Assembly (NCBI RefSeq): GCF_963921235.1
Contig: NC_086100.1
Span: 178,498,001-178,562,000, forward strand
Length of the DNA stretch: 64,000 bases
Direction: 5' to 3'
Source: Mobula hypostoma
Taxonomy: Eukaryota
Shown here: positions 1 to 64,000 of the stretch, in pieces
How the letters are laid out: each line of letters begins with the position of its first letter
Position numbering within the stretch: the stretch's first letter is position 1
Made by a program: the position numbers and the translations under genes
Notes under the pieces: model-generated
Database searches by the model: none
What the model was told of the DNA's origin: nothing
Seen by the model: only the letters and a program-made list of their open reading frames with translations

Positions 1-2020
1 CTGGAAGCAATTCAGAAGGCAGAGGATATCTACATTCCAAAAAGGAATATGTATTCTAAAGGCAAGATGACACAACTCTGGCTAACAAGAGAAATCAAAG
101 CCAACATAAAAGGCAAAGAGAGAGCATAAAATAGAGCAAAAAATCTGGCAGTAAGTTAGATTGGGAAATTTTCAAATACCAACAGCAGGCAATTAAGAAA
201 GTAATTAGGAAGGAAAAGATGGACTACATAAGTAAGCTAGCCAATAATATTAAAGAGGATATCAAACGTTTCTTCAGATACATAAAGTGTAAAATAGAGG
301 TGAGAGTGGATATCGAATCACTGGAAAACAATGCTGGAAGGTAGTAATGTGGGACAAACTGAATAAGTATTTTGCATCTGTCTTCACTGTGGAAGACACT
401 AGCAGTATGTCGTAGTTTCAAGAGTGTCAGAAGTGTGTGAAGTTGCCATTACTAGGGAAAAAATTCTTGGGAAACTAAAAGGTCTGACGGCAGATAAATC
501 ACACAGACCAGATGGTGTACACCACAGGGTTCTGAAAGAGGTGGCTGAAGAGATTCTGGAGGCATCAGTAATGATCTTTCAAGAATCACCAGATATTGAA
601 ATGGTTCTGGAAGAGTGGAAAATTTCAAATGTCATTTCACTCTTCAAGAAGGGAGAGGGGCAGAAGAAAGGAAATTAAAGGCCAGTTAGTCTGACCTCAG
701 TGGTTGGGAAGATGGTGGAGTCGATCGCTAAGGATGTGGCTCTGGGTACGTAGATGCACATAAAATAGGTGGTAGCCAGCTTGGGTTCCACAAGGGAAAA
801 TCTTGCCTGACAAATCTGTTGGAATTCTTTGAAGAAAGAGCAAGCAGATTAGCACTTGGATATTCAGAAGGCCTTTGACAAGGTGCCACACCTGAAGCTG
901 CTTAACAAAGTAAGAGCCCATGGTATTACAGGAAAGACGTTAGCATGGATAAAGCAATGGCTGATTGATAGGAGGCTAAGACTGGGAATAAAGGGATCCT
1001 TTTCTGGTTGGCTGTCAGTGACCTCTGTTGGGACTGCTTCTTTTTACCTTGTACGTCAATGAGGTGGATGATGGAATGGATGTTTTTGTTGCAGTTTGCA
1101 GGTGACACAAACATAGGTGGAGGGGCAGGTAGTTTTGAGGAAGTACAGAGGCTACAGAAGGACTTAAATTAGGAGAATGGGCAAAGAAGTGGCAGATGGA
1201 ATACAGTGTCGGGAATTGTATGGTCATGCACTTTGGTAGAAGAAATAAAAGAGTAGATTATTTTCTAAGTGGAGAGAAAATTCAAAAGATTGAGGCACAA
1301 AGGGAGTTGGAAGTTCTTATGCAGGATTCCCTAAAGATTAATTAGCAGGTTGAATCTGCAGTGAGGACGGCAATGTGGTGTTAGCAATAATTTCAAGAGG
1401 ACTAATATACAAAAGCAAAAATTTAATGTTGAGACTTTATAAAGCACTGGTGAAGCATCAATTGGAGTATTGTAAACAGATTGGGTCCCTTATCTTAGAA
1501 AGGATATGGTGAAATTGGACAGCATTCAAAGGAGGTTCATAAAAATGATTCCAAGATTGAACAGCTTGTCATATGAAGAGCATTTGATGGTTTTGGGCCT
1601 GTATTCACTAGAATTCAGAAGAATGAGAGTTGACCTAATTGAAACCTATTGAATGGTGAAAGGTCTTGAAAGAGTGGATGCAGAGGGTGTTATTTTCCTA
1701 TGGTGGGAGAGTCGAGGACCAGAGTACACAGCCTCGGTATAGAGGGGAATCCTTTTAAAATGTAAATGAGGAACAATTTCTTCAGCTAGAGATTGGTAAA
1801 TCTGTGGAATTCTTTGCCACAGGCAGCTGTGGAGGCCAAGTTTTTACTGATATTTAAGGCAGAGGTTGATAGATTCTTGACTGGTCAAGGATTGAAGGGC
1901 TATGGGGAGAAGACAGATTGGGGCTGAGAGGAAAAATGGATCAGCCAAAATGAAATGGTGCAGCAGACTTGATGGGCCAAATGGCTTAATTCTGCTCCTG
2001 TATCATACAGTCTTATGGCC
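1..2020 (+). mobile_element. CR1-type LINE, decayed ORF2 (RT) and 3' end
   Basis: Fragments KS-PDG-H-RVLKE, DIQKAFDKVPH and CR1 3' UTR; many stops and frameshifts. Confidence 0.85.
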
Positions 2021-2754
2021 TTAATTGTTTCACGTTGTGACTGTTTATCATAAGATCATATGACAAAAGTCAATTGTCCTGAAAAATTAACTACGCCTCT
2101 CTACAGATGCTGCCTGTCCTAAATACTTCCAGGACATCTTGATTTACTTTAATTCCTTGGACAACTTGCTAATGTTGGTGAGATTTTGTTAAAGAATTCT
2201 TGTTCAAGACAATGGATCGTAGCATATTGCTCACAGCATTTCTTCAAATTACTCCACTTCATTGTCTAAACATTCATTTAGGGCCTGTGTGTAGCATACT
2301 ATTCCAAAGCTGCCACCGCTGGTAGGTTTTAAGACCATTTAGTGCCGATGCATGGTTTTGCTGGCAGGTTGGCACTTGTTGCCCATCCTCAACTGCCCTC
2401 GTGAAGATGGTGACAAGTCATTACCTTAAATCACTGAGGCCCTTTTTGGTGACTACTTGGGGTAGAGAAATTCAGGATATGAAGGAAGGGCTTGGAGGTG
2501 TGATGTTTCTATACACTCTCCATCCTGGTCCTTTTTGGCAACAGAAGTGTTAGGGTGCAGCATCTGCCCAGCCTCTCAAACAAATATTTATATATTCATT
2601 TTAAGGGATATGATCAATGCAAGGCCATCATTTCTGACTTCTCTATTTAATTGAGAAAGTAGTAAAATCATACAGTGCAGCACAGTAAGAGCCCATCTCA
2701 TCCTGTCCCACTGTGATGCCTCTCTATAGTAACCTATGTGGCATGTTTGTTTAG

Positions 2755-3066
2755 AGGATGTCACAGTAGTGTAATGGTTAGCGTAATGCCTTACAGCATT
2801 AATGACACGTTCAAATCAGCTGCTGTCTGGAAGGAGTTTGTATGTTCTCCCTGTGACCATGTGAGTTTGTTCTGGGTGATCTGGGTTTCTCCCACATTCC
2901 AAAAACACAAAGTTAGGATTAATGAGTTGTGGGCATGCTATATTGGTGACAAAAGCATAGCAACGCTTGTGAGCTGCACCCAGCACAACTTCAGACTGTG
3001 TTGGTTGTGCACACAAACAACGTATTTTTCTATAGGCTTCAATGGACATGTGACAAATAAAGCTAA
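2755..3066 (+). mobile_element. SINE-like repeat
   Basis: tRNA-like head (gtagtgtaatggttagc), core gtttgtatgttctccctgtgacc, end acatgtgacaaataaagc. Confidence 0.5.
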
Positions 3067-3261
3067 TCACTCGTTACCTAATTTTATATGCCTACTTTAG
3101 GCCTAAGTTCCTCCGAGCCTTTCCAATACATGTATCTGATCAAATACCAAATAAATATTGTATCTGCCTCTACCACCTCCTACTAAGGCAGCTCGTTCCA
3201 GATAACCACCACTCTGTGTGATATAAAGCGGGGGAAATACCCTTCTCCTGTATTTCCCCCG

Positions 3262-3829
3262 CTAAGGTAGAGCGTTCCTATGAAACCTTTCGTGCCGAAA
3301 TGGTGTAAGTGAAGAAGCAATTGCCATTAATTTATATGGGAAAAATTTTTTGAGCGTTCCCAGACCCAAAAAATAACCTAACAAATCATACCAAATAACA
3401 CATAAAACCAAAAATGAATAACAATAACATATAGTAAAAGCAAGAATGATATGATAAATACACAGCCTGTATAAAGTAGAAATAATGTACGTACAGTATA
3501 GTCGGGAAGATGAAGGCAAAACCGATTTGTCGGAGGAAAAAAATCGGCACATAAGCACATGCGCACATCATGCTTGTACACACGGGTGCCCGCGCAAGGC
3601 TTCATGGTCATGGTAGTCTTTCTTGGGGTAAAGTGTCCCGGGATTTGACTGCTACTTTTGTCCCTTATTTGGGAGTGAGAAAGCTGGCAACCCTAACTGT
3701 AAAAGACATGTTGAGGTGACTTTATCCCTACTTGAACACCACCCCACCCCCCCACCCCAGTCGGCTGGTCCGCAAGAATATTGTTAATATTAAACCGGTC
3801 CGCAGTGCAATAAAGGTTGGGAACCCCTG
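3262..3829. mobile_element. Non-autonomous DNA transposon remnant(s) with a hAT-like terminus
   Basis: Ends ccggtccgcagtgcaataaaggttgggaacccctg (reverse complement CAGGGGTTCCCAACC, resembling a hAT/Charlie terminal repeat); interrupts CR1 tail fragments. Confidence 0.4.
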
Positions 3830-3973
3830 TTATAGGCAGTTTCTAGAGTAGGTTACATGGTCGATACAACATTGTGGGCCGAAGGGGCTGTATGTAGATT
3901 TCTATGTTCTATGTCAGTTGACAATGACTGCAACACTACAAACCGGATCAGAATTACATTTCATATACAGTAC

Positions 3974-4117
3974 CTTGCAGACAGTCAGCGTTGCTGCCAC
4001 CTGCTGGCTGTAGTTTGTATTGACTTTGTTTGGCAGTAAAGGATGGAAATGTGCTTAAGACGGAAGCCAATGCGCTGTCCAGACTCTGTGCTAATTTCTG
4101 CTCATGTGATACCAACC
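3974..4117 (-). CDS. UBOX5: UBOX5 penultimate coding exon
   Basis: (G)LVSHEQKLAQSLDSALASVLSTFPSFTAKQ... matches the UBOX5 SHEQKLSQSL..PSFT motif; acceptor tgtccaacag|, donor CAAG|GTACTG; phase agrees with the previous exon. The final RING exon was not found in the window. Confidence 0.88.
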
Positions 4118-4529
4118 CTGTTGGACACAGATCATATGTCAATCACACTTAGTCAGAAAAATGTAAATCTCTACAGGATTATGTCAAACAAGAATGTGCA
4201 CTGGAGATCCAATAGATGTTTCCTCCACGATGGGAAGTGTTCAAAAAGACAAAATTAGTATCTCCAACATGGGTCAATAACCAGAGGTCATCTCAAATGT
4301 TATAATACTTTAAAAAAAACAAACAGTTTCTTAGTAGTCAAATATATCTATGTTACTACATGTTAGGAGATTTCCTAGATTCAACACTCAGGCCGATGTT
4401 TGGCAAGATAGTCAACCTTGAGCAGGATAGTGACACACTTAATATTAGGTGCTGGCTCACAGGTTCAGTGACTTCAGCTCAATCCTGATCCCCAGTGCAG
4501 TTTGTGCAGTTCACTCTCTCTATGTGACA

Positions 4530-5110
4530 AACAACAGAAAATCTGCTGATGCTGGAAATCCAAGCAACACAGAATGCTGGAAGAACTCAGCAGGCCAGGC
4601 AGCATCTATGGAAGAGAGTATAGTCGACGTTTCGGCAGAGACCCTTCATCAGAACTGAGAGAAAAGCCGAGGAGTCAGTGTTAGAAGGTGGGGGGAGGGG
4701 AGGAAGAAACACAAGGTGATAGGTGAAACCAGGAGGGGGGAAGGGGTGAAGTTAAATGCTGGGAAGTCGATTGGTGAAAGAGATAGAGGGCTGGAGAAGG
4801 GGAAATCTGATAGGAGAGGACAGAAGGCCACGGAAGAAAGAAAAGGGGGGAGGACCATCAGAGGGTGATGATGGGTAGGTAAGGAGATAAGGTGAGAAAG
4901 GGAAAAGGGAATGGGTAATGGTGGGGGGGGGGCAATTACTCTAAGTTCGAGAAATTGATATTCATGCCATCAAGTTGGAGGCTAACCAGAGAGAATATAA
5001 GGTGTTGCTCCTCCAGCATGAGTATGGCCTCATCGCGACAGTAGAGGAAGCCATGGACTGACAAGTTGGAATGGGAATGGGAAGAGGAAGTGGATTTAAA
5101 ATGGGTGGGC
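4530..5110 (-). mobile_element. Penelope-like element 3' fragment (end of GIY-YIG ORF plus terminal repeat with hammerhead motif)
   Basis: Minus strand ~4944-5016 translates LEEQHLIFSLVSLQLDGMNINFSN, a typical Penelope ORF end; AGTT-CTGATGA-AGG..CC-GAAAC-GTC-GACT at ~4622-4656. Confidence 0.7.
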
Positions 5111-6802
5111 ACTCTATGTGGGGCTGCCTGGAAGTCATTTTTTCTAACATTCCAAAGGTGTGAGCTTGTGGGTTAATTGGACACTGCGATTTACCCCTAG
5201 CATATCAGAGTGTGGTAGAATATTTAAGGAATTGATATGAGTGTGGAGAGAATAAAGTGGGTTTCTTACATGATCAGTGTAAATTGATATTTTATGGTTG
5301 ATAGAGTTGGTGAGCCAAGCTTTCACAAACAATAACAGGCTAACATGGTTCCCTTGACCACAGGCAAGATAGCTGTTAGAAACTCAGCAAGTCAAAAAAC
5401 AGCTGACGTTTCAAACACAGACCCTTCATCAGGAGCCTGAAATGTTGACTGTTTATCCCTTTCCATAGATGCTGCCTGACCTGTTGAGTTCCTCCAGCAT
5501 TTTGTGTGTGTAACTGAGGAATTTATCAAGGATACTTACATTGATAACAGCTTCTTGAATTCAGCACTTTCCTGACTACCAGTCCTAAAACATCCATTGT
5601 CCCCTAACCAAAGAGTCAATGTAAAAATTTTACGAGGCCAAAGAAACTGGAGTTGAAGGAACTGAGTATTAGAGTCAGAGTCACGCAGCATATAGCACAG
5701 CAGGCCCTTTGGCCCATCTACTCCATGCTTAACTATTATTCTGCCTAGTCCCTTTGACCCACAGCTGGACCAGAGCCCTCCGTTACTCTGCCATCCATGC
5801 ATTCTTGTATGTGTTACAATGCATTTTCAGCATCTGCAGAATCTCTTGTGCTTGTAATAGTGAGAATTTGATTTGGTGAGTCTGCTACAATACACTTTTT
5901 TTTGACAAAACAGAAGGAAAAATAAAGGATTCTAAAATTTGCAGTGAAATCCACTCAAGTCTTGACAAAAACCCAAACCAAATAGGTGAGCATTATTGTT
6001 CTCTTGTCACAGTTTTGGAAATCTTCCTACAATCTTCATTTAGACTCGCTCCTTAATTTGCCAGATGGCTTATGGACTGTGGATTTTCCAAAGTGAATAT
6101 ATGAATATGAGAAGGTCACCCAGTAACCTGCTCCATTATTCAATAACACCATGGCTGCCCTGACTGTAATATCCACCCTAAATTCCTGCTTCCCGCAGTA
6201 ATAATTATTTCGCTCTCTTTTATACTTGTGTACCAGAAATGACATTGAACAATCTTGAATCTCTCATCCCTTGGCTGTTCTAAAATTTATCCAGTGTTTC
6301 CTTAAAATATCTGAAGACTGATCAGCACTCTTTGAGGAACAGAATTCCAAAACTCACAGCCTTCCGAGAGGAAAACATATTGCCCCGTCTTTATCTGAAA
6401 TGGAATCCCTTAATTTCTTCTATTCCAATCTTCCTTTTTTAACTTCACCTTACAAACATCGAGGCTAATTTCCCAGTATGCAAAAGCCTGCTCCATATTT
6501 GTACTGTTCTGAAAAAAGGGTATGTCCTGAATTCTTTACATTAATATTAGATGAGTGTTCTCATTAGCCAATCACTGTTATCTCTTGCAACAACTCAGAA
6601 AAGATGGATCCTGACCTTGGATCATCTATAAACTGCCCTTGTTCTGTAATCTATCCACATGCCCATAAGGAATGGTCACTTGCAGAGAGATAATTGATAT
6701 TGGGTAGAACAGGACCCCAGTTCTCATCCATAGCTTTGGAAGATAAAATTTGTAAATGCAGTATCACACACTGACAAAGTGTAAAAAACGATGAGAGTAT
6801 AC

Positions 6803-7967
6803 CCAAACTTTTCTCAGACTTCTGCGGTTCTTTCACTTCTGCTTTGAATCTCTTTTCATTAGAATCTGACACAGATGAATAATTTGAACTAGTGCAGGCA
6901 CTTATTTGTTCAGAGACAGGATTCATGTCTGCATCCTGTATGGAGTCTGATTTTCTCTTCACTGCAGATGAGGCAACAAAACCAACTCGACTTCTCCCCA
7001 CAATGTCATGGCCTGGTATTGTGCTGTGCAACACAAAGTAGTCTAGCCTTGCTTTAAGAGTCAAGTGAGGCACAGGCTTTGAGTGGTGGCTGAAAGGGAC
7101 ACCGGTGAAGGGATCATTTGGCACCCTGCCCCACGTAGCTTCATTCCGGCTATATTTGTCCAGTGTGCTCTGATCGATTACTTTACCACTAGGAAGTAAC
7201 ATTGGAAGGACCATGATTTCAGAAGTTATGGGGTCCAGAAACTCCTCTGGAATGCTCCCACCAGGTAGCGGAGATCCATGGGTACTGGGCTGTAGGCTAT
7301 CACCAGGTGTATTGTTAGACGGTGCGGTAGAAGCAATTCCTTGCTTGATCACAGGAATTGATTGCTCAGCCTTGTATTCTTGGTAAGCCTTGAAGACACT
7401 TTCAATAAGTTTAAGAGGGGATGATCTAGATGGTTGTCCCCAGATGTCCAGCTTTCTGAAACAAGGCACACGACCCCCTGAAACGTAAGTGATGCAAATC
7501 CTGAGGTGATTTATGTTCGTCAATGAAAATTGTCCCTTGTTCCACAAATCCTGTTTGGAGGTATGGCTGTCAACAGCAGAAAGCTCATTAAGCTCATTGA
7601 AAGGAGCTCTGGGTTTGTATGCTTTGTGCCTAAAGGATACTTTGTTTTGGTTTTTCAGCACAACCTTCCCAACTAATGTGAAAACATCTTTGTCAGTAAA
7701 GGTCTGGCAAGCAGGCTGAGAGCTCTGTAAGGAATTTTCCGTCCATGTCTGAGTCTTATTACATGTTGTACAGGTATAGATGTCCAATCCTAAAGAGTTT
7801 TGCAAGCCTGAGACTTCCAGGTCAATTCTACAAAGCTCCACATTAAATGGGAATGACACTGTAACATGTAGAGGAGGTTTGATGAAGTATTCGGCACGGA
7901 ATCCACACCTTGTCTTCACGGGATCTGCAGATATCAAGTTGCTTACGTCATAGCCGTCAGCACAGAC
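6803..7967 (-). CDS. UBOX5: UBOX5 (RNF37/UIP5) large coding exon containing the U-box
   Basis: VCADGYDVSNLIS...EYFIKPP...IPEEFLDPITSEIMVLPMLLPSGKVIDQSTL...DPFTG; acceptor ttgttcag| and donor TTGG|GTATAC; 1165 nt, phase 0 to phase 1. Confidence 0.95.
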
Positions 7968-8259
7968 CTGAACAAAATGCACAAAAGTAAGTTAAAGTAT
8001 TTTGTCACTATAATTACAGTACAAACTTTATCTGATGTTGATACTGAGCTGTCAGGCAAAGCAGCAGGAAGGGTTGGGCTAGATCTCCCATAGCAATATG
8101 TTGCCAATTAATACAGTCCAGATTGATGAGGAAGTGGGTGAAGAATGTGTCATCTTTCTGCAACAAGAAAGAGACAAAAAGAGATCACAGATTGGCACCC
8201 TTGACTGCTATATCCAATTCAACTAACTAAGCAGCTGGTCGATTGTACTGTCTACCTTC

Positions 8260-8877
8260 TGTAAGGCCCTGGTTCATATTTTTACTGTTATGCTGTATGT
8301 ATTTCATTTTGGCAGTTCTGTCAGAGCAGTTCTGTTTTCAACTTATGTTTGGATTATTGTTGAAGATAAGGGATGAGGAGAAATGTGTGCCATCCAATTA
8401 GGATGGTCAAATTTAGGGGAGGTTTCTCTGGTGAGGGACACTAAGGTTGGGCTTGGGGCTTTAGTTCGAGAGGAGATGAAGAGGGAAGACGCCGGAGTGA
8501 AGAGGTCGTGGGATTCGACCTGGAGTGGGACCGTGATTCTACAAAGCCCAGGATGAGATGGCTTGAGGATCGGTGACTTAGAGAAACGTGAGCTCCAACT
8601 GGTGAATATTTGACTGTTTCATTAAAATGGCCCCTTTTTTTTTGTTCTTTTCTTTACTAACCCTTTAGTCAAATTAAGAATCATAAAGATAATCTTTTAA
8701 TCGTATGTGGTGTGCTGTCTGTTATTTCATGGCACTAATTTGTAACGGGGTATCGAATTACACAGCACTTGCACAAACAGGAGTTTGGGGTGGGAGTGTG
8801 CCCCAATCTTACGAGTTTGGCGGGGCCAGAGATTGCCTTCCCTAGACTTACGCAGCCGAGGACACCAGAGTGTTTCA
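8260..8877 (+). mobile_element. Solo LTR of a Gypsy-type retrotransposon
   Basis: TG...CA termini (618 bp) flanked by a 4-bp CTTC duplication; homologous to the LTR at 48947-49599. Confidence 0.85.
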
Positions 8878-10134
8878 CTTCTCAGCAGCCGAGGGTCAGG
8901 TGCAAGTGAGACACTACGTGCTGAGTTACAAAGACTTCACTGGGAGGCTAAAAACCAAATACGTTAAAGATCTTTAAGATTGAGGTAATTAGTAGGGTGG
9001 ATGTTTATACGATATTTCCAGGTTATGGTTGGGCTGAAGTGACTGGCAGTGGCAGTGAGGTCTAAAATGATATAGTCATCAATAAATACAATAAAGAACC
9101 TTGGAAATACTTCTTTGCCCAGGGGATGCACACTTCATGGACAGCCAAGGTCTGAAGCAGAGACAGCTACAAGGAACAGATAGGGTACAATGAAGTACAT
9201 TGGGAGGAAGCTCACATGGAGCATAAGTGCCACAGAGACCATGTGGAATAAATCAATCACAAATTAGTAGACTACAGAAAGAGCCAATGGGATTGAGTCT
9301 ACACTCTTCCCCATTATTTTTACTAAATATTGACCAAATTCACTTTTGAATGCCCTACCTAACTGTATAGTCACCACTCTACCATATGGTTCATTTAAAA
9401 TCCTGTCCAAACATTGTACAAGTTATTCCATTACATCGCCTTTTTCTTTTGCCTGTTTGGTTTTAACTTAGTGACTGCATGAGGTTCTTCTTCCTTATTC
9501 TAAATCTGTCAGCTCTTAACAACTCTCCCCCTAAACATCTCTGCTCTGAGAAGAACTGTCTTCCACCACTATAAATGTACTCTTGGAATAATTCTGCTAA
9601 AATTTATTCTGCAACCTTGAAAAACCTCGATTTCCTTACAAAAGTATGTTGCTGAGAACTGGGTGCAAAGCACCATTTGGACATAGCAGATTTTGTTTAA
9701 GATAACTCACTGGACTTCCTTTTATGAAGTCCTGGATCCACATTGTAAATCACTAATCTCTCCACCATCTTCAAATATCTATCCGAGCACATCTTACAGT
9801 ATACTATTTGAAACTTTAACACACTAAAAAGAAAAAAAAGACAATAAATCCTTTCGGAAGGCATTTTTCCTGCACCTAATTCTACCTGTTATGCCTCTGT
9901 TAATAATTGCACCATCAAATCCATAAAGTCTTTTAATATCTTAACTCTGCTGTCTTTCTACAGATGCTGCCTGACCATAGATGAGAACCTCCAGTATTTT
10001 CTGCTTTACTTCAAGGGATAAATCTCCTTGAACTCATCCTGAAGCCATTTATTGGATCAAAGGGGTCTAATATCCTAGCAGGCAGGTTTAATAGAGCTGT
10101 CAGGGAGGGTTTAAATCAACTTGGCAATACATCC

Positions 10135-11890
10135 TTTTTGAGATATCTGGCCCAAAACTGTTGACAGTATTCCAAGTGTGGCCTGACTAGTGTCTTATAA
10201 AGGCTCATCATTATCGCCTTGCTTTTGTATTCTATTTCCCTTGAAATAAATGCCAACATTGCATTTGCCTTATCTACCACAGATCCAACCTGTTAATTAA
10301 TCTACTGGGAGTCTTGCATGAGGACTCATAAGTCCCTCTGCACCCCTGATGTTTGAACCTTTTCCCCATTTTGATAATAGTCTGCACTGTTGCTCTTTTT
10401 ACCAAAATGCACATTCGTACATTTCCCAACTCTGTATTCCATCTGCCACTTTTTGGCCTAGTCTTCCAACTTGTCTAAGTGCTGCTGCAATCGCATTGCT
10501 ACCTCAGTATTACCTACCCCTTCACCTATCTTCATATCATCCAGAAACTTAGCCACAAAGACAGCAATTCCATTATCTAAATCACTGACTAACAATGTGA
10601 AAAGTAGCAGTCCCAATACTGACCCCCAAGGAACACCACTAAGTCACTAGCAGCCAACCAGAAAAGGCCCCTTTTATTCCCAGTTACTGCTCGTGTCTGT
10701 CAGCCATTCCACTATCCATGCTAATACCTTTCCTGTAATGACATAAGATTTTACCCTGTTAAGCAGCCTCATGCGTGGCACCTTATCAAACACCTTCTGA
10801 AATCCAAGTAAATGGCATCCACTGTCTCTCCTTTGTCTGCTCGTTACTTCCTTGAAGAAATTTAACAGATCTGCCAGGCAAGATTTCCCTTTACAAAAAC
10901 CATGGTGACTTTGGCTTATTTTATCATTAGTCTCCAAGTACTTCGAAACCTCATCCTTAATAATAGACTCCAACACTTTCCCAACCACTGAGGTTAAGCT
11001 AAGTAGCCTATAATTTCTTTTCTTTTGCCTTCCTCTCTTCTTAAAGAGTTAAATGACACTTGCAATCTTCCATTCCTCTGGGATCATGCCAGAATCAAGT
11101 GATTCTTGAAAGATCATGACTAATGCATCCATTATCTCTTCAGCAACCTCTCTTAGGACTTTGGGATGTATGGGGTTGATTGGGACCCAGGATCAGCCAT
11201 GATGGAACGGCGGAGAAGACTCGATGGGTTGAGTGGCCTAATTCTGCTTCTATGTCTTATGGTCTTATGGTACAAGTCCGTAGCTTCCTGAAAGCAGGGA
11301 TACAGTTAGATAGTGAGAAAGGAGTTTAGTATGCTTGCTTTCACACTCGAAACATTGAGTATATAAAAGTTCAGATGTCATGTAACAGTTGTACAAAATA
11401 CTGTTTCCACTGCACATGGAATATTAAATACAGTTCTGATGGTCACATTACAGGAAGGATTGGTAGCAATAGAGAGAATGTAGAAGAGATTCACCAGCAT
11501 GATGCCTAGAATTCAGGGCTGTAGTTAAAAGGAGAGATTGGGTATGCTGAGTATACTCTCACTGGAACATAGAAGGTTGAGGAGTGACCTTATAGAGATT
11601 TATAAACTTATGAGGTACATTCATAGGATAGGTAGTCAGAATCTTTTTTCCCTGGACAGGAGAGTCTAGAACTAGAGGGTACAGGTTAGAGGTGAAGGGG
11701 GAAATTTAAAGGAGATCTGAGAGAGTAAGTTTTTCATGCAGAGGGTGATGAATATCTGTTACAATGACAATCTTCAGAAGATTGGATAGGAAAGATGTAG
11801 AAGGATATGGGTAGGCATATGGGATTAGCAGAGACAGGCATAACTGTTAGTATGGATGAGATGTTCCTACGCTGTGCATTTCTACAATTC
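10135..11890. mobile_element. Cluster of decayed CR1 fragments (minus ~10135-11170, plus ~11170-11890)
   Basis: GKVLESIIKD...GKSCL..L and FDKVP RT motifs; CR1 3' tail (cttatggt)n. Confidence 0.75.
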
Positions 11891-12169
11891 TATTGAAATG
11901 GATTTTTTTTTCTCCAGACAAATGGTCAGTATTCCACCACTTGACTTGAAAACCAATGAAAATATTAGTTTCGTTAAGGAAGAGAAAAAATTGGCAAAAG
12001 TACCGGGGATAATCGGCCTGCTATTTGAAATTGTATAATGGAATCCTTACATGCATCAGGAGAACTTGCTGGTTTTTAACCACCCTCCCTTTAGTACTGG
12101 GGCTTCTGATTCCGATGTTGTCATCATCTTTCTGGATGAATTAAGATAATCCATGGACAATCCTCACCA

Positions 12170-12399
12170 CGAGGAATTCTGCAGATGCTGGGAATTCAAG
12201 CAACACACATCAAAGTTGCTGGTGAACGCAGCATGCCAGGCAGCATCGTTAGGAAGAAGTACAGTCGACGTTTCGGGCTGAGACTCTTCCTCAGGACTAA
12301 CGTCCTGACAAAGGGTCTCGGCCCGAAACATTGATTGTACCTCTTCCTAGAGATGCTGCCTGGCCTGCTGCGTTCACCAGCAACTTTGATGTGTGTTGC
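12170..12399. mobile_element. Second Penelope-derived fold-back element (same family, opposite orientation)
   Basis: 98-bp inverted arms (12200-12297 / 12302-12399); 14-bp target-site duplication GACAATCCTCACCA at 12156-12169 and 12400-12413; degenerate hammerhead motifs on both arms. Confidence 0.8.
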
Positions 12400-12924
12400 G
12401 ACAATCCTCACCAATTACTTTTCCAATTTTATAACATTACTTTCCTCACTTCCCACTGATCACAGCAATTGGATCAGAGAGGGAACAGAGGTGGGATGTA
12501 TCAACAGGCCTCGGCCTCAGGTAAGCCATATACTAGTGCCAAATTCTCATGCTACTGGGAAAATAGGAGCTGAGCCAGAAGAAGGATCTCAGAGAATGTT
12601 TAGCCTGCCTTTTATATCACCAGTGATCGTCAGTATATATTGCCATGCCTATACCCCAAAAATAAGAGTTGTGGCTAGTATTTACATCTTAACATTGCCT
12701 ACAGTAAGAAATCTCATCCACTCCTAAAACGGGGTGTTTCATTCAATGAACTACAGAGCTTGGTATTCATGAATTATTTGCCTTGAAAAGCATTTGGATT
12801 TCATTATCAGCCAACACCAAGTGAAGACTGCAAGCAGTCAAAGAAATTGATGATTTCTAAACAACATCCCTTACCTCACCCCACCCTATCCCAGTCACTA
12901 CAATCCCCTAAAGAGAAAAATAGA

Positions 12925-13255
12925 TATTAGAAACATAGAAGATAGGTGCAGGAGTAGGCCATTCGGCCCTTCGAGCCTGCACCGCCATTTATTATGATCA
13001 TGGCTGATCATCCAACTCAGAACCCCGCCCCAGCCTTCCCTCCATATCCCCTGACCCCCGTAGCCACAAGGGCCATATCTAACTCCCTCTTAAATATAGC
13101 CAATGAACTGGCCTCAACAGTTTCCTGTGGCAGAGAATTCCACAGATTCACCACTCTCTGTGTGAAGAAGTTTTCCCTAATCTCGATCCTAAAAGGCTTC
13201 CCCTCTATCCTCAAACTGTGACCCCTCGTTCTGGACTTCCCCAACATCGGGAACA
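12925..13255 (-). mobile_element. CR1 3' fragment
   Basis: SRTRGHSLRIEG...FFTQRVVNLWNSLP, a CR1 ORF2 C-terminus, plus 3' UTR. Confidence 0.85.
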
Positions 13256-13348
13256 AGTAATTTTAGGGAGAAGTAATTTTGTTTGCACTGGGAACCATAC
13301 ATTTTGATTTAAAATTCCAGGTAATAACTCTATAAAGTATTCAGATAC

Positions 13349-13399
13349 CTTATTGCACTGTATCCTTGGGTGAAAGTTTGGGAGGCAAAGGTTTATCAT
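13349..13399 (-). CDS. UBOX5: UBOX5 first coding exon (MINLCLPNFHPRIQCNK); the exon probably spans 13349-13441 including 42 nt of 5' UTR
   Basis: Matches the UBOX5 N-terminus (human MVINLCLPQFRPRIHCNK as recalled); donor AAG|GTATCT; strong acceptor ttttttccccttcattacag| ending at 13442. Confidence 0.9.
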
Positions 13400-13519
13400 C
13401 GTCTGCAATCAGATTAAGAATAAATCCAAAAGATGCTTCTTCTGTAATGAAGGGGAAAAAAATTAACATGAAGTCAACTTGAACCACAATCAGCATGTAA
13501 TAACTCATGAATGGCATTC

Positions 13520-16460
13520 CATACGACCCTAAGACACTGAGCCAGATTAGGCCATTTAGCCCATCAAGTCTGCTCTGCCATTTCATCACACTGATCAATT
13601 TTTTCCTCTCAGCCCCAGTCTCCCGCATTCTCCATGTATTCCTTCATGCCCTGACTAATCAAGAACCTATAAACCTCTGCCTTAAATATACAGACAGACT
13701 CGGCCTCCAGAGGTACCAGCGGCACCAGTGGCAACAAATTCCACAGATTCACTACTATCTTGCTATAGAAATTCCTCCTCATCCCTGTTCTAAAAGGATG
13801 CCCCTCTATTCAGAGGCTGTGTCCTCTGGTTTGAGACTCTCCCACCATAGGAAACATCCAATCCACATCCCCTCTGTCAAGGCCTTTCACCATTCGATAG
13901 GTTTCAATGAGGTCACCACATATTCTTCTGAATTCTAGTGAATGCAGGCCCAGAGCCATCAAATGCTCTTCTTCTGACAAAATGTTCAAACCTGGAATAA
14001 TTTTCGTGAGCATCCTTTGAACCCTCTCCAGTTTCAGCACTTCCTTTCTAAGATAAGGGGCTCAAAACTGCTCACAATTCTCCAAGTAAGGCTTCAATAG
14101 TGCTTTATAAATTCTCAACATTACCTCTTTGCTTTTATATTCCAGTCCTCTTGAAATGAATGCTAACATTGCATTTGCCCTCCTCACTATAAATTCGACC
14201 TGCAAATTAACCTTTAGGGAATCCCGCACAAGCACGCCCAGGTCCCTATGCATCTCAGATTTTTGTATTTTCTCTCCATTTAGAAAATGGTCAGCACTTT
14301 CATTTCTTCTAAGTACATGGATGGCCTGCACTTTCCGACACTGTATTCCATCAGCTACTTCTTTGCCCATTCTCCTAAATTGTCTAAGTCCTTCTGTAGC
14401 CTCTTGACTTCCTCAACCTGATCTGCCACTCCACCTATCCTCTCCAAACTTGGCAACAAAGCCATCAATTTCCTCATGCAAATTACTGACATATAACATA
14501 AAAAGAATCGGTTCCAACACAGAACCCTGTAGAACACCCACTTGTCACTGGCAGCCAACTAAAAAAGGCTCCCTTTGTATCCACTCTTGCCTCCTGCCAG
14601 TCAGCCACTACTTCATCCATGCTAGAATCTTCCCCGTAGCTTGTTAAACAGCCTCATGTGTAGTACTTTGTCAAAGGCCTTCTGAAAATACAAATACACA
14701 ACATCAACCGATTCTCCTCAGGCTTGTTATTTGCTTGTTATTTCTTCAAAGAATTCCAACAGGTTTGTCAGGCAAGATTTTTTTCTTGAGGAAACCATGC
14801 TGAGTATGGCCTATTTTATCATGTGCCAAGTGCCCCGACATCACATCCTTAACAGTCGACTCGAATATCTTCCCAACCACTGAAGTCAGATCAACTGACC
14901 TCCAATTTCCTTTCTTCTAACTCTTTTCCTTCTTGAAGAGTGGAGCGGAGTACAAATTTCCAGTTTTCCAGAATCATTCCAGAATCTAGAGATTCTTGAA
15001 AGATCATTACTAATGCATCCACAATCTCTTCAGCCACCTCTTTCAGAACCTGGGATGTGCACCATCTGGTCCAGGTGACTCAACTACCTTCAGACCTTTC
15101 AGTTTCCCAAGAACCCTTACCCTAGTAATGGTAATTTCACACACTTAATGCTCCCTGACACCTGGAACTTCCACCATACTGCTGTATCTTGCACAGTGAA
15201 GACGGATGCAAAATACATATTCAGTTTATCCGCTTTTTCCTTATCCAATACTATTACCCCTCCAGCTTTGTTTTCCAAGGGTCCAATATCCACTCTCACC
15301 TCTCTTTTACATTTGAGGTGTCTGAAGAAACTTTTGTTATCTTCTTTAATATTATTGGCCGGCTTACTTTTGCATTCCATCTTTACCTTAATTACTTTTT
15401 TAGTTGCCTTTAACCTACCAATAACCCACAAATTATTAAATGCCCTTTCTTTGGCTTTTATGCTGGCTTTGACTTCTCTTGTTAGGCATGGTTGTGTCCT
15501 CTGCCTATAGAATACTTCCTCTTTGGTATGTATATGTCCCATGCCTTCCAAACCCTGCTTCCAGAAATTCCAGCTATTGCTGCGCTGCCATCATCCCTGC
15601 CGGTATTCTTTTCCAATCAATTCTGGCCAACTCCTCTCTCATGCCTCTGTAATTCCCTTTACTCCACTGTAATACTGATATATCTGACTTTGGCTTCTCC
15701 TTCTCAAAATTCAAGGTGAGTTCGATCCTATTATGTTCACTTGTCCCAACAGGTCGAAATCCAGCACCAAACCAATTTTTCTAAACTGCCTGCATATTGA
15801 ATTCCACCCACCCACCTGACGATTGTAACAGTACCCTTTTGGCACGCTGTTTCTATCTCCTGTTGTAATTTGTAAACCACATCCTTACTACTGTTTGGGG
15901 TCTGCATACAATTCCCATCAGAATCTTTTTACCCTCACAGTTCCTTAGCTCTATCCACAATAATTCAACACCTTTTGACCCCAAGTCACATTTTTCTAAT
16001 GATTTGATTTAATTTTTTACCAACAGAGCAACATAACCCCCTCTGCCTTTCTGCCTATCGTTTCGATACAATGTGTATCCTTGGGGATTAAGCTCCCAGC
16101 TATAATTTTCTTTCAGCCATGATTCATACATGCCAATATGTAACTGTGCAACAAATTCATTTAACTTATTCTGTGAACCGCATGCATTCAAATATAATAC
16201 CTTCAGTCCTGTATTCACCCTTTTCGATTGTGCCCACCTTTTACATTGCAACTCATCCTGTTGACTGCGATTTTGTCCTATCACCAGCTTCTCCTTGCTA
16301 GGAGTCTCACTACACATTGCCTCTGTTTGAAAACCAACTACCTCATCTTCAGCACTATCACTCCAGTTCCCATCCCCCTGACAAATTAGTATCAACCCAT
16401 CCAAACCACTCTAGCCAATGAGCCTGCAATGATATTGGTCCCCCTCAGGTTCAGGTGTAA
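13520..16460 (-). mobile_element. CR1-type LINE, decayed ORF2 (endonuclease to C-terminus)
   Basis: VLYLNA (APE start), YFASVFT, LAFISRGLEYKSK and ERVQR motifs in broken frames. Confidence 0.85.
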
Positions 16461-16754
16461 CTCGCTTAACCCTGATGAGTCAAAGCCGCTCTGAACACTG
16501 GCATGCTCCAAATGAATGGCCCTCTGCTTGAACTTGAATTATTCTTATTGGCCTTTTCTAATGAATCCCTGTTACTGATTGGTCACTCCTCAACTCAAGA
16601 GAAACTGCAGCAAAACTCTGCCTTTGAAATCTCAATCACCTTCTTGGTTAAAAGGTAGCTCTTTTTATGCAGCCTTTATGTGGATTTGGTGGCTTTGGGT
16701 CTGTACATGTAGTTCAAATGGATGTGGGAGTATCCCATTATTACAGACTATTCT

Positions 16755-17065
16755 GAAAGGCCTAAATAGAGGGGCCATGGAGAGGATGTTTCCATTAGGA
16801 GAGCCCGAAGGTACAGCTTAAGAGTAAAGGGATGTCCCTTTAGAACCAAGATGAGGACTTCTTCAACCGAAAGTAGTGAATCTGTCACCACAGAGAGCAG
16901 CAGACAAGTCATTGGGTGAGTTTAAGGCACAAATTCATAGATTCTCGATTGGCATAGGAGTTAAGGCAGAAGAAAGGGGTTAAGAAATTCAGCCATGATT
17001 GAATGAATGGAGCAGACTTGATGGGACAAATGGCCTAATTCTGTTCCTGTAACTTCTGGCCTTAT
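16755..17065 (+). mobile_element. Decayed CR1 3' fragment
   Basis: LKGLNRGAMERMFP and CR1 3' UTR (gcagacttgatgggacaaatggcctaattct). Confidence 0.65.
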
Positions 17066-18149
17066 GAGCAATAAACTTGCCCATAGCTGCACTGGAACAC
17101 TTAAGTGACAATTACCCTTACCATTTATCATAGACTTTGTATCAGTCATGTACAGAGATGGAATAACCTGGGGCTGGTCCTCCGCATCAAATGGTTTTAA
17201 CACTCAAGCTTTTGACATCTTGTCTTCGCTGTTGCATTCTAATCCTCATTCAGCAATTCTCCATACAGTAAAGATGGGCAAGTTACTTACTGCTGTGGTG
17301 ATGAGATATCAGTCACATCCATGCAAAAATAAGTAATCTGGCATGCCAGACAAACAAAATCTATCATGTTCTTTTCTGATCACTTTATAAATCACTCAGG
17401 ATTGCAAAACAGACAGCCACTGACATTTCAGTGGTTGTCAAATTCAATGCAACATATTTCAAAGTTTTTATTGGAGATATTCCTCTGAAATCAAGGGCTT
17501 TGAAGTACCTACTGGACATCAGACTTTTGGATCAAGAATGACTGATTTCATTTTCGAGGTTTATAATTTTTTTCTTTTATTACCTTTTGCATTTTTGACA
17601 ATGAATTTCTGTGTAAAGAACTGACTTTAGTCAATTAACATTTTGAACCCATAAGCAATTTTATTACTTTGCTAGGTTCTAGCAGCGATGCACAGAATCA
17701 GACAACTAATTTCTTCTGACGCGGTGTCACAATTTACCAAACCAGCACAAGGCTTATCCCTTTAAAAATAAGCACAATTCTATTGTAGCACTTTTGAACA
17801 TTTATCCACATAAAACAAATTTAGATACAATACATTTACAAAAAATCAGAAAACCTTCATAGATTCTTGTTTCTTCACATTAGTGATGTGCCTTCAGAGC
17901 CACAATAAAATGATTCAGAATTACCCAAATGGTTAAATCAATATCATAAAAAATGCTGTTTTTGCATCACTAATAAGACTCAACATAATAAACATCTTTG
18001 AAAGTCCTCCACTGTCCCACCATGTAGCTAAATGTTTGTACTGTACGTAAACTACAGACTACAAAGGCTCCATGAGAAATGAATAACCTGATTAATGGAA
18101 ATCCAGCCTAACACGAATTCTCTCATCCATGTTTAAAAGCAAGCAAACA

Positions 18150-18625
18150 TGTGGATACTATAGAGAGACTGCAGAGGAGATTTACAAGGATGTTGCCTGG
18201 ATTGGAGGGTGTACCTTATGAGAATAGGTTGAGTAAACTTGGCCTTTTCTCCTTGGAGCGATGGAGGATGAGAGGTGATCTGATACAGGTGTATAAGATG
18301 ATGAGGAGCATTGATCCTGTGGGTAGTCAGAGGATTTTTCCCAGGGCTGAAATGGCTAACGTGGTACTTGGAAATAGGTACCGAGGGGGTGTCAGGGGCA
18401 AGTTTTTCCACAGAGAGTGGCAAGTGCGTGGAATGCACTGCCGGCGGCAGTGGTGGAAGCGGATACAATAGGGTCTTTTAAGAGCCTCTTACATAGGTTC
18501 ATGAAGCTTAGAAAAATAAAGGACTATGTGCTAGGGAAATTTTAGGTAGTTTCTAGAGAGTTTCATGGTCGGCACAACATTGTGGGTTGAAGGGCCTGTA
18601 ATGTGCTGCAGATTTCTATGTTCTT
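18150..18625 (+). mobile_element. CR1 3' fragment
   Basis: ERLQRRFTRMLPGL...LFSLERWRMRGDLI; tail ttctatgttct. Confidence 0.85.
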
Positions 18626-18914
18626 TCATGGTAATCATTAATGACTGGTTACAGTATATATTCCATTAGTTTTATGATGTGTAAAGGTCAGATGATTATT
18701 AAATGAAGTGTATAATTATAGCAACATACATGGATTTCTCTTGGATATTTCCGACTTCCGGAGAAATCCTCTTACGGATAGCTCTCAGAAACATAACCGT
18801 GATGAAATCTGGGGACTGCCTGTATTCCAAATCAGATCAAATTATCAGAAGTTTTTAATAGTGACTTTCGTCACTTTTAAAAACACTAAATAGCAAGTTT
18901 TTCCTTTTACTCCA

Positions 18915-19379
18915 AATTATCTCTGAGGATCTAACCTGGTCTGAACATATCGATGCAGTTATAAAGAAGGCAAGACAGCGACTATACTTCATTAGGAGTT
19001 TGGAGAGATTTGGTATGTCAACAAATACACTCAAAAACTTCTATAGATATACCGTGGAGAGCATTCTGACAGGTTGCATCACTGTCTGGTATCGGAGGGG
19101 GGTTACTGCACAGGACCGAAAGATGCAACAGAGGGTTGTTAGCTTAGTCGGCTCTATCTTGGGTACTAGCCTACAAAGTGTCCATTATTAAGGACCTCCA
19201 GCACCCAGGGCATGCTCTTTTCTCAGTTACCATCAGGTAGGAGGTACAGAAGCCTGAAGGCACACACTCAGCGATTCAGGAACAACTTCTTCCCCGCTGC
19301 CATCCAATTTCCAAAAGGACATTGAACCCTTGAACACTACCTCATTTTTAATATATTATTTCTGGGTTTTTTTGCATGA

Positions 19380-19450
<71 letters not shown>

Positions 19451-19575
19451 TACATACACAGTAATTGATTAATTTACTTATTTTTCTTTTTCCTCTATAT
19501 TATGTATTGCATTGAACTGCTGCTGTCAAGTTAACAAATACCACAACACGTCGGTGATAATAAACCTGATTCTGA
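18915..19575 (+). mobile_element. Rex1/Babar-type LINE 3' fragment
   Basis: KKARQRLYFIRSL...NFYRYTVESILTGCITVWY; end ataataaacctgattctga. Confidence 0.75.
19386..19460. repeat. Compound (TA)n(CA)n microsatellite
   Basis: Directly visible tandem dinucleotides. Confidence 0.95.
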
Positions 19576-21133
19576 TGTTGTTAAGAAACAGTTGCAAAAG
19601 TTTTTCCTTTTACTACATTAATTATGTGGTCAAGCAACATCAGTTTGTTTTAAGTTCCCTGGAATTTTTGATCATTCAGTATGATGACCTGTTGCTCTGT
19701 CCTCTAGAAAATACAAAACCATTGTCAGCTTTCTTTTGGCTAAAAGGACAATTCTCTTGTAGACATTTATTTGCCTATCCAAAGTAGACAACCTTTTGGA
19801 AACACAAGATGCTGGAAATCTGGAGCATAAAAAATAAACTACTGGACAGACTACTGAAATTCCTTCAGTAGACATAAGGTTTTACTTAGAAATAAATAAT
19901 CCAACTGTACGGAACAGCACCTGGCTACAAAAATCACAGCACAGACAGGAGCTGCTTTCCTCTCCACAGAAGGAGGAATTTTGAAGGAATCAGAATTATG
20001 ATTAATTGATCATTTGGGTACTCTAGTGTTAACAGGTATGAAAGCATTCTGTCTGATAAATCTTTTCGCATACATCTCTTGTACCGATGTTCATTGTCAC
20101 CACTGATGCCTGTGAACAAAATGGATCCACTTGCAATCATTCTGCACTAAACCCACAGACTGCTTAGCAATCAAAATCCCTACTGATTATATGTTCATAA
20201 ATTACTTTCAACAAGTACTAGATGTACAATTTTAGAGCTCTTGTACTCAATTAGTATCAAAATAATCTTGATTATTTCAAACCCACTGCTGGTAACTATC
20301 CTTTCTAGTTGCCATCAAACAGTGGAGAATCACAGAGGTACTAAGATAGAGAGGTACTCAGTCCACATCGACAATCAGGCACCAATTAAAACCCTGCCTG
20401 AGCACACTTCATTCTCACCACATTCCCATCAGCTCCTCCCAGACTTTACCACTTACATCTACCCCAGGGGTCATTTTCACTGGCCATTTATCCTACCAAC
20501 CCACGTTTTTGGGATAATGCTTTCAAAAATGAGATCTGGGACAGATGTCCAATTTCTATTGATCTAAATAGAATGGAGCTGTTGTTAATTCAGATCAGTT
20601 CAGTTCAGATCATGAAGGGTTGACACATTCCCCTTCTGACTGGGGAATTCTTGAACATTGTCCAGTTTTTAATGAGATTCCTAATTCTGCATCATTAAAA
20701 GCTGGTGAGACTGAATTGCAAACTGATCACTAGTAGCAGAATCACAGTAACTTTTACATAGAATATAGAACAGTACAGCACAGGGGCAAACCATTCAGCC
20801 CACAATGTTGTGATAAACCAGCTAAAAAGCAAATCAAAATCACTCAAATACTAATCCCTCCTACCTACACACGTCCATATTTCTCCATCTTCCTTACATC
20901 CATGTGCCGATCCAAATGTCTCTTAGAAGCCTCCAATGTACTTTGCTCTAATACTATGCCAGGCAATGCATTGCAGGCATCCACGACTCTGAGTGGAAAA
21001 ACTTACCCCTCACATCCCCCTTGAACCTAGCCACTCACCTTCAATGTACGCCCTCTGGTATTACACATTTCAACCTGGGTAACAGATACTTTGTCCACTC
21101 TATCTATGCCTCATGTAATCTTATAAACCTCCA

Positions 21134-24100
21134 GTGAGTGAGTGGGCCAGTGAAGGAGTGGAGCTTTGAGGCTTTGATGAGAAGAGGTGGAGGACAAGCT
21201 TCCTTGCAGTTAGTATTTACAACGCCTCCTGAGACGGTGATGTGCCTCTCATGTGAGATGTGGCAGTCTTGGGGGAACGCCCCTCTCCCGCAGAGTCACA
21301 TCTGCCAGAAGTGCATGCAGCTGGGCGATAGGGAAGACCGCGTAAGGAATCTAGAGTAGCAGCTGGATGACCTTCGATATAAGGGAGAATGAGGCGGTCA
21401 TAGATAAGAGCTACAGGGAGGTAGTCACACCTAGGCTGTCGGAAGCAGGTCGTTGGGTGACAGTCAGAGGGGGGAAAGCGAAGGTGAGCAGACAGGTAGT
21501 GCAGAGCACCCCTGTAGCCATTCCCCTGAATAATAAGTTTACCGTCCTGGATACTGATGGCGGAGACGACCAACCAGGTGTGAGCCACGGTGGCAAGGCA
21601 TCTGGCACTGAGTCTGACTCTGTGGTGCAGAAGGGTGGGATGGAGAAGAGGAGAGGTGTCATCATTGGAAACTCTACAGTCAGGGGAGCAGACAGGAGAT
21701 TTTGTGGACGTGAGGACACCCGCATGGTTTGTTGCCTCCCTGGTGCCAGAGTCCGGGATGTCTCTGACTGGGTGCACGACATTCTGGTACGAGAGGGAAA
21801 GCAACCAGAAGTTGTGATACATGTTGGTACCAACGATATAGGCAGGAAGAAGGATGAGGTCCTGAAGTGTGAGTTTCGGGAACTAGGCAGAAGGCTGAAG
21901 AACAGGACCTCAAGGGTGGCATTCTCAGAATTGCTGCCAGTGCTATGTGACAGTGATGGTAAGAACTGGAGGAGATGGCAGTTGAACGCGTGGCTGAGGA
22001 GTTGGTGCAGGGGTCAGGGTTTTAGATTTTTGGATCATTGGGATTTCTTCTGGGGAAGGTGGGATCTGTACAGATTGGATGGGTTGCACCTGAACTCAAG
22101 GGGGAGCAATATCCTTGCAGGTAGGTTTGCTAGCATGGTTCGGGAGGGTTTAAACTAATTTGCAAAGGGGATGGGACCCAGAGCGATAGAGCAGTGAAAG
22201 AAATGCATGAGGTAAATCCAGATCTAACATATAGAGGGGCTTTGAGGAAAGAGAAGCAGAATAAAGGGTGTAAAGGTAGTAAGGCAGAAGGGCTAAAGTG
22301 TGTGTACCTCAATGCAAGAAGCATCAGGAATAAAGGTGATGAACTGAGAGCTTGGATACATACATGGAATTATGATGTAGTGGCCATTACAGAGACTTGG
22401 CTGGCACCAGGGCAGGAATGGATTCTCAATATTCCTGGATTTTAGTGCTTTAAAAGGGATAGAGAAGGGGGGAAAGGGGAGGAGGGGTGGCATTACTGGT
22501 CAGGGATACTATTACAGCTACAGAAAGGGTGGGTAATGTTGCAGGATCCTCTTTTGAGTCAGTATGGGTGGAAGTCAGGAACAGGAAGGGAACAGTTACT
22601 CTACAGGGGGTATTCTGTAGGCCCCCTGGTAGCAGCAGAGATACAGAGGAGCAGACTGGGAGGCAGATTTTGGAAAGGTGCAAAAATAACAGGGTTGTTA
22701 TCATGGGTGACTTTAACTTCCCTAATATTGATTGGCACCTGATTAGTTCCAAGGGTTTAGATGGGGCAGAGTTTGTTAAGTGTGTCCAGGACGGATTCCT
22801 GTCACAGTATGTGGACAAGCCGACCGGGGGAATGCCATACTAGATCTAGTACTAGGTAACGAACCAGGTCAGGTCACAGATCTCTCAGTGGGTGAGCATC
22901 TGGAGGACAGTGACCACTGCTCTCTGGCCTTTAGCATTATCATGGAAAAGGATAGAATCAGAGAGGACAGGAAAATTTTTAACTGGGGAAGGGCAAATTA
23001 TGAGGCTATAAGGCTAGAACTTGGTGGTGTGAATTGGGATGATGTTTTTGCAGAGAAATGTACTATGGACATGTGGTCGATGTTTAGAGATCTCTTGCAG
23101 GATGTTAGGGATAAATTTGTCCCGGTGAGGAAGATAAAGAATGGTAGGGTGAAGGAACCATGGGTGACAAGTGAGGTGAAAAATCTAGTCAGGTGGAAGA
23201 AAGCAGCATACATGAGGTTTAGGAAACAAGGATCAGATGGGTCTATTGAGGAATATAGGGAAGCAAGAAAGGAGCTTAAGAAGGGGCTGAGAAGAGCAAG
23301 AAGGGGGCATGAGAAGGCCATGGCGAGTAGGGTAAAGGAAAACCCCAAGGCATTCTTCAATTTTGTGAAGAACAAAAGGATGACAGGAGTGAAGGTAGGA
23401 TCAATTAGAGATAAAGGTGGGAAGATGTGCCTGGAGGATGTGGAAGTGAGCGAGGTCCTCAATGAATACTTCTCTTCGGTATTCACCAATAAGAGGGAAC
23501 TTGATGACGGTGAGGACAATATGAGTGAGGTTGATGTTCTGGAGCATGTTGATATTAAGGCAGAGGAGGTGATGGAGTTGTTAAAATACATTAGGATGGG
23601 TAAGTCCCCGGGGCCTGACGGAATATTCCCCAGGCTGCTCCACGAGGCGAGAGAAGAGATTGCTGAGCCTCTGGCTAGGATCTTTATGTCCTCATTGTCC
23701 ACGGGAATGGTACTGGAGGATTGGAGGGAGGCGAATGTTGTCCCCTTGTTCAAAAAAGGTAGTAGGGATAGTCCAGGTAATTATAGACCAGTGAGCCTTA
23801 TGTCAAAGCTGTTGGAAAACATTCTTAGAGATAGGATCTATGGGCATTTAGAGAATCACGGTCTGATCAGGGACAGTCAGCATAGCTTTGTGAAGGGCAG
23901 ATCGTGTCTAACAAGCCTGATAGAGCTCCTTGAGGAGGTGACCAGGCATATAGATGAGGGTAGTGCAATGGATGTGATCTACATGGATTTTAGTAAGGCA
24001 TTTGACAAGGTTCCATACGGTAGGCTTATTCAGAAAGTCAGAAGGCATGGGATCTAGGGAAGTTTGGCCAGGAGGATTCAGAATTGGCTTGCCTGCAGAA

Positions 24101-25125
24101 GGCAGAGAGTACATTCAGGTTGGAGGGTTGTGACTAATGGTGTCCCACAAGGATCTGTTCTGAGACCTCTACTTTTCGTGATTTCTATTAACGACCTGGA
24201 CGTGGGGGTAGAAGGGTGGGTTGGCAAGTTTGCAGACGATACAAAAGGTTGGTGGTATTGTAGACAGTGTAGAGGATTGTCAAAGATTGCAGAAAGACAT
24301 TGATAGGATGCAGAAGTGGGCTGAGAAGTGGCAGATGGAGTTCAACCCGGAGAAGTGTGAGGTGGTACACTTTGGAAGGACAAACTCCAAGGCAGAGTAC
24401 AAAGTAAATGGCAGGATACTTGGTAGTGTGGAGGAGCAGAGGGATCTGAAAGTACATGTCCACAGATCCCTGAAAGTTGCCTCACAGGTAGATAGGGTAG
24501 TTAAGAAAGCTTATGGGGTGTTAGCTTTCATAAGTCGAGGGATAGAGTTTAAGAGTCGCGAGGTAATGATGCAGCTCTATAAAACTCTGGTTAGGCCACA
24601 TTTGGAGTACTGTGTCCAGTTCTGGTCGCCTCACTATAGGAAGGATGTGGAAGCATTGGAAAGAGTACAGTACAGAGGAGATTTACCAGGGTGCTGCCTG
24701 GTTTAGAGAGTATGCGTTATGATCAGAGATTAACAGAGCTAGGGCTTTACTCTTTGGAGAGAAGGAGGATGAGAGGAGACATGATAGAGGTGTACAAGAT
24801 ATTAAGAGGAATAGATAGAGTGGATAGCCAGGCCTCTTCCCCAGGGCACCACTGCTCAATACAAGAGGACACGGCTTTAAGGTAAGGGGTGGGAAGTTCA
24901 AGGGGGATATTAGAGGAAGGTTTTTTACTCAGAGAGTGGTTGGTGCATAGAATGCACTGCCTGAGTCAGTGGTGGAGGCAGATACACTAGTGAAGTTTAA
25001 AAGACTACTAGACAGGTATATAGAGGAATTTAAGGTGGGGGGTTATATGGGAGGCAGGGTTTGATGGTCGGCACAACATTGTGGGCCGAAGGGCCTGTAA
25101 TGTGCTGTACTATTCTATGTTCTAT
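21134..25125 (+). mobile_element. Near full-length CR1 LINE (ORF1 zinc finger + SGNH esterase; ORF2 APE + RT), frameshifted, inserted into an older minus-strand CR1 tail (~20755-21133 and ~25126-25500)
   Basis: ORF1 CLSC..CQKC, GNS, HVGTND, DGLHLN; ORF2 YLNARSI, GDFN, YRPVSL, DFSKAFDKVP, GVPQGS, FADD; 3' (ttctatg) tail. Confidence 0.92.
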
Positions 25126-25619
25126 CTTTTCTCCCCTCAGTCTCTGATGCTTCAGAGAAAACAACCCAAGTTTATATCAGCCTTTCGTGATAGCACATGC
25201 CCTCTAAACCAGGCAGCATCCTGGTAGACATCTTTGCACCCTCCCCAAAGCCTCAACATCCATCCAATAGTGGGGCAACTATAAATATACGCAATACTTC
25301 AGGTGTGGCCTAACTAACATTTTATAAAGTTGCAACATAACCTCCTGATGTTTGACCTCATTGCCTTGACTAATAAAAGCAAGCATTCCATAAACGTTCT
25401 TAACCACTGTGTGGACCTGTGTAACACTTTCAAGGAGTTATGAACTTGGATCCCAAGATCTCTCTGCTCAGCAACACTGATAAGGATTATCCCATTTCCA
25501 AGGGAAAGATACATATCCAGATGAAGGAAATGAAATGACAGTGCTACCCTTAGGTATCAAATCATCACAAAAAACTTAATGCAGTGTGAAATATTTAGTC
25601 AAATGACCCTTTTTCTGCT

Positions 25620-25850
25620 TGTTTATTTGAGCTACAACATGGAATAGGCACTTCCGACTCTTCAAGCCAAGCCACTGAGCAATCCCCCAATTTTACCCTA
25701 GCCTAATCACAAGACAATTTACAACCAATTAACCTACTAAATGGTATGTCTTTGGAATGTGGGAGAAAACCAGAGCACCTGGAGGAAACCCACAAGGTCA
25801 TGAGGAAAACATACAAACTCCTTAGAGACAGTGACAGGATTTCTTACAAC
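25620..25850 (-). mobile_element. SINE-like fragment
   Basis: tgtgggagaaaaccagagcacctggaggaaacccac...acatacaaactcc is the reverse complement of the core seen at 2.8 kb. Confidence 0.5.
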
Positions 25851-26688
25851 CTTTGAATTTTAATTGACAAAACTATACAAAAGCAGAATGACGATGTTTT
25901 CTTAAGTTAAGCATTGCACTCCTGTCCAATTTAGAACTACAGAAGTACCTACTTTAGGATCTTGCTGCAGTGCTGGAAGAATTCATATTAATCCACATAT
26001 TAATGATTTAGATTCCAAATAAAATTCTTGCAATAAGACTTTAATTATTATTAATTGACAATGATGTTTGATATATAAACAAATATGCTGACTTCTCATC
26101 TGCACAAGGTTATTATCATGTCATCTGGAAGTTCACTGATTTAATTCCAGATGAATTGAGTTGCTTGAAGAATTTTTCAGAACGAGGCACAAGGTGGTTA
26201 GCTGACAGCAGTCAGGCAAAGGGATCATAAAGATTATCTCATGGCCCTTTAGCTGGGAGGGGAAAATTATAGTAGCTCATGTCCAATTGTAATTCAGTGG
26301 CTCACAGACCAAGTGAATATGCAAGTATTAGCACTGCACAAGAGAAATGTGTCTCGTTTCACAAAAATGAAACTATAGATGCTTAGGTGGCATAACAGTC
26401 AATGGTCATACGATGTAGTATGTGTGAAGGCCTTTGAACGAGTAAGGAGTAAAACAAAAAATTGGTTTTCGTAGAAGCTAATTTGGGTTACTAACAATAG
26501 CAGTTATAACAATACAAATCAAATCCAATTGTTCTTATGAAGCCAAGTTTCTTGCACCAGTAGATTCACTCCAAAAAAAAAATTTGTTCACAAAACAGAG
26601 CAAAGAGCTTGATATGGAATCATCTCATTCACTTTTTTTCTTAATTTAATTCAGAAAGTAAATATAGTATGTCCTTTCTGGAAGACAA

Positions 26689-26694
26689 TTTATT
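26689..26694 (-). terminator. Candidate polyadenylation signal directly after the FASTKD5 stop codon
   Basis: Minus strand reads TGA-AATAAA-TTG. Confidence 0.5.
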
Positions 26695-29181
26695 TCAACC
26701 CAGTGAATTGTAGAGCTTCTGATGCAGGTAGGCTATTTTCTCAGAGCGAGTTCTTTTAAGTAATGGGACCCACTCCCAATAAGGAAGCTCTGTGACGACA
26801 TAGCCTGCTCGTACCAGCTGCCTCCTCTTCATACTGTGCAATCCCAGAAGGATGTGGGAACTGTGGCAGTAGTGATTACGGTTAGATACCTGAATGGCAA
26901 GTTTTCTGATTTCTGATTTCTGAGCAGCATTTTGGTTTGCAATCTTTGAGTTAGTCAATGAACTTAGGAGACTGTCTGTAAGGGAAACATCATTTCTAAA
27001 TAGTTTTAGATTCAAACCTACGTGGCTTCTTTCTTTGACGTCTTCAGTTTTGTGCAAATCTTTAACAAACCCATCTTCTCTCACGCACAAACTGTCAGAG
27101 TCACTTTTTAAACTGGATCTGCCGGTGCTGCCTTTGGCAAGTTGGGAAATTAGCTCATCAGTGACCTGAACACTATTGAACTTCAGCTCAAGTTTTTTCA
27201 AGTCCTTGTTTGTTGCTTCTGTGTTGAATGGCAGTGGCTCACCACTGGGGTCAAAGTGCACCTCAAGGTCAGCTGACCTGGTATGCGGCAAAATCAGATG
27301 TTTCTTTACAAACTGAGGGCCACCAAGCATGACTTGCAGCAGAGTGGCAGCTTCAACCATCTCTGGCTTCACACAAATATCCTGCCTGGCAAAATTCCAG
27401 AGCATTTCTGTGACTTCCTGTCGTAATTGCAAGGGGAGACGGTGACCTGTGTAATCGGGGCACTCAATTGCCACCGTTCCATCAAGTGTAAAGAGATCTT
27501 TCTTCAGCTCAAATGGACTCCCATCGATCGCCAACTTAATAAAATATGGACTCAAAGCAACATTGATCAGGTTGTGAGGGAAGCGCTGACTAAACGCCAG
27601 TGCCAACAAAGCAGTGAGAAAATGCTCTGGGAAACGCTGATATTCATGTGTTTTAAGGTGCAACTGCTCAGTTAAGCTGGAAAAAAATTCAGTAGCATTT
27701 TCAGGCTCATAGTTCAAGGCCGAAAAGGACCAGAGGTATTTAGCAACGTCTTTGCTCCTACAGTACTGTACCTTTGAAGGCACCTTGGCAGCAACAGAAT
27801 CCAGGAGACGAGTGTCTCGATAGCGCAACGATGCACATGCCAACACAATATGCATTACCCCCTGAGTGCCAATTTTAGGAATCCGTTCAGGTGCTACCTC
27901 CCCTAGACGCTCCAAGAAAGGCATGTGGCTCACATGTGTGTAGCGGAACATCTTCAACACGTTCACCAAGCTATAATTGCTAATGTCTTCCATTTTTGCA
28001 GCAACCTTGTCACCAATTCTCCTCATCAGCTGCTCAGAAAATCCATTTTTTGACTTGAAGAAACCCAAGCAGGAAGCTCCAATCTCCTCCAGGTTCATCT
28101 GGTCCAGGTAATTGGACAGCAGCAGTTCCAGTTTCTGCATGAGATCTGCAGGGGCTCGGCGGCTTTCCCCAATGATGTAAAGGAGCTGAACTAGTTGGGG
28201 CATAGTCAGCTCTTTCCAACGCAAGCCCACGTAGCTCAGGACTAGTTCCATGTACCGTGGCACACTGTACCCAAGGCAGCGCCACATGTCGGCTACGTAC
28301 AAGAGCTGATTAAACTCCATGTCCCACACACGGCGGCAGAACTCAGCGCTGAGGGGCTTCAGCAACGCGTGGGAAGGGGGCAGCTGAAGGCGGACCATGG
28401 CCTTGAGAAATTGGAAAAGCTGAGGCAAAGTGAATGCGTCCAGGCTGTCGATGCTGTACTGGCAAAGCATTCCAAACCGGAAATCAGCCTTCAGAAGCAC
28501 GTGTTGCTCAGCTGGCAACCAGCTGAGGTGCCAGGCATAGTCAGATATAATCTCTGGGGTCAGGCTGCTTTTCAAGATTGAAACGTTAGAGAGAATCTTC
28601 TGCTCCTCTTTCACAGTGAGTTCCTCTCTCTGCTCGGAGCTGCAAAAACAAAGGCCCTTGTAGGCACTTCCAATTTTCTGGAATCCTCGAGGGTCTTCTT
28701 TTGTATCATAGACCTCCACAATGTCTAACTCCGCTTTTTCCTTTGAAGTCATGGTCCGCCAGGTATCGCTATGCTGGTCTTCACTGGGCTTGCTATAAGC
28801 CAGCTCCAGCAATGTGTTCCTGATGCTGGACAGTCGGCGAGAACAAGTCACCATGTAAGTGTTACATACTTGCTTGATTCTTACATTGGATGGAACATGC
28901 TCCAGGAAAAATGGTAAAGCATTTCTGTCATCCTTCGTCTCATTGGAAGCATTCTGCTGTGCCTGGATTTTAGTACTAGCATATGCTGCAGGACAGGAAT
29001 ATATTTTATAGTCTGTGCCAGACAAAAAGAGATTGGTCCTGTCAAACCTTACACCTGGCTTGTTGTTGTCATCCTCTTTCTTCTCTTCAAGTCTTGCCAC
29101 TTCAGTGCATCGAATGGTCTTTGAATATGTTCGCCAGTTACAGATTCTTCTGGGAAGCTTCCAGGAGTTGACCGTAGCCAT
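26695..29181 (-). CDS. FASTKD5: FAST kinase domain-containing protein 5, mitochondrial (828 aa, single coding exon, nested in UBOX5 intron 1)
   Basis: Long intact ORF with helical repeats, CRSKDVAKYLWSF, LPHTRSADLEV and a C-terminal RAP domain (KLAIQVSNRNHYC...MKRRQL...ELPYWEW); splice acceptor ctgcctttttttcag| ending at 29219; conserved position inside UBOX5. Confidence 0.96.
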   Translation of the reverse strand: MATVNSWKLPRRICNWRTYSKTIRCTEVARLEEKKEDDNNKPGVRFDRTNLFLSGTDYKIYSCPAAYASTKIQAQQNASNETKDDRNALPFFLEHVPSNVRIKQVCNTYMVTCSRRLSSIRNTLLELAYSKPSEDQHSDTWRTMTSKEKAELDIVEVYDTKEDPRGFQKIGSAYKGLCFCSSEQREELTVKEEQKILSNVSILKSSLTPEIISDYAWHLSWLPAEQHVLLKADFRFGMLCQYSIDSLDAFTLPQLFQFLKAMVRLQLPPSHALLKPLSAEFCRRVWDMEFNQLLYVADMWRCLGYSVPRYMELVLSYVGLRWKELTMPQLVQLLYIIGESRRAPADLMQKLELLLSNYLDQMNLEEIGASCLGFFKSKNGFSEQLMRRIGDKVAAKMEDISNYSLVNVLKMFRYTHVSHMPFLERLGEVAPERIPKIGTQGVMHIVLACASLRYRDTRLLDSVAAKVPSKVQYCRSKDVAKYLWSFSALNYEPENATEFFSSLTEQLHLKTHEYQRFPEHFLTALLALAFSQRFPHNLINVALSPYFIKLAIDGSPFELKKDLFTLDGTVAIECPDYTGHRLPLQLRQEVTEMLWNFARQDICVKPEMVEAATLLQVMLGGPQFVKKHLILPHTRSADLEVHFDPSGEPLPFNTEATNKDLKKLELKFNSVQVTDELISQLAKGSTGRSSLKSDSDSLCVREDGFVKDLHKTEDVKERSHVGLNLKLFRNDVSLTDSLLSSLTNSKIANQNAAQKSEIRKLAIQVSNRNHYCHSSHILLGLHSMKRRQLVRAGYVVTELPYWEWVPLLKRTRSEKIAYLHQKLYNSLG

Positions 29182-29399
29182 GTCAGTGAAGAGTATGACA
29201 CTTGGCTTCTCTCCAGTACTGAAAAAAAGGCAGAATAGTAAGTGTATTGAAGTTCCAAGATGACCAGCATTAGTAATTCAGTGCAAAACTCCTGGGGATC
29301 TGCAATCACCTTTAATCATCAACATCTGCTTTATGACAAAGAAACAGTTCCTTTAAAAAAACTTAGAAGCACTTCCTAACTATTAATTCTATGCTAATA

Positions 29400-30450
29400 T
29401 CCAACCGAACACTGATGTAGTGGATACAGGTGCTTTCCCTCATCTTCTGCAGTTCAACAAGGTATCAGACCAACTATAACTAGGCCTTCAATGGAGAATG
29501 ACCTGGGTGAGAACAGCAGTGTTGGTTTGTTTGTTCTGCAGTGAATTTGGAGAATTGTGTGATGTATTTTTCCAAATCCCTTGAGATGTCAGGAACACAT
29601 TGTAGGGTAGAGATCATTGTTGCTCATTAGACTGAGTTTTGTACCAGTTCTCAGATCTTGATTTTTATTCTGGTGTCCTTCCCTTCAATCAATCACACCT
29701 GCCTTCAAGAGGTGGCCCCTAAGATATGGCTAAAGTACCAGGTTTTCTCTTGTTGATGTGTGGTGCAGCTGAGGGGTCACTTGCCTCGCGTCTGTTGAGC
29801 AGACGGCCCGCCCTCTCGCATGATGAGAATGTTGATGATGATTTGGCTTCCAAGTATATGCAAGCACAAATCTCATGTCTAGAAGGCAGCTCAAATACTG
29901 AGGTTTGAGTAAGTCTGATTGTGGAGTGTGGTCATCTCGATTGACAACTTACCATTGGCTCTGAAGATTATCATTCCCTCATGAGGAAAATTGGTTGGAG
30001 GTGAGATGCAATGTTGTGGCAAGAAAGACTGAGAAATCATTGGGACAATAACATAGTTTTTGATTCTGCAGAGAATGGTTTTCTTGTAGACCCACTGGTT
30101 AACATTGTTAAGTAAATGCAAAATGGAGAGGTTGATATGCCACTGTCCCCTTTGACTGGTGAAAGTCTTTGGTGAGGTTACACTGACAGACAGATGAGGA
30201 GATCTTCTAAGTATATCTTCAAGAAGCCAGTGCAAGCCTCTCTGCTTTTGAGTTCACCTCCTTTTCTGGCTCTCAGCAGGGTGGAGCCTTTGGAACTAGA
30301 TTCGGCAATAAAGAAGAATATGTGTGTCATGACCAGCAGTTGATAAACCTTCTACACCATCTGTTCTGTTTGACCTCAAGGGTCCCCCTCCCCACTCCTG
30401 TGAGGAAAGGTGAAGCTTTCAATCCAGGATGTACTTGCACCTGCAATTAA
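29400..30450 (-). mobile_element. Highly decayed RTE-like LINE fragment
   Basis: Minus-strand remnants FSVFLATTLHLT and IIFRANGKL resemble RTE RT segments. Confidence 0.4.
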
Positions 30451-30984
30451 CCAGCATCTAAAATTCCCAGTAATTCTCATCAAACCAACACTGGTTCTTC
30501 ATGTTTGAGAAATCAAACCCTCTTCACAGGTGCAAATTGGGGAAGGAGCTCAGGATAGTTTTTGAAGTGCATAGCACTGTGGTTCAATCACTGTATTTGC
30601 CTCTAGAGGTGTGGACTATAGATCAGGAACTACAAATTAAATTTAAATGCAGTTTATTAAATCTAGAATTAAAATATAAATATCAAATGCTTCCATCCAT
30701 CAACTGGCACATTTAATAATCCACTTAAATGAGAATCAAATCAGCAAGCTATTCAATCATTCCGACTCCTTTGCCTTCTCCCAGATTATAATGAGTAAGA
30801 AGTGTGACTCTGCCTGTCTCATGTACAGTTGTGTCATCATTGGCTGCTCTATCTTTCCTAGCTAAGCAATCAGCACCTAGTTTTTAATTAACCATGGAAA
30901 GCCATATAGAAAAAAAGCCATTTAACATACCATGCCAAAGCAGGTAAAAAAAAAATGCCACAATCAAGACTAACCTCACTATTG

Positions 30985-31170
30985 GTACTTGTCCCTCCCC
31001 CCAACTTCTTATTCTGGTTTCTTCCTCCTTCCTTTCTAGTGCTGAAGGGTCCCAGCCCGAAATGTTGACTCTTTATTTCTTTCCATAGCTGCTGCCCGAC
31101 TTGCTGAATTCCTCCACTATTTTGTGTGTGTGTGTTAGTCTAGATTTCAAGCATCTGAAAAATCTCAAGT
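30985..31170 (+). mobile_element. Degenerate Penelope terminal-repeat fragment
   Basis: ctgaagggtcccagcccgaaatgttgac...gctgcccgacttgctgaattcctcca resembles the fold-back arms. Confidence 0.5.
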
Positions 31171-31389
31171 TTATTGGTCCATTTTCTCTAACATTTTTTA
31201 AGAACTGTTACAGTCTGAAATTTATTTCTTAAAGGATACAAGATATGTTTGAAAGAAAATAGCTATAGAACTGTTTGGAGTCAGAACGAACTTCAAACAG
31301 CTGGCACAGACACAATGAGCTGTTGGATGCCTTGTGTGTTGCAAAATATCATAACCGTCACCGCCACAAAACAACGTGCACTGGTTTCT

Positions 31390-34340
31390 CTTCTGAATCC
31401 TGCGCAGGTGGCAGGCCCCAATGGAGTATCTGGTAAGACTCTGAAAACTTGTGCCAACCAACAGGCGGAAGTATTCAAGGACATTTTCAACCTCTCATTG
31501 CCACGGTCTGAAGTTCCCACCTGCTTCAAAAGGGCAACATTTATACCAGTGTTCAAAACAGCAGCGTCAGCTGCCTTAATGATTCATCATCCAATAACAA
31601 ATACATCCACGGTGATGAAATGCTTTAAGAGGTTGGCCTTGGCTAGAGTCAACTCCTGCCCCAGCAAGGATCTGGACCCTCTGAAATTTTCCTATTGCTA
31701 CAATAGGTCTATGGCAGACACAATTTCAATGGCTCGTCACAGAGCTCTAGATCACCTGAACAATACAAACCCCTGTGTCAGGATGCTGTTCGTTGACTAT
31801 AGCTCAACATTTAACACCATCATTCCCACAGTCCCAATCGATAAGTTGCAGAACCTGGGCCTCTGTACCTCCCTCTGCAATTGGATCCTCAACTTAGACC
31901 ATAAGAGCAGAATTAGACCATCTGGCCTATCTAGTCTGCTCCGCTATTCAATCATAGCTGATCCTTTTTTTGTCCCCTACTCAACCCCAGTTCCCGGCCT
32001 TCTCCCGGTAACCTTTGATGCCATGTCCAATCAATAACCTATCAATCTCTGTCTTAAATACACCCAATGACCTGGCTTCCACAGCTGCATGTGGCAACAA
32101 TTTCAACAAAGTCACCACTCTTTGGTTAAAGAAATTTCTCTGCATCTCTGTTTTGAAAGGAAGCCCCTCTACCCTGAGGCTGTGCCCTCTGTCCTAGACT
32201 CACCCACCTTAGGAAACATCTACTCTGTCTAGGCCTTTCAACATTCGAAAGGTTTCAATGAGATCCCTCCTCATCCTTCTGAATTCCAGCGAGTACAGAC
32301 CCAGAGCTATCAAACGTTCCTCGTGTGATAACCCTTTCATTCCTGAAATCATCCTTGTGAACCTCCTCTGGACCCTCTCCAATGCCAGGATATCTTTTCT
32401 AAGATAACAGGCCCAAAACTGTTCACAATACTCAAGGTGAGGCTTCACCAGTACCTTATAAAGCCTCAGCATCACATCCTTGCTCTTGTATCCTTGACCT
32501 CTTGAAATGTATGCTAACATGATATTTGCCTTCCTCACCACCAACTCAACCTGCAAGTTAACCTTCAGAGTGTTCAACACAAGGATTCTCAAGTCCCTTT
32601 GCATCTCAGATTCATGGATTTTCTCCCAGTTTTAGAAAGTAGTCCACACACTTATTTCCACTAACAATGTGCATGACCATGCATTTTTCAACATTGTATT
32701 TCATTTGCCACTTTCTTGCCCATTCTCCTAATCTAAGTCCTTCTGCATCCTACCTATTTCCTCAACACTACCTGCCCCTCCACCAATCTTCGTATCATCT
32801 GCAAACTTAGCAACAAAGCCATCTATTTCATCATCTAAGTCATTTATATACAGCATAAAAAGAAGTGATCCCAACACCGATCCCTGTGGAACACCACTAG
32901 TCACTGGCAGCCAAGCAGAAAAGGATCCTTTTGTTCCCACTCGCTGCCTCCTACCAATTAGCCAATGCTCTAACCATGTTCATAACTTTCCTGTGAAACC
33001 ATGGGCTCTTAACTTGGTAAGCAGCCTTATGTGTGGCATTTTGTCAAAGGCCTTCTCAAAGTCCAAATATACAACATCCACTACACCCCCTTTATCTATC
33101 CTACTTGTAATCTCCTCTAAAAATTCCAACAGGTTCGTCAGGCAGGATTTTCCCTGAAAGAAACCATGCTGACTTTGTACTATATCGTCCTGTGTCACCA
33201 AGTACTCCATCACCTCATACTTAACAATTAACACTTACATCTTCCCAACTACTGACGTCAGACTAACTGGTCTATAATTTCCTTTCTGCTGCCTTCCTCC
33301 TTCCTTAAAGAGTGGAGTGATATTTCAATTTTCCAGTCATCTGGCACCATGCCAGAGTCCAATAATTTTTGGAAGATCATTTCTAATGCCACCACAATCT
33401 TTAACGCCACAACTTTCAGAACCCTAGGGTGCAGACTTCCTCACCAGAAGACCACAATCTGTGCCGATTGGTAATAAAATAACCTCCTTGCTGATGACCA
33501 ACACAGGTGCACCTAGGGGTGTGTGCTTAGTCCACTGCTCTTCTTTCTCTGTACCCATAACTGTGTGGCTAGATATAGCTCAAATGCTACCTTTAAATAT
33601 GTTGATGATAAAACCATTGTTGGTAGAATCTCAGATGGAAATAAGAAGGCACACAAGAGCGAGATATACAAACTAGTTGTGTTGTGTTGCGTTGCAGCAA
33701 CAACCTTGATACTACGGAATTGTGGAATTTGGGAAGAGTAAGGCAAGAGAACATGAACCAATCCACATAGAGGGATCAGGAGTGGAGAGCCTGGGCCATT
33801 TTTCAAGTTTCTGGGTGTGAAGCTGGCTGAGGATCCAACCTGGTCCCAACATATCAATGTAGCTATAAAGAAAGCAAGACAGCAGCTATATTTCATTAGG
33901 AGTTTGAGATTTGGTTTGTCACCTAAAACACTCGAAAACTTCTACAGGTGTACCTTGGAGAGCATTCTGGCTGCTGCATCACTGTCTGGTATGGCGGGAG
34001 GGGGGAAGGCTACTGAACAGGATCTAAGTAAGCCACAGGAAGTTGTAGTTCCATCTTGGGTACTAGCCTCCGTAGTATCAAAGACATCTTCAAGGATCGG
34101 AGCCTCAGAAAATCAGCGTCCATTATTAATGACTCTCATCACCCAGGACATGCCCTCTTCTCAATGTTACCTTCCGGAAGGAGGTACAGAAGCCTGAAGG
34201 CAAACACTCAGCCGTTCATGAACAGCTTCTTCCTCTCTGCCGTTCAGTTCCCAAATGGACATTGAATCCATGAACACTACCTCACTCTTTTGACACTATT
34301 TCTGTTTTTGTACTAGTTTTATTTTAACTATTTAATATAC
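31390..34340 (+). mobile_element. Rex1/Babar LINE split by a CR1 insertion
   Basis: LKTCANQ..VFKDIFNLSL, RMLFVDYSSTFNTI, LCNWILN up to ~31890, resuming DFLTRRPQSV...TGAP, YVDD from ~33433. Confidence 0.8.
31895..33432 (-). mobile_element. CR1 LINE fragment nested in Rex1/Babar
   Basis: [31 protein letters not shown] motifs. Confidence 0.88.
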
Positions 34341-34511
34341 CTATATACGAACCTGATGCCCGTCAATTTACTTCACGCTCTCGCTTTGTGTCTCAAACCT
34401 TTTCCAGCCTTAACCGTACAGAATATTTTCTATACCCCACGTCTAAATCATAGCTATATGAACTACTGTGCTTTCCTTTCCCATTGAAAAGTATTTGAAT
34501 GTTTTAATTAC

Positions 34512-34700
34512 CTTCAAAGCACCTCCAAGCCTGACTCCACAGGCCTCGCCAGCTTGAGGCCTCCACACATGCGCATAGAGCCCTGTACTCAGCGCGTGCG
34601 CATAAGGGATCGCTGCCGGCGTTCCGTGTGCGCGTGCGCACTTTCCCGGCTGGTGGACGGTGGCTATCTGCTCGTGTTTCCACGTCCCTCCCTCTCCCCC
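34512..34700 (-). promoter_or_regulatory. Putative shared promoter and non-coding exon 1 of UBOX5/FASTKD5
   Basis: Non-repeat CpG-dense patch upstream of both genes; NRF1-like GCGCGTGCGCA motifs at 34592-34602 and 34630-34640; minus-strand donor GAAG|GTAATT at 34512/34511. Confidence 0.6.
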
Positions 34701-34745
34701 CGTTTCTCCCCTAATTGATTCCTTCTCGAATATCTTCATGATTTA

Positions 34746-35230
34746 TTGAACATCGATTTCTCTAACTTCGAGCAGCCAATCCCCTCGATTCTGTTTTCCC
34801 TTACCTCATTTTTTTTCTGTCCCTCAACATCTGCCCATCACCCTCACATTCCAACTATTGGTTTTCCACCGGTTTCCTTTTATTCCATGGCCCTCTGTCT
34901 TCTTCAATCGGATTCCACCTTATTAAAGTTCAAAGTAAATTTATCATTTTAGTATGTAGATATTACCTAATACTACCTTGAGATTCATTTTGTTGCAGGC
35001 ATTTACAGGAAAAAGAACAGTACGATAGGGGGGAAAAAACCTCTTTTCATTTCCACCTATCACCTTCCAGCTTCTTATGTAATTACTTATCTTCTCCCCA
35101 CCCTCTTCAGCTCTACTCCCGTTCACATGGATCGATCTATCATCCACTAGCTGTTCCTGCAGCCCCCCTCACACATTTTAATGTACTTCTTTCTGGTCGT
35201 GATGAAGAACCTCAACCTGCAACATTTCAT
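34746..35230 (+). mobile_element. Degenerate Penelope-like 3' fragment
   Basis: Starts with NIDFSNF-coding sequence followed by a pyrimidine-rich tail like the 4.5-5.1 kb copy. Confidence 0.5.
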
Positions 35231-35783
35231 GGCAGTCTCGAGAAGACGAATCTTACAGTTGTAGACTGCAGACATACTTTGATAATAAATGAACCTTTGA
35301 ACTTTGTCATTTCCCTCTGTAGAAGCTGCCGGAGTACCCCGCCCAGCTCTGTAGTGTGTTGCTCCCTGCTTGGTTTTCTACACATGCACAGAAGTGCTGG
35401 TTGGGGTTTCTCAGCAAATGCAGAAGGCCTCCTTAGCTCTAGGCAACCTCCACATGTGTATCGCTGCCTCCTGTTGTGACGTTTGGGAGTCTCCCCTTAC
35501 AGGCCTGCTGGTGCCACTGGGGGAGCGCAGTGTGTCAAGGAGCATCTGTGAGAGGAAAGAATTCGGGGTCGCAAGCAGAGAGGCAAAGCGGCCAGCATAG
35601 CGAGAGGAGCAGGAGTGACAATTAAAGAATCTGAGATGAATGGTAGATGGGGAGGGCTGTAGGATGACAGGCAGGTGGGGCACCATAAGGAATGAGCAGG
35701 GGTGGAGTTGGAAGACTGTGGAAGGTGAACAATAGATCGAGGCAGACAAAGAGAGAGAGGGAAAAGACAACAGATGGAGTAAG

Positions 35784-36064
35784 CAACACACATCAAAGTT
35801 GCTGGTGAACGCAGCAGGCCAGGCAGCATCTCTAGGAAGAGGTACAGTCGACGTTTCAGGCCGAGACCTTTTGTCAGGACTAACTGAAGGAAGAGTTCCT
35901 TCAGTCAACTCTTCCTTCAGTTAGTCCTGACGAAGGGTCTCGGCCTGAAACGTCGACTGTACCTCTTCCTAGAGACGCTGCCTGGCCTGCTGCGTTCACC
36001 AGCAACTTTGATGTGTGTTGCTTAAATTTCCAGCATCTGCAGAATTCCTCTTGTCTGCGTTTTT
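35784..36064. mobile_element. Penelope-derived fold-back element with hammerhead-ribozyme motif
   Basis: 117-bp inverted arms (35781-35897 / 35907-36023) with a 9-nt spacer; flanking direct repeat AGATGGAGTAAG at 35772-35783 and 36065-36076. Confidence 0.8.
35922..35959 (+). ncRNA. Minimal type I hammerhead ribozyme motif
   Basis: TAGTC-CTGACGA-AGG(GTCTCGG)CCT-GAAAC-GTC^GACTG: stem I UAGUC/GACUG, CUGANGA and GAAA core, stem II AGG/CCU, palindromic ACGU in place of stem III, GUC cleavage triplet. Confidence 0.65.
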
Positions 36065-37059
36065 AGATGGAGTAAGGGAGTGTGAAGATGGGATACAGTT
36101 GCTGGAGGCAGATAAGTAGGGACACAAAGCATTACCAGACCTGGATTTGGAAAAGTGAAGGAGGTGAGAATGGGAAGAATAGGAGAGAGGGGATCTTTAG
36201 AAGTTGTAAAATGGCCAATTGCATTCTAACACCACTAGATGGAACACGATTATCATCTGAGAGTGTTGAGTCCAATTCCGTCACTGACAGATCGAGGGGT
36301 CTATTTCCTGCAGAGAACAGGAGATCACTGGGCAGGAGGATAAAGCAATTGCCATTACCAACGCCAAACACAAGGTGACCCTATGAAGGGGATTCATATG
36401 TAGTTCAATAAAAAGAAGGCAGAAACAAAATGTGCTACAACACACACAACACTGGAAGAATTCAACTGAATTCATTCAGTGCTTGGCATGTTGCTCTAGA
36501 TTCCAACATCTGACGTCTCCAGAAAAAATGCTACGAACCCTCTACAGTTCAGGCAGCAACCGTTGAGAGAAAAAACAGTCAGTATTCTAGATGAGAACTG
36601 GTGAATGATCGAGGCATAACAGGTTTTAAGCAGCCGTTAGATGGATGCAAATGACCCGTCAGTTTACATCTCAATACCGAGTAAATGGTCTTTGTTGTTT
36701 GTGGAAGCTTTCTGTCCTAAAACGTGGCAAGACACATATAAATTAAATGAACTTTATCCCCCAAGAGACAGTTGCAAGCATCCATTTAATCAACAAACCC
36801 CAAAAAGCAACACTTCTCATGAAAATGAAGCTTTTGTTGTTCTAGTGTACAGTGGGTATATAAAGAAACAGCTGATATGAACTAGTCATGTTCTAATCCA
36901 GGGGGCTGTATGATCAAGCAAGGAAATAAGTGATTCCCCTGTTTTAAGCCAAGAAGTCTTGCCGCCGCCGGCTACCCACTGAGGGGATGGTTAAACACGC
37001 TTTAGGGCGCCGATAAGTGGGGTCAAGAAAGTAACATTCGGGGCCCTCTCTCGCTCCCA

Positions 37060-37360
37060 CTTCGCTATTGCCCATTCCGGAGCTTTACAGAGAGGAGGAG
37101 AATAATGTAACTCACTTTGATTCATTCGGATGGAAACTTGTGCGGCATCAGTTCAAACACCAGAGAACACTGGGGTAGAAACCAGCAGCATGACATGGGA
37201 CTCCCATCGACGCGCTCAGGAGTAGGCAGATTTAGGGATCTATCGGGATTCTCCCTCTGAAGATCGTGGAGTACCCGATTCTGGGCTTTTAAAATTTCCT
37301 TGATGGCCAAAAGAAATGTGGCCAATTTCCGCAGCTGTTGTTCATACGAACTGACCAACT
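37060..37360 (-). mobile_element. Gypsy (sushi-like) gag remnant
   Basis: LPTPERVDGSP..CC.FL.QCSLVFELMPHKFPSE resembles a retrotransposon gag motif; cut by the adjacent CR1. Confidence 0.5.
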
Positions 37361-37361
37361 G

Positions 37362-38055
37362 ATCAGTGCTGGGTCCATTGTTATTTGTCATCTATATCAA
37401 TGATCTGGATGATAATGCGGTAAATTAGATTAGCAAATTTTCTGATGATACAAAGATTGGAGGTGTAGTGGACAGTGAGGATGGTTTTCAAAGCTTGCAG
37501 AGGGATTTGGACCAGCTGGAAAAATGGGCTGAAAAATGGCAGATGGAGTTTAATGCAGACAAGTGTGAGGTATTGCACTTTGGAAGGACAAACCAAGGTA
37601 GAACATACAAGGTAAATGGTAGGGCACTGAGGAGTGCAGTAGAACAGACAGATCTGGGAATACAGATACAAAATTCCCTAAAAGTGGCGTCACAGGTAGA
37701 TAGGGTCGTAAAAAGAGCTTTTGGTACATTGGCCTTTATAAATCAAAGTATTGAGTATAAGAATTGGAATGTTATGGTGAGGTTGTATAAGGCGTTGGTG
37801 AGGCGAAATTTGGAGTATTGTCTACAGTTTTGGTCACAAAATTACAGGAAGAATATTAATAAGGTTGAAAGAGTGCCGAGAAGGTTTACAAGGAGGTTAC
37901 CGGGACTTGAGAAACTGAGTTATAGAGAAAGGTTGAAAGGTTGAAGGGACTTTATTCCTTGGAGTGTAGGAGAATGAGGGGAGATTTGATAGAGGTATAT
38001 AAAATTATGATGGGTATAGATAGAGTGAATGCAAGCAGGCTTTTTCCACTGAGAG
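37362..38055 (+). mobile_element. CR1 RT C-terminal fragment
   Basis: SVLGPLLFVIYINDLD, LQRDLD.LEKWAEKWQMEFN.DKC. Confidence 0.88.
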
Positions 38056-38739
38056 AGGAGTGAATATCGCGGGAAAGTGAGAAAAATTGGCCCGACCCTC
38101 ACCTCTATTCCCTACACGCAGCCTTTCCAGCCCACCTGAGCTGGTGTTTAAATTGTCTAAACACAGAATTGCACCCCACATTTGGACCCACGCCGCGGCA
38201 CAGCAATACACTCAGGGTCTAGTCCTTGCCGTCCAGCCCAAGTCCATTCTTGACCTCTCTAAGTTCGCTTAACGCTTACAGCGATCCAATCTTGCACCCA
38301 GCTTAGGTGGCTGGGGATCACATCTTCTCTGCCTCGACTCCTCCTCCCTCCAAGTCCATCTCCAACAGTGTCGCCATCTCCGTCTCAAACATGTTATACT
38401 TTGACTTTCAGTCAGCTTCACTTTTGCTTGCATCTTTATTGTTTGCCACAATTTACTTCAGAAAATGAGTTAGTAATAAGTTTTCAGTCAAATTACTTGC
38501 CTTTTGAACTACCAGTAAGCTGTCACTCGCCTGACACAGAATGCTCTGAAACTCTCTGCTTGAAGGACTGGTTGAACTGAATGTGATATTGAAAAATTGT
38601 GACTTACAGTGTTACGGGTCAAGTGTGGGAAATATGAATTAGGCTGCATGCCTCCTTATGATACATATCTGGATGATGTGCTGAATTGCCCCCATCTGTC
38701 TTGTAATTTTTTTTCTATTTTGTGATCTCCTATAGTAGA

Positions 38740-38975
38740 GTAGAGTAGATATACTTTATTGATCCCGAGGGAAACTGGGTTTCGTTACAGCCGCACCAAC
38801 CAAGAATAGAGCGTAAATATGGCAATACAAAAACCACAAACAATCAAACAACAGAATGCAAACTATGCCAGATGGAAAATAAGTCCAGGACCAGACTATT
38901 GGCTCAGGGTGTCTGACCCTCCACGGGAGGATCTGCAGGTTCGATGGCCACAGGCAGAAATGACCTCCCGTGCCA
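38740..38975 (-). mobile_element. Rex1-like 3' end fragment
   Basis: Shares ccaggaccag..tattggctcagggtgtctgaccctcc with 45465-45505. Confidence 0.65.
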
Positions 38976-40113
38976 TAGACCAGCATGAGAGTTCTATTTG
39001 GCCTCTAACCTCTCTTTGAAGAAAGAACTTGGTCACAAAGCTCCCAAATTTAGCTTAAATCATGTGAGCTAGTGAACCATTAATCTATTCTTGTCATTAA
39101 CAAAAAAAAAGAGAATGGTAATTTTCTCATTTCCATTTCTCTAACAACCAAGTCCTACACTTTCTTTTTCATAATCGGACCGAAAACCCAAACATCACCA
39201 TTTTTTCCTTCAGTTTGATTTATAGAATCATAGAAACATAGAAAACCTACAGCACAATACAGGCCCTTCGGCCCACGATGCTGTGCCGAACATGTACTTA
39301 CTTTAGAAATTACCTAGTGTTACCCATAGCCCTCTATTTATCTAAGCACCGTGTATCATGAATGAATGAATATTAAGAATGGATTTGAGCCAAAGATCAG
39401 GCATGCTCTTATTGAGTGATGATGGTACACAGTTGAGAGCTCAATAGCCTGTTCCTGATCCTATTTCCTACATTCACAAGCTGACTTTTGGAACAGAGTT
39501 ATCCCCAACTTGAGTTTTTTTTCTTTTTGATAAGCAGTGAAAAGAGTGTTTTGGATGCATTGCTCTAGACTCCTTTGGAAATGCATTTCACTGGTCTGGT
39601 GGCTGTGGTATATTGGTTGTTCTGACTGAAAGGCAAATCCAGCAGCTTCACCCAAAGTTAATGTTGTACCTTTCATTCACTCTGCTGTGGTTCTTCACAT
39701 TGGGATTTTGTTATCGTGAACAACATTATTCTGAAACTTTCAAAGTCTTTGAAACTCTTTCGATGTTCAGTCCCACTTCCTACTTAATTATTTCGTGATA
39801 CTTTTAGCCCCAAAGACTTTTTTCTAAATCACAGTAATTTGAACTATTAATTTTCACTTTACCCTTGATTATGATGACCTTTATGCATTAAAGTACAAAA
39901 GTAATGCTTAATTGGAAAATGATATTCTGATTGGAATTATGCGTTGAATAAATTAAGTACTTATAAAATTAAAATGTTGAGGTTATGGAGTGACCTCAGG
40001 TGAATTGTGAGTAGTACAGTTTGAGAATTCATTATAATAGTTTAGAAAATATAATCAGAATTCAACAAATTAGCGAAGTTAATAAATTCCGGCGCACTGA
40101 ACATTTTCGTGGG

Positions 40114-40121
40114 TATAAAAA
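40114..40121 (+). promoter_or_regulatory. TATA box of the oxytocin-family gene
   Basis: TATAAAAA starting 78 nt upstream of the ATG in non-repetitive sequence. Confidence 0.75.
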
Positions 40122-40191
40122 GAGAGCAGACGGGAAGTTGCTCAGAACAGTTTGGAAGGCTTCCTGTGTCCAGATACACCAGGAGAACATC

Positions 40192-40311
40192 ATGCAGTCT
40201 ACTTGCCTCATCGTTGCACTCCTCTGTTTCATCTCCTTCTCTTCAGCTTGCTACATCAACAACTGCCCCATTGGAGGCAAAAGATCCGTCCTGGACATGG
40301 AGATCAGACAG
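40192..40311 (+). CDS. OXT: Oxytocin-family prepro-hormone, coding exon 1 (signal peptide, nonapeptide CYINNCPIG, GKR, start of neurophysin)
   Basis: ATG at 40192; MQSTCLIVALLCFISFSSA-CYINNCPIG-GKR-SVLDMEIRQ followed by donor CAG|GTAAGG. A 40-codon phase-0 exon as in vertebrate OXT/AVP genes; neutral residue at position 8. Confidence 0.96.
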
Positions 40312-40789
40312 GTAAGGAGTAAATTTCTTCACATCTTTGATAATAATGCCTTGTAAGGGAAAAACACCTTTATTTTTCAAAAGACTTTTTTACATTGGAA
40401 AACCAGTGCAAATATTGAAATTTCTCTTGACTTGAAGATCATACAGGGTTCTTTTCATGTTCCACAGAGATTAATTCAGATGGTTCTTAAGCAAGTGTGG
40501 TTTCTAACCAGGTGGTCTGTGTTGTAAGAATCAGTGATCTGACCTTCTTTCGTAAAGACACTGAATTCAAACCCTCCCATCAAAACCCGTGGCTTCAGTG
40601 TGTCATTGAAAATGATACTTGACACTCCAAACAGAGAGGAAGAGTTTTTTGCAATTCCATAAAATTATTAATTCTAAAATTATCTTATGGAAACTTACTA
40701 AATAATTCTGAGAAAGGTAGAAGTTTCAGTGCTCGGTTATGTCTAACCAAAGTGCAGGGTGATGTAATTGGAATAAATGTACATAATTC

Positions 40790-41330
40790 ACAACCACTGA
40801 CATCGAGCTGGGGGTTCACTTTAAGAGGCTGCTCTGACATGATGGTGGTACTACATAAAGATTTGCTGGCACATTTTTGGTGTTTAGGTGTTGGAGTTCA
40901 ATAAAATGTGCTGTGGGTTCAATAAAACATAAAATGCCTCATTTTGTTTTATTTGTTAAACCTACATTGGTGACCCAATGCGTTAGAACGATTCCAGAGT
41001 TATTGAACATGTTGCCCAACACAGTTGCTTTGAAACTGCTGGAGTTTTGTGAGCAAAATGCTGTCACTTGGTTTCTACAAGAAATCACAGCCGATGACAT
41101 CAAATTCTACTACACGGTGGAGTCCCTCAGCAACCCCATGGCTGTGAGATTGTTAAGTGAGCTTGAACACAATAAGTACTGATGGCTGAAAACTCAACTT
41201 TTATAGACTTTTGGGCTATCGGAGCTTGAGTGCGCCAAACAGTTGCTCCCCTTGCCTAGCTTTGGCAATACGAGGCCCTTGGAGCTAATAGACCACAAGC
41301 TGTCTCTCCTTGGAAATCAGAATTGTTGTT
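40790..41330 (+). mobile_element. Old Gypsy element 5' part (LTR remnant, PBS, gag start)
   Basis: LTR ends ...cctaCA at 40966 followed by TGGTGACCC; gag-like VALKLLEFCEQNAVTWF; a matching LTR remnant recurs at ~49600-49682. Confidence 0.55.
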
Positions 41331-41337
41331 TTATTTT

Positions 41338-44300
41338 TCTTTCTTTCTTTTTAAATCTTTTTATTAATTTTCCAAAATTATAAACAGAATAACAATATTA
41401 ATACAGAGAGATTGGAATAATCATATTGTCGATAAGCATGTACAAAAAAAGATTTCAAATAGTACAAGTATAATAGTCTTCCAAACTCTTAATATAATTA
41501 ATCATAGAGAAAAAAAGAAAAAAAACAAAGAAAACCCCCCAAAAAAACAAACAAAAAACTAAATGCTAAACCCAAAAAAGAAAGCAAATGAAACAAAACA
41601 AAGCTAGACCATTATCTTAAATTGAACACGTCCAGTAATGTCGTCAACTCTGCTCATATATTTTAAGTTAATAAGAAGGATTCAGAAAGGTCAAATTACA
41701 TCGTATGAAAATGTTGAATAAATGGTTTCCAAGTCTTTTCAAATTTAACCGAAGGATCAAAAATGTCACTTCTGATTTTTTCTAAATTTAAACATGATAT
41801 AGTTTGGGAAAACCATTGAAATGTGGTAGGAGGATTGTTCTCTTTCCAGTTCAATAAAATGGATCTTCTTGCCATTAAAGTAACAAATGCAATCATCCGA
41901 CAGGCTGAAGAGGATAAAAATCTATGTTCTGCCATTGACGAACCGAAAATTGCCGTAATAGGATGGGGTTGTAAATCAAAACGCAAAACTGTTGAGATAA
42001 TATCAAAAATATCTTTCCAAAAGAGGACAGGACCAAAACATATGAGTTAAAGAAGCCACCTCAGAGTGACATCTGTCACAAATAGGGTTTATATGGGAAT
42101 AAAAATGGGCTAATTTATCTTTATACATATGGGCCCTATGCACTACTTTAAATTGTATTAGCGTATGTTTGGCACATATAGAGGAGGAACTAACTAATTG
42201 AAAATTTTTATCCCATTTCTCTATAGGTAGGCAAAGTTAAAGTTCCCTTTCCCATTAATTTTTAATTTTATCAGATATACCTGGCTGTAATTTCATAATT
42301 ATATCATAAATAGATGCTATTAATCCCTTCCGAAAAGGATTTAAACCTAAAATTTTATCGATGATCTCAGTAGGGTATGAGATTGGGAAGGTAGGCAGCA
42401 TGGTATTTAAAAAGTTTCTTATTTGTAAATATCTTAAAAAAAGATAGGATCTGGGCAAATTAAATTTATTAGATAACTGTTCAAAAGACACGAAACAGTT
42501 ATCCAGAAATAAGTCACAAAAACATGTTATACCTTTCATTTTCCATATCAAAAAGGCATGATCCATAACTGAGGGTTGAAAAAAATTTAGATATAATAGA
42601 GCTTGATAATATAAATTTGTTCAAACCAAAAAATTTACGAAATTGAAACCATATTCGTAATGTATGTTTAATTATTGGATTAACCATTTGTTTATTCAAT
42701 TTAGATAGTACAAAAGGAAGAGAAGTTCCTAAAATGGAAGCCAAAGAGAACCCTTGTGCAAAGTAGCCTTCAAGGTTTACCCAATGTCGACTTGGAATTA
42801 TATTCCAATTTTGTGTCCAAAATATTAATTGCCCAATAATAGAATCTTAGATTAGGCAATGCTAAACCACCATCTTTCTTGGACTTCTGTAAATATTTTT
42901 TACTTAACCTGGGATTTTTGTTCTGCCATATATAGAGGAAATTTTAGAATCAGTAGTATCAAAAAAAAAGATTTAGGAATAAAAATTGGTATAGCTTGAA
43001 ATAAATATAAAAATTTAGGTAAAATAATAATTTTAATAGCATTAATTCGGCCAATTTGTGATAGAGACAATGGGGACCACTTAGTAATCAGTTGTTTAAC
43101 CTGACTAATTAACGGTAAAAGGTTGAGCTTGAATAAATCCTTATGTCTCTTAGCAATTTTAACTTCCAAATAAGTAAAATAGTCAGTAATCAGTCTGAAT
43201 GGAGAACATCTATAAATGGGAGCCTGCATATTTAATGGAAGAAGTTCACTTTTACCTAGATTCAATTTGTAACCAGAAAAACTAATGAACTGAGCAAGCA
43301 GAGTTAATACTGCCGGAATAGAGTCCCCCAGGTTAGAAATATATAATAGTAGATCATCTGCATATAGTGATAATTTATGTGCCTCATTTCCACGGGTAAT
43401 ACCAAATATATTAGGGGAGTCACGATTAACAATAGCTAGCGGTTCCAAGGCAATGTCGAATAGTAGTCGACTAAGAGGGCAACCCTGCCTAGTACCACAG
43501 AATAATTGAAAGAGGGGAGATCTTTGATTATTAGTAAATACCGAAGCCAATGGAGTAAGATATATCAATTTAATCCAAGATATAAAATTCCGACTAAAAT
43601 TAAATTTCTCAAGCGCATTAAACAAATATGTCAATTCAACTCTATCAAAGGCTTTCCCAGCGTCCAATGAAATGACACATTCTGGAGTTCTGGGTGAAGG
43701 GGTATAAACAATATTCATTAATCTCCTAATATTAAAGGCAGAGTAACGATTTTTAATAAATCCAGTCTGATCAGCAGAAATAATTTGAGGTAATACATTC
43801 TCCAATCTCATTGCCAATATTTTAGAAAAAATCTTAGAATCTACATTCAACGAAGATATAGGCCTATAAGATGCACATTCTATAGGATCCTTATCTTTTT
43901 TAAGAATTAGGGAAATAGAAGCTCGATAAAAAGATTGTGGTAATTTACCTATAGATACCTAAAAATTCTACATAGCCAAGGAGTCAGTGTAGTAGGGAAA
44001 AATTTAAAAAATTCTGCTGTATATCCGTCTGGGCCAGGTGCTTTACCTGAGTTCATCGAAAGAATAGCATTTTTTATTTCTTCTACCGTAGTAGGTACAT
44101 CTAGTTATAAACGTTCATTGGATGATAATTTTGGAATATACAATTTCTTTAAAAAATCATGCATTATAGTGGAGTCATCAGGAAATTCTGATTGATATAG
44201 GGAGGTATAAAATTCTTGAAAAGATTTATTTATCTCATCATGGTCAACTGTCAGAGTACCATCTTTTTTACGTATCTTGCTTAACTGAAGCCGATTTTAA

Positions 44301-45326
44301 TTGATTAGCCAATAGTTTCACAGTTTTATCACCATGTATATAGAATTGACTCTTAGTTTTAATTAATTGACTTACAATCAAAGATGATAGCAATAGACTA
44401 TGTTCCATTTGGAGTTCAAATTGCTCTTTGTAAAGCTCCTGATTAGGAGCTATAGAATATTTCTTGTCAATTTCTTTGATCTTGTCAACCAGTTTACGTA
44501 TTTCATTATTAGTTCGCTTTTTTAATCCAGCATTATATGAAATAATTTGTCCATGAATGTATGCTTTAAAAGTATCCCATAGTGTCCCACTGGAAATTCC
44601 CTCTGTAAAATTCGTTGTAAAGAAAAAATTAATCTGTTCCTCAATAAACTTAACAAAATTCAAATCTTGAGGCAAAGTGGTATTAAATCGCTTTTGTCTA
44701 GAACTAGAAGATGTATCCCTTGACTTAATAGATAGTCTCAACGGCGCATGATCGGAAACAAAAATGGAATCATATTTGCAGTCAATAACAAGTCGAGAGT
44801 CAATAAGAAAATAATCAATTCTTGAATAGTGATGATATACATGTGAAAAAAATGAGAACACTTTCTCGTTGGGATGCAAGAATCTCCAAATTTCTGAGAT
44901 TCCAGAGTCAGTCATAAAAGAGTTAATAGGAGTAGTCAATTTATTCGGAAGTACTTGATTGGACATGGATCTATCCATCAAGGGATTTAAACAACAGTTA
45001 AAATCTCCGCCCATAACCAACATATAATCATTTAAATTAGGAAGAGATGTAAAGAGATTCTTAAAAAACTTGGGACAATTGACATTTGGGGCATAAACAT
45101 TAAGCATAACAACTTTTTTCTTAAATAGCAAACCAGTAATTAACAAAAATCTACCATTCAGATCTGAAACCGTCTCATGATGTAAAAATGAAATTGATGG
45201 ATCTATAAAAATATAAACACCTTTTACTTTGGCCTGTGAATTCGAGTGGTACTATTATACCTTCCAGAACCTAAAAAAATACTGATTATCCTCTTTCCAG
45301 ACATGAGTTTCTTGTACAAAGATAAT
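41338..45326 (-). mobile_element. L1-clade LINE ORF2 (APE, RT, C-terminal domain), frameshifted
   Basis: IIFVQETH, NVYAPN, GGDFN, SRIDY, SDH; DQTGF, KAFDRV, GTRQGCPLS, LYADD; A-rich 3' tail at the left end. Confidence 0.9.
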
Positions 45327-46204
45327 CATAGTCATAGTCATACTTTATTAATCCCAGAGGAAATTGTTTTTCGTTACAGTTGCACCATAAATAATAAATA
45401 GTAATAGAACCATAAATAGTTAAATAGTGATATGTAAATTATGCCAGTAAATTATGAAATAAATCCAGGACCAGCCTATTGGCTCAGGGTGTCTGACCCT
45501 CCAAGGGAGGAGTTGTAAAGTTTGATGGCCACAGGCAGGAATGACTTCCTATGACGCTCTGTGCTGCATCTCGGTGGAATGAGTCTTTGGCTGAATGTAC
45601 TCCTGTGCCCACCCAGTACATTATGTAGTAGATGGGAGACATTGACCAAGATGGCATGCAACTTAGACAACATCATCTTTTCAGACACCACCGTGAGAGA
45701 GTCCAGTTCCATCCCCACAACATCACTGGCCTTACGAATGAGTTTGTTGATTCTGTTGGTGTCTGCTACCCTCAGCCTGCTGCCCCAGCACACAACAGCA
45801 AACATGATAGCACTGGCCACCACAGACTCATGGAACATCCTCAGCATCGTCCGGCAGATGTTAAAGGACCTTAGTCTCCTCAGGAAATAGAGACGGCTCT
45901 GACCTTTCTTGTAGACAGCCTCAGTGTTCTTTGACCAGTCCAGTTTATTGTCAATTCGTATCCCCAGGTATTTGTAATCCTCCACCATGTCCACACTGAC
46001 CCCCTGGATGGAAACAGGGGTCACCGGTACCTTAGCTCTCCTCAAGTCTACCACCAGCTCCTTAGTCTTTTTCACATTAAGCTGCAGATAATTCTGCTCA
46101 CACCATGTGACAAAGTTTCCTGCCGTAGCCCTGTACACAGCCTCATCTCCCTTGCTGATGCATCCAACTATGGCAGAGTCATCTGAAAACTTCTGAAGAT
46201 GACA
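45327..46204 (-). mobile_element. Rex1/Babar LINE 3' part with uninterrupted reading frame
   Basis: CHLQKFSDDSAIVGCI...LQLNVKKTKELVVD...GQSRLYFLRRLRSF...SFLPVAIKLYN; (TATGAC)n tail. Confidence 0.85.
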
Positions 46205-46928
46205 CCTGTAGTGAGGCAACCAGAACTGAGTACAGTACTCCAACTGGGGTCTGACCAGGGTCCCATATAGCTGCAACATTACCTCTCGGTTCCTAAACTC
46301 AACCCCACAATTGTTGAAGGCCAATGCACCGTATGCCTTCTTAACCACAGAGTCAACCTGTGTAGCAGCTTTGAGTGTCCAATGGACTAGGACCCCAAGA
46401 TCCCTCTGATCCTCCACACTGCCAGGTGTCTTACCATTAATACTATATTCTGCTAACATACTTGACCTACAAAAATGAACTACCTCATACTTATTTGGGT
46501 TGAACTCCATCTGCCACTTCTCAGCCCAGTTTTGCATTCTATCAATTTCCCACTGTAACCTCTGACAGCTGTCCACACTATCCACAACACCTCCAACCTT
46601 TGTGTCATTAGCATATTTACTAACTGATCCCTCCACTTCCTCATCCAGGTCATTGATAAAAATCACAAAGAGTAGGGGTCCCAGAACAGATCCCTGAGGC
46701 ACACCAATGGTCACCGTCCTCCAAGCAGAATATGACCTTTCTACAACCACTCTTTGCCTTCTGTGGGCAAGCCAGTTCTGGATCCACAAAGCAATGTCCC
46801 CTTGGATCCCATGCCTCCTTACTTTCTCAATAAGCCTTGCATGGTGTACCTTATCAAATGCCTTATTGAAATCCATATACACTACATCTACTGCTCTACG
46901 TTCATCAATGTGTTTAGTCACATCCTCA
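46205..46928 (-). mobile_element. CR1 RT fragment
   Basis: [40 protein letters not shown]. Confidence 0.88.
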
Positions 46929-46929
46929 A

Positions 46930-48080
46930 AATATTCTTTTTTTTTCCTTTTTCAATATTTTTATTAATTTCTACATAAAGAATACAGTACATATTATAAG
47001 TAAAAAAAGATAAAATAATACCAATACATATTTGAATCACACTTGCAACCTCATTACTCTACATTCATGTAAATTAAATTAAATCAAAATGTTGAAATAT
47101 GATAATATTATTATTACATAGAAAAAAAATCTAAAACCACTACCAAGATTAAAGCTGCTTGGTAAAGAAAGAAAGAAGGAAAAAAATCCTTATCATATAG
47201 TGAAATATGTTATTAACCAACACCTGTACTTTAACAACAAATCAATGATTTTGAAAATAGTTCAAAAATGGTCCCCACAATGTGTGAAAGTCTTGGCTAG
47301 GTTCAGAAATTGAACAACGGATCTTTTCTAAATTTAAACATAACATAATATCACGTAACCATGAAGTGTGAGTAGGCGGGATGACATCCTTCCATTTAAG
47401 CAAGAGCGTCCTCCTAGCTATAAGAGAAATAAAAGACAGAATGTGCAAATCAGATGTCTCCAGAATAATATATTTTTCTCCAACAATACCGAATAAAGCA
47501 GTCAAAGGGTTAGGCTTAAAATTTACTTTGAAAAGTACAGAGAAAGTTTGAAATATTTCCTTCCAGCATTTCCCGAGACTCGGACAGGTCCAAAACATAT
47601 GAATTAGTGAAGCTTCTACATTATTACATCTATCACGAAAGGGAGATATATCCGAATAAAAATGAGATAGCTTATCCTTGCTCATGTGGGCCCTATGGAC
47701 CACTTTAAATTGTAACAGGGAGTGGCAGACACAGATCGATGAAGAGTTAACCAATTTTTTAAAAAAAATTTTATTCCAAGTTTCCTCAGAAATTGAAGTC
47801 TGTAAATCTTGTTCCCAAAGATCTTTAATTTTGTCTAATGGGACATTTCTCATTCCCAGCAACATACCGTAAATATTAGATACTGAAACATTATGAAAAG
47901 GTTTCAAATTAAAAATTACATCTAATAAGTTCTTATCAGGACTTTTAGGAAATGTATATAATTGAGATCGCAGAAAGTCTCTAATTTGTAGATATCGCAA
48001 ACAGTGGGTTTTTGGCAGGCTATACTTAGCTGACAATTGCTCAAACGAGAAGAGACTTCCTCCACAAACAAAACCTGGAA
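46930..48080 (-). mobile_element. Second L1-clade 3' fragment
   Basis: YLQIRDF, QFKVVHR, C..HMFWTC, LNLEKI; A-rich tail. Confidence 0.8.
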
Positions 48081-48084
48081 GCAT

Positions 48085-49599
48085 GTAGACCACAGAAGTA
48101 GCAAAGGAGTTCTGTGTCTTTATGGATCTCACTCTGTCAGCAGCTGGCCCCCTCAGACATTCAACCATTCACTGTCTTTACATCATCAGAGCCCTGCCAC
48201 TCATCCAGCATCTGAGAAGTCTCTCCACCCAAGTCTCAGACTCCTCTTCCCTCTTGGGCGTGGGCTTCACTCCTGAGAACAATCTCAGCTTTCGATAGCT
48301 AGGAATCCCCACCTGTTCACTTTGCCATTTATTCGTCAGGAAGGTAAGGACTGATACCAACTCAGAATTCTCACTCTTTGCTGGAGGACTTGTTGGATGT
48401 TCCAAAGCAGACCACCACTTCCCCTCGCTAGGCACAAAGGAGAATAACCTGCCTTTGAAGTCCCTGCCCCCAGCTACGGGAGACTTGGCCTCTGATTTTG
48501 CACACTCGCCTACACTCTCCTCCTCTGGGAAAGTATGGACAACACACGGCACCCCACCCACCTCCCGAGGCCTCAGTAGTACCAGGCAGTTCCACTGCCA
48601 TTCTGTCAGTGCTAGTCTGAACTAAAACAACACCTTTGCCCATCATTCTATCAAACCTCTGTTCCACAATAGTAACTGCTCCTACTGATTTAACAGTACT
48701 TAAAGTTTGAATTAACAATTTGCTGGGAATACGAATGTCTACACCACTCAATGCACATGCATTCGTTACCGGTAACCCCATGGATTCGCACCTCCGCTCA
48801 ACCCTGTACAACATCCGTAACCACGTATCATAATCACTTTACCGAACAATAGTTTAACACAGGCTTAAACACACAACTCACTGGATCAATGCTCAGGGCA
48901 ATCACACAGCATCCAACGAAATCAATCCCAAATGATACCGCCACAATGAAATCCCCTGGTTTCCTGGGCTGCGTAAGTCTAGGGAAAACACTCTCCAGTC
49001 CCGCCAAACTCGTGGGATTGAGACAGCTGTCCAGCCCCAAACCCCGGTTTGTGTGGCTGCTGTGTAATTTGCTACCCTGTTACAAATTAGTGCCATGAAA
49101 TAACAGACAGCACCCTGCATACCATTAAAGGAATTATATTTATGAATCTTAACTTAACTAAAGGGTTAGTAAAGAAAAAACAAAAAGAAAAGGGCCCATT
49201 TTAATTGAACAGTCAAATATGCACAAATTGGAGCTCATCTTGAACTTCTCTGTCACACATGCACTGGGCCCTCGGTCAGCTGGAAAGCACACATCACCTT
49301 CCGATTGTCACTCGCAATCCATCTCGAACAAACATGTCCCCCACCGGGTCGCAACCTACGACCAGTTCTCCCCAGTGTCTTCTCTCTTCATCTCCAGCAG
49401 AACCTAAAAAACCTCCAAGACCAACCTTAGAGCCCCACACCAAGAAAACCTCCCCCTAATTGGGTGGCTCTCATTGCACATATTCCTTATCTTTAACAAA
49501 TAACCCAGAAAAGGCTGAAAGCAGAACAGACTGCTCTTACAGAACTGCTAAATGAAATACCTATAACAGAACAGTAAAGATGTGAACCAGGGCATTACA
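48085..49599 (-). mobile_element. Truncated Gypsy element: 5' LTR (49599-48947), PBS, PNMA-like gag start
   Basis: TGTAATGCCCTGG...GATTTCA then TGGCGGTATC; same LTR family as the solo LTR at 8260-8877; ORF 48428-48814 resembles a PNMA-type gag N-terminus. Confidence 0.75.
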
Positions 49600-49949
49600 G
49601 TAGGGTTTGGAATTCAATAAAATGTGTTTCAGGTTTCATTAAATATAAAACCCCTCACTTCATTTTATTTATGAAAAGCTATAAAAGTATCTGGAATAGA
49701 TTGGAATGAAATTCTATTTCTGAGATAGTTTAATGGTAGCTTGTGTGTAACTGGAAGCTGTCTGGTCGAAGAGTCAATAACTGAGAGGGATAATTTATAG
49801 GAACAGGCGATATTGATCAAATGGATAAACTGACCTAAAGAGTCGAAGTGGTATTAATCATCGCTCAACTGGAAGATGAATTTTCATAAGAGTTGGCTTT
49901 TAGTATATTCTAAAATGATCAAAATTTCATTTAACTTGTTCTTCTAAAA

Positions 49950-50945
49950 ATAGAACATAACATTTCGGAGCAGATTTAGGCCATTTGGCCGATTGGATCC
50001 ACTCCACAGTTTCATCACAGCAGATCCAACTTTCTCTCAATCCCAATCTCCTGCTTTCTCCCCGTATCCCTTCATGTCCTGACCAATCAAGAATCAATCA
50101 ACCTCTGCATTAAATATACATAAAGACTTAGTCTCTACAGCTGCTTGTGGCAGAGAATTCCACAGATGCACCACACTCTGGTTAAAGAAATTCCTCCTCA
50201 TCTCTGTTTGAAGAGGCCGCCCCTCTATTCTGAGAATGTGTCTTCTCGTTTTAGATACTCCCACAATAGGAAACATCCTCTCCCTATCCACTCTATCAAG
50301 GCTTTTTACCATGCAACGTGTTTCAGGGAGATCACCCCTCATTCTTCTGAATTCCGGTGAAAACAGGCTCGGGGCCATTACAAGCTCTTCATACGACAAG
50401 CCGTTCAACCTTGGATTCACAAAAAAATCTCACAAAAGTTAGTTGATTTGGCCCAGTGTATCACAGATAAAGCCCTCCCAACCATTAAGCTTATTGGCAT
50501 GAAACATAGACATAGAAATGCAGTATCCATTATCAAAGATCCTCACCACCCAGGCCATGCTCTTTTCTCACTGCTGCTGTTAGGTAGGAGGTATAAAGTG
50601 CCTCAGGACACGCACCAGCAGGTTCAGGAACAATTACTACCTCTCAGCCATCAGACTCTTGAGCAAAAGTGATGACTACGCTCATTCATTTTCTGATGTA
50701 CCCACAACCAATGGTCTCATTTTAAGGACTCTATCTTGTAATTTCATGTCCTTCCATTTCATGTTATTTCATACTTGTTATTTATTGCTATTTATTTATA
50801 TTAGCATTTGCACAGTTTGTTGTGCATTGATCCTGTTTACAGTTACTATTCTATAGATTTGCTAAGTATACCTGTAGGAAAATGAATATCAGGGTTGTAT
50901 GTGGTGACATGTCTGTACTCTGATAATAAATTTTACTTTGAAATT
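49950..50945. mobile_element. CR1 3' fragment (minus, ~49950-50420) and Rex1/Babar 3' fragment (plus, ~50445-50945)
   Basis: RRMRGDL..LWNSLP; SIIKDPHHPGHALFSLL. Confidence 0.75.
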
Positions 50946-51709
50946 TGAGAAAGTACAGGGTTAGTGTGAATGAGTACTTGATGGCTAGTACGGACTCATT
51001 GTGTCAAAGGGCCCGTTTCCAAGCTCTATGGTTCAAAAACTCTGTAAAACACTTCTCGTAAATTTAATCAGTGTCGCCAACATACAGAAATGGTGCGACA
51101 AGACTGACTGCAAATGTGGCGAATCTGGATCAAGAACTACAAACTGCTGGAGGAACTCAGCAAGTCGAGCGGCATCCGCGGATGCAAAAAGATCTCAACC
51201 CAACACTCCAGCTATCTCTTTGCCTCAGACGATGTTGCTCGACCTGCTGAGTTCCTCCAGAAATTTGTTCTGTTTTTCATAACAAAAAAGATTTTCTTTC
51301 AAACTCAGTAATACTGTAAGACAGTAGTCTTTTCATCGAGCAGAAGGTTCAAATGCCTGAAAGTACAGACCACAAAGCTCACAAACTGCTTCTATCCCAT
51401 TCTTATAGATTCACTTTATTTGTCACACGTACATCAAAACATCGAATCATACAGTGAAGTGCATGACAATAATGAACCAATTTACCAAGAATTGTTTATA
51501 ATTTGGAGTAAGACACAAATGCTGGAGGGCCAAGACTCTTTATCAGTTAATTCTTTATTCCTCTCGGTAGTTGCTGCCTGACCTGCTGAGTTGCCGGAGC
51601 ATTTTGTGTCTGTTACTCTGGATTTTGAGAATCTGCAGAATCTCTTGCGTTTGTGAACGGTCTTTGGGAGTGGCCTTGCTGATTCAATCTATTCTCTGCT
51701 CTTTCCCAG

Positions 51710-51914
51710 TGTATGCCATGTGGTCCTGGCAATCGGGGCCAATGCTTTGGAAACAACATTTGCTGTGGGGAGGAGATTGGTTGCTACTTCGGAACTTCTG
51801 AGACAGTGCGGTGCCAGAAGGAAGTCTACCTGCCCTCACCCTGTGAACCCTCAGGCAGGGTCTGTGGCAGGAATGGCGGAAAATGTGCCACATCAGGAAT
51901 CTGCTGCACTTCTG
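51710..51914 (+). CDS. OXT: Oxytocin-family precursor, coding exon 2 (neurophysin core)
   Basis: Acceptor ttctctgctctttcccag| then CMPCGPGNRGQCFGNNICCGEEIGCYFGTSETVRCQKEVYLPSPCEPSGRVCGRNGGKCATSGICCTS; donor G|GTGAGA; phase 0 in, phase 1 out. Confidence 0.95.
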
Positions 51915-52064
51915 GTGAGAGGCTCACCCTTTATCACACACTGTTTCAAAGAACATGACAATTTCAAAACAATCTTAGCTGTCAAGTTGAAAGGAATGTA
52001 TGGTCAATTTTGTCCTACAGGTCAATCATGCTACAGATATAGCTGGGAATCGATTATATTAGAA

Positions 52065-55000
52065 CATAGAACATAGAACAGTACAGCACAATACAGGCTC
52101 TTCAGCCCATGATGTTGTGCTGACATTTTAACCTATGGAGGAGTTAGGGGAGTTCCTCAATGAATAATTTGCTTCAGTATTCATCAGTGAAGGGGACCTT
52201 GTTGAATGTGAGTTCAGCGTAGAACAGGCTGATTTGCTGGAACATGGTGATGCTCAGAAAGAGTATGTGCTGGAAGTACTGAGAATTTTATGATAGCTAA
52301 CTCCCTGGAATAAGACAGGATATACCCCAGGTTAGCATGGGAAGTGATGGAAAAGATTGTTGTGTCTTTGGCAGTGTTCTTGTCTTCATCAGCGGCTACA
52401 GGTACAGTACCAGAAGATTGGACTGTGGCAAATGTTATTCCTTTGTACAAGAAAAGTAATGGGGATAATACAGGGAATCATAGACCAGTGAGCCTTATGT
52501 CAGTGGTGCGCAAACTATTAGAGAGGATGATTAGAGACAGCTGATGAGAATTTGGAGAAGCATAATCTGATTACGGATAGTCAACATGGCTTTGTGAAGG
52601 GCAGCTCATACCTCACAGATCTGATCGATCTTTTTGATGAAGTGATAACACAAATTGATGAAGGTACAGCATTGGATATGGTGCAGAATTTTAGCAAAGC
52701 ATTTGACACGGTTCCCCATGGTAGGCTTGTTCAGAAAGTTTGGCGGCATGTGATCCAGGGTTACTTGGCTGCATGAAATGCTTGTAAATCCTGTCTCTAA
52801 GAATCTTCTCCAGATCTTTATCCTCAGTGGTCCATCATTCCTAGGTCCCTCCCTGTTACCTGTCCTGAACAAAGCAATAACAATTGTAACCCTGCAGTTT
52901 TCCAAAATCATCACCAATTGCAGAGCAATCTCTTCCTACAGCAACATAAGTGGCCCCCAGGAACTTAACTATCCAAATGATTTTCAAACGTTGGAAAACA
53001 CCCTCTTTCTTAATTTCAACACGTTCCCGCATGTTAGTCTGTTCCACACTGATCTCACAGTTATCAGGGTCCATCTCACTGGTAAATATTGAAAGGCCTG
53101 GACAGAGCATATAGAGTGTATAGAGTGGATGTGGAGAGAATGTTTTCAATAGTAGGGGAGTCTAGGACCAGAGGGCACAGCCTTAGAATACAAAGTTGTC
53201 CCTTTAGAACAGAGATAAGGAGGATTTTTTTTTTTAGCCATAAAGAGGGTGATGAATCTGTGGAATTCACTTCAACAGACAGCTCTGGAGAGTAAGTCTG
53301 GTAGAGTGGTGGAAACAGAGTCACTGCCAGTATTTACAAAGCATCCAGATGAGAACTTGAATTGCCGAGACAGAGGAGGCTACACGTCAGGTGATGGAAG
53401 ATGGGATAACACAGAAGGGTCAGTGTGGATGAGTTGGGCCAAATGGCCGACTTCCATGCTATATGACTCTGTGACTAGTCACATAATGGATAGATAAGTC
53501 ATCTGTTGGCCATGGCACTGACCCAGTACCAGGGCTATCTGAACAAGTACATGGATAAGAGTCAAAATTCATATTGAAAAGTCAAAAATCAAAGTTAAGT
53601 TTATTATCAAATTATGTATATGTCATCATACACCACCCTGAGATTCATTTTCTTGCAGGCATTTAAAGGAAAATAAAGAAATACATCAGAATTAATGGAA
53701 ATCTATACATAAACATCAACTGATGTGCAAAATAATTTCCCTATTGAAGATTTTGCAGGGGCTGTGAACTGGAGCCCCAGGTCAGTAAGGGAAGGATCAG
53801 ATCAGAAGGTAGATCTCAGGGAAAGCATTGAAAGGGAAAATCGAAATAGCAGGTATGATGGGTCGGATAGTTTGAAGTGTGCATATTTCAATTCTAGGCA
53901 TATTAAGGGTCAGGGTGATGAACTGAGACCATGCATCAGTACATGAAACTACAATATTGTAGAAATTACTGAAACTTGGTTGAGAGAGGGGCAGGAGTGG
54001 GTGATTAATGTACCAGGTTTTTGAAGTTTTAGAAAAGATAGAGGAGAAGGAAAAGGGGAGGAGTGGTTAGTTGCACTACTATTCAGAGAAAATATCACAG
54101 CTGCACTTAGATGAGACATAATGGAGGGGTGAGACACTGAGTTCATTTGGAGGAAACTCAGGACTAAGAAGGGTGCAATCATGTTGATGGGACTGTACGA
54201 CGTACCCCTAATCACCACTGGGACACTGAGGAACAGATGATATAATCAGATTAAAGAAAGGCATAAAAATAATAGGGTTGTTGTCATGGGGGATTTCAAC
54301 TTACCTGAAGACACACACACAGCAATTCAGGAACAGCTTCTTCCTCTCTGCTATCCAATTCCTAAATGGACATTGAACCTATGAACACTAATTCACTTGC
54401 ACGATCTTTAATCTATTCAATATGCGTATACTGTAATTGATTTACTTACTTTTTTCCTTCTTCTTCTTCGTCTATATTATGTATTGCATTGAACTGCTGC
54501 TGCTAAGTTAATAAATTTCACGACACGTGCTGGTGATAATACTCCTGATTCTGATAAACTGGGACATGTTTTATGTAGGGGATTGAGATGGGGCAGAATT
54601 TGTTAAGTGTATCCAGGAGGATTTTAAATCAACATGTGAATAGTCCAACAAGAAGAGGGCCAAATTGGACCTGGTTTTCATTCATGAGCTTGGCCAGATA
54701 ACAGACCTTTCTGTGGGTGAACAGTTAGAGAACAGTCTGACCACAGCACTTTAACTTAGGCCTCGTGGGAGAATTTTAAGTTGGAGTTGAGCAAATGATG
54801 AGTGTATTAGGCAGGAACTAAATGTTGATTGTGAACTCTATTTCTCTGGCAAGTCCACATCAGACATGTGGAGGGTGTTCAAAGATCAATTGCACAGAGT
54901 AGCAGAAGGGTACGTTCCTGTTAAAAGGAAGGATGGGGATGGAAAGATAAAAGAACCTTGGATGTCCAGAGAGGCGATGAATTTAGTCAAGAATAAAAAG

Positions 55001-56780
55001 GAAAAATATGTAAAGCTTTCGAAGTTAGGATCAAAGGAAGCACATGATAAGTATAAAGAAGCCAGAAAAGAACTAAAGAAAAGTCCTTGGCAAGTCGGAT
55101 TAAGATGAATCCCAAGGTATTCTATATATACATCAGAGGAAGAGTGTTGGCCAGAAGAAACTACAGTATGATCAAGAACAGGGGAAGCAGACAAGCCATT
55201 TATCCTTGTTTCTCCTCCTGCCACATTCTGTGGACTCGGAACTGATTCTTGTTCTTGGTTAATCTAATCAGAACAACTGATTGTGGACACAGGAAGCTTC
55301 AGGTAATGACCGTAATGTGTATTGAAGAGCCTCGTAAAGAGTATTGAAGTGTATGTTCCCAGGGCCTGATGGAATTCACCCCAGGTTATTAAAGGAGGCA
55401 AGAAATGAGATTGCTGGGCCTTTGACCAGTATCTTTGTGTCCACTTGAGCCACAGGCGAGGTCCTGGAGGACTGACAAGTGTCTAACGTTGTACCTTTAT
55501 TTATGAAGGGAACATGGAAAATTCCTGGAAATATAGTCCAGTGAATCTCATGTCAGTTGCAGGGAAATTGCTGGAGAATATTCTTAGCAATAGGATTGTG
55601 AGCATCTAAAAACACATGGCCTAATTAAGGAAGCCAGCACAGCGTTCTGCATGTCAGGTCATGCCTGACCAAATTAATTGAGTTTTTTGACAAGGTGATG
55701 AGGGTAGGGTAGTGGATGTTATCTACATGGATTTCAGCAGGGCATTTAACAAAGTCTCTCATGGGAGGGTAATCGAGGAGATTAAGATGCATGGGACCTG
55801 CGGCGAATTGGCTGTTTGGATTCAGAACTTGCTTGCGCATAGAAGACAGAGGGTGGTGTTTGAGGGGACTTACTCAAGCTGGAGGTCTGTAATTAGTAGA
55901 GTTCCGCAGGGATCTGTGCTGGGACCTCTGCTGTTTGCTATGTATGTAGATGACCTGGATGAAAATGTACTTGGCTTGGTTCGTAAATTTGCGATGACAC
56001 CAAGACTGGTGGATTTGTGGATAGTGTAGAAGACTGGTAAAGAATACAGCACGATAAAGAGCAGTTGCAGATATGGGCTGAGAAATGGCAGTTGGAGTAC
56101 CCAGGTAAATGTGTGGTGTTGCAACTCATTAGGGCAAATGCAAGGAGAGAGTGTAGTGTTAAGGGCAAGATTCTTAACAGTGTTGCTGAGTAGAGTGATC
56201 TTGGAATCCAAATTCATAGCTCCATGAAGGTGGCTACATGGGTCAAAAAGATGGTTAAGAAGGCTTCCTTTCATTAGTTGAGGCATTGAGTGTTGGCGCG
56301 TGGCCAAGTGGTTAAGGCATTGGTCTGGTAATCTGAAGGTTGCTGGTTCGAGCCTCAGCTATGGTAGCATATTGTGTCCTTGAGCAAGGCACTTAACCAC
56401 ACATTGCCCTGCGACGACACCGGTCCCAAGCTATATCGACCCTGCTGCCTTTCCCTTGGACAACATTGGTGGCGTGGAGAGGGGAGACTGCCGGTCTTCC
56501 ATACAACCTTGCCCAGGCCTGTGCCCTGGAAACCTTCCAAGGCGCAAATCCATGGTCTCACAAGACTAACGGATGCCTATATATGAGTGCAAAAGTCAGG
56601 AGGTTATTTTGCAAATTTAAAAAACTCTGGTTAGGCTACGTATAAGGCAAATACCTTCAAGGCACATGGATATAAGGAATATGATGAGATATAGACATGG
56701 TGCAGGTTGGAGCGATGAGTATTTGGGTGCCTTTGATTTGCTATTTAGCAGGTTTGGGGCTGAATGGCCTGTTCCCATGC
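52065..56780 (+). mobile_element. Cluster of decayed CR1 fragments with inserted Rex1 tail and SINE (intron 2 of the oxytocin-family gene)
   Basis: VPEDWTVANVIPLYKK, FSKAFD, LKCAYFNSR, VPQGSVLGP and CR1 tail ttctatgttctat. Confidence 0.75.
56293..56583 (+). mobile_element. tRNA-derived SINE
   Basis: A box TGGCCAAGTGG, B box GGTTCGAGCC, core gtgtccttgagcaaggcacttaacc; TGAGTG duplication at 56287-56292 and 56584-56589. Confidence 0.85.
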
Positions 56781-57273
56781 TGTACTGTTCTATGTTCTAT
56801 CTGCTTTCAGACGATTTAAACAGAAGCTGCGTTATCTGACTAAAACTAATTTAAATCATAGCAATGTTGTCTCCTGAGACATGGAACTGGAATTATTATC
56901 CATTTTAGATTAGTGAATAATCTAATTAGTGAAATAGAACAGAGAATGCAGGAAATACTTGGCCACTTGGGCAGCAACCACAGAGAAACTACTAACACTT
57001 CAGGTCCATGTCTTTTTCCTCACAACAGGGAAAAGTGACAGTAAATGTTTGACCATAGCTCTGAGCCAGCACTGACCGCCTGGGCGAAGTGGCCTCATTT
57101 GAGATCATAAGCAATTATGAGAATGAGACCGTCTGACTTCAAATCCCAAAGTATCCTGCAGTCTCATTCTCGCAGTTCCTCCAGCTGAGTGAAGATGATG
57201 TAGTTATTGGAGATGGTTTATGATGGTGTATGTCAATTACAATAATGGCATTTGTGCTGTTCATTTATTACAG

Positions 57274-57347
57274 ACAGCTGCACCATGGATCCCACATGTG
57301 ACACCAGGAATATCTTCTCCTCAAGTTCAGGTGCACTTCTGGGTTAA
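57274..57347 (+). CDS. OXT: Oxytocin-family precursor, coding exon 3 (neurophysin C-terminus, no copeptin)
   Basis: Acceptor tcatttattacag|; the phase-1 join gives DSCTMDPTCDTRNIFSSSSGALLG* (TAA 57345-57347) and supplies the last 2 of the 14 neurophysin cysteines. Too short to appear in the ORF track. Confidence 0.9.
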
Positions 57348-57532
57348 ATCTGATCAATAGCACAAGATCAGAAACCCAGAGTCACTACCGAAAGATCCAG
57401 CCAATAATTGTTCAACACTACCTGTTTTTAATGCTGAGTAGATAAAAATTACAGAATGTAAAGATCTTCAAACTTGTATAGGTGTGTGTTAAAGAAATGT
57501 GAAATAGTGCAACACTTGTAAGAATAATTAAC

Positions 57533-57538
57533 AATAAA
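57533..57538 (+). terminator. Polyadenylation signal of the oxytocin-family gene
   Basis: AATAAA about 185 nt after the stop codon, followed by T-rich sequence. Confidence 0.7.
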
Positions 57539-57704
57539 TGAAACACACAAAAGGACTTGCTCTTCATTAGTTTTTATTGTAAGACTGGATGTGGTTACTA
57601 CTGATATTGGCAATATTTATTCTCCATACTTAATGTCTGTGCTCTTGAGTTTGTTCCCATTAAACACAGCATTATTTTAAAAAATTAATATTAGACTTCT
57701 ACAC

Positions 57705-59270
57705 TATATAAGAGCATAAGACATGGGAGCAGAATTAGGCCATCTGGCCAATTGAGTCTGCTCCGCCATTCAATCATGGTTGATCCTTCTTAAAAATTTC
57801 CTCCTCAACCCCAGTTCCCAGCCTTCTCCCCGTAACCTTTGATGTCATGTCCAATAAAGAACCTATCAATCTCTGTCTTAAATACACCCAACGACCTGGC
57901 CTCCACAGCTGCATGTGGCAACAAATTGAACAAATTCACCACCCTCTGGCTAAAGAAATTTCTCCGCATCTCTGTTTTGAATGGATGCCCTCTATCCTGA
58001 GGCTGCGCCCTCTTGTCCTAGACTCTCCCACCATGGGAAACATCCTTTCCACATCTACTCTGTCTAGGTCTTCCAAAATTAGAAAGGTTTCAATGAGATC
58101 CCTTCATCCTTCTAAATTCCAGCGAGTATAGACCCAGAGCCATTAGACGTTCCTTGTATGATAACCCTTTCATTCCCGGAATCATCCTTGTGAACCTCCT
58201 CTGGACCCTCTCCAATGCCAGCACATCTTTTATAAGATGAGGGGTCCAAAACTGATCACAGTGCTCAAAGTGAGACCTCACCAGAGCCTTATAAAGCCTC
58301 AGCATCACATCCTTGCTCTGGTATTGTTGACCTCTTGAAATGAATGCTACCATGGCATTTGCATTCCTCACCAGTGACTCAACCTGCAAGTTAACTTTTA
58401 GGGTGTTCTGCACAAGGACTCCCAAGTCCCTCTGTATCTCAGATTCCTGGATCTTCTCCCCGCTTAGAAAATAGTCTGCAGATTTATCTCCATGCATTTT
58501 CCAACGTTGTATTTCATTTGCCACTTCCTTGTCCATTCTCCTAATCTGTCTAAGTTCTTCTGCATCCTACCTGTTTCCTCAACACTACCTGTCCCTCCAC
58601 TAATCTTTGTATCATCTGAAAACTTGGCAACAAAGCCATCTATTCCATCATCTAAGTTATTTATATACAGCTTAAAAAGAAGTGGTTCTAACACTGACCT
58701 TTGCGGAACACCACTAGTCACTGGCAACCAACCAGAAAAGAATCCTTTTATTCCCACTCGCTGCCTCCTACCAATCAGTCAATGCTCTAAGCATGTTAGT
58801 AACTTTCCTGTAATACCATGGGCTCTTAACTTGATAAGTGTTCGCGTGTGGCCAAGAGGTTAAGGTGTTTGTCTAGTGATTTGAACGCCGTTAGTTCGAG
58901 CCTTGGCTGAGGCAGTGAGTGTGTCCTTGAGCAAGGTACTTAACCACACATTGCTCTGTGACAACACTGGTGCCAAGCTGTATGGGTCCTAATGCCCTTC
59001 CCTTGGACAACATCTGTGGCGTAGAGAGGGGAGACTTGCAGCATGGGCAACTGCTGATCTTTCATAAAGTCTTGCCCAGGCCTGCACCCTGGAAACCTTC
59101 CAAGGCACAAATCCATGGTCTCATGGGACTAACGGATGCCTATAAAAATAAGTTGGTAAGCAGCCTCATGTGTGGCATCTTGTCAAAGTCCTTCTGAAAA
59201 TCCAGATATACAACATCCACTACAACCCCTTTATCTATCCTACTTGTAATCTCCTCAAGGATTTCCAACA
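57705..59270 (-). mobile_element. CR1 LINE fragment interrupted by a SINE
   Basis: SGVPQRSVL, KFSDD, ERVQRRFTRMIPG; 3' UTR. Confidence 0.85.
58839..59149 (+). mobile_element. tRNA-derived SINE (same family as 56293-56583)
   Basis: A/B boxes, shared core and tail ccatggtctca..actaacggatgccta; diverged ~11-bp flanking duplication. Confidence 0.85.
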
Positions 59271-59589
59271 GAATTATGAGAATTATTAATAGAATAAGCT
59301 AAAAGACTAAGCTCAGAGTTGGGGTGCTAGCTGATGATTGACTTAATTTTGAAAAAATTAAAGTGTCTATTAATCACTGATTGAAGCATCATGGAAGATT
59401 GAAGATTGTTACCATCCAGTCTTTAGATGATTGTAGATCTCTGGGCAATTCCTATTCTACAACACAAGATCAGAAAAATTCATTTGTTACCTAAAGCTTG
59501 GTGCCTTCAAAAGTGGAATACAATCAACTTGAAAGTTGAATAGGATAGAAACCATGATTCATAAAGGTTTCGAAATGAGAGGAAATTGA

Positions 59590-60640
59590 CTGGGGCACGA
59601 CTGCGCAAGCACGTGGACGTCAGCTAGTGAGAACAGCAAGAAGAGTTTAAAAGTGTGAAGAGTTTAAAAGGAAATGGTTATTTCCAACTGTGGTAAGACT
59701 GCTGAATGGATCCTGACCCAGAAGTGGGCCGTACCCTCCAAACATCCGGACCTGCCTCTCGGTTTTTTATCCACTACCTTACTTTTCATTTTTCTATATT
59801 CTATTTATGATTTATAATTTAAATTTTTAATATTTACTAATTTTTTACTATTTTTAATATTTTAATATTTAATATTTGTAATCCAGGGAGCGGGAAGCTC
59901 AGAATCAAATATCGCTGTGATGATTGTACATTCTAGTATCAATTGTTTGGCGACAATAGAGTATAAAGTATTTCTTCAGCGGTTTGATCGGGGCACGACC
60001 TCACAAGTGCATGGACGTCAGCCAGTGAGAACAGCGAGAAGAGTTTAAAAGGAGACAGCTTTATAGAGCGGGTGCCAGAGGAGCGGGCGACAGAGTAGAG
60101 GGAGACAGAGTAGGAAGGGTTTGGCTCAACGGGGCTTAGTCGTTAACAGGTCGAGGTGAGGTAGGTTATCTGTGTACATTACAGACAGGAAGAATATATG
60201 TGAGGCCAGTGTTCTGTGTTCGGTGTCAGATGTGGGAGCTCCCAGACTCCTGGACGGCCACATCTGTGCCAGGTGCGTCGAGCTGCAGCTCCTTAGGGAC
60301 TGCGTTAGGGAACTGGAGCTGCAGCTCGATGACCCTCCTCTAGTCAGGGAAAGTGAGGAGGTGATAGAGAGGAGCTATAGGCAGGTAGTCACACCGGGAC
60401 CTGGGGAGACAGATAAGTAGGTAACAGTCAGGAGAGGGAAGGGCAGGAGTCAGAGGCTAGAGAGCACCCCTGTGGCTGTACCCTTTGACAATAAGTACTC
60501 CTGTCTGAGTACTGTTGGGAGGGACAGCCTACCTGGGGGAAGCAACAGTGGCCGTGCCTCTGGCACAGAGTCTGGCCCTATGGCTCAGAAGGGTAGGGAA
60601 AGGAAAAGGAAGAGGATGGCAGCAGTGATAGGGGACTCCC
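59590..60640 (+). mobile_element. CR1 5' region (duplicated 5' UTR motif, ORF1 zinc finger to esterase start)
   Basis: ggggcacgac..ggacgtcagc.agtgagaacagc..aagagtttaaaag occurs twice (~59591, ~59990); HICARCVELQLL...SYRQVVTP; VIGDS. Confidence 0.7.
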
Positions 60641-60829
60641 CTCCCTGAATCACAATATATAGGAAGATAACCAACCGAAACCTAATACAGCAGCTCAGGG
60701 AAAGCAACTTTGATTTCCTTGTCACAGGTAAATCTGAGTTTTCTGAGTCTTTCATTCTTTCTGAAATAATTATTGTCAAACTTAAATTTGACTTTAATTC
60801 ATAGGAATAAGTTTATTTACACTCTGTTA

Positions 60830-61137
60830 ATAACGTCATAGATGAATTATTTAACTTTTTTTTCACAAGGTAACGAGAGAGTTTGATGAGGGTGGGGGGA
60901 GGGAGGGGAGGGTGGGAACGTTGACTCAGACCATGAGAGGCCTGCATCAGGCATTTGCATGCCTTACAAGGCGCAGGTTGGAAGTCTGTGTGGGGCGCCA
61001 CTCCTCACACAGACTAGAGCAATGTGTGATTAAGTGCCTTGCTCAAGGGCACAAACACACTGCCACAGCTGAGGCTCGAACTAGCGACCTTGAGGTAACT
61101 AGACAAATGCCTTAACCACTTGGCCACGTGCCCAACA
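60830..61137 (-). mobile_element. tRNA-derived SINE (related head)
   Basis: Minus strand gtggccaagtggttaaggc...agttcgagcctcagc...ttgagcaaggcacttaa. Confidence 0.75.
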
Positions 61138-61229
61138 CAAAGGTAGGGAGTGGATGTATCTACATGGATTTTAGTAAGGCGTTGGGCAAAGTCCTTCATG
61201 GGAGGCTAATCCAGAAGATTAAGGTGCAT

Positions 61230-62010
61230 GGGGCCTTCCTTATTTCAGTCTCTAACCTTATCACTGAGTCCATGGAATTCCTTCCCTTTCTAAAACCACT
61301 CTGATAACTTGCCAGCATTCCCCTCTTCTCAAACTCATACGATAACCTTTCTGTTATCATCCTTTCTATTATCCTACATATATTTGATGTTAATGCTATT
61401 GGTCTGTAGCCAGTGGGTTTTGATGGATCCTTGCTAGGTTTCCTTATTGGAATTACTACTGCTTCTTTCCATGCACTTGGTAATCTTCCCTCCTCCCACA
61501 CTCTGTTATAAAAATGCAGCAACTTCAAGAGCGCTCCTTCTCCTAGATTTTTTAGCATCACAGAGCATATCAGATCTTTCCCTGGGGAGGTTGGTCTCAA
61601 TCTCTCTATTGCTCTCACCATTTCTGCTATTGTAAATGGATCATCAATTATATTATCTGTTCCTTCCCTTCTGTTTAACACACCTGGGTGTTGACTCATT
61701 GTTCTTTCCCTTCTCCTTCTCTCTTCTTCAGACAAATTTTCTGAACTGTGTGCCTGTACAAATGACTTGGCCATAATCTCAGCCTTATCCCTACTGGAGA
61801 CTGCCATTTCCTCCTCAGATATCATTACTGGATATTCCCATTCCCTCCTATCTCCTCCCATCCTCTTAATCATTCCCCTTACCTCTCCCACAGGTATTGT
61901 TCTTCCTATTTTGTTGCAAAAACTCCTTCAGCTTGCCCTTTTAGCTTGACGTATAGTTCTTCTCACCACTGCCTATGCTTTCTTATATTGAACCAAATGC
62001 TGCATATTAT
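61230..62010 (-). mobile_element. I/Nimb-like LINE RT fragment
   Basis: WKEAVVIPIRKP.KDPSKP..YRPIALTS...ERMI..RL...QSGFRKGR. Confidence 0.65.
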
Positions 62011-62019
62011 GGATTAACC

Positions 62020-64000
62020 CCAAAGCCTTGGTAACCTGAGGCTTATAACTGCTAAGCCCCTCCCCCTAGACCAACCAAAAGCTAATTAACTCAATTATCC
62101 AATTAAAGATGGTATCCTCCACCATCAGCACACCTGTGCAGGTTGCTGCTGCCTCTATACGAGACATCTCCATGGAGCAGCTCTGTTTCAGACCCAGTCA
62201 CTATTACCGTTGGGGATGAGTGTTTTACTGAGTGCGCCATGTGCCATCCGTAATCAGTGACGGGTTTTCGTCACATTACCACCCTCCTCTCCTGCAGCTG
62301 CAATGTTTGACAGTCTTGACAGGAAGTCCGCTGTGATGTTCTCCTTGCCTGCTTTGTGCCGCACACAGAACCTGAAAGGTTGAAGTTCCAGGTACCACCT
62401 AGTCACCCTGGCATTCCGATCCTTCATTGTCTGGATCCAGGTCAGGGCTCTGTGGTCCCAGCATTGCACAGACTGCCACACAAATCTGGCGAAGGTTGTA
62501 TTCCAGACAGAGCTTGGGTTTTTGCCTGGGACCGTGTCATGACAAAACAAGAGACATGCATTTTCGGTTCTGACACAGGTTCACGAGCATTACAGAGACT
62601 TCTACCCCTGCTTAGGAGATAATACAGAAAAGGCAAATCCCACCTCAAAAACATCTCCACTGGTAAATTCTCCACCATCCCCACTGTCATCAGATACTTT
62701 TGTCCATCTACCTCCACAATAAGTTCTACCTGTGGCTCCAGCTTACAGCCACCATGTACACATAAAACCTCTGTTCACTGGCTGCAGTCAATAGCACAGG
62801 GCACACAACTTTTTCTTATGAATGACATGGAACTACCAGAATCAAGGAGAGTAGTAAGGGGTTTACCATTAATGTTTACTGAACAGATCTAGACTCTCCC
62901 TCCCTGTCCTGGCCGTCACTCTGCTCACCTTGTCTAGGCACATAACACAGTCCAGTCAGTTTTGGTCTCTTCAGGGGGCAAACAGATGCTTTATGTCCCT
63001 GCTGCTGACAATGATAACATACCAAAGTCTTAGTAAATGACTGAGCCGTGTGTTCCTTGTCATTTGCCCCCCGATTATCTTCAAAGTTCTTCGTAAAGCT
63101 GTCCCTGGGTTGGTTGTAGTCCCTGGAATCCACCCATGTTGGTCGTGATGGGGTCCCCTTTCTGGCGTTCAGGTACTACATGGCCAACTTCGCTGCCGTC
63201 AGTCCATCCTCCGGTTCATGTTCTCTCACCCACGTCCTGATGTCTGGAGGAAGCACCTGCAGCAGCTGCTCCAGGATGATGGTCTCCCCCAGCTGATCCT
63301 TACTCCTCTGCCCTGGCCGCATCCAGTGACGATAGAGGCCCTTCAGCCGGTATCTCGCCAGATGGTGTTGAGGTGGCCCAGAACCATTGACGGTAGGTCT
63401 CTGAAGAGATGTGAAATTTGGCCAACAGCGCCTCCCTCAGGTCCGTATAACAGTTGGACTTGTTTTCATCCATGGCCGTGTAGGCCTCCAGGGCTTTCCC
63501 GGTCAGCAGGGGAATTAGTCGACAGGGCCACTCCTCCAAGGGCCACTGCCATGTTTTTGCCATGTGTTCAAAACGTAGAAGGTAATTTTCAATGTCCTCA
63601 CCTTGTTGATACACTGGTATCTTGGGTTCCTTACGCTGGACCGCTGGGGATCGCTGTAGGACAGGCTGTCGGGAGGCCTCCAGTGAGATCCACAGGACCC
63701 GGAGCTCTTCTTGGAGAATATCATCTCTCTTCTGCTGGGCGGCTAAAAAGTCCCTGAAAAGATTTACCACCTCTAGGGTCGAGGGACCCCCTTCCAGCGA
63801 TGGCCTAGGCTTGGATCTTGCCCCTTGTGCCTCTTCGTCTGATGTCACCGCTGTCTCCCACTCGTCCTCATTCTTCATCTGAAGTTGCTGGTTTTGAGAC
63901 CGTAACCCAGTTCGTTTTTGAAAAGCACACAGTTTTGCGACTGGCCATCCCACTGCTGCCACCATATGTCACAAAAAACTGTGGGTCAGTTGTTTAAGAA
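62020..64000 (-). mobile_element. Internally deleted Gmr1-like (SCAN-gag) Gypsy LTR retrotransposon
   Basis: 5' LTR ends CA at 63967; 18-nt PBS TGGTGGCAGCAGTGGGAT (63964-63947, tRNA-Leu-like); gag EDIENYLLRFE..W..RLIPLLTGKALEAY; CCHC knuckle CYHCQQQGHKASVC; protease LLDSG; RNase H end DHRAL..RVTRW..ADFLSR; PPT then 3' LTR TG at 62275. Confidence 0.85.

What the first reader, a model, noticed from the sequence alone, without database searches (positions are those of the whole stretch)
34512..57538. Nonapeptide gene lies on the 5' side of UBOX5/FASTKD5, head-to-head: probable relocated or second oxytocin paralogue
Seen: UBOX5 and FASTKD5 run on the minus strand from a likely promoter near 34.6 kb, and the oxytocin-type gene starts about 5.6 kb away on the plus strand. 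Established (from memory): in human the OXT-AVP pair lies beyond the 3' end of UBOX5, with AVP nearest and LZTS3 on the 5' side; several elasmobranchs have two oxytocin-type peptides. Inference: this gene is either an extra paralogue created by inverted duplication across UBOX5, or the UBOX5/FASTKD5 block has been inverted in this lineage. The first case predicts vasotocin and another oxytocin-type gene off the left edge.
Basis: partly seen in the sequence, partly recalled or inferred. Interest (0 to 1): 0.7.

Follow-up and report, generated by a model that had tools for sequence, protein, structure and literature searches.

The report
Ray oxytocin gene relocated beside UBOX5
In the devil ray the one intact oxytocin-type hormone gene sits head-to-head with the UBOX5/FASTKD5 promoter, as it also does in a sawfish but not in a skate, the whale shark or the elephant shark; the simplest cause is an old local inversion, which makes this a modest evolutionary curiosity and not a new gene.

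Summary
UBOX5 and the FASTKD5 gene nested in its first intron run on the minus strand from a CpG-rich promoter at about 34.6 kb. An intact three-exon oxytocin-family gene (CYINNCPIG-GKR-neurophysin, 132 aa) starts about 5.5 kb away on the plus strand. Its product is identical to RefSeq "neurophysin 1-like" of Mobula hypostoma.

I placed genes in three other assemblies. The smalltooth sawfish has the same head-to-head arrangement, with collinear non-coding blocks. In thorny skate and whale shark the oxytocin-type genes lie 113-120 kb away on the 3' side of UBOX5, as published for elephant shark. The arrangement is therefore real, derived, and older than the sawfish/devil-ray split.

Batoid oxytocin-type proteins form one clade, and M. 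hypostoma has one such protein in the retrieved clusters. This is therefore the relocated orthologue, not an ancient second paralogue.

In all three mapped species the locus lies 18-24 Mb from a chromosome end, with the oxytocin gene on the outer side pointing outward. Only FASTKD5/UBOX5 is flipped in the sawfish. This favours an inversion of the FASTKD5-UBOX5(-vasotocin) block.

Vasotocin, LZTS3 and GNRH2 could not be located in rays, so the mechanism is inferred. Expression is not shown. The gene is already annotated; I found no paper describing the rearrangement.

The parts
3954..4142 (-). UBOX5 downstream coding exon, lying inside this ORF (…VSHEQKLAQSLDSALASVL…)
   Evidence: The ORF appears. 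It matches the C-terminal region of UBOX5 as I recall it from the human protein. The final RING-like exon is not in the window.
6651..7982 (-). UBOX5 large coding exon, lying inside this ORF
   Evidence: Pfam DUF5918 (E 1.1e-63) and U-box (E 5.4e-19). It is 86% identical in DNA to the sawfish UBOX5 exon (L005).
13349..13399 (-). UBOX5 first coding exon (ATG, 17 codons, GT donor)
   Evidence: It is homologous to the annotated UBOX5 CDS starts in sawfish (L005:17253) and whale shark (L006:19653).
26695..29181 (-). FASTKD5 single-exon CDS (828 aa), nested in UBOX5 intron 1
   Evidence: It is 91% identical to Hypanus FASTKD5 and carries FAST_1, FAST_2 and RAP domains.
34512..34640 (-). Shared non-coding first exon of UBOX5/FASTKD5; the 5' limit is approximate
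   Evidence: The exon end and GT donor (TTGAAG|GTAA) are conserved with sawfish L005. GCGCA(C/T)GCGC-type repeats lie upstream. Contigs from probable RNA runs cover 34400-34797 but not the unique intergenic bins.
34600..34799 (.). CpG-rich promoter island of UBOX5/FASTKD5
   Evidence: GC 0.535 and CpG observed/expected 1.18, against 0.2-0.6 in the surrounding sequence.
36192..36442 (.). Conserved non-coding element upstream of the UBOX5 promoter, with a CTCF-like motif at 36232-36242
   Evidence: nhmmer gives E 5.5e-88 to sawfish L005 and E 2.7e-18 to skate L002, and it lies upstream of FASTKD5 in both. The alignment is and the motif is unique in the window. It marks this side of the intergenic DNA as ancestral UBOX5-upstream sequence.
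39592..40191 (+). Proximal promoter that travelled with the oxytocin-type gene (TATA box at 40114-40121)
   Evidence: Homologous to the 5' flanks of skate (E 3e-64), whale-shark OT-1 (5e-35) and OT-2 (4e-25) and sawfish (2e-144) oxytocin genes. It has no match at the vasotocin locus L008.
40192..40311 (+). Oxytocin-type exon 1: signal peptide, nonapeptide CYINNCPIG (40249-40275), GKR (40276-40284) and the neurophysin N-terminus
51710..51914 (+). Oxytocin-type exon 2: neurophysin core
   Evidence: Pfam Hormone_5, E 1.2e-23.
57274..57347 (+). Oxytocin-type exon 3 with stop codon; no copeptin
57533..57538 (+). Polyadenylation signal AATAAA
   Evidence: The 3' UTR is homologous to those of sawfish and skate.

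Best explanation
This is the devil ray's orthologue of the vertebrate oxytocin-family gene. It is intact and under purifying selection. It encodes [Asn4,Ile8]-oxytocin followed by GKR and a 14-cysteine neurophysin without copeptin.

It is not an additional ancient paralogue. Its unusual place, divergent from the UBOX5/FASTKD5 promoter and about 5.5 kb away, is a derived arrangement. It arose before sawfishes (Rhinopristiformes) and stingrays/devil rays (Myliobatiformes) split. Skates did not inherit it.

The most economical cause is one inversion of the block FASTKD5-UBOX5, probably with vasotocin. One breakpoint would lie upstream of the UBOX5 promoter, in the former LZTS3-UBOX5 spacer. The other would lie upstream of the oxytocin promoter, in the former vasotocin-oxytocin spacer. 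The oxytocin gene itself stayed in place and kept about 0.3-0.6 kb of its own conserved TATA promoter.

In the window the junction falls between 36.44 kb and 39.59 kb, a stretch now filled with repeats. The two genes keep separate promoters: a CpG-island housekeeping promoter and a TATA-box, presumably neuron-specific, promoter.

Shown: the gene structures, their orientation, the shared arrangement in sawfish, the ancestral arrangement in skate and whale shark, and the single batoid clade. Inferred: the inversion mechanism, the inclusion of vasotocin in the inverted block, and expression.
For: Gene integrity:
- The spliced product equals RefSeq P0093 and hits Hormone_5.
- It has 14 neurophysin cysteines, and dN/dS against sawfish is 0.127.

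Same arrangement in Pristis pectinata (record CM019856.1):
- The oxytocin gene is at 17,982,990-17,987,908 (-).
- FASTKD5 is at 18,017,817-18,020,333 (+).
- The UBOX5 CDS runs from 18,025,069 (+).
- Non-coding blocks are collinear on both sides.

Ancestral arrangement elsewhere:
- Amblyraja has FASTKD5 at 169.435 Mb (+) and oxytocin copies at 169.557 and 169.573 Mb (+). Strands were verified through overlapping loci.
- Rhincodon, in record order, has GNRH2(+), OT-2(-), OT-1(+), VT(-), UBOX5(-), FASTKD5(-).
- The published elephant-shark locus has the same content.

One orthologue, not two lineages:
- Batoid oxytocin-type proteins form a single clade with SH-aLRT 98. Shark duplicates are lineage-specific.
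- Only one M. hypostoma and one Pristis protein appear in the retrieved clusters.

Inversion rather than a jump:
- The locus lies 18.0 Mb (Pristis), 19.8 Mb (Rhincodon) and 23.6 Mb (Amblyraja) from a chromosome end.
- In all three the oxytocin gene is on the outer side and points outward.
- FASTKD5/UBOX5 points outward in Rhincodon and Amblyraja but inward in Pristis.
- No vasotocin exon lies between the two promoters in the window.

Breakpoint interval: the element at 36192-36442 is UBOX5-upstream DNA in skate too, and oxytocin-promoter homology to skate starts at 39592.
Against: - Vasotocin, LZTS3, GNRH2 and PTPRA were not located in any ray, so neither new junction has been seen.
- In whale shark GNRH2 ends 544 bp from OT-2. 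No GnRH2 decapeptide or GNRH2-like exon was found within 10 kb downstream of the sawfish gene or 6.6 kb downstream in the window. A gene that never moved might be expected to keep that neighbour.
- The chromosome-end argument assumes that no larger rearrangement occurred.
- Neurophysin genes are known to undergo gene conversion, which could make old paralogues look like one clade.
- No RNA run holds the gene's last exon, so activity is inferred from sequence conservation only.
Confidence: 0.55

Rival explanations
1. Duplicative transposition. An oxytocin gene copy, with about 0.6 kb or more of its promoter, was inserted in inverted orientation into the LZTS3-UBOX5 spacer of an ancestral ray. 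The original copy beside vasotocin was later lost or decayed.
For: - Elasmobranch oxytocin genes duplicate readily. There is an inverted pair in whale shark and a 16.4-kb tandem array in skate. Hypanus has two copies, and M. birostris has a degenerate copy on another chromosome.
- GNRH2 is absent from the 10 kb downstream of the sawfish gene.
Against: - It needs an insertion plus a loss.
- It also needs a further large rearrangement to explain why the oxytocin gene keeps its outer position and outward direction on the chromosome while UBOX5 is flipped.
- No remnant copy was retrieved for M. hypostoma or Pristis.
Confidence: 0.25
2. Ancient second paralogue. Two oxytocin-type lineages date from early elasmobranchs, one on each side of UBOX5, and different lineages kept different ones.
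For: - Classical peptide chemistry found two oxytocin-like peptides per elasmobranch species (from my own knowledge, and listed in PMC2656470).
- Most sharks have two annotated genes.
- Gene conversion could hide deep paralogy.
Against: - Both whale-shark copies lie on the 3' side of UBOX5.
- Duplicates cluster by lineage in the tree.
- The promoter and 3' UTR of the window gene are homologous to those of the 3'-side skate gene.
- Elephant shark has a single gene.
Confidence: 0.1
3. Assembly artefact. The junction between the UBOX5 promoter and the oxytocin gene is a mis-join across repeats.
For: Short-read contigs from two species cover every unique island of 34.4-40.1 kb, but none bridges the repeats at 34.99-35.27, 35.81-36.03, 37.39-38.02, 38.79-38.93 and 39.25-39.31 kb.
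Against: - The independently assembled sawfish genome has the same order and orientation, with collinear conserved blocks on both sides.
- M. birostris annotates the same 17.2-kb gene.
- The unique islands recur in the second Mobula species at 2-3% divergence.
Confidence: 0.03

Closest known systems
Elephant shark (Callorhinchus milii) neurohypophysial locus: ProSAPiP1/LZTS3, UBOX5, vasotocin, oxytocin, GNRH2, PTPRA (Gwee et al. 2009, PMC2656470)
   Same: The gene content and the three-exon structure are the same. The oxytocin-family precursor lacks copeptin in both. UBOX5 is a neighbour in both.
   Different: In elephant shark, oxytocin follows vasotocin tail-to-head in one 167-kb stretch that also carries UBOX5 and GNRH2. 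Here it lies at the 5' end of UBOX5 on the opposite strand, and the peptide is CYINNCPIG, not oxytocin.
Smalltooth sawfish (Pristis pectinata) 'neurophysin 1-like' XP_051897442.1 locus
   Same: The nonapeptide is the same, and the gene is head-to-head with FASTKD5/UBOX5. Promoter, intronic, 3' UTR and UBOX5-upstream blocks are collinear.
   Different: The sawfish gene spans 4.9 kb against 17.2 kb here. Its promoter-to-promoter spacer is about 25 kb against about 5.5 kb here. The devil-ray protein has a 6-residue longer C-terminus.
Teleost isotocin/vasotocin loci (pufferfish; Gwee 2008/2009)
   Same: The oxytocin-family gene is no longer the immediate tail-to-head neighbour of vasotocin.
   Different: In teleosts isotocin lies upstream of vasotocin on the same strand, with five unrelated genes between them, after extensive rearrangement. 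Here a single local event around UBOX5 suffices.
Eutherian OXT-AVP tail-to-tail pair, and the whale-shark OT-1/VT pair
   Same: A local inversion changed the relative orientation of the two hormone genes. Whale-shark OT-1 is tail-to-tail with vasotocin, as in placental mammals.
   Different: In those cases the oxytocin gene or a copy of it flipped and remained next to vasotocin on the 3' side of UBOX5.

Membership tests
Vertebrate oxytocin-family neurohypophysial hormone precursor | A signal peptide followed by a nonapeptide C-Y-x-x-N-C-P-x-G with a neutral residue at position 8 | tested here: met
   The 19-residue hydrophobic leader is followed by CYINNCPIG, with Ile at position 8.
Vertebrate oxytocin-family neurohypophysial hormone precursor | A Gly-Lys-Arg amidation and cleavage signal, then a neurophysin domain with 14 cysteines | tested here: met
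   GKR is encoded at 40276-40284, and there are 14 Cys after it. Pfam PF00184 scores 95.9 bits against a cut-off of 27.2.
Vertebrate oxytocin-family neurohypophysial hormone precursor | Three exons with conserved boundaries, and no copeptin moiety | tested here: met
   Exons of 120, 205 and 74 nt match the 120- and 205-nt first two exons in sawfish, skate and both whale-shark genes. The C-terminus ends 15 residues after the last cysteine.
Vertebrate oxytocin-family neurohypophysial hormone precursor | Orthology to other batoid oxytocin-type genes | tested here: met
   It falls in a single batoid clade with SH-aLRT 98. Its promoter and 3' UTR are homologous to the skate and sawfish genes. Gene conversion is a caveat.
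Vertebrate oxytocin-family neurohypophysial hormone precursor | Expression in hypothalamic neurosecretory neurons | tested here: inconclusive
   No listed RNA run holds exon 3 or the 3' UTR. The tissues of the probable RNA runs are unknown, and none was shown to be brain.
Canonical non-teleost neurohypophysial locus (UBOX5, vasotocin, oxytocin, GNRH2) | The oxytocin-family gene lies on the 3' side of UBOX5, downstream of vasotocin | tested here: not met
   The gene lies 5' of UBOX5 exon 1 on the opposite strand. No vasotocin exon is present in the window.
Canonical non-teleost neurohypophysial locus (UBOX5, vasotocin, oxytocin, GNRH2) | GNRH2 lies just beyond the oxytocin gene | tested here: inconclusive
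   It was not found within 6.6 kb (window) or 10 kb (sawfish) downstream. Sequence beyond that could not be reached.
UBOX5/FASTKD5 nested gene pair | FASTKD5 is a single coding exon inside the first intron of UBOX5, on the same strand, with a shared 5' exon | tested here: met
   FASTKD5 (29181-26695) lies between exon 1 (donor after 34512) and the UBOX5 ATG exon (13399). The sharing of exon 1 is inferred from the human gene model, which I recall from memory.
Bidirectional promoter pair | Divergent transcription start sites less than about 1 kb apart, sharing one promoter | tested here: not met
   The two starts are about 5.5 kb apart. One promoter is a CpG island and the other a TATA promoter, and repeats plus a conserved element lie between them.

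The most novel reading that the evidence does not exclude
Sawfishes and stingrays/devil rays represent an independent break-up of the vasotocin-oxytocin tandem, which is regarded as conserved in all non-teleost vertebrates. One inversion put UBOX5/FASTKD5 between the two hormone genes. It left oxytocin with only about 0.6 kb or less of demonstrably ancestral 5' flank, facing a housekeeping promoter across a conserved CTCF-like element. If oxytocin is still made in the right neurons, this is a natural deletion experiment. It would show that the proximal promoter, together with intragenic and 3' sequences, is enough for cell-type-specific expression.
Probability: 0.4. Interest if true: 0.5.

Novelty: new variant of a known kind. 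Interest (0 to 1): 0.35.

Why it matters
The order of genes around vasotocin and oxytocin is the main evidence used to name and homologise these hormone genes across vertebrates. It is described as conserved from lamprey to tetrapods, except in teleosts.

This locus shows that one large group of rays also broke the arrangement. Sharks and skates independently made inverted or tandem duplicates. Synteny-based naming in cartilaginous fishes therefore needs care.

The locus also gives a natural test of which flanking DNA the oxytocin gene needs. It does not reveal a new gene or a new mechanism. The gene is already in RefSeq under an uninformative name.

Tried and rejected
- **Neighbours in Mobula and Hypanus.** The look-up of encoding contigs returned no DNA and no coordinates for M. 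birostris or Hypanus sabinus because the assembly files are too large. Neighbours beyond the window could therefore not be read in the closest relatives. One look-up was not sent.
- **GNRH2 search.** I looked for the decapeptide by pattern and for GNRH2-like exons by tblastx, downstream of the window gene and the sawfish gene. Nothing was found beyond the shared 3' UTR.
- **Batoid vasotocin.** No batoid vasotocin protein turned up among the 90 candidates of the homology search. Its position in rays stayed untested.
- **Read support.** Logan short-read contigs do not bridge the repeats, so they neither confirm nor deny contiguity. Probable RNA runs show nothing over the oxytocin exons.
- **A false lead.** A match of sawfish L004:1220-1642 to DNA upstream of FASTKD5 in skate and whale shark looked like an inversion footprint. 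On alignment it is an interspersed repeat unrelated to the promoter.
- **RefSeq accession order.** It cannot serve as a proxy for gene order. Adjacent skate copies carry accession numbers about 8,500 apart.
- **Literature.** Hara et al. 2018, cited for oxytocin/vasopressin tandem clusters in sharks, is not held in the library. No paper contains CYINNCPIG, and none combining UBOX5 with oxytocin synteny treats rays.
- **Earlier scan notes.** They hold nothing on vasotocin, GNRH2, LZTS3 or PTPRA in this genome.

Full report
**What is in the window**

On the plus strand there is a complete oxytocin-family gene.
- A TATA box lies at 40114-40121 and the ATG at 40192.
- Exon 1 (40192-40311) encodes a 19-residue signal peptide, the nonapeptide CYINNCPIG, the GKR processing signal and the first nine neurophysin residues.
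- Exon 2 (51710-51914) encodes the neurophysin core.
- Exon 3 (57274-57347) encodes the C-terminus and the stop codon. AATAAA lies at 57533-57538.
- Introns are GT-AG.
- The spliced 132-aa product is identical to XP_062903408.1 "neurophysin 1-like" of Mobula hypostoma (P0093). It differs at one residue from the M. birostris protein.
- It matches Pfam Hormone_5, has 14 neurophysin cysteines and has no copeptin.
- dN/dS is 0.127 against the sawfish orthologue.

On the minus strand lie three elements of the UBOX5/FASTKD5 pair.
- FASTKD5 is one ORF (29181-26695) with FAST_1, FAST_2 and RAP domains.
- The UBOX5 start-codon exon is at 13399-13349.
- The UBOX5 large exon lies inside 7982-6651 and carries DUF5918 plus a U-box.

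A non-coding first exon ends at a GT donor after 34512. Exon end, donor and flanking GCGCA(C/T)GCGC-type repeats are conserved in the sawfish. The exon sits in a small CpG island at 34600-34799. Contigs from runs guessed to be RNA cover 34400-34797 but not the unique intergenic bins.

Two divergent genes have 5' ends about 5.5 kb apart. No other neurophysin-like exon exists in the 64 kb. The last UBOX5 exon and everything beyond it lie off the left edge.

**Is the arrangement real and unusual?**

Published work on the elephant shark describes one 167-kb stretch carrying ProSAPiP1 (LZTS3), UBOX5, vasotocin, oxytocin, GNRH2 and part of PTPRA. There vasotocin and oxytocin are tail-to-head, and the authors state that this order is conserved from lamprey to tetrapods and broken only in teleosts (PMC2656470). 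The 2021 nomenclature paper used only the elephant shark among cartilaginous fishes.

I placed genes on three chromosome-scale assemblies with the look-up of encoding contigs, which reports record coordinates and marks reversed loci. Overlapping skate loci confirmed that unmarked loci are on the plus strand.

| Species (record) | Gene | Coordinates | Strand |
|---|---|---|---|
| Whale shark (NC_063332.1) | GNRH2 | 19,766,593-19,769,785 | + |
| | Oxytocin-type OT-2 | 19,770,329-19,775,275 | - |
| | Oxytocin-type OT-1 | 19,798,919-19,804,570 | + |
| | Vasotocin | 19,828,102-19,836,258 | - |
| | UBOX5 CDS start | 19,887,535 | - |
| | FASTKD5 | 19,894,674-19,897,187 | - |
| Thorny skate (CM021366.1) | FASTKD5 | 169,435,213-169,443,648 | + |
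| | Glumitocin gene copy 1 | starts 169,557,097 | + |
| | Glumitocin gene copy 2 | starts 169,573,492 | + |
| Smalltooth sawfish (CM019856.1) | Oxytocin-type gene | 17,982,990-17,987,908 | - |
| | FASTKD5 | 18,017,817-18,020,333 | + |
| | UBOX5 CDS start | 18,025,069 | + |

In whale shark and skate the oxytocin-type genes lie 113-120 kb away on the 3' side of UBOX5. The two mapped skate genes belong to a 16.4-kb tandem array.

The sawfish has the same head-to-head layout as the window. Mobula and sawfish are collinear across the oxytocin promoter, introns and 3' UTR, and across FASTKD5, UBOX5 exon 1 and a 0.7-kb element upstream of it.

An independent assembly of a different order of rays thus shows the same junction, which makes a mis-join very unlikely. 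Short-read contigs could not bridge the repeats in the spacer.

**Paralogue or relocated orthologue?**

Cluster listings show that most elasmobranchs have two or more oxytocin-type genes. The copies group by lineage in a maximum-likelihood tree, and all batoid sequences form one clade with SH-aLRT 98.
- M. hypostoma and Pristis each contribute a single protein to the clusters.
- M. birostris has a second copy (P0094) on a different chromosome. It lacks the normal start codon, reads through the exon-2 donor and sits on a long branch. This looks like a recent decaying duplicate.
- The window gene's promoter and 3' UTR are homologous to those of the skate genes on the 3' side.

I conclude that this is the batoid oxytocin orthologue in a new place. 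Gene conversion among neurophysin genes is the caveat.

**How did it get there?**

Two markers bound the junction in the window. The element at 36192-36442 also lies upstream of FASTKD5 in the skate, which has the ancestral order, so it belongs to the old UBOX5-upstream spacer. Homology to the skate oxytocin 5' flank starts at 39592. The junction therefore lies between these points, in DNA now dominated by repeats.

The locus lies 18.0, 19.8 and 23.6 Mb from a chromosome end in sawfish, whale shark and skate. In all three the oxytocin gene is on the outer side and points outward. FASTKD5/UBOX5 points outward in whale shark and skate but inward in sawfish. A single inversion of the FASTKD5-UBOX5 block explains this.

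No vasotocin exon lies between the two promoters. The block therefore probably included vasotocin, which predicts vasotocin off the left edge on the minus strand.

The rival is an inverted insertion of a gene copy followed by loss of the original. It needs more steps, but it is favoured by one observation. GNRH2 ends 544 bp from whale-shark OT-2, yet it is not found within 10 kb of the sawfish gene or 6.6 kb of the window gene. I could not reach the neighbours that would decide this.

**Function**

The gene keeps its own TATA promoter. Of this, 0.3-0.6 kb is conserved with shark and skate oxytocin genes but has no match at the vasotocin locus.

The UBOX5/FASTKD5 promoter is a separate CpG island. 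Between the two promoters lies the conserved element, which carries a CTCF-like motif (36232-36242). The motif core is invariant in all three species, but the Mobula copy has a weaker 3' end. A boundary role is speculation.

No RNA run holds the oxytocin 3' exon. Activity is therefore inferred from intactness and purifying selection.

**Novelty**

The gene is annotated in RefSeq. I found no open paper that describes its position in rays or names the peptide, but subscription journals are not searchable here. It is a new variant of a well-known locus and of moderate interest to comparative endocrinologists.

Noticed in passing
L007, L008, L009 (whale shark NC_063332.1, 19.76-19.85 Mb): The whale shark has two oxytocin-type genes head-to-head, 23.6 kb apart. 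The inner one (OT-1) is tail-to-tail with vasotocin, the arrangement otherwise known from placental mammals. GNRH2 ends 544 bp from the outer copy. The two types (OT-1, OT-2) are conserved across carpet sharks in the tree.
   Followed up: partly
L001, L003 (thorny skate CM021366.1, 169.55-169.59 Mb): Glumitocin genes form a tandem array with a period of about 16.4 kb and 96-97% identity between units. Five near-identical proteins are annotated in Amblyraja. In Leucoraja one protein carries four accession numbers.
   Followed up: partly
P0094 (M. birostris, 232.9-Mb record; not in the window): A second, apparently decaying copy of this gene lies on a different chromosome of the manta ray. It has no normal start codon, altered neurophysin residues, and reads through the exon-2 donor into intron sequence like that at window 51915-51957. 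Whether M. hypostoma has it was not tested.
   Followed up: partly
window 40249-40275: The nonapeptide CYINNCPIG ([Asn4,Ile8]-oxytocin) is not peculiar to Mobula. The same peptide is encoded in Pristis pectinata, Hypanus sabinus (two genes) and Hemitrygon akajei. Torpedo and Narcine encode isotocin, skates encode glumitocin, and Rhinoraja encodes CYINNCPTG. No paper in the library contains the peptide string.
   Followed up: partly
window 57319-57347: The devil-ray and manta precursors end six residues later (…SSSSGALLG) than the 126-aa precursors of other rays and sharks.
   Followed up: no
window 40312-51709 and 51915-57273: The gene is bloated by retroelement insertions. It spans 17.2 kb, against 3.6 kb in skate, 4.9 kb in sawfish and 5.0-5.7 kb in whale shark. 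Intron 1 alone is 11.4 kb and holds several LINE-type ORFs on the minus strand.
   Followed up: no
window 36232-36242 within 36192-36442: A CTCF-like motif (CCACTAGATGG) sits in a non-coding element conserved in devil ray, sawfish and skate upstream of the UBOX5/FASTKD5 promoter. In the devil ray and sawfish it now lies between that promoter and the oxytocin gene.
   Followed up: partly
window 34000-40500: An Rfam scan at gathering thresholds found no RNA family here, hammerhead families included. An earlier first-reader note proposed a minimal hammerhead motif at 35772-36076. That stretch is an extremely high-copy repeat according to contig depth.
   Followed up: partly
window 34560-34660: The UBOX5/FASTKD5 promoter carries several GCGCA(C/T)GCGC-type palindromes (NRF1-like, from memory). 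They are conserved in the sawfish, which fits a nuclear gene for a mitochondrial protein.
   Followed up: no

What the first reader, a model, noticed from the sequence alone, without database searches (positions are those of the whole stretch)
40249..40284. Oxytocin-family nonapeptide with an unfamiliar sequence: CYINNCPIG-NH2 ([Asn4,Ile8]-oxytocin)
Seen: codons TGC TAC ATC AAC AAC TGC CCC ATT GGA followed by GGC AAA AGA (amidation glycine and dibasic cleavage site), in an intact three-exon precursor with TATA box and poly(A) signal. Established: cartilaginous fishes have unusually varied oxytocin-type peptides, including aspargtocin CYINNCPLG, asvatocin CYINNCPVG, phasitocin CYFNNCPIG, valitocin, glumitocin and isotocin CYISNCPIG. 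This peptide matches none of those I know, yet is one nucleotide from four of them (ATT vs GTT/CTT at position 8, ATC vs TTC at position 3, AAC vs AGC at position 4). Inference: a possibly unnamed neurohypophysial hormone and a mutational intermediate in the elasmobranch nonapeptide radiation.
Basis: partly seen in the sequence, partly recalled or inferred. Interest (0 to 1): 0.9.

Follow-up and report, generated by a model that had tools for sequence, protein, structure and literature searches.

The report
Ray oxytocin-type hormone gene, unnamed peptide
This is the intact oxytocin-type hormone gene of a devil ray (Mobula hypostoma), and its predicted nine-residue hormone CYINNCPIG-amide matches no named hormone, although automatic annotation already lists the same peptide in stingrays, mantas and a sawfish, so it is a modest addition to a known family.

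Summary
Window 40249-40284 reads CYINNCPIG-GKR inside an intact three-exon neurophysin precursor of 132 aa with 14 Cys, GT/AG introns, a TATA box and AATAAA.

The window is Mobula hypostoma (identical to OY992595.1). The gene is already in RefSeq as the unnamed prediction "neurophysin 1-like", XP_062903408.1.

The same nonapeptide is predicted in M. birostris, Hypanus sabinus (two copies), Hemitrygon akajei and the sawfish Pristis pectinata. It is therefore not an assembly error and not unique to this species.

Evidence that the gene is functional:
- Ile8 uses all three Ile codons across these species.
- dN/dS against Pristis is 0.13 (p = 4e-10).
- The 250-bp promoter is 87% conserved out to Narcine.

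A neurophysin tree places the gene inside one batoid oxytocin-family clade, so it is the orthologue, not an old second paralogue.

The peptide is absent from the classical list of named hormones and from about 8.4 million searched papers. It has the most one-nucleotide neighbours (five) among 12 chondrichthyan oxytocin-type peptides, and parsimony favours it as the ancestral batoid state.

No spliced transcript was seen in three RNA runs of unknown tissue, so expression and the mature peptide remain untested.

Verdict: a real new member of a known kind, of moderate interest.

The parts
39942..40191 (+). Conserved proximal promoter and 5' UTR of the nonapeptide gene
   Evidence: Alignment of six batoid sequences (Mobula, Hypanus x2, Hemitrygon, Pristis, Narcine) gives 87% mean column identity, although dS to Pristis and Narcine is about 0.43.
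40114..40121 (+). TATA box (TATAAAAA), 71 nt upstream of the ATG
   Evidence: Read directly. GGGTATAAAAA is invariant in all six aligned batoid promoters.
40192..40311 (+). Exon 1 coding part: signal peptide, hormone, GKR and the first 9 residues of neurophysin
   Evidence: Donor GTAAGG at 40312. The same donor is found in five orthologous loci.
40192..40248 (+). Signal peptide MQSTCLIVALLCFISFSSA (19 aa). Cleavage after Ser-Ser-Ala is inferred.
   Evidence: The hormone follows directly, as in all aligned precursors.
40249..40275 (+). Nonapeptide CYINNCPIG ([Asn4,Ile8]-oxytocin, equal to [Asn4]-isotocin)
   Evidence: The same peptide is encoded with synonymous codon differences in Hypanus, Hemitrygon and Pristis.
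40276..40284 (+). Gly-Lys-Arg: amidation donor and dibasic cleavage site
   Evidence: It is conserved in all aligned precursors.
40312..51709 (+). Intron 1 (11.4 kb), filled with LINE fragments on the minus strand
   Evidence: ORFs at 42900-43850 and 45476-46921 hit RVT_1. The ORF at 44268-45146 hits the endonuclease-RT family weakly.
51710..51914 (+). Exon 2: central neurophysin domain (205 nt)
   Evidence: Pfam Hormone_5 E = 2.6e-27 on the spliced product.
51915..57273 (+). Intron 2 (5.4 kb), rich in repeats
   Evidence: Very high word depth in the DNA and RNA runs marks repeats.
57274..57347 (+). Exon 3 coding part: last two Cys of neurophysin and a short tail, with stop TAA at 57345-57347
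   Evidence: The tail is 6 residues longer than in the other batoids.
57533..57538 (+). Poly(A) signal AATAAA, 186 nt after the stop
26695..29181 (-). Neighbour gene FASTKD5 (single 828-aa ORF)
   Evidence: Pfam FAST_1, FAST_2 and RAP.
6651..7982 (-). Neighbour gene UBOX5, large 3' exon
   Evidence: Pfam DUF5918 and U-box.

Best explanation
This is the functional oxytocin-family (neutral neurohypophysial hormone) gene of the devil ray Mobula hypostoma. The 132-aa preprohormone enters the secretory pathway. The 19-residue signal peptide is removed, exposing Cys1. Prohormone convertases cut after Lys-Arg, carboxypeptidase removes the basic residues, and the remaining Gly is converted to a C-terminal amide. 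The Cys1-Cys6 disulfide closes the ring. The product is CYINNCPIG-NH2 (calculated [M+H]+ 993.43) plus a 14-Cys neurophysin carrier without copeptin. Processing steps, hypothalamic expression and receptor action are inferred from the family and were not shown here. The same peptide is the oxytocin-type hormone of stingrays and mantas (Myliobatiformes) and of a sawfish (Rhinopristiformes), and it is probably the ancestral batoid form.
For: Sequence and gene structure are intact. Pfam Hormone_5 scores E = 2.6e-27, and all 14 Cys are present. The window is 100% identical to M. hypostoma OY992595.1, and the product equals XP_062903408.1. The identical nonapeptide is found in M. birostris, Hypanus sabinus x2, Hemitrygon akajei and Pristis pectinata. 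Ile8 is ATT, ATC or ATA, with synonymous changes at Cys1, Ile3, Cys6 and Arg12. dN/dS is 0.13 against Pristis (15 nonsynonymous and 27 synonymous changes, Fisher p = 4e-10) and 0.21 against Narcine. Introns and flanks between Mobula and Hypanus are about 85-89% identical, against about 95% for the CDS. The promoter is conserved and its TATA box is invariant. The neurophysin-only tree gives a batoid oxytocin-family clade at 100/97 and a myliobatiform clade at 98/93. Among the proteins retrieved, it was the only oxytocin-type precursor of this genome; the other neurophysin protein found is vasotocin-type.
Against: There is no evidence of a mature transcript. In three RNA runs of this species there is no exon 2-exon 3 joint and zero depth over exon 3 and the 3' UTR. 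The few low-depth contigs in X5 run unspliced across both exon 2 borders and into unique intron. X6 holds none of the sampled exon-1 words. The tissues of those runs are unknown, and contigs show presence, not absence. No peptide or receptor data exist here. dN/dS within Myliobatiformes is only 0.3-0.4 on very few changes.
Confidence: 0.85

Rival explanations
1. The peptide is already a described and named hormone in literature that could not be searched (subscription journals, older biochemical papers on ray or stingray pituitaries), so nothing here is new.
For: The library holds only open-access papers and bioRxiv. The sequence has been public in RefSeq since the Pristis, Hypanus and Mobula annotations. 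Groups working on the red stingray Hemitrygon akajei exist.
Against: There are no hits for the one-letter or three-letter form in about 8.4 million texts. The 2009 table of eight cartilaginous-fish peptides lacks it, and the three later papers that name all four shark peptides did not hold the sequence string either. All database entries carry only automatic names such as 'neurophysin 1-like'.
Confidence: 0.12
2. The gene is an intact-looking but silent or redundant copy. It was displaced from the vasotocin gene by a rearrangement, and the active hormone of these rays comes from elsewhere.
For: It lies head-to-head with FASTKD5/UBOX5, not tail-to-head after the vasotocin-type gene. No spliced RNA was seen. 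M. birostris carries a decayed extra copy on another chromosome.
Against: No other oxytocin-type precursor was found for M. hypostoma. There is strong purifying selection. The promoter is conserved with an invariant TATA box. The same divergent arrangement is kept in Hypanus and Pristis. The decayed copy shows what loss of function looks like here: its ATG has become TTG and its promoter is lost.
Confidence: 0.05
3. Codons 3, 4 or 8 are an assembly or sequencing error, and the true peptide is a named one such as isotocin or asvatocin.
For: None was found.
Against: DNA runs hold 0.93-1.00 of the exon-1 words, and a second species holds 0.73-0.80. Five independent assemblies of five species encode the same nine residues with different synonymous codons.
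Confidence: 0.01

Closest known systems
Isotocin (CYISNCPIG-NH2) and its precursor in electric rays (Torpedo marmorata Q91504, Narcine bancroftii) and ray-finned fishes
   Same: Same gene family and the same batoid oxytocin-family clade. Same three-exon structure and splice sites. The precursors are 126 aa without copeptin in electric rays. Residues 1-3 and 5-9 are identical, including Ile8. The promoter is conserved with Narcine.
   Different: Position 4 is Asn (AAC) instead of Ser (AGC), a single nucleotide. In Narcine the gene has the same orientation as vasotocin, whereas here it is divergent.
Asvatocin (CYINNCPVG) and aspargtocin (CYINNCPLG) of sharks
   Same: Asn4 is shared. Eight of nine residues are identical, and each is one nucleotide away at codon 8. 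The precursors are 70-76% identical.
   Different: Position 8 is Ile, not Val or Leu. These are shark lineages (Triakis, Scyliorhinus, Squalus and many genome predictions), and the neurophysin-only tree places their precursors outside the batoid clade.
Phasitocin (CYFNNCPIG) of Triakis scyllium and Scyliorhinus torazame
   Same: Asn4 and Ile8 are shared, and it is one nucleotide away at codon 3.
   Different: It has Phe3 instead of Ile3, and it belongs to a separate, long-branched shark paralogue clade (100/100).
Glumitocin (CYISNCPQG) of skates
   Same: It is the orthologous batoid gene, found in Amblyraja and Leucoraja.
   Different: It differs at positions 4 and 8 and has no one-step link to any observed peptide.
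Mesotocin (CYIQNCPIG)
   Same: Ile8 is shared and there is a single residue difference.
   Different: Gln4 to Asn4 needs two nucleotide changes. Mesotocin is found in lungfish, coelacanth and tetrapods, and here in the Heptranchias predictions.

Membership tests
Vasopressin/oxytocin-neurophysin preprohormone family (Pfam PF00184 Hormone_5) | A signal peptide is followed directly by a nonapeptide of the form C-x-x-x-N-C-P-x-G | tested here: met
   MQSTCLIVALLCFISFSSA is followed by CYINNCPIG, aligned with 12 family members.
Vasopressin/oxytocin-neurophysin preprohormone family (Pfam PF00184 Hormone_5) | A Gly-Lys-Arg amidation and cleavage signal follows the nonapeptide | tested here: met
   GGC AAA AGA at 40276-40284.
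Vasopressin/oxytocin-neurophysin preprohormone family (Pfam PF00184 Hormone_5) | A neurophysin domain with 14 conserved cysteines | tested here: met
   Hormone_5 scores E = 2.6e-27 and 95.9 bits against a cut-off of 27.2. All 14 Cys are present in the translated product, and 13 of them sit in invariant or nearly invariant columns of the alignment.
Vasopressin/oxytocin-neurophysin preprohormone family (Pfam PF00184 Hormone_5) | Three exons with conserved intron positions (after residue 9 of neurophysin, and in phase 1 before the last Cys pair) | tested here: met
   Exons of 120 and 205 nt, the same intron positions and phases, and the same donor sequences are found in six batoid loci.
Oxytocin branch (neutral hormones) as opposed to the vasotocin branch | A neutral residue at position 8 and no copeptin extension | tested here: met
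   Ile8 is present. The precursor ends 21 residues after the last Cys, whereas the vasotocin-type precursors of the same species have a tail of about 45 residues.
Oxytocin branch (neutral hormones) as opposed to the vasotocin branch | It groups with oxytocin-family precursors in a gene tree | tested here: met
   In the neurophysin-only tree, the elasmobranch oxytocin-family set is split from the vasotocin set at 99/100, and the batoid clade has 100/97 support. Callorhinchus OT groups with its own VT, an artefact that Gwee et al. also noted.
Oxytocin branch (neutral hormones) as opposed to the vasotocin branch | Canonical locus: tail-to-head directly after the vasotocin gene, in the order UBOX5-VT-OT-GNRH2 (PMC2656470) | tested here: not met
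   The gene is linked to the vasotocin-type gene, about 126 kb away on the same chromosome, but in divergent orientation with UBOX5 and FASTKD5 in between. One inversion would explain this. Narcine keeps the same orientation as vasotocin.
Oxytocin branch (neutral hormones) as opposed to the vasotocin branch | Expressed in hypothalamic neurosecretory cells, with the amidated peptide stored in the neurohypophysis | tested here: inconclusive
   Three RNA runs of unknown tissue show no spliced transcript. No proteomic data are available.
Oxytocin branch (neutral hormones) as opposed to the vasotocin branch | Activates an oxytocin-type receptor | not testable with these tools
   This needs synthetic peptide and cloned ray receptors.
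Any already named oxytocin-family nonapeptide (oxytocin, mesotocin, isotocin, glumitocin, valitocin, aspargtocin, asvatocin, phasitocin, phasvatocin) | An identical nine-residue sequence | tested here: not met
   It differs from every entry of Table 1 in PMC2656470 by at least one residue.

The most novel reading that the evidence does not exclude
CYINNCPIG is the ancestral oxytocin-type hormone of all batoids, and possibly close to the elasmobranch ancestor. It would be the hub from which isotocin (electric rays), CYINNCPTG and glumitocin (skates), and perhaps the shark peptides asvatocin, aspargtocin and phasitocin each arose by single steps. In the lineage that kept it (sawfish plus stingrays), the locus was inverted away from vasotocin, and the vasotocin partner itself changed: CYIKNCPRG in Myliobatiformes and CFIQNCPKG in Pristis. 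That pattern suggests a co-ordinated re-tuning of the two-hormone system.
Probability: 0.4. Interest if true: 0.55.

Novelty: new member of a known kind. Interest (0 to 1): 0.38.

Why it matters
Cartilaginous fishes are the one vertebrate group in which the oxytocin-type hormone varies widely, and the reason has been debated since the work of Acher (neutral drift or a link to urea-based osmoregulation; this point is from my own knowledge). The classical list of eight peptides (PMC2656470) comes from a handful of species.

This gene adds the peptide used by the largest ray order, Myliobatiformes, which includes viviparous stingrays and mantas, and by a sawfish. It also supplies the missing central node that joins five other observed peptides by single nucleotide changes, so the order of changes can now be tested.

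It gives a defined peptide (calculated [M+H]+ 993.43) for mass spectrometry, immunoassays and receptor pharmacology in rays, where antibodies and standards for isotocin or oxytocin may not fit. If the peptide is never expressed, or has been described under a name I could not find, the finding reduces to routine annotation.

Tried and rejected
1. RNA support. It gave no splice joint and no exon 3 coverage, so it neither supports nor refutes expression.

2. The first homology search with the exon 1 region found only one cluster. The full-length search missed skates, electric rays, Pristis and Hemitrygon. Only the profile search reached them.

3. All batoid oxytocin-type genes form one supported clade, and no second oxytocin-type gene is annotated in M. 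hypostoma. A single inversion fits the gene order.

4. I rejected assembly error, because five assemblies agree.

5. I looked for FASTKD5 and UBOX5 in the 10-kb flanks of the ten other loci, to test whether the gene order is shared. There were no hits because the flanks are too short. Only orientation and distance to the vasotocin-type gene are known for the other species.

6. Two encoding-contig look-ups (M. birostris P0001 and the Hemitrygon partial model P0048) failed for lack of capacity and were not repeated.

7. Literature searches for stingray or batoid neurohypophysial hormones returned nothing relevant.

Full report
**1. Observation**

Window 40249-40284 on the plus strand reads TGC TAC ATC AAC AAC TGC CCC ATT GGA GGC AAA AGA, which translates to CYINNCPIG-GKR. 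A six-frame scan for C[YF][IF][QSNR]NCP finds this one site in 64 kb.

The gene around it is complete:
- TATAAAAA at 40114-40121 and ATG at 40192.
- Exon 1 CDS at 40192-40311: a 19-aa signal peptide, the hormone, GKR and nine residues of neurophysin, with donor GTAAGG.
- Intron 1 of 11.4 kb.
- Exon 2 at 51710-51914 (205 nt).
- Intron 2 of 5.4 kb.
- Exon 3 at 57274-57347, with stop TAA at 57345.
- AATAAA at 57533-57538.

The spliced CDS is 399 nt and 132 aa, with all 14 neurophysin cysteines. It hits Pfam Hormone_5 at E = 2.6e-27. Intron 1 carries LINE reverse-transcriptase fragments on the other strand.

My first reading of the coordinates was off by one for the ATG and by two for the end of exon 2. 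The values given here are the corrected ones.

**2. Source**

A locus fetched for the protein XP_062903408.1 is 100% identical to window 30192-64000 over 33,809 bases. That locus is Mobula hypostoma, GCA_963921235.1, OY992595.1:178528192-178565347.

The window is therefore from the lesser devil ray, order Myliobatiformes. The gene is already annotated automatically as "neurophysin 1-like", and its product is identical to my spliced translation.

**3. Distribution of the peptide**

Searching with the exon 1 part, then the full protein, then a chondrichthyan profile gave these oxytocin-family peptides (cluster members; sequences; tallies):

| Peptide | Species |
|---|---|
| CYINNCPIG | M. hypostoma, M. 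birostris (two loci), Hypanus sabinus (two genes 150 kb apart), Hemitrygon akajei, Pristis pectinata (Rhinopristiformes) |
| CYISNCPIG (isotocin) | Narcine, Torpedo |
| CYISNCPQG (glumitocin) | Amblyraja (six genes), Leucoraja |
| CYINNCPTG | Rhinoraja (Rajiformes) |
| CYINNCPVG (asvatocin) | Most sharks |
| CYINNCPLG | Scyliorhinus torazame |
| CYIQNCPIG | Heptranchias |
| CYITNCPLG | Pristiophorus |
| CYFNNCPIG and CYFNNCPVG | A separate carcharhiniform paralogue |

All entries that carry CYINNCPIG have only automatic names.

**4. Is the gene functional?**

I extracted the CDS from the loci of Hypanus (both copies), Hemitrygon, Pristis and Narcine. All have the same exon sizes and canonical splice sites.
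- Within the nonapeptide, Ile8 is ATT in Mobula, ATC in the dasyatids and ATA in Pristis.
- Cys1, Ile3, Cys6 and Arg12 also vary synonymously. The peptide has therefore been held constant while the DNA drifted.
- Nei-Gojobori dN/dS over 124 codons is 0.13 for Mobula against Pristis (27 synonymous and 15 nonsynonymous changes, one-sided Fisher p = 4e-10).
- dN/dS is 0.21 against Narcine, and 0.31-0.42 against the close dasyatids, on few changes.
- Non-coding DNA between Mobula and Hypanus is about 85-89% identical, against about 95% for the CDS.
- The 250 bp before the ATG align across all six sequences with 87% mean identity and an invariant GGGTATAAAAA. This is more than expected at dS of about 0.43.

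For contrast, the extra M. birostris copy on another chromosome is about 86% identical including its introns. It has lost the promoter homology upstream of about -60, and its ATG has become TTG.

**5. Expression**

Expression is the weak point. Two RNA runs of the species held exon 2-region words, and one of them (X6) held no exon 1 words; X5 was not listed in the exon 1 search.

Laying three RNA runs and one DNA run on 51610-57609 showed no exon 2-exon 3 joint and zero RNA depth over 56810-57609. In X5 there were only low-depth contigs that run unspliced over both borders of exon 2 and through unique intron. That pattern fits carried-over DNA or nascent RNA. The tissues are not on record, and these are assembled contigs, so this is absence of evidence only.

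**6. Orthology and locus**

I built a maximum-likelihood tree from the neurophysin part only, leaving the hormone out.
- It separates the vasotocin-type precursors from the elasmobranch oxytocin-type precursors at 99/100.
- It gives one batoid oxytocin-family clade (100/97), holding Pristis, the electric rays, the skates and a myliobatiform clade (98/93).
- The order of these four batoid lineages is unresolved.

The window gene is therefore the batoid oxytocin orthologue.

In the window, FASTKD5 (26695-29181) and the large UBOX5 exon (6651-7982) lie on the minus strand, so the hormone gene is head-to-head with them. The vasotocin-type gene of M. hypostoma lies at 178.395-178.412 Mb on the minus strand. 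That is downstream of UBOX5, as in elephant shark and human, and about 126 kb from the oxytocin-type gene (PMC2656470).

| Species | Orientation of the VT-type and OT-type genes |
|---|---|
| Mobula hypostoma | Divergent |
| Hypanus sabinus | Divergent |
| Pristis pectinata | Divergent |
| Narcine bancroftii | Same orientation, vasotocin first (the canonical tail-to-head order) |

One inversion of the VT-UBOX5-FASTKD5 block in the ancestor of Rhinopristiformes plus Myliobatiformes would produce this. That is an inference from coordinates, because the flanks were too short to see UBOX5 in the other species. Its suggestion of a second paralogue is not supported.

**7. Place in the radiation**

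I compared 12 chondrichthyan oxytocin-type peptides, 11 seen here plus valitocin from the literature.
- CYINNCPIG has the most one-nucleotide neighbours, five: asvatocin, aspargtocin, CYINNCPTG, phasitocin and isotocin.
- It also has the smallest summed distance to all the others.

The parsimony argument assumes the usual batoid tree (my knowledge): skates are sister to the rest, then electric rays, then Rhinopristiformes plus Myliobatiformes.
- Asn4 at the batoid root needs two changes (to Ser in rajid skates and in electric rays). Ser4 at the root needs three.
- Ile8 is the only state shared by three of the four batoid lineages, and it also occurs in sharks.

CYINNCPIG is therefore the most parsimonious ancestral batoid peptide. 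This is inference, not proof.

**8. Literature**

The one-letter string and the three-letter string "Ile-Asn-Asn-Cys-Pro-Ile" occur in none of about 8.1 million PMC papers and 0.36 million preprints. Table 1 of Gwee et al. 2009 lists eight cartilaginous-fish peptides without it. Theofanopoulou et al. 2021 name only valitocin, aspargtocin and glumitocin for this group. Searches on stingray, batoid and Asn4/Ile8 terms found nothing relevant. Subscription literature was not searchable.

**9. Verdict**

The gene and the peptide are real, conserved and under selection. The peptide is unnamed, but it already sits in public annotation for five species. It belongs to a well-understood family in a group known for exactly this kind of variation.

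It is a new member of a known kind. Its value lies mainly in completing the mutational network and in giving ray endocrinology its correct ligand. I score interest at about 0.38.

Noticed in passing
L005:10058-10093 (M. hypostoma OY992595.1, about 126 kb from the window gene) and L011:10058-10093 (Hypanus sabinus): The vasotocin-type precursor of Myliobatiformes encodes CYIKNCPRG ([Lys4]-vasotocin; AAG where Narcine and Pristis have CAG). It is found in M. hypostoma, M. birostris, Hemitrygon akajei and Hypanus sabinus. Among the sequences retrieved here, non-mammalian vasotocin-type precursors otherwise read CYIQNCPRG. The string occurs in no searched paper. This may be more surprising than the oxytocin-type variant.
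   Followed up: partly
L009:10058-10093 (Pristis pectinata CM019856.1): The sawfish vasotocin-type precursor (XP_051897714.1, with a copeptin-like tail) encodes CFIQNCPKG, that is Phe2 and Lys8. It is not in the searched literature.
   Followed up: partly
P0191 (Rhinoraja longicauda); P0007 and P0077 (Pristiophorus japonicus): Two further unnamed oxytocin-type peptides appear in automatic annotation: CYINNCPTG in an arhynchobatid skate and CYITNCPLG (two genes) in a sawshark. Neither string is in the searched papers.
   Followed up: partly
L002:34850-38000 (M. birostris CM057558.1, a different chromosome from its main gene): This is a decayed duplicate of the gene, about 86% identical including its introns. 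Its ATG has become TTG, the homology ends just downstream of where the TATA box should be, and intron 1 is much shorter. RefSeq models it as a 141-aa protein (XP_072110517.1) with a foreign first exon and read-through of the intron 2 donor. It still reads CYINNCPIG. Whether M. hypostoma has this copy was not checked.
   Followed up: partly
L003 and L004 (Hypanus sabinus CM057976.1, 170.607 and 170.757 Mb); cluster of P0104: There are lineage-specific copy-number changes. Hypanus has two intact same-strand copies 150 kb apart that differ by two residues (dS 0.05). Amblyraja radiata has six glumitocin precursors on one chromosome, and Leucoraja has four accessions.
   Followed up: no
window 1-57600, with loci L005, L006, L008-L011: The gene order is VT(-), UBOX5(-), FASTKD5(-), OT(+) in Mobula. 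VT and OT are also divergent in Hypanus and Pristis, but they share one orientation in Narcine. A single inversion in the ancestor of Rhinopristiformes plus Myliobatiformes would explain this.
   Followed up: partly
window 57318-57347: The Mobula precursors end ...IFSSSSGALLG (132 aa), whereas all other batoid precursors end ...IFSAN or ...IFSSD (126 aa). This is a six-residue C-terminal extension specific to Mobula.
   Followed up: no
window 51610-52863: RNA-labelled run X5 holds low-depth contigs (depth 4-8) identical to unspliced genomic sequence across both exon 2 borders and in unique intron 2, but nothing over exon 3. This looks like DNA carry-over or nascent transcripts.
   Followed up: no
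P0048 (Hemitrygon akajei XP_072897986.1, 108 aa): This is a second Hemitrygon model that has the exon 2 neurophysin core but no hormone exon and a different C-terminus. It may be a second copy, as in Hypanus, that has been mis-modelled. The look-up failed for lack of capacity.
   Followed up: no
window 34001-36000: This is the stretch richest in CpG between FASTKD5 and the hormone gene (26-35 CpG per kb, up to 50% GC). It is probably the shared UBOX5/FASTKD5 promoter.
   Followed up: no
window 21367-22158: A 263-aa ORF on the plus strand hits the GDSL-like lipase and OSK domain families, next to a reverse-transcriptase ORF at 22780-24057. It is probably part of a retroelement inside the UBOX5 region.
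   Followed up: no
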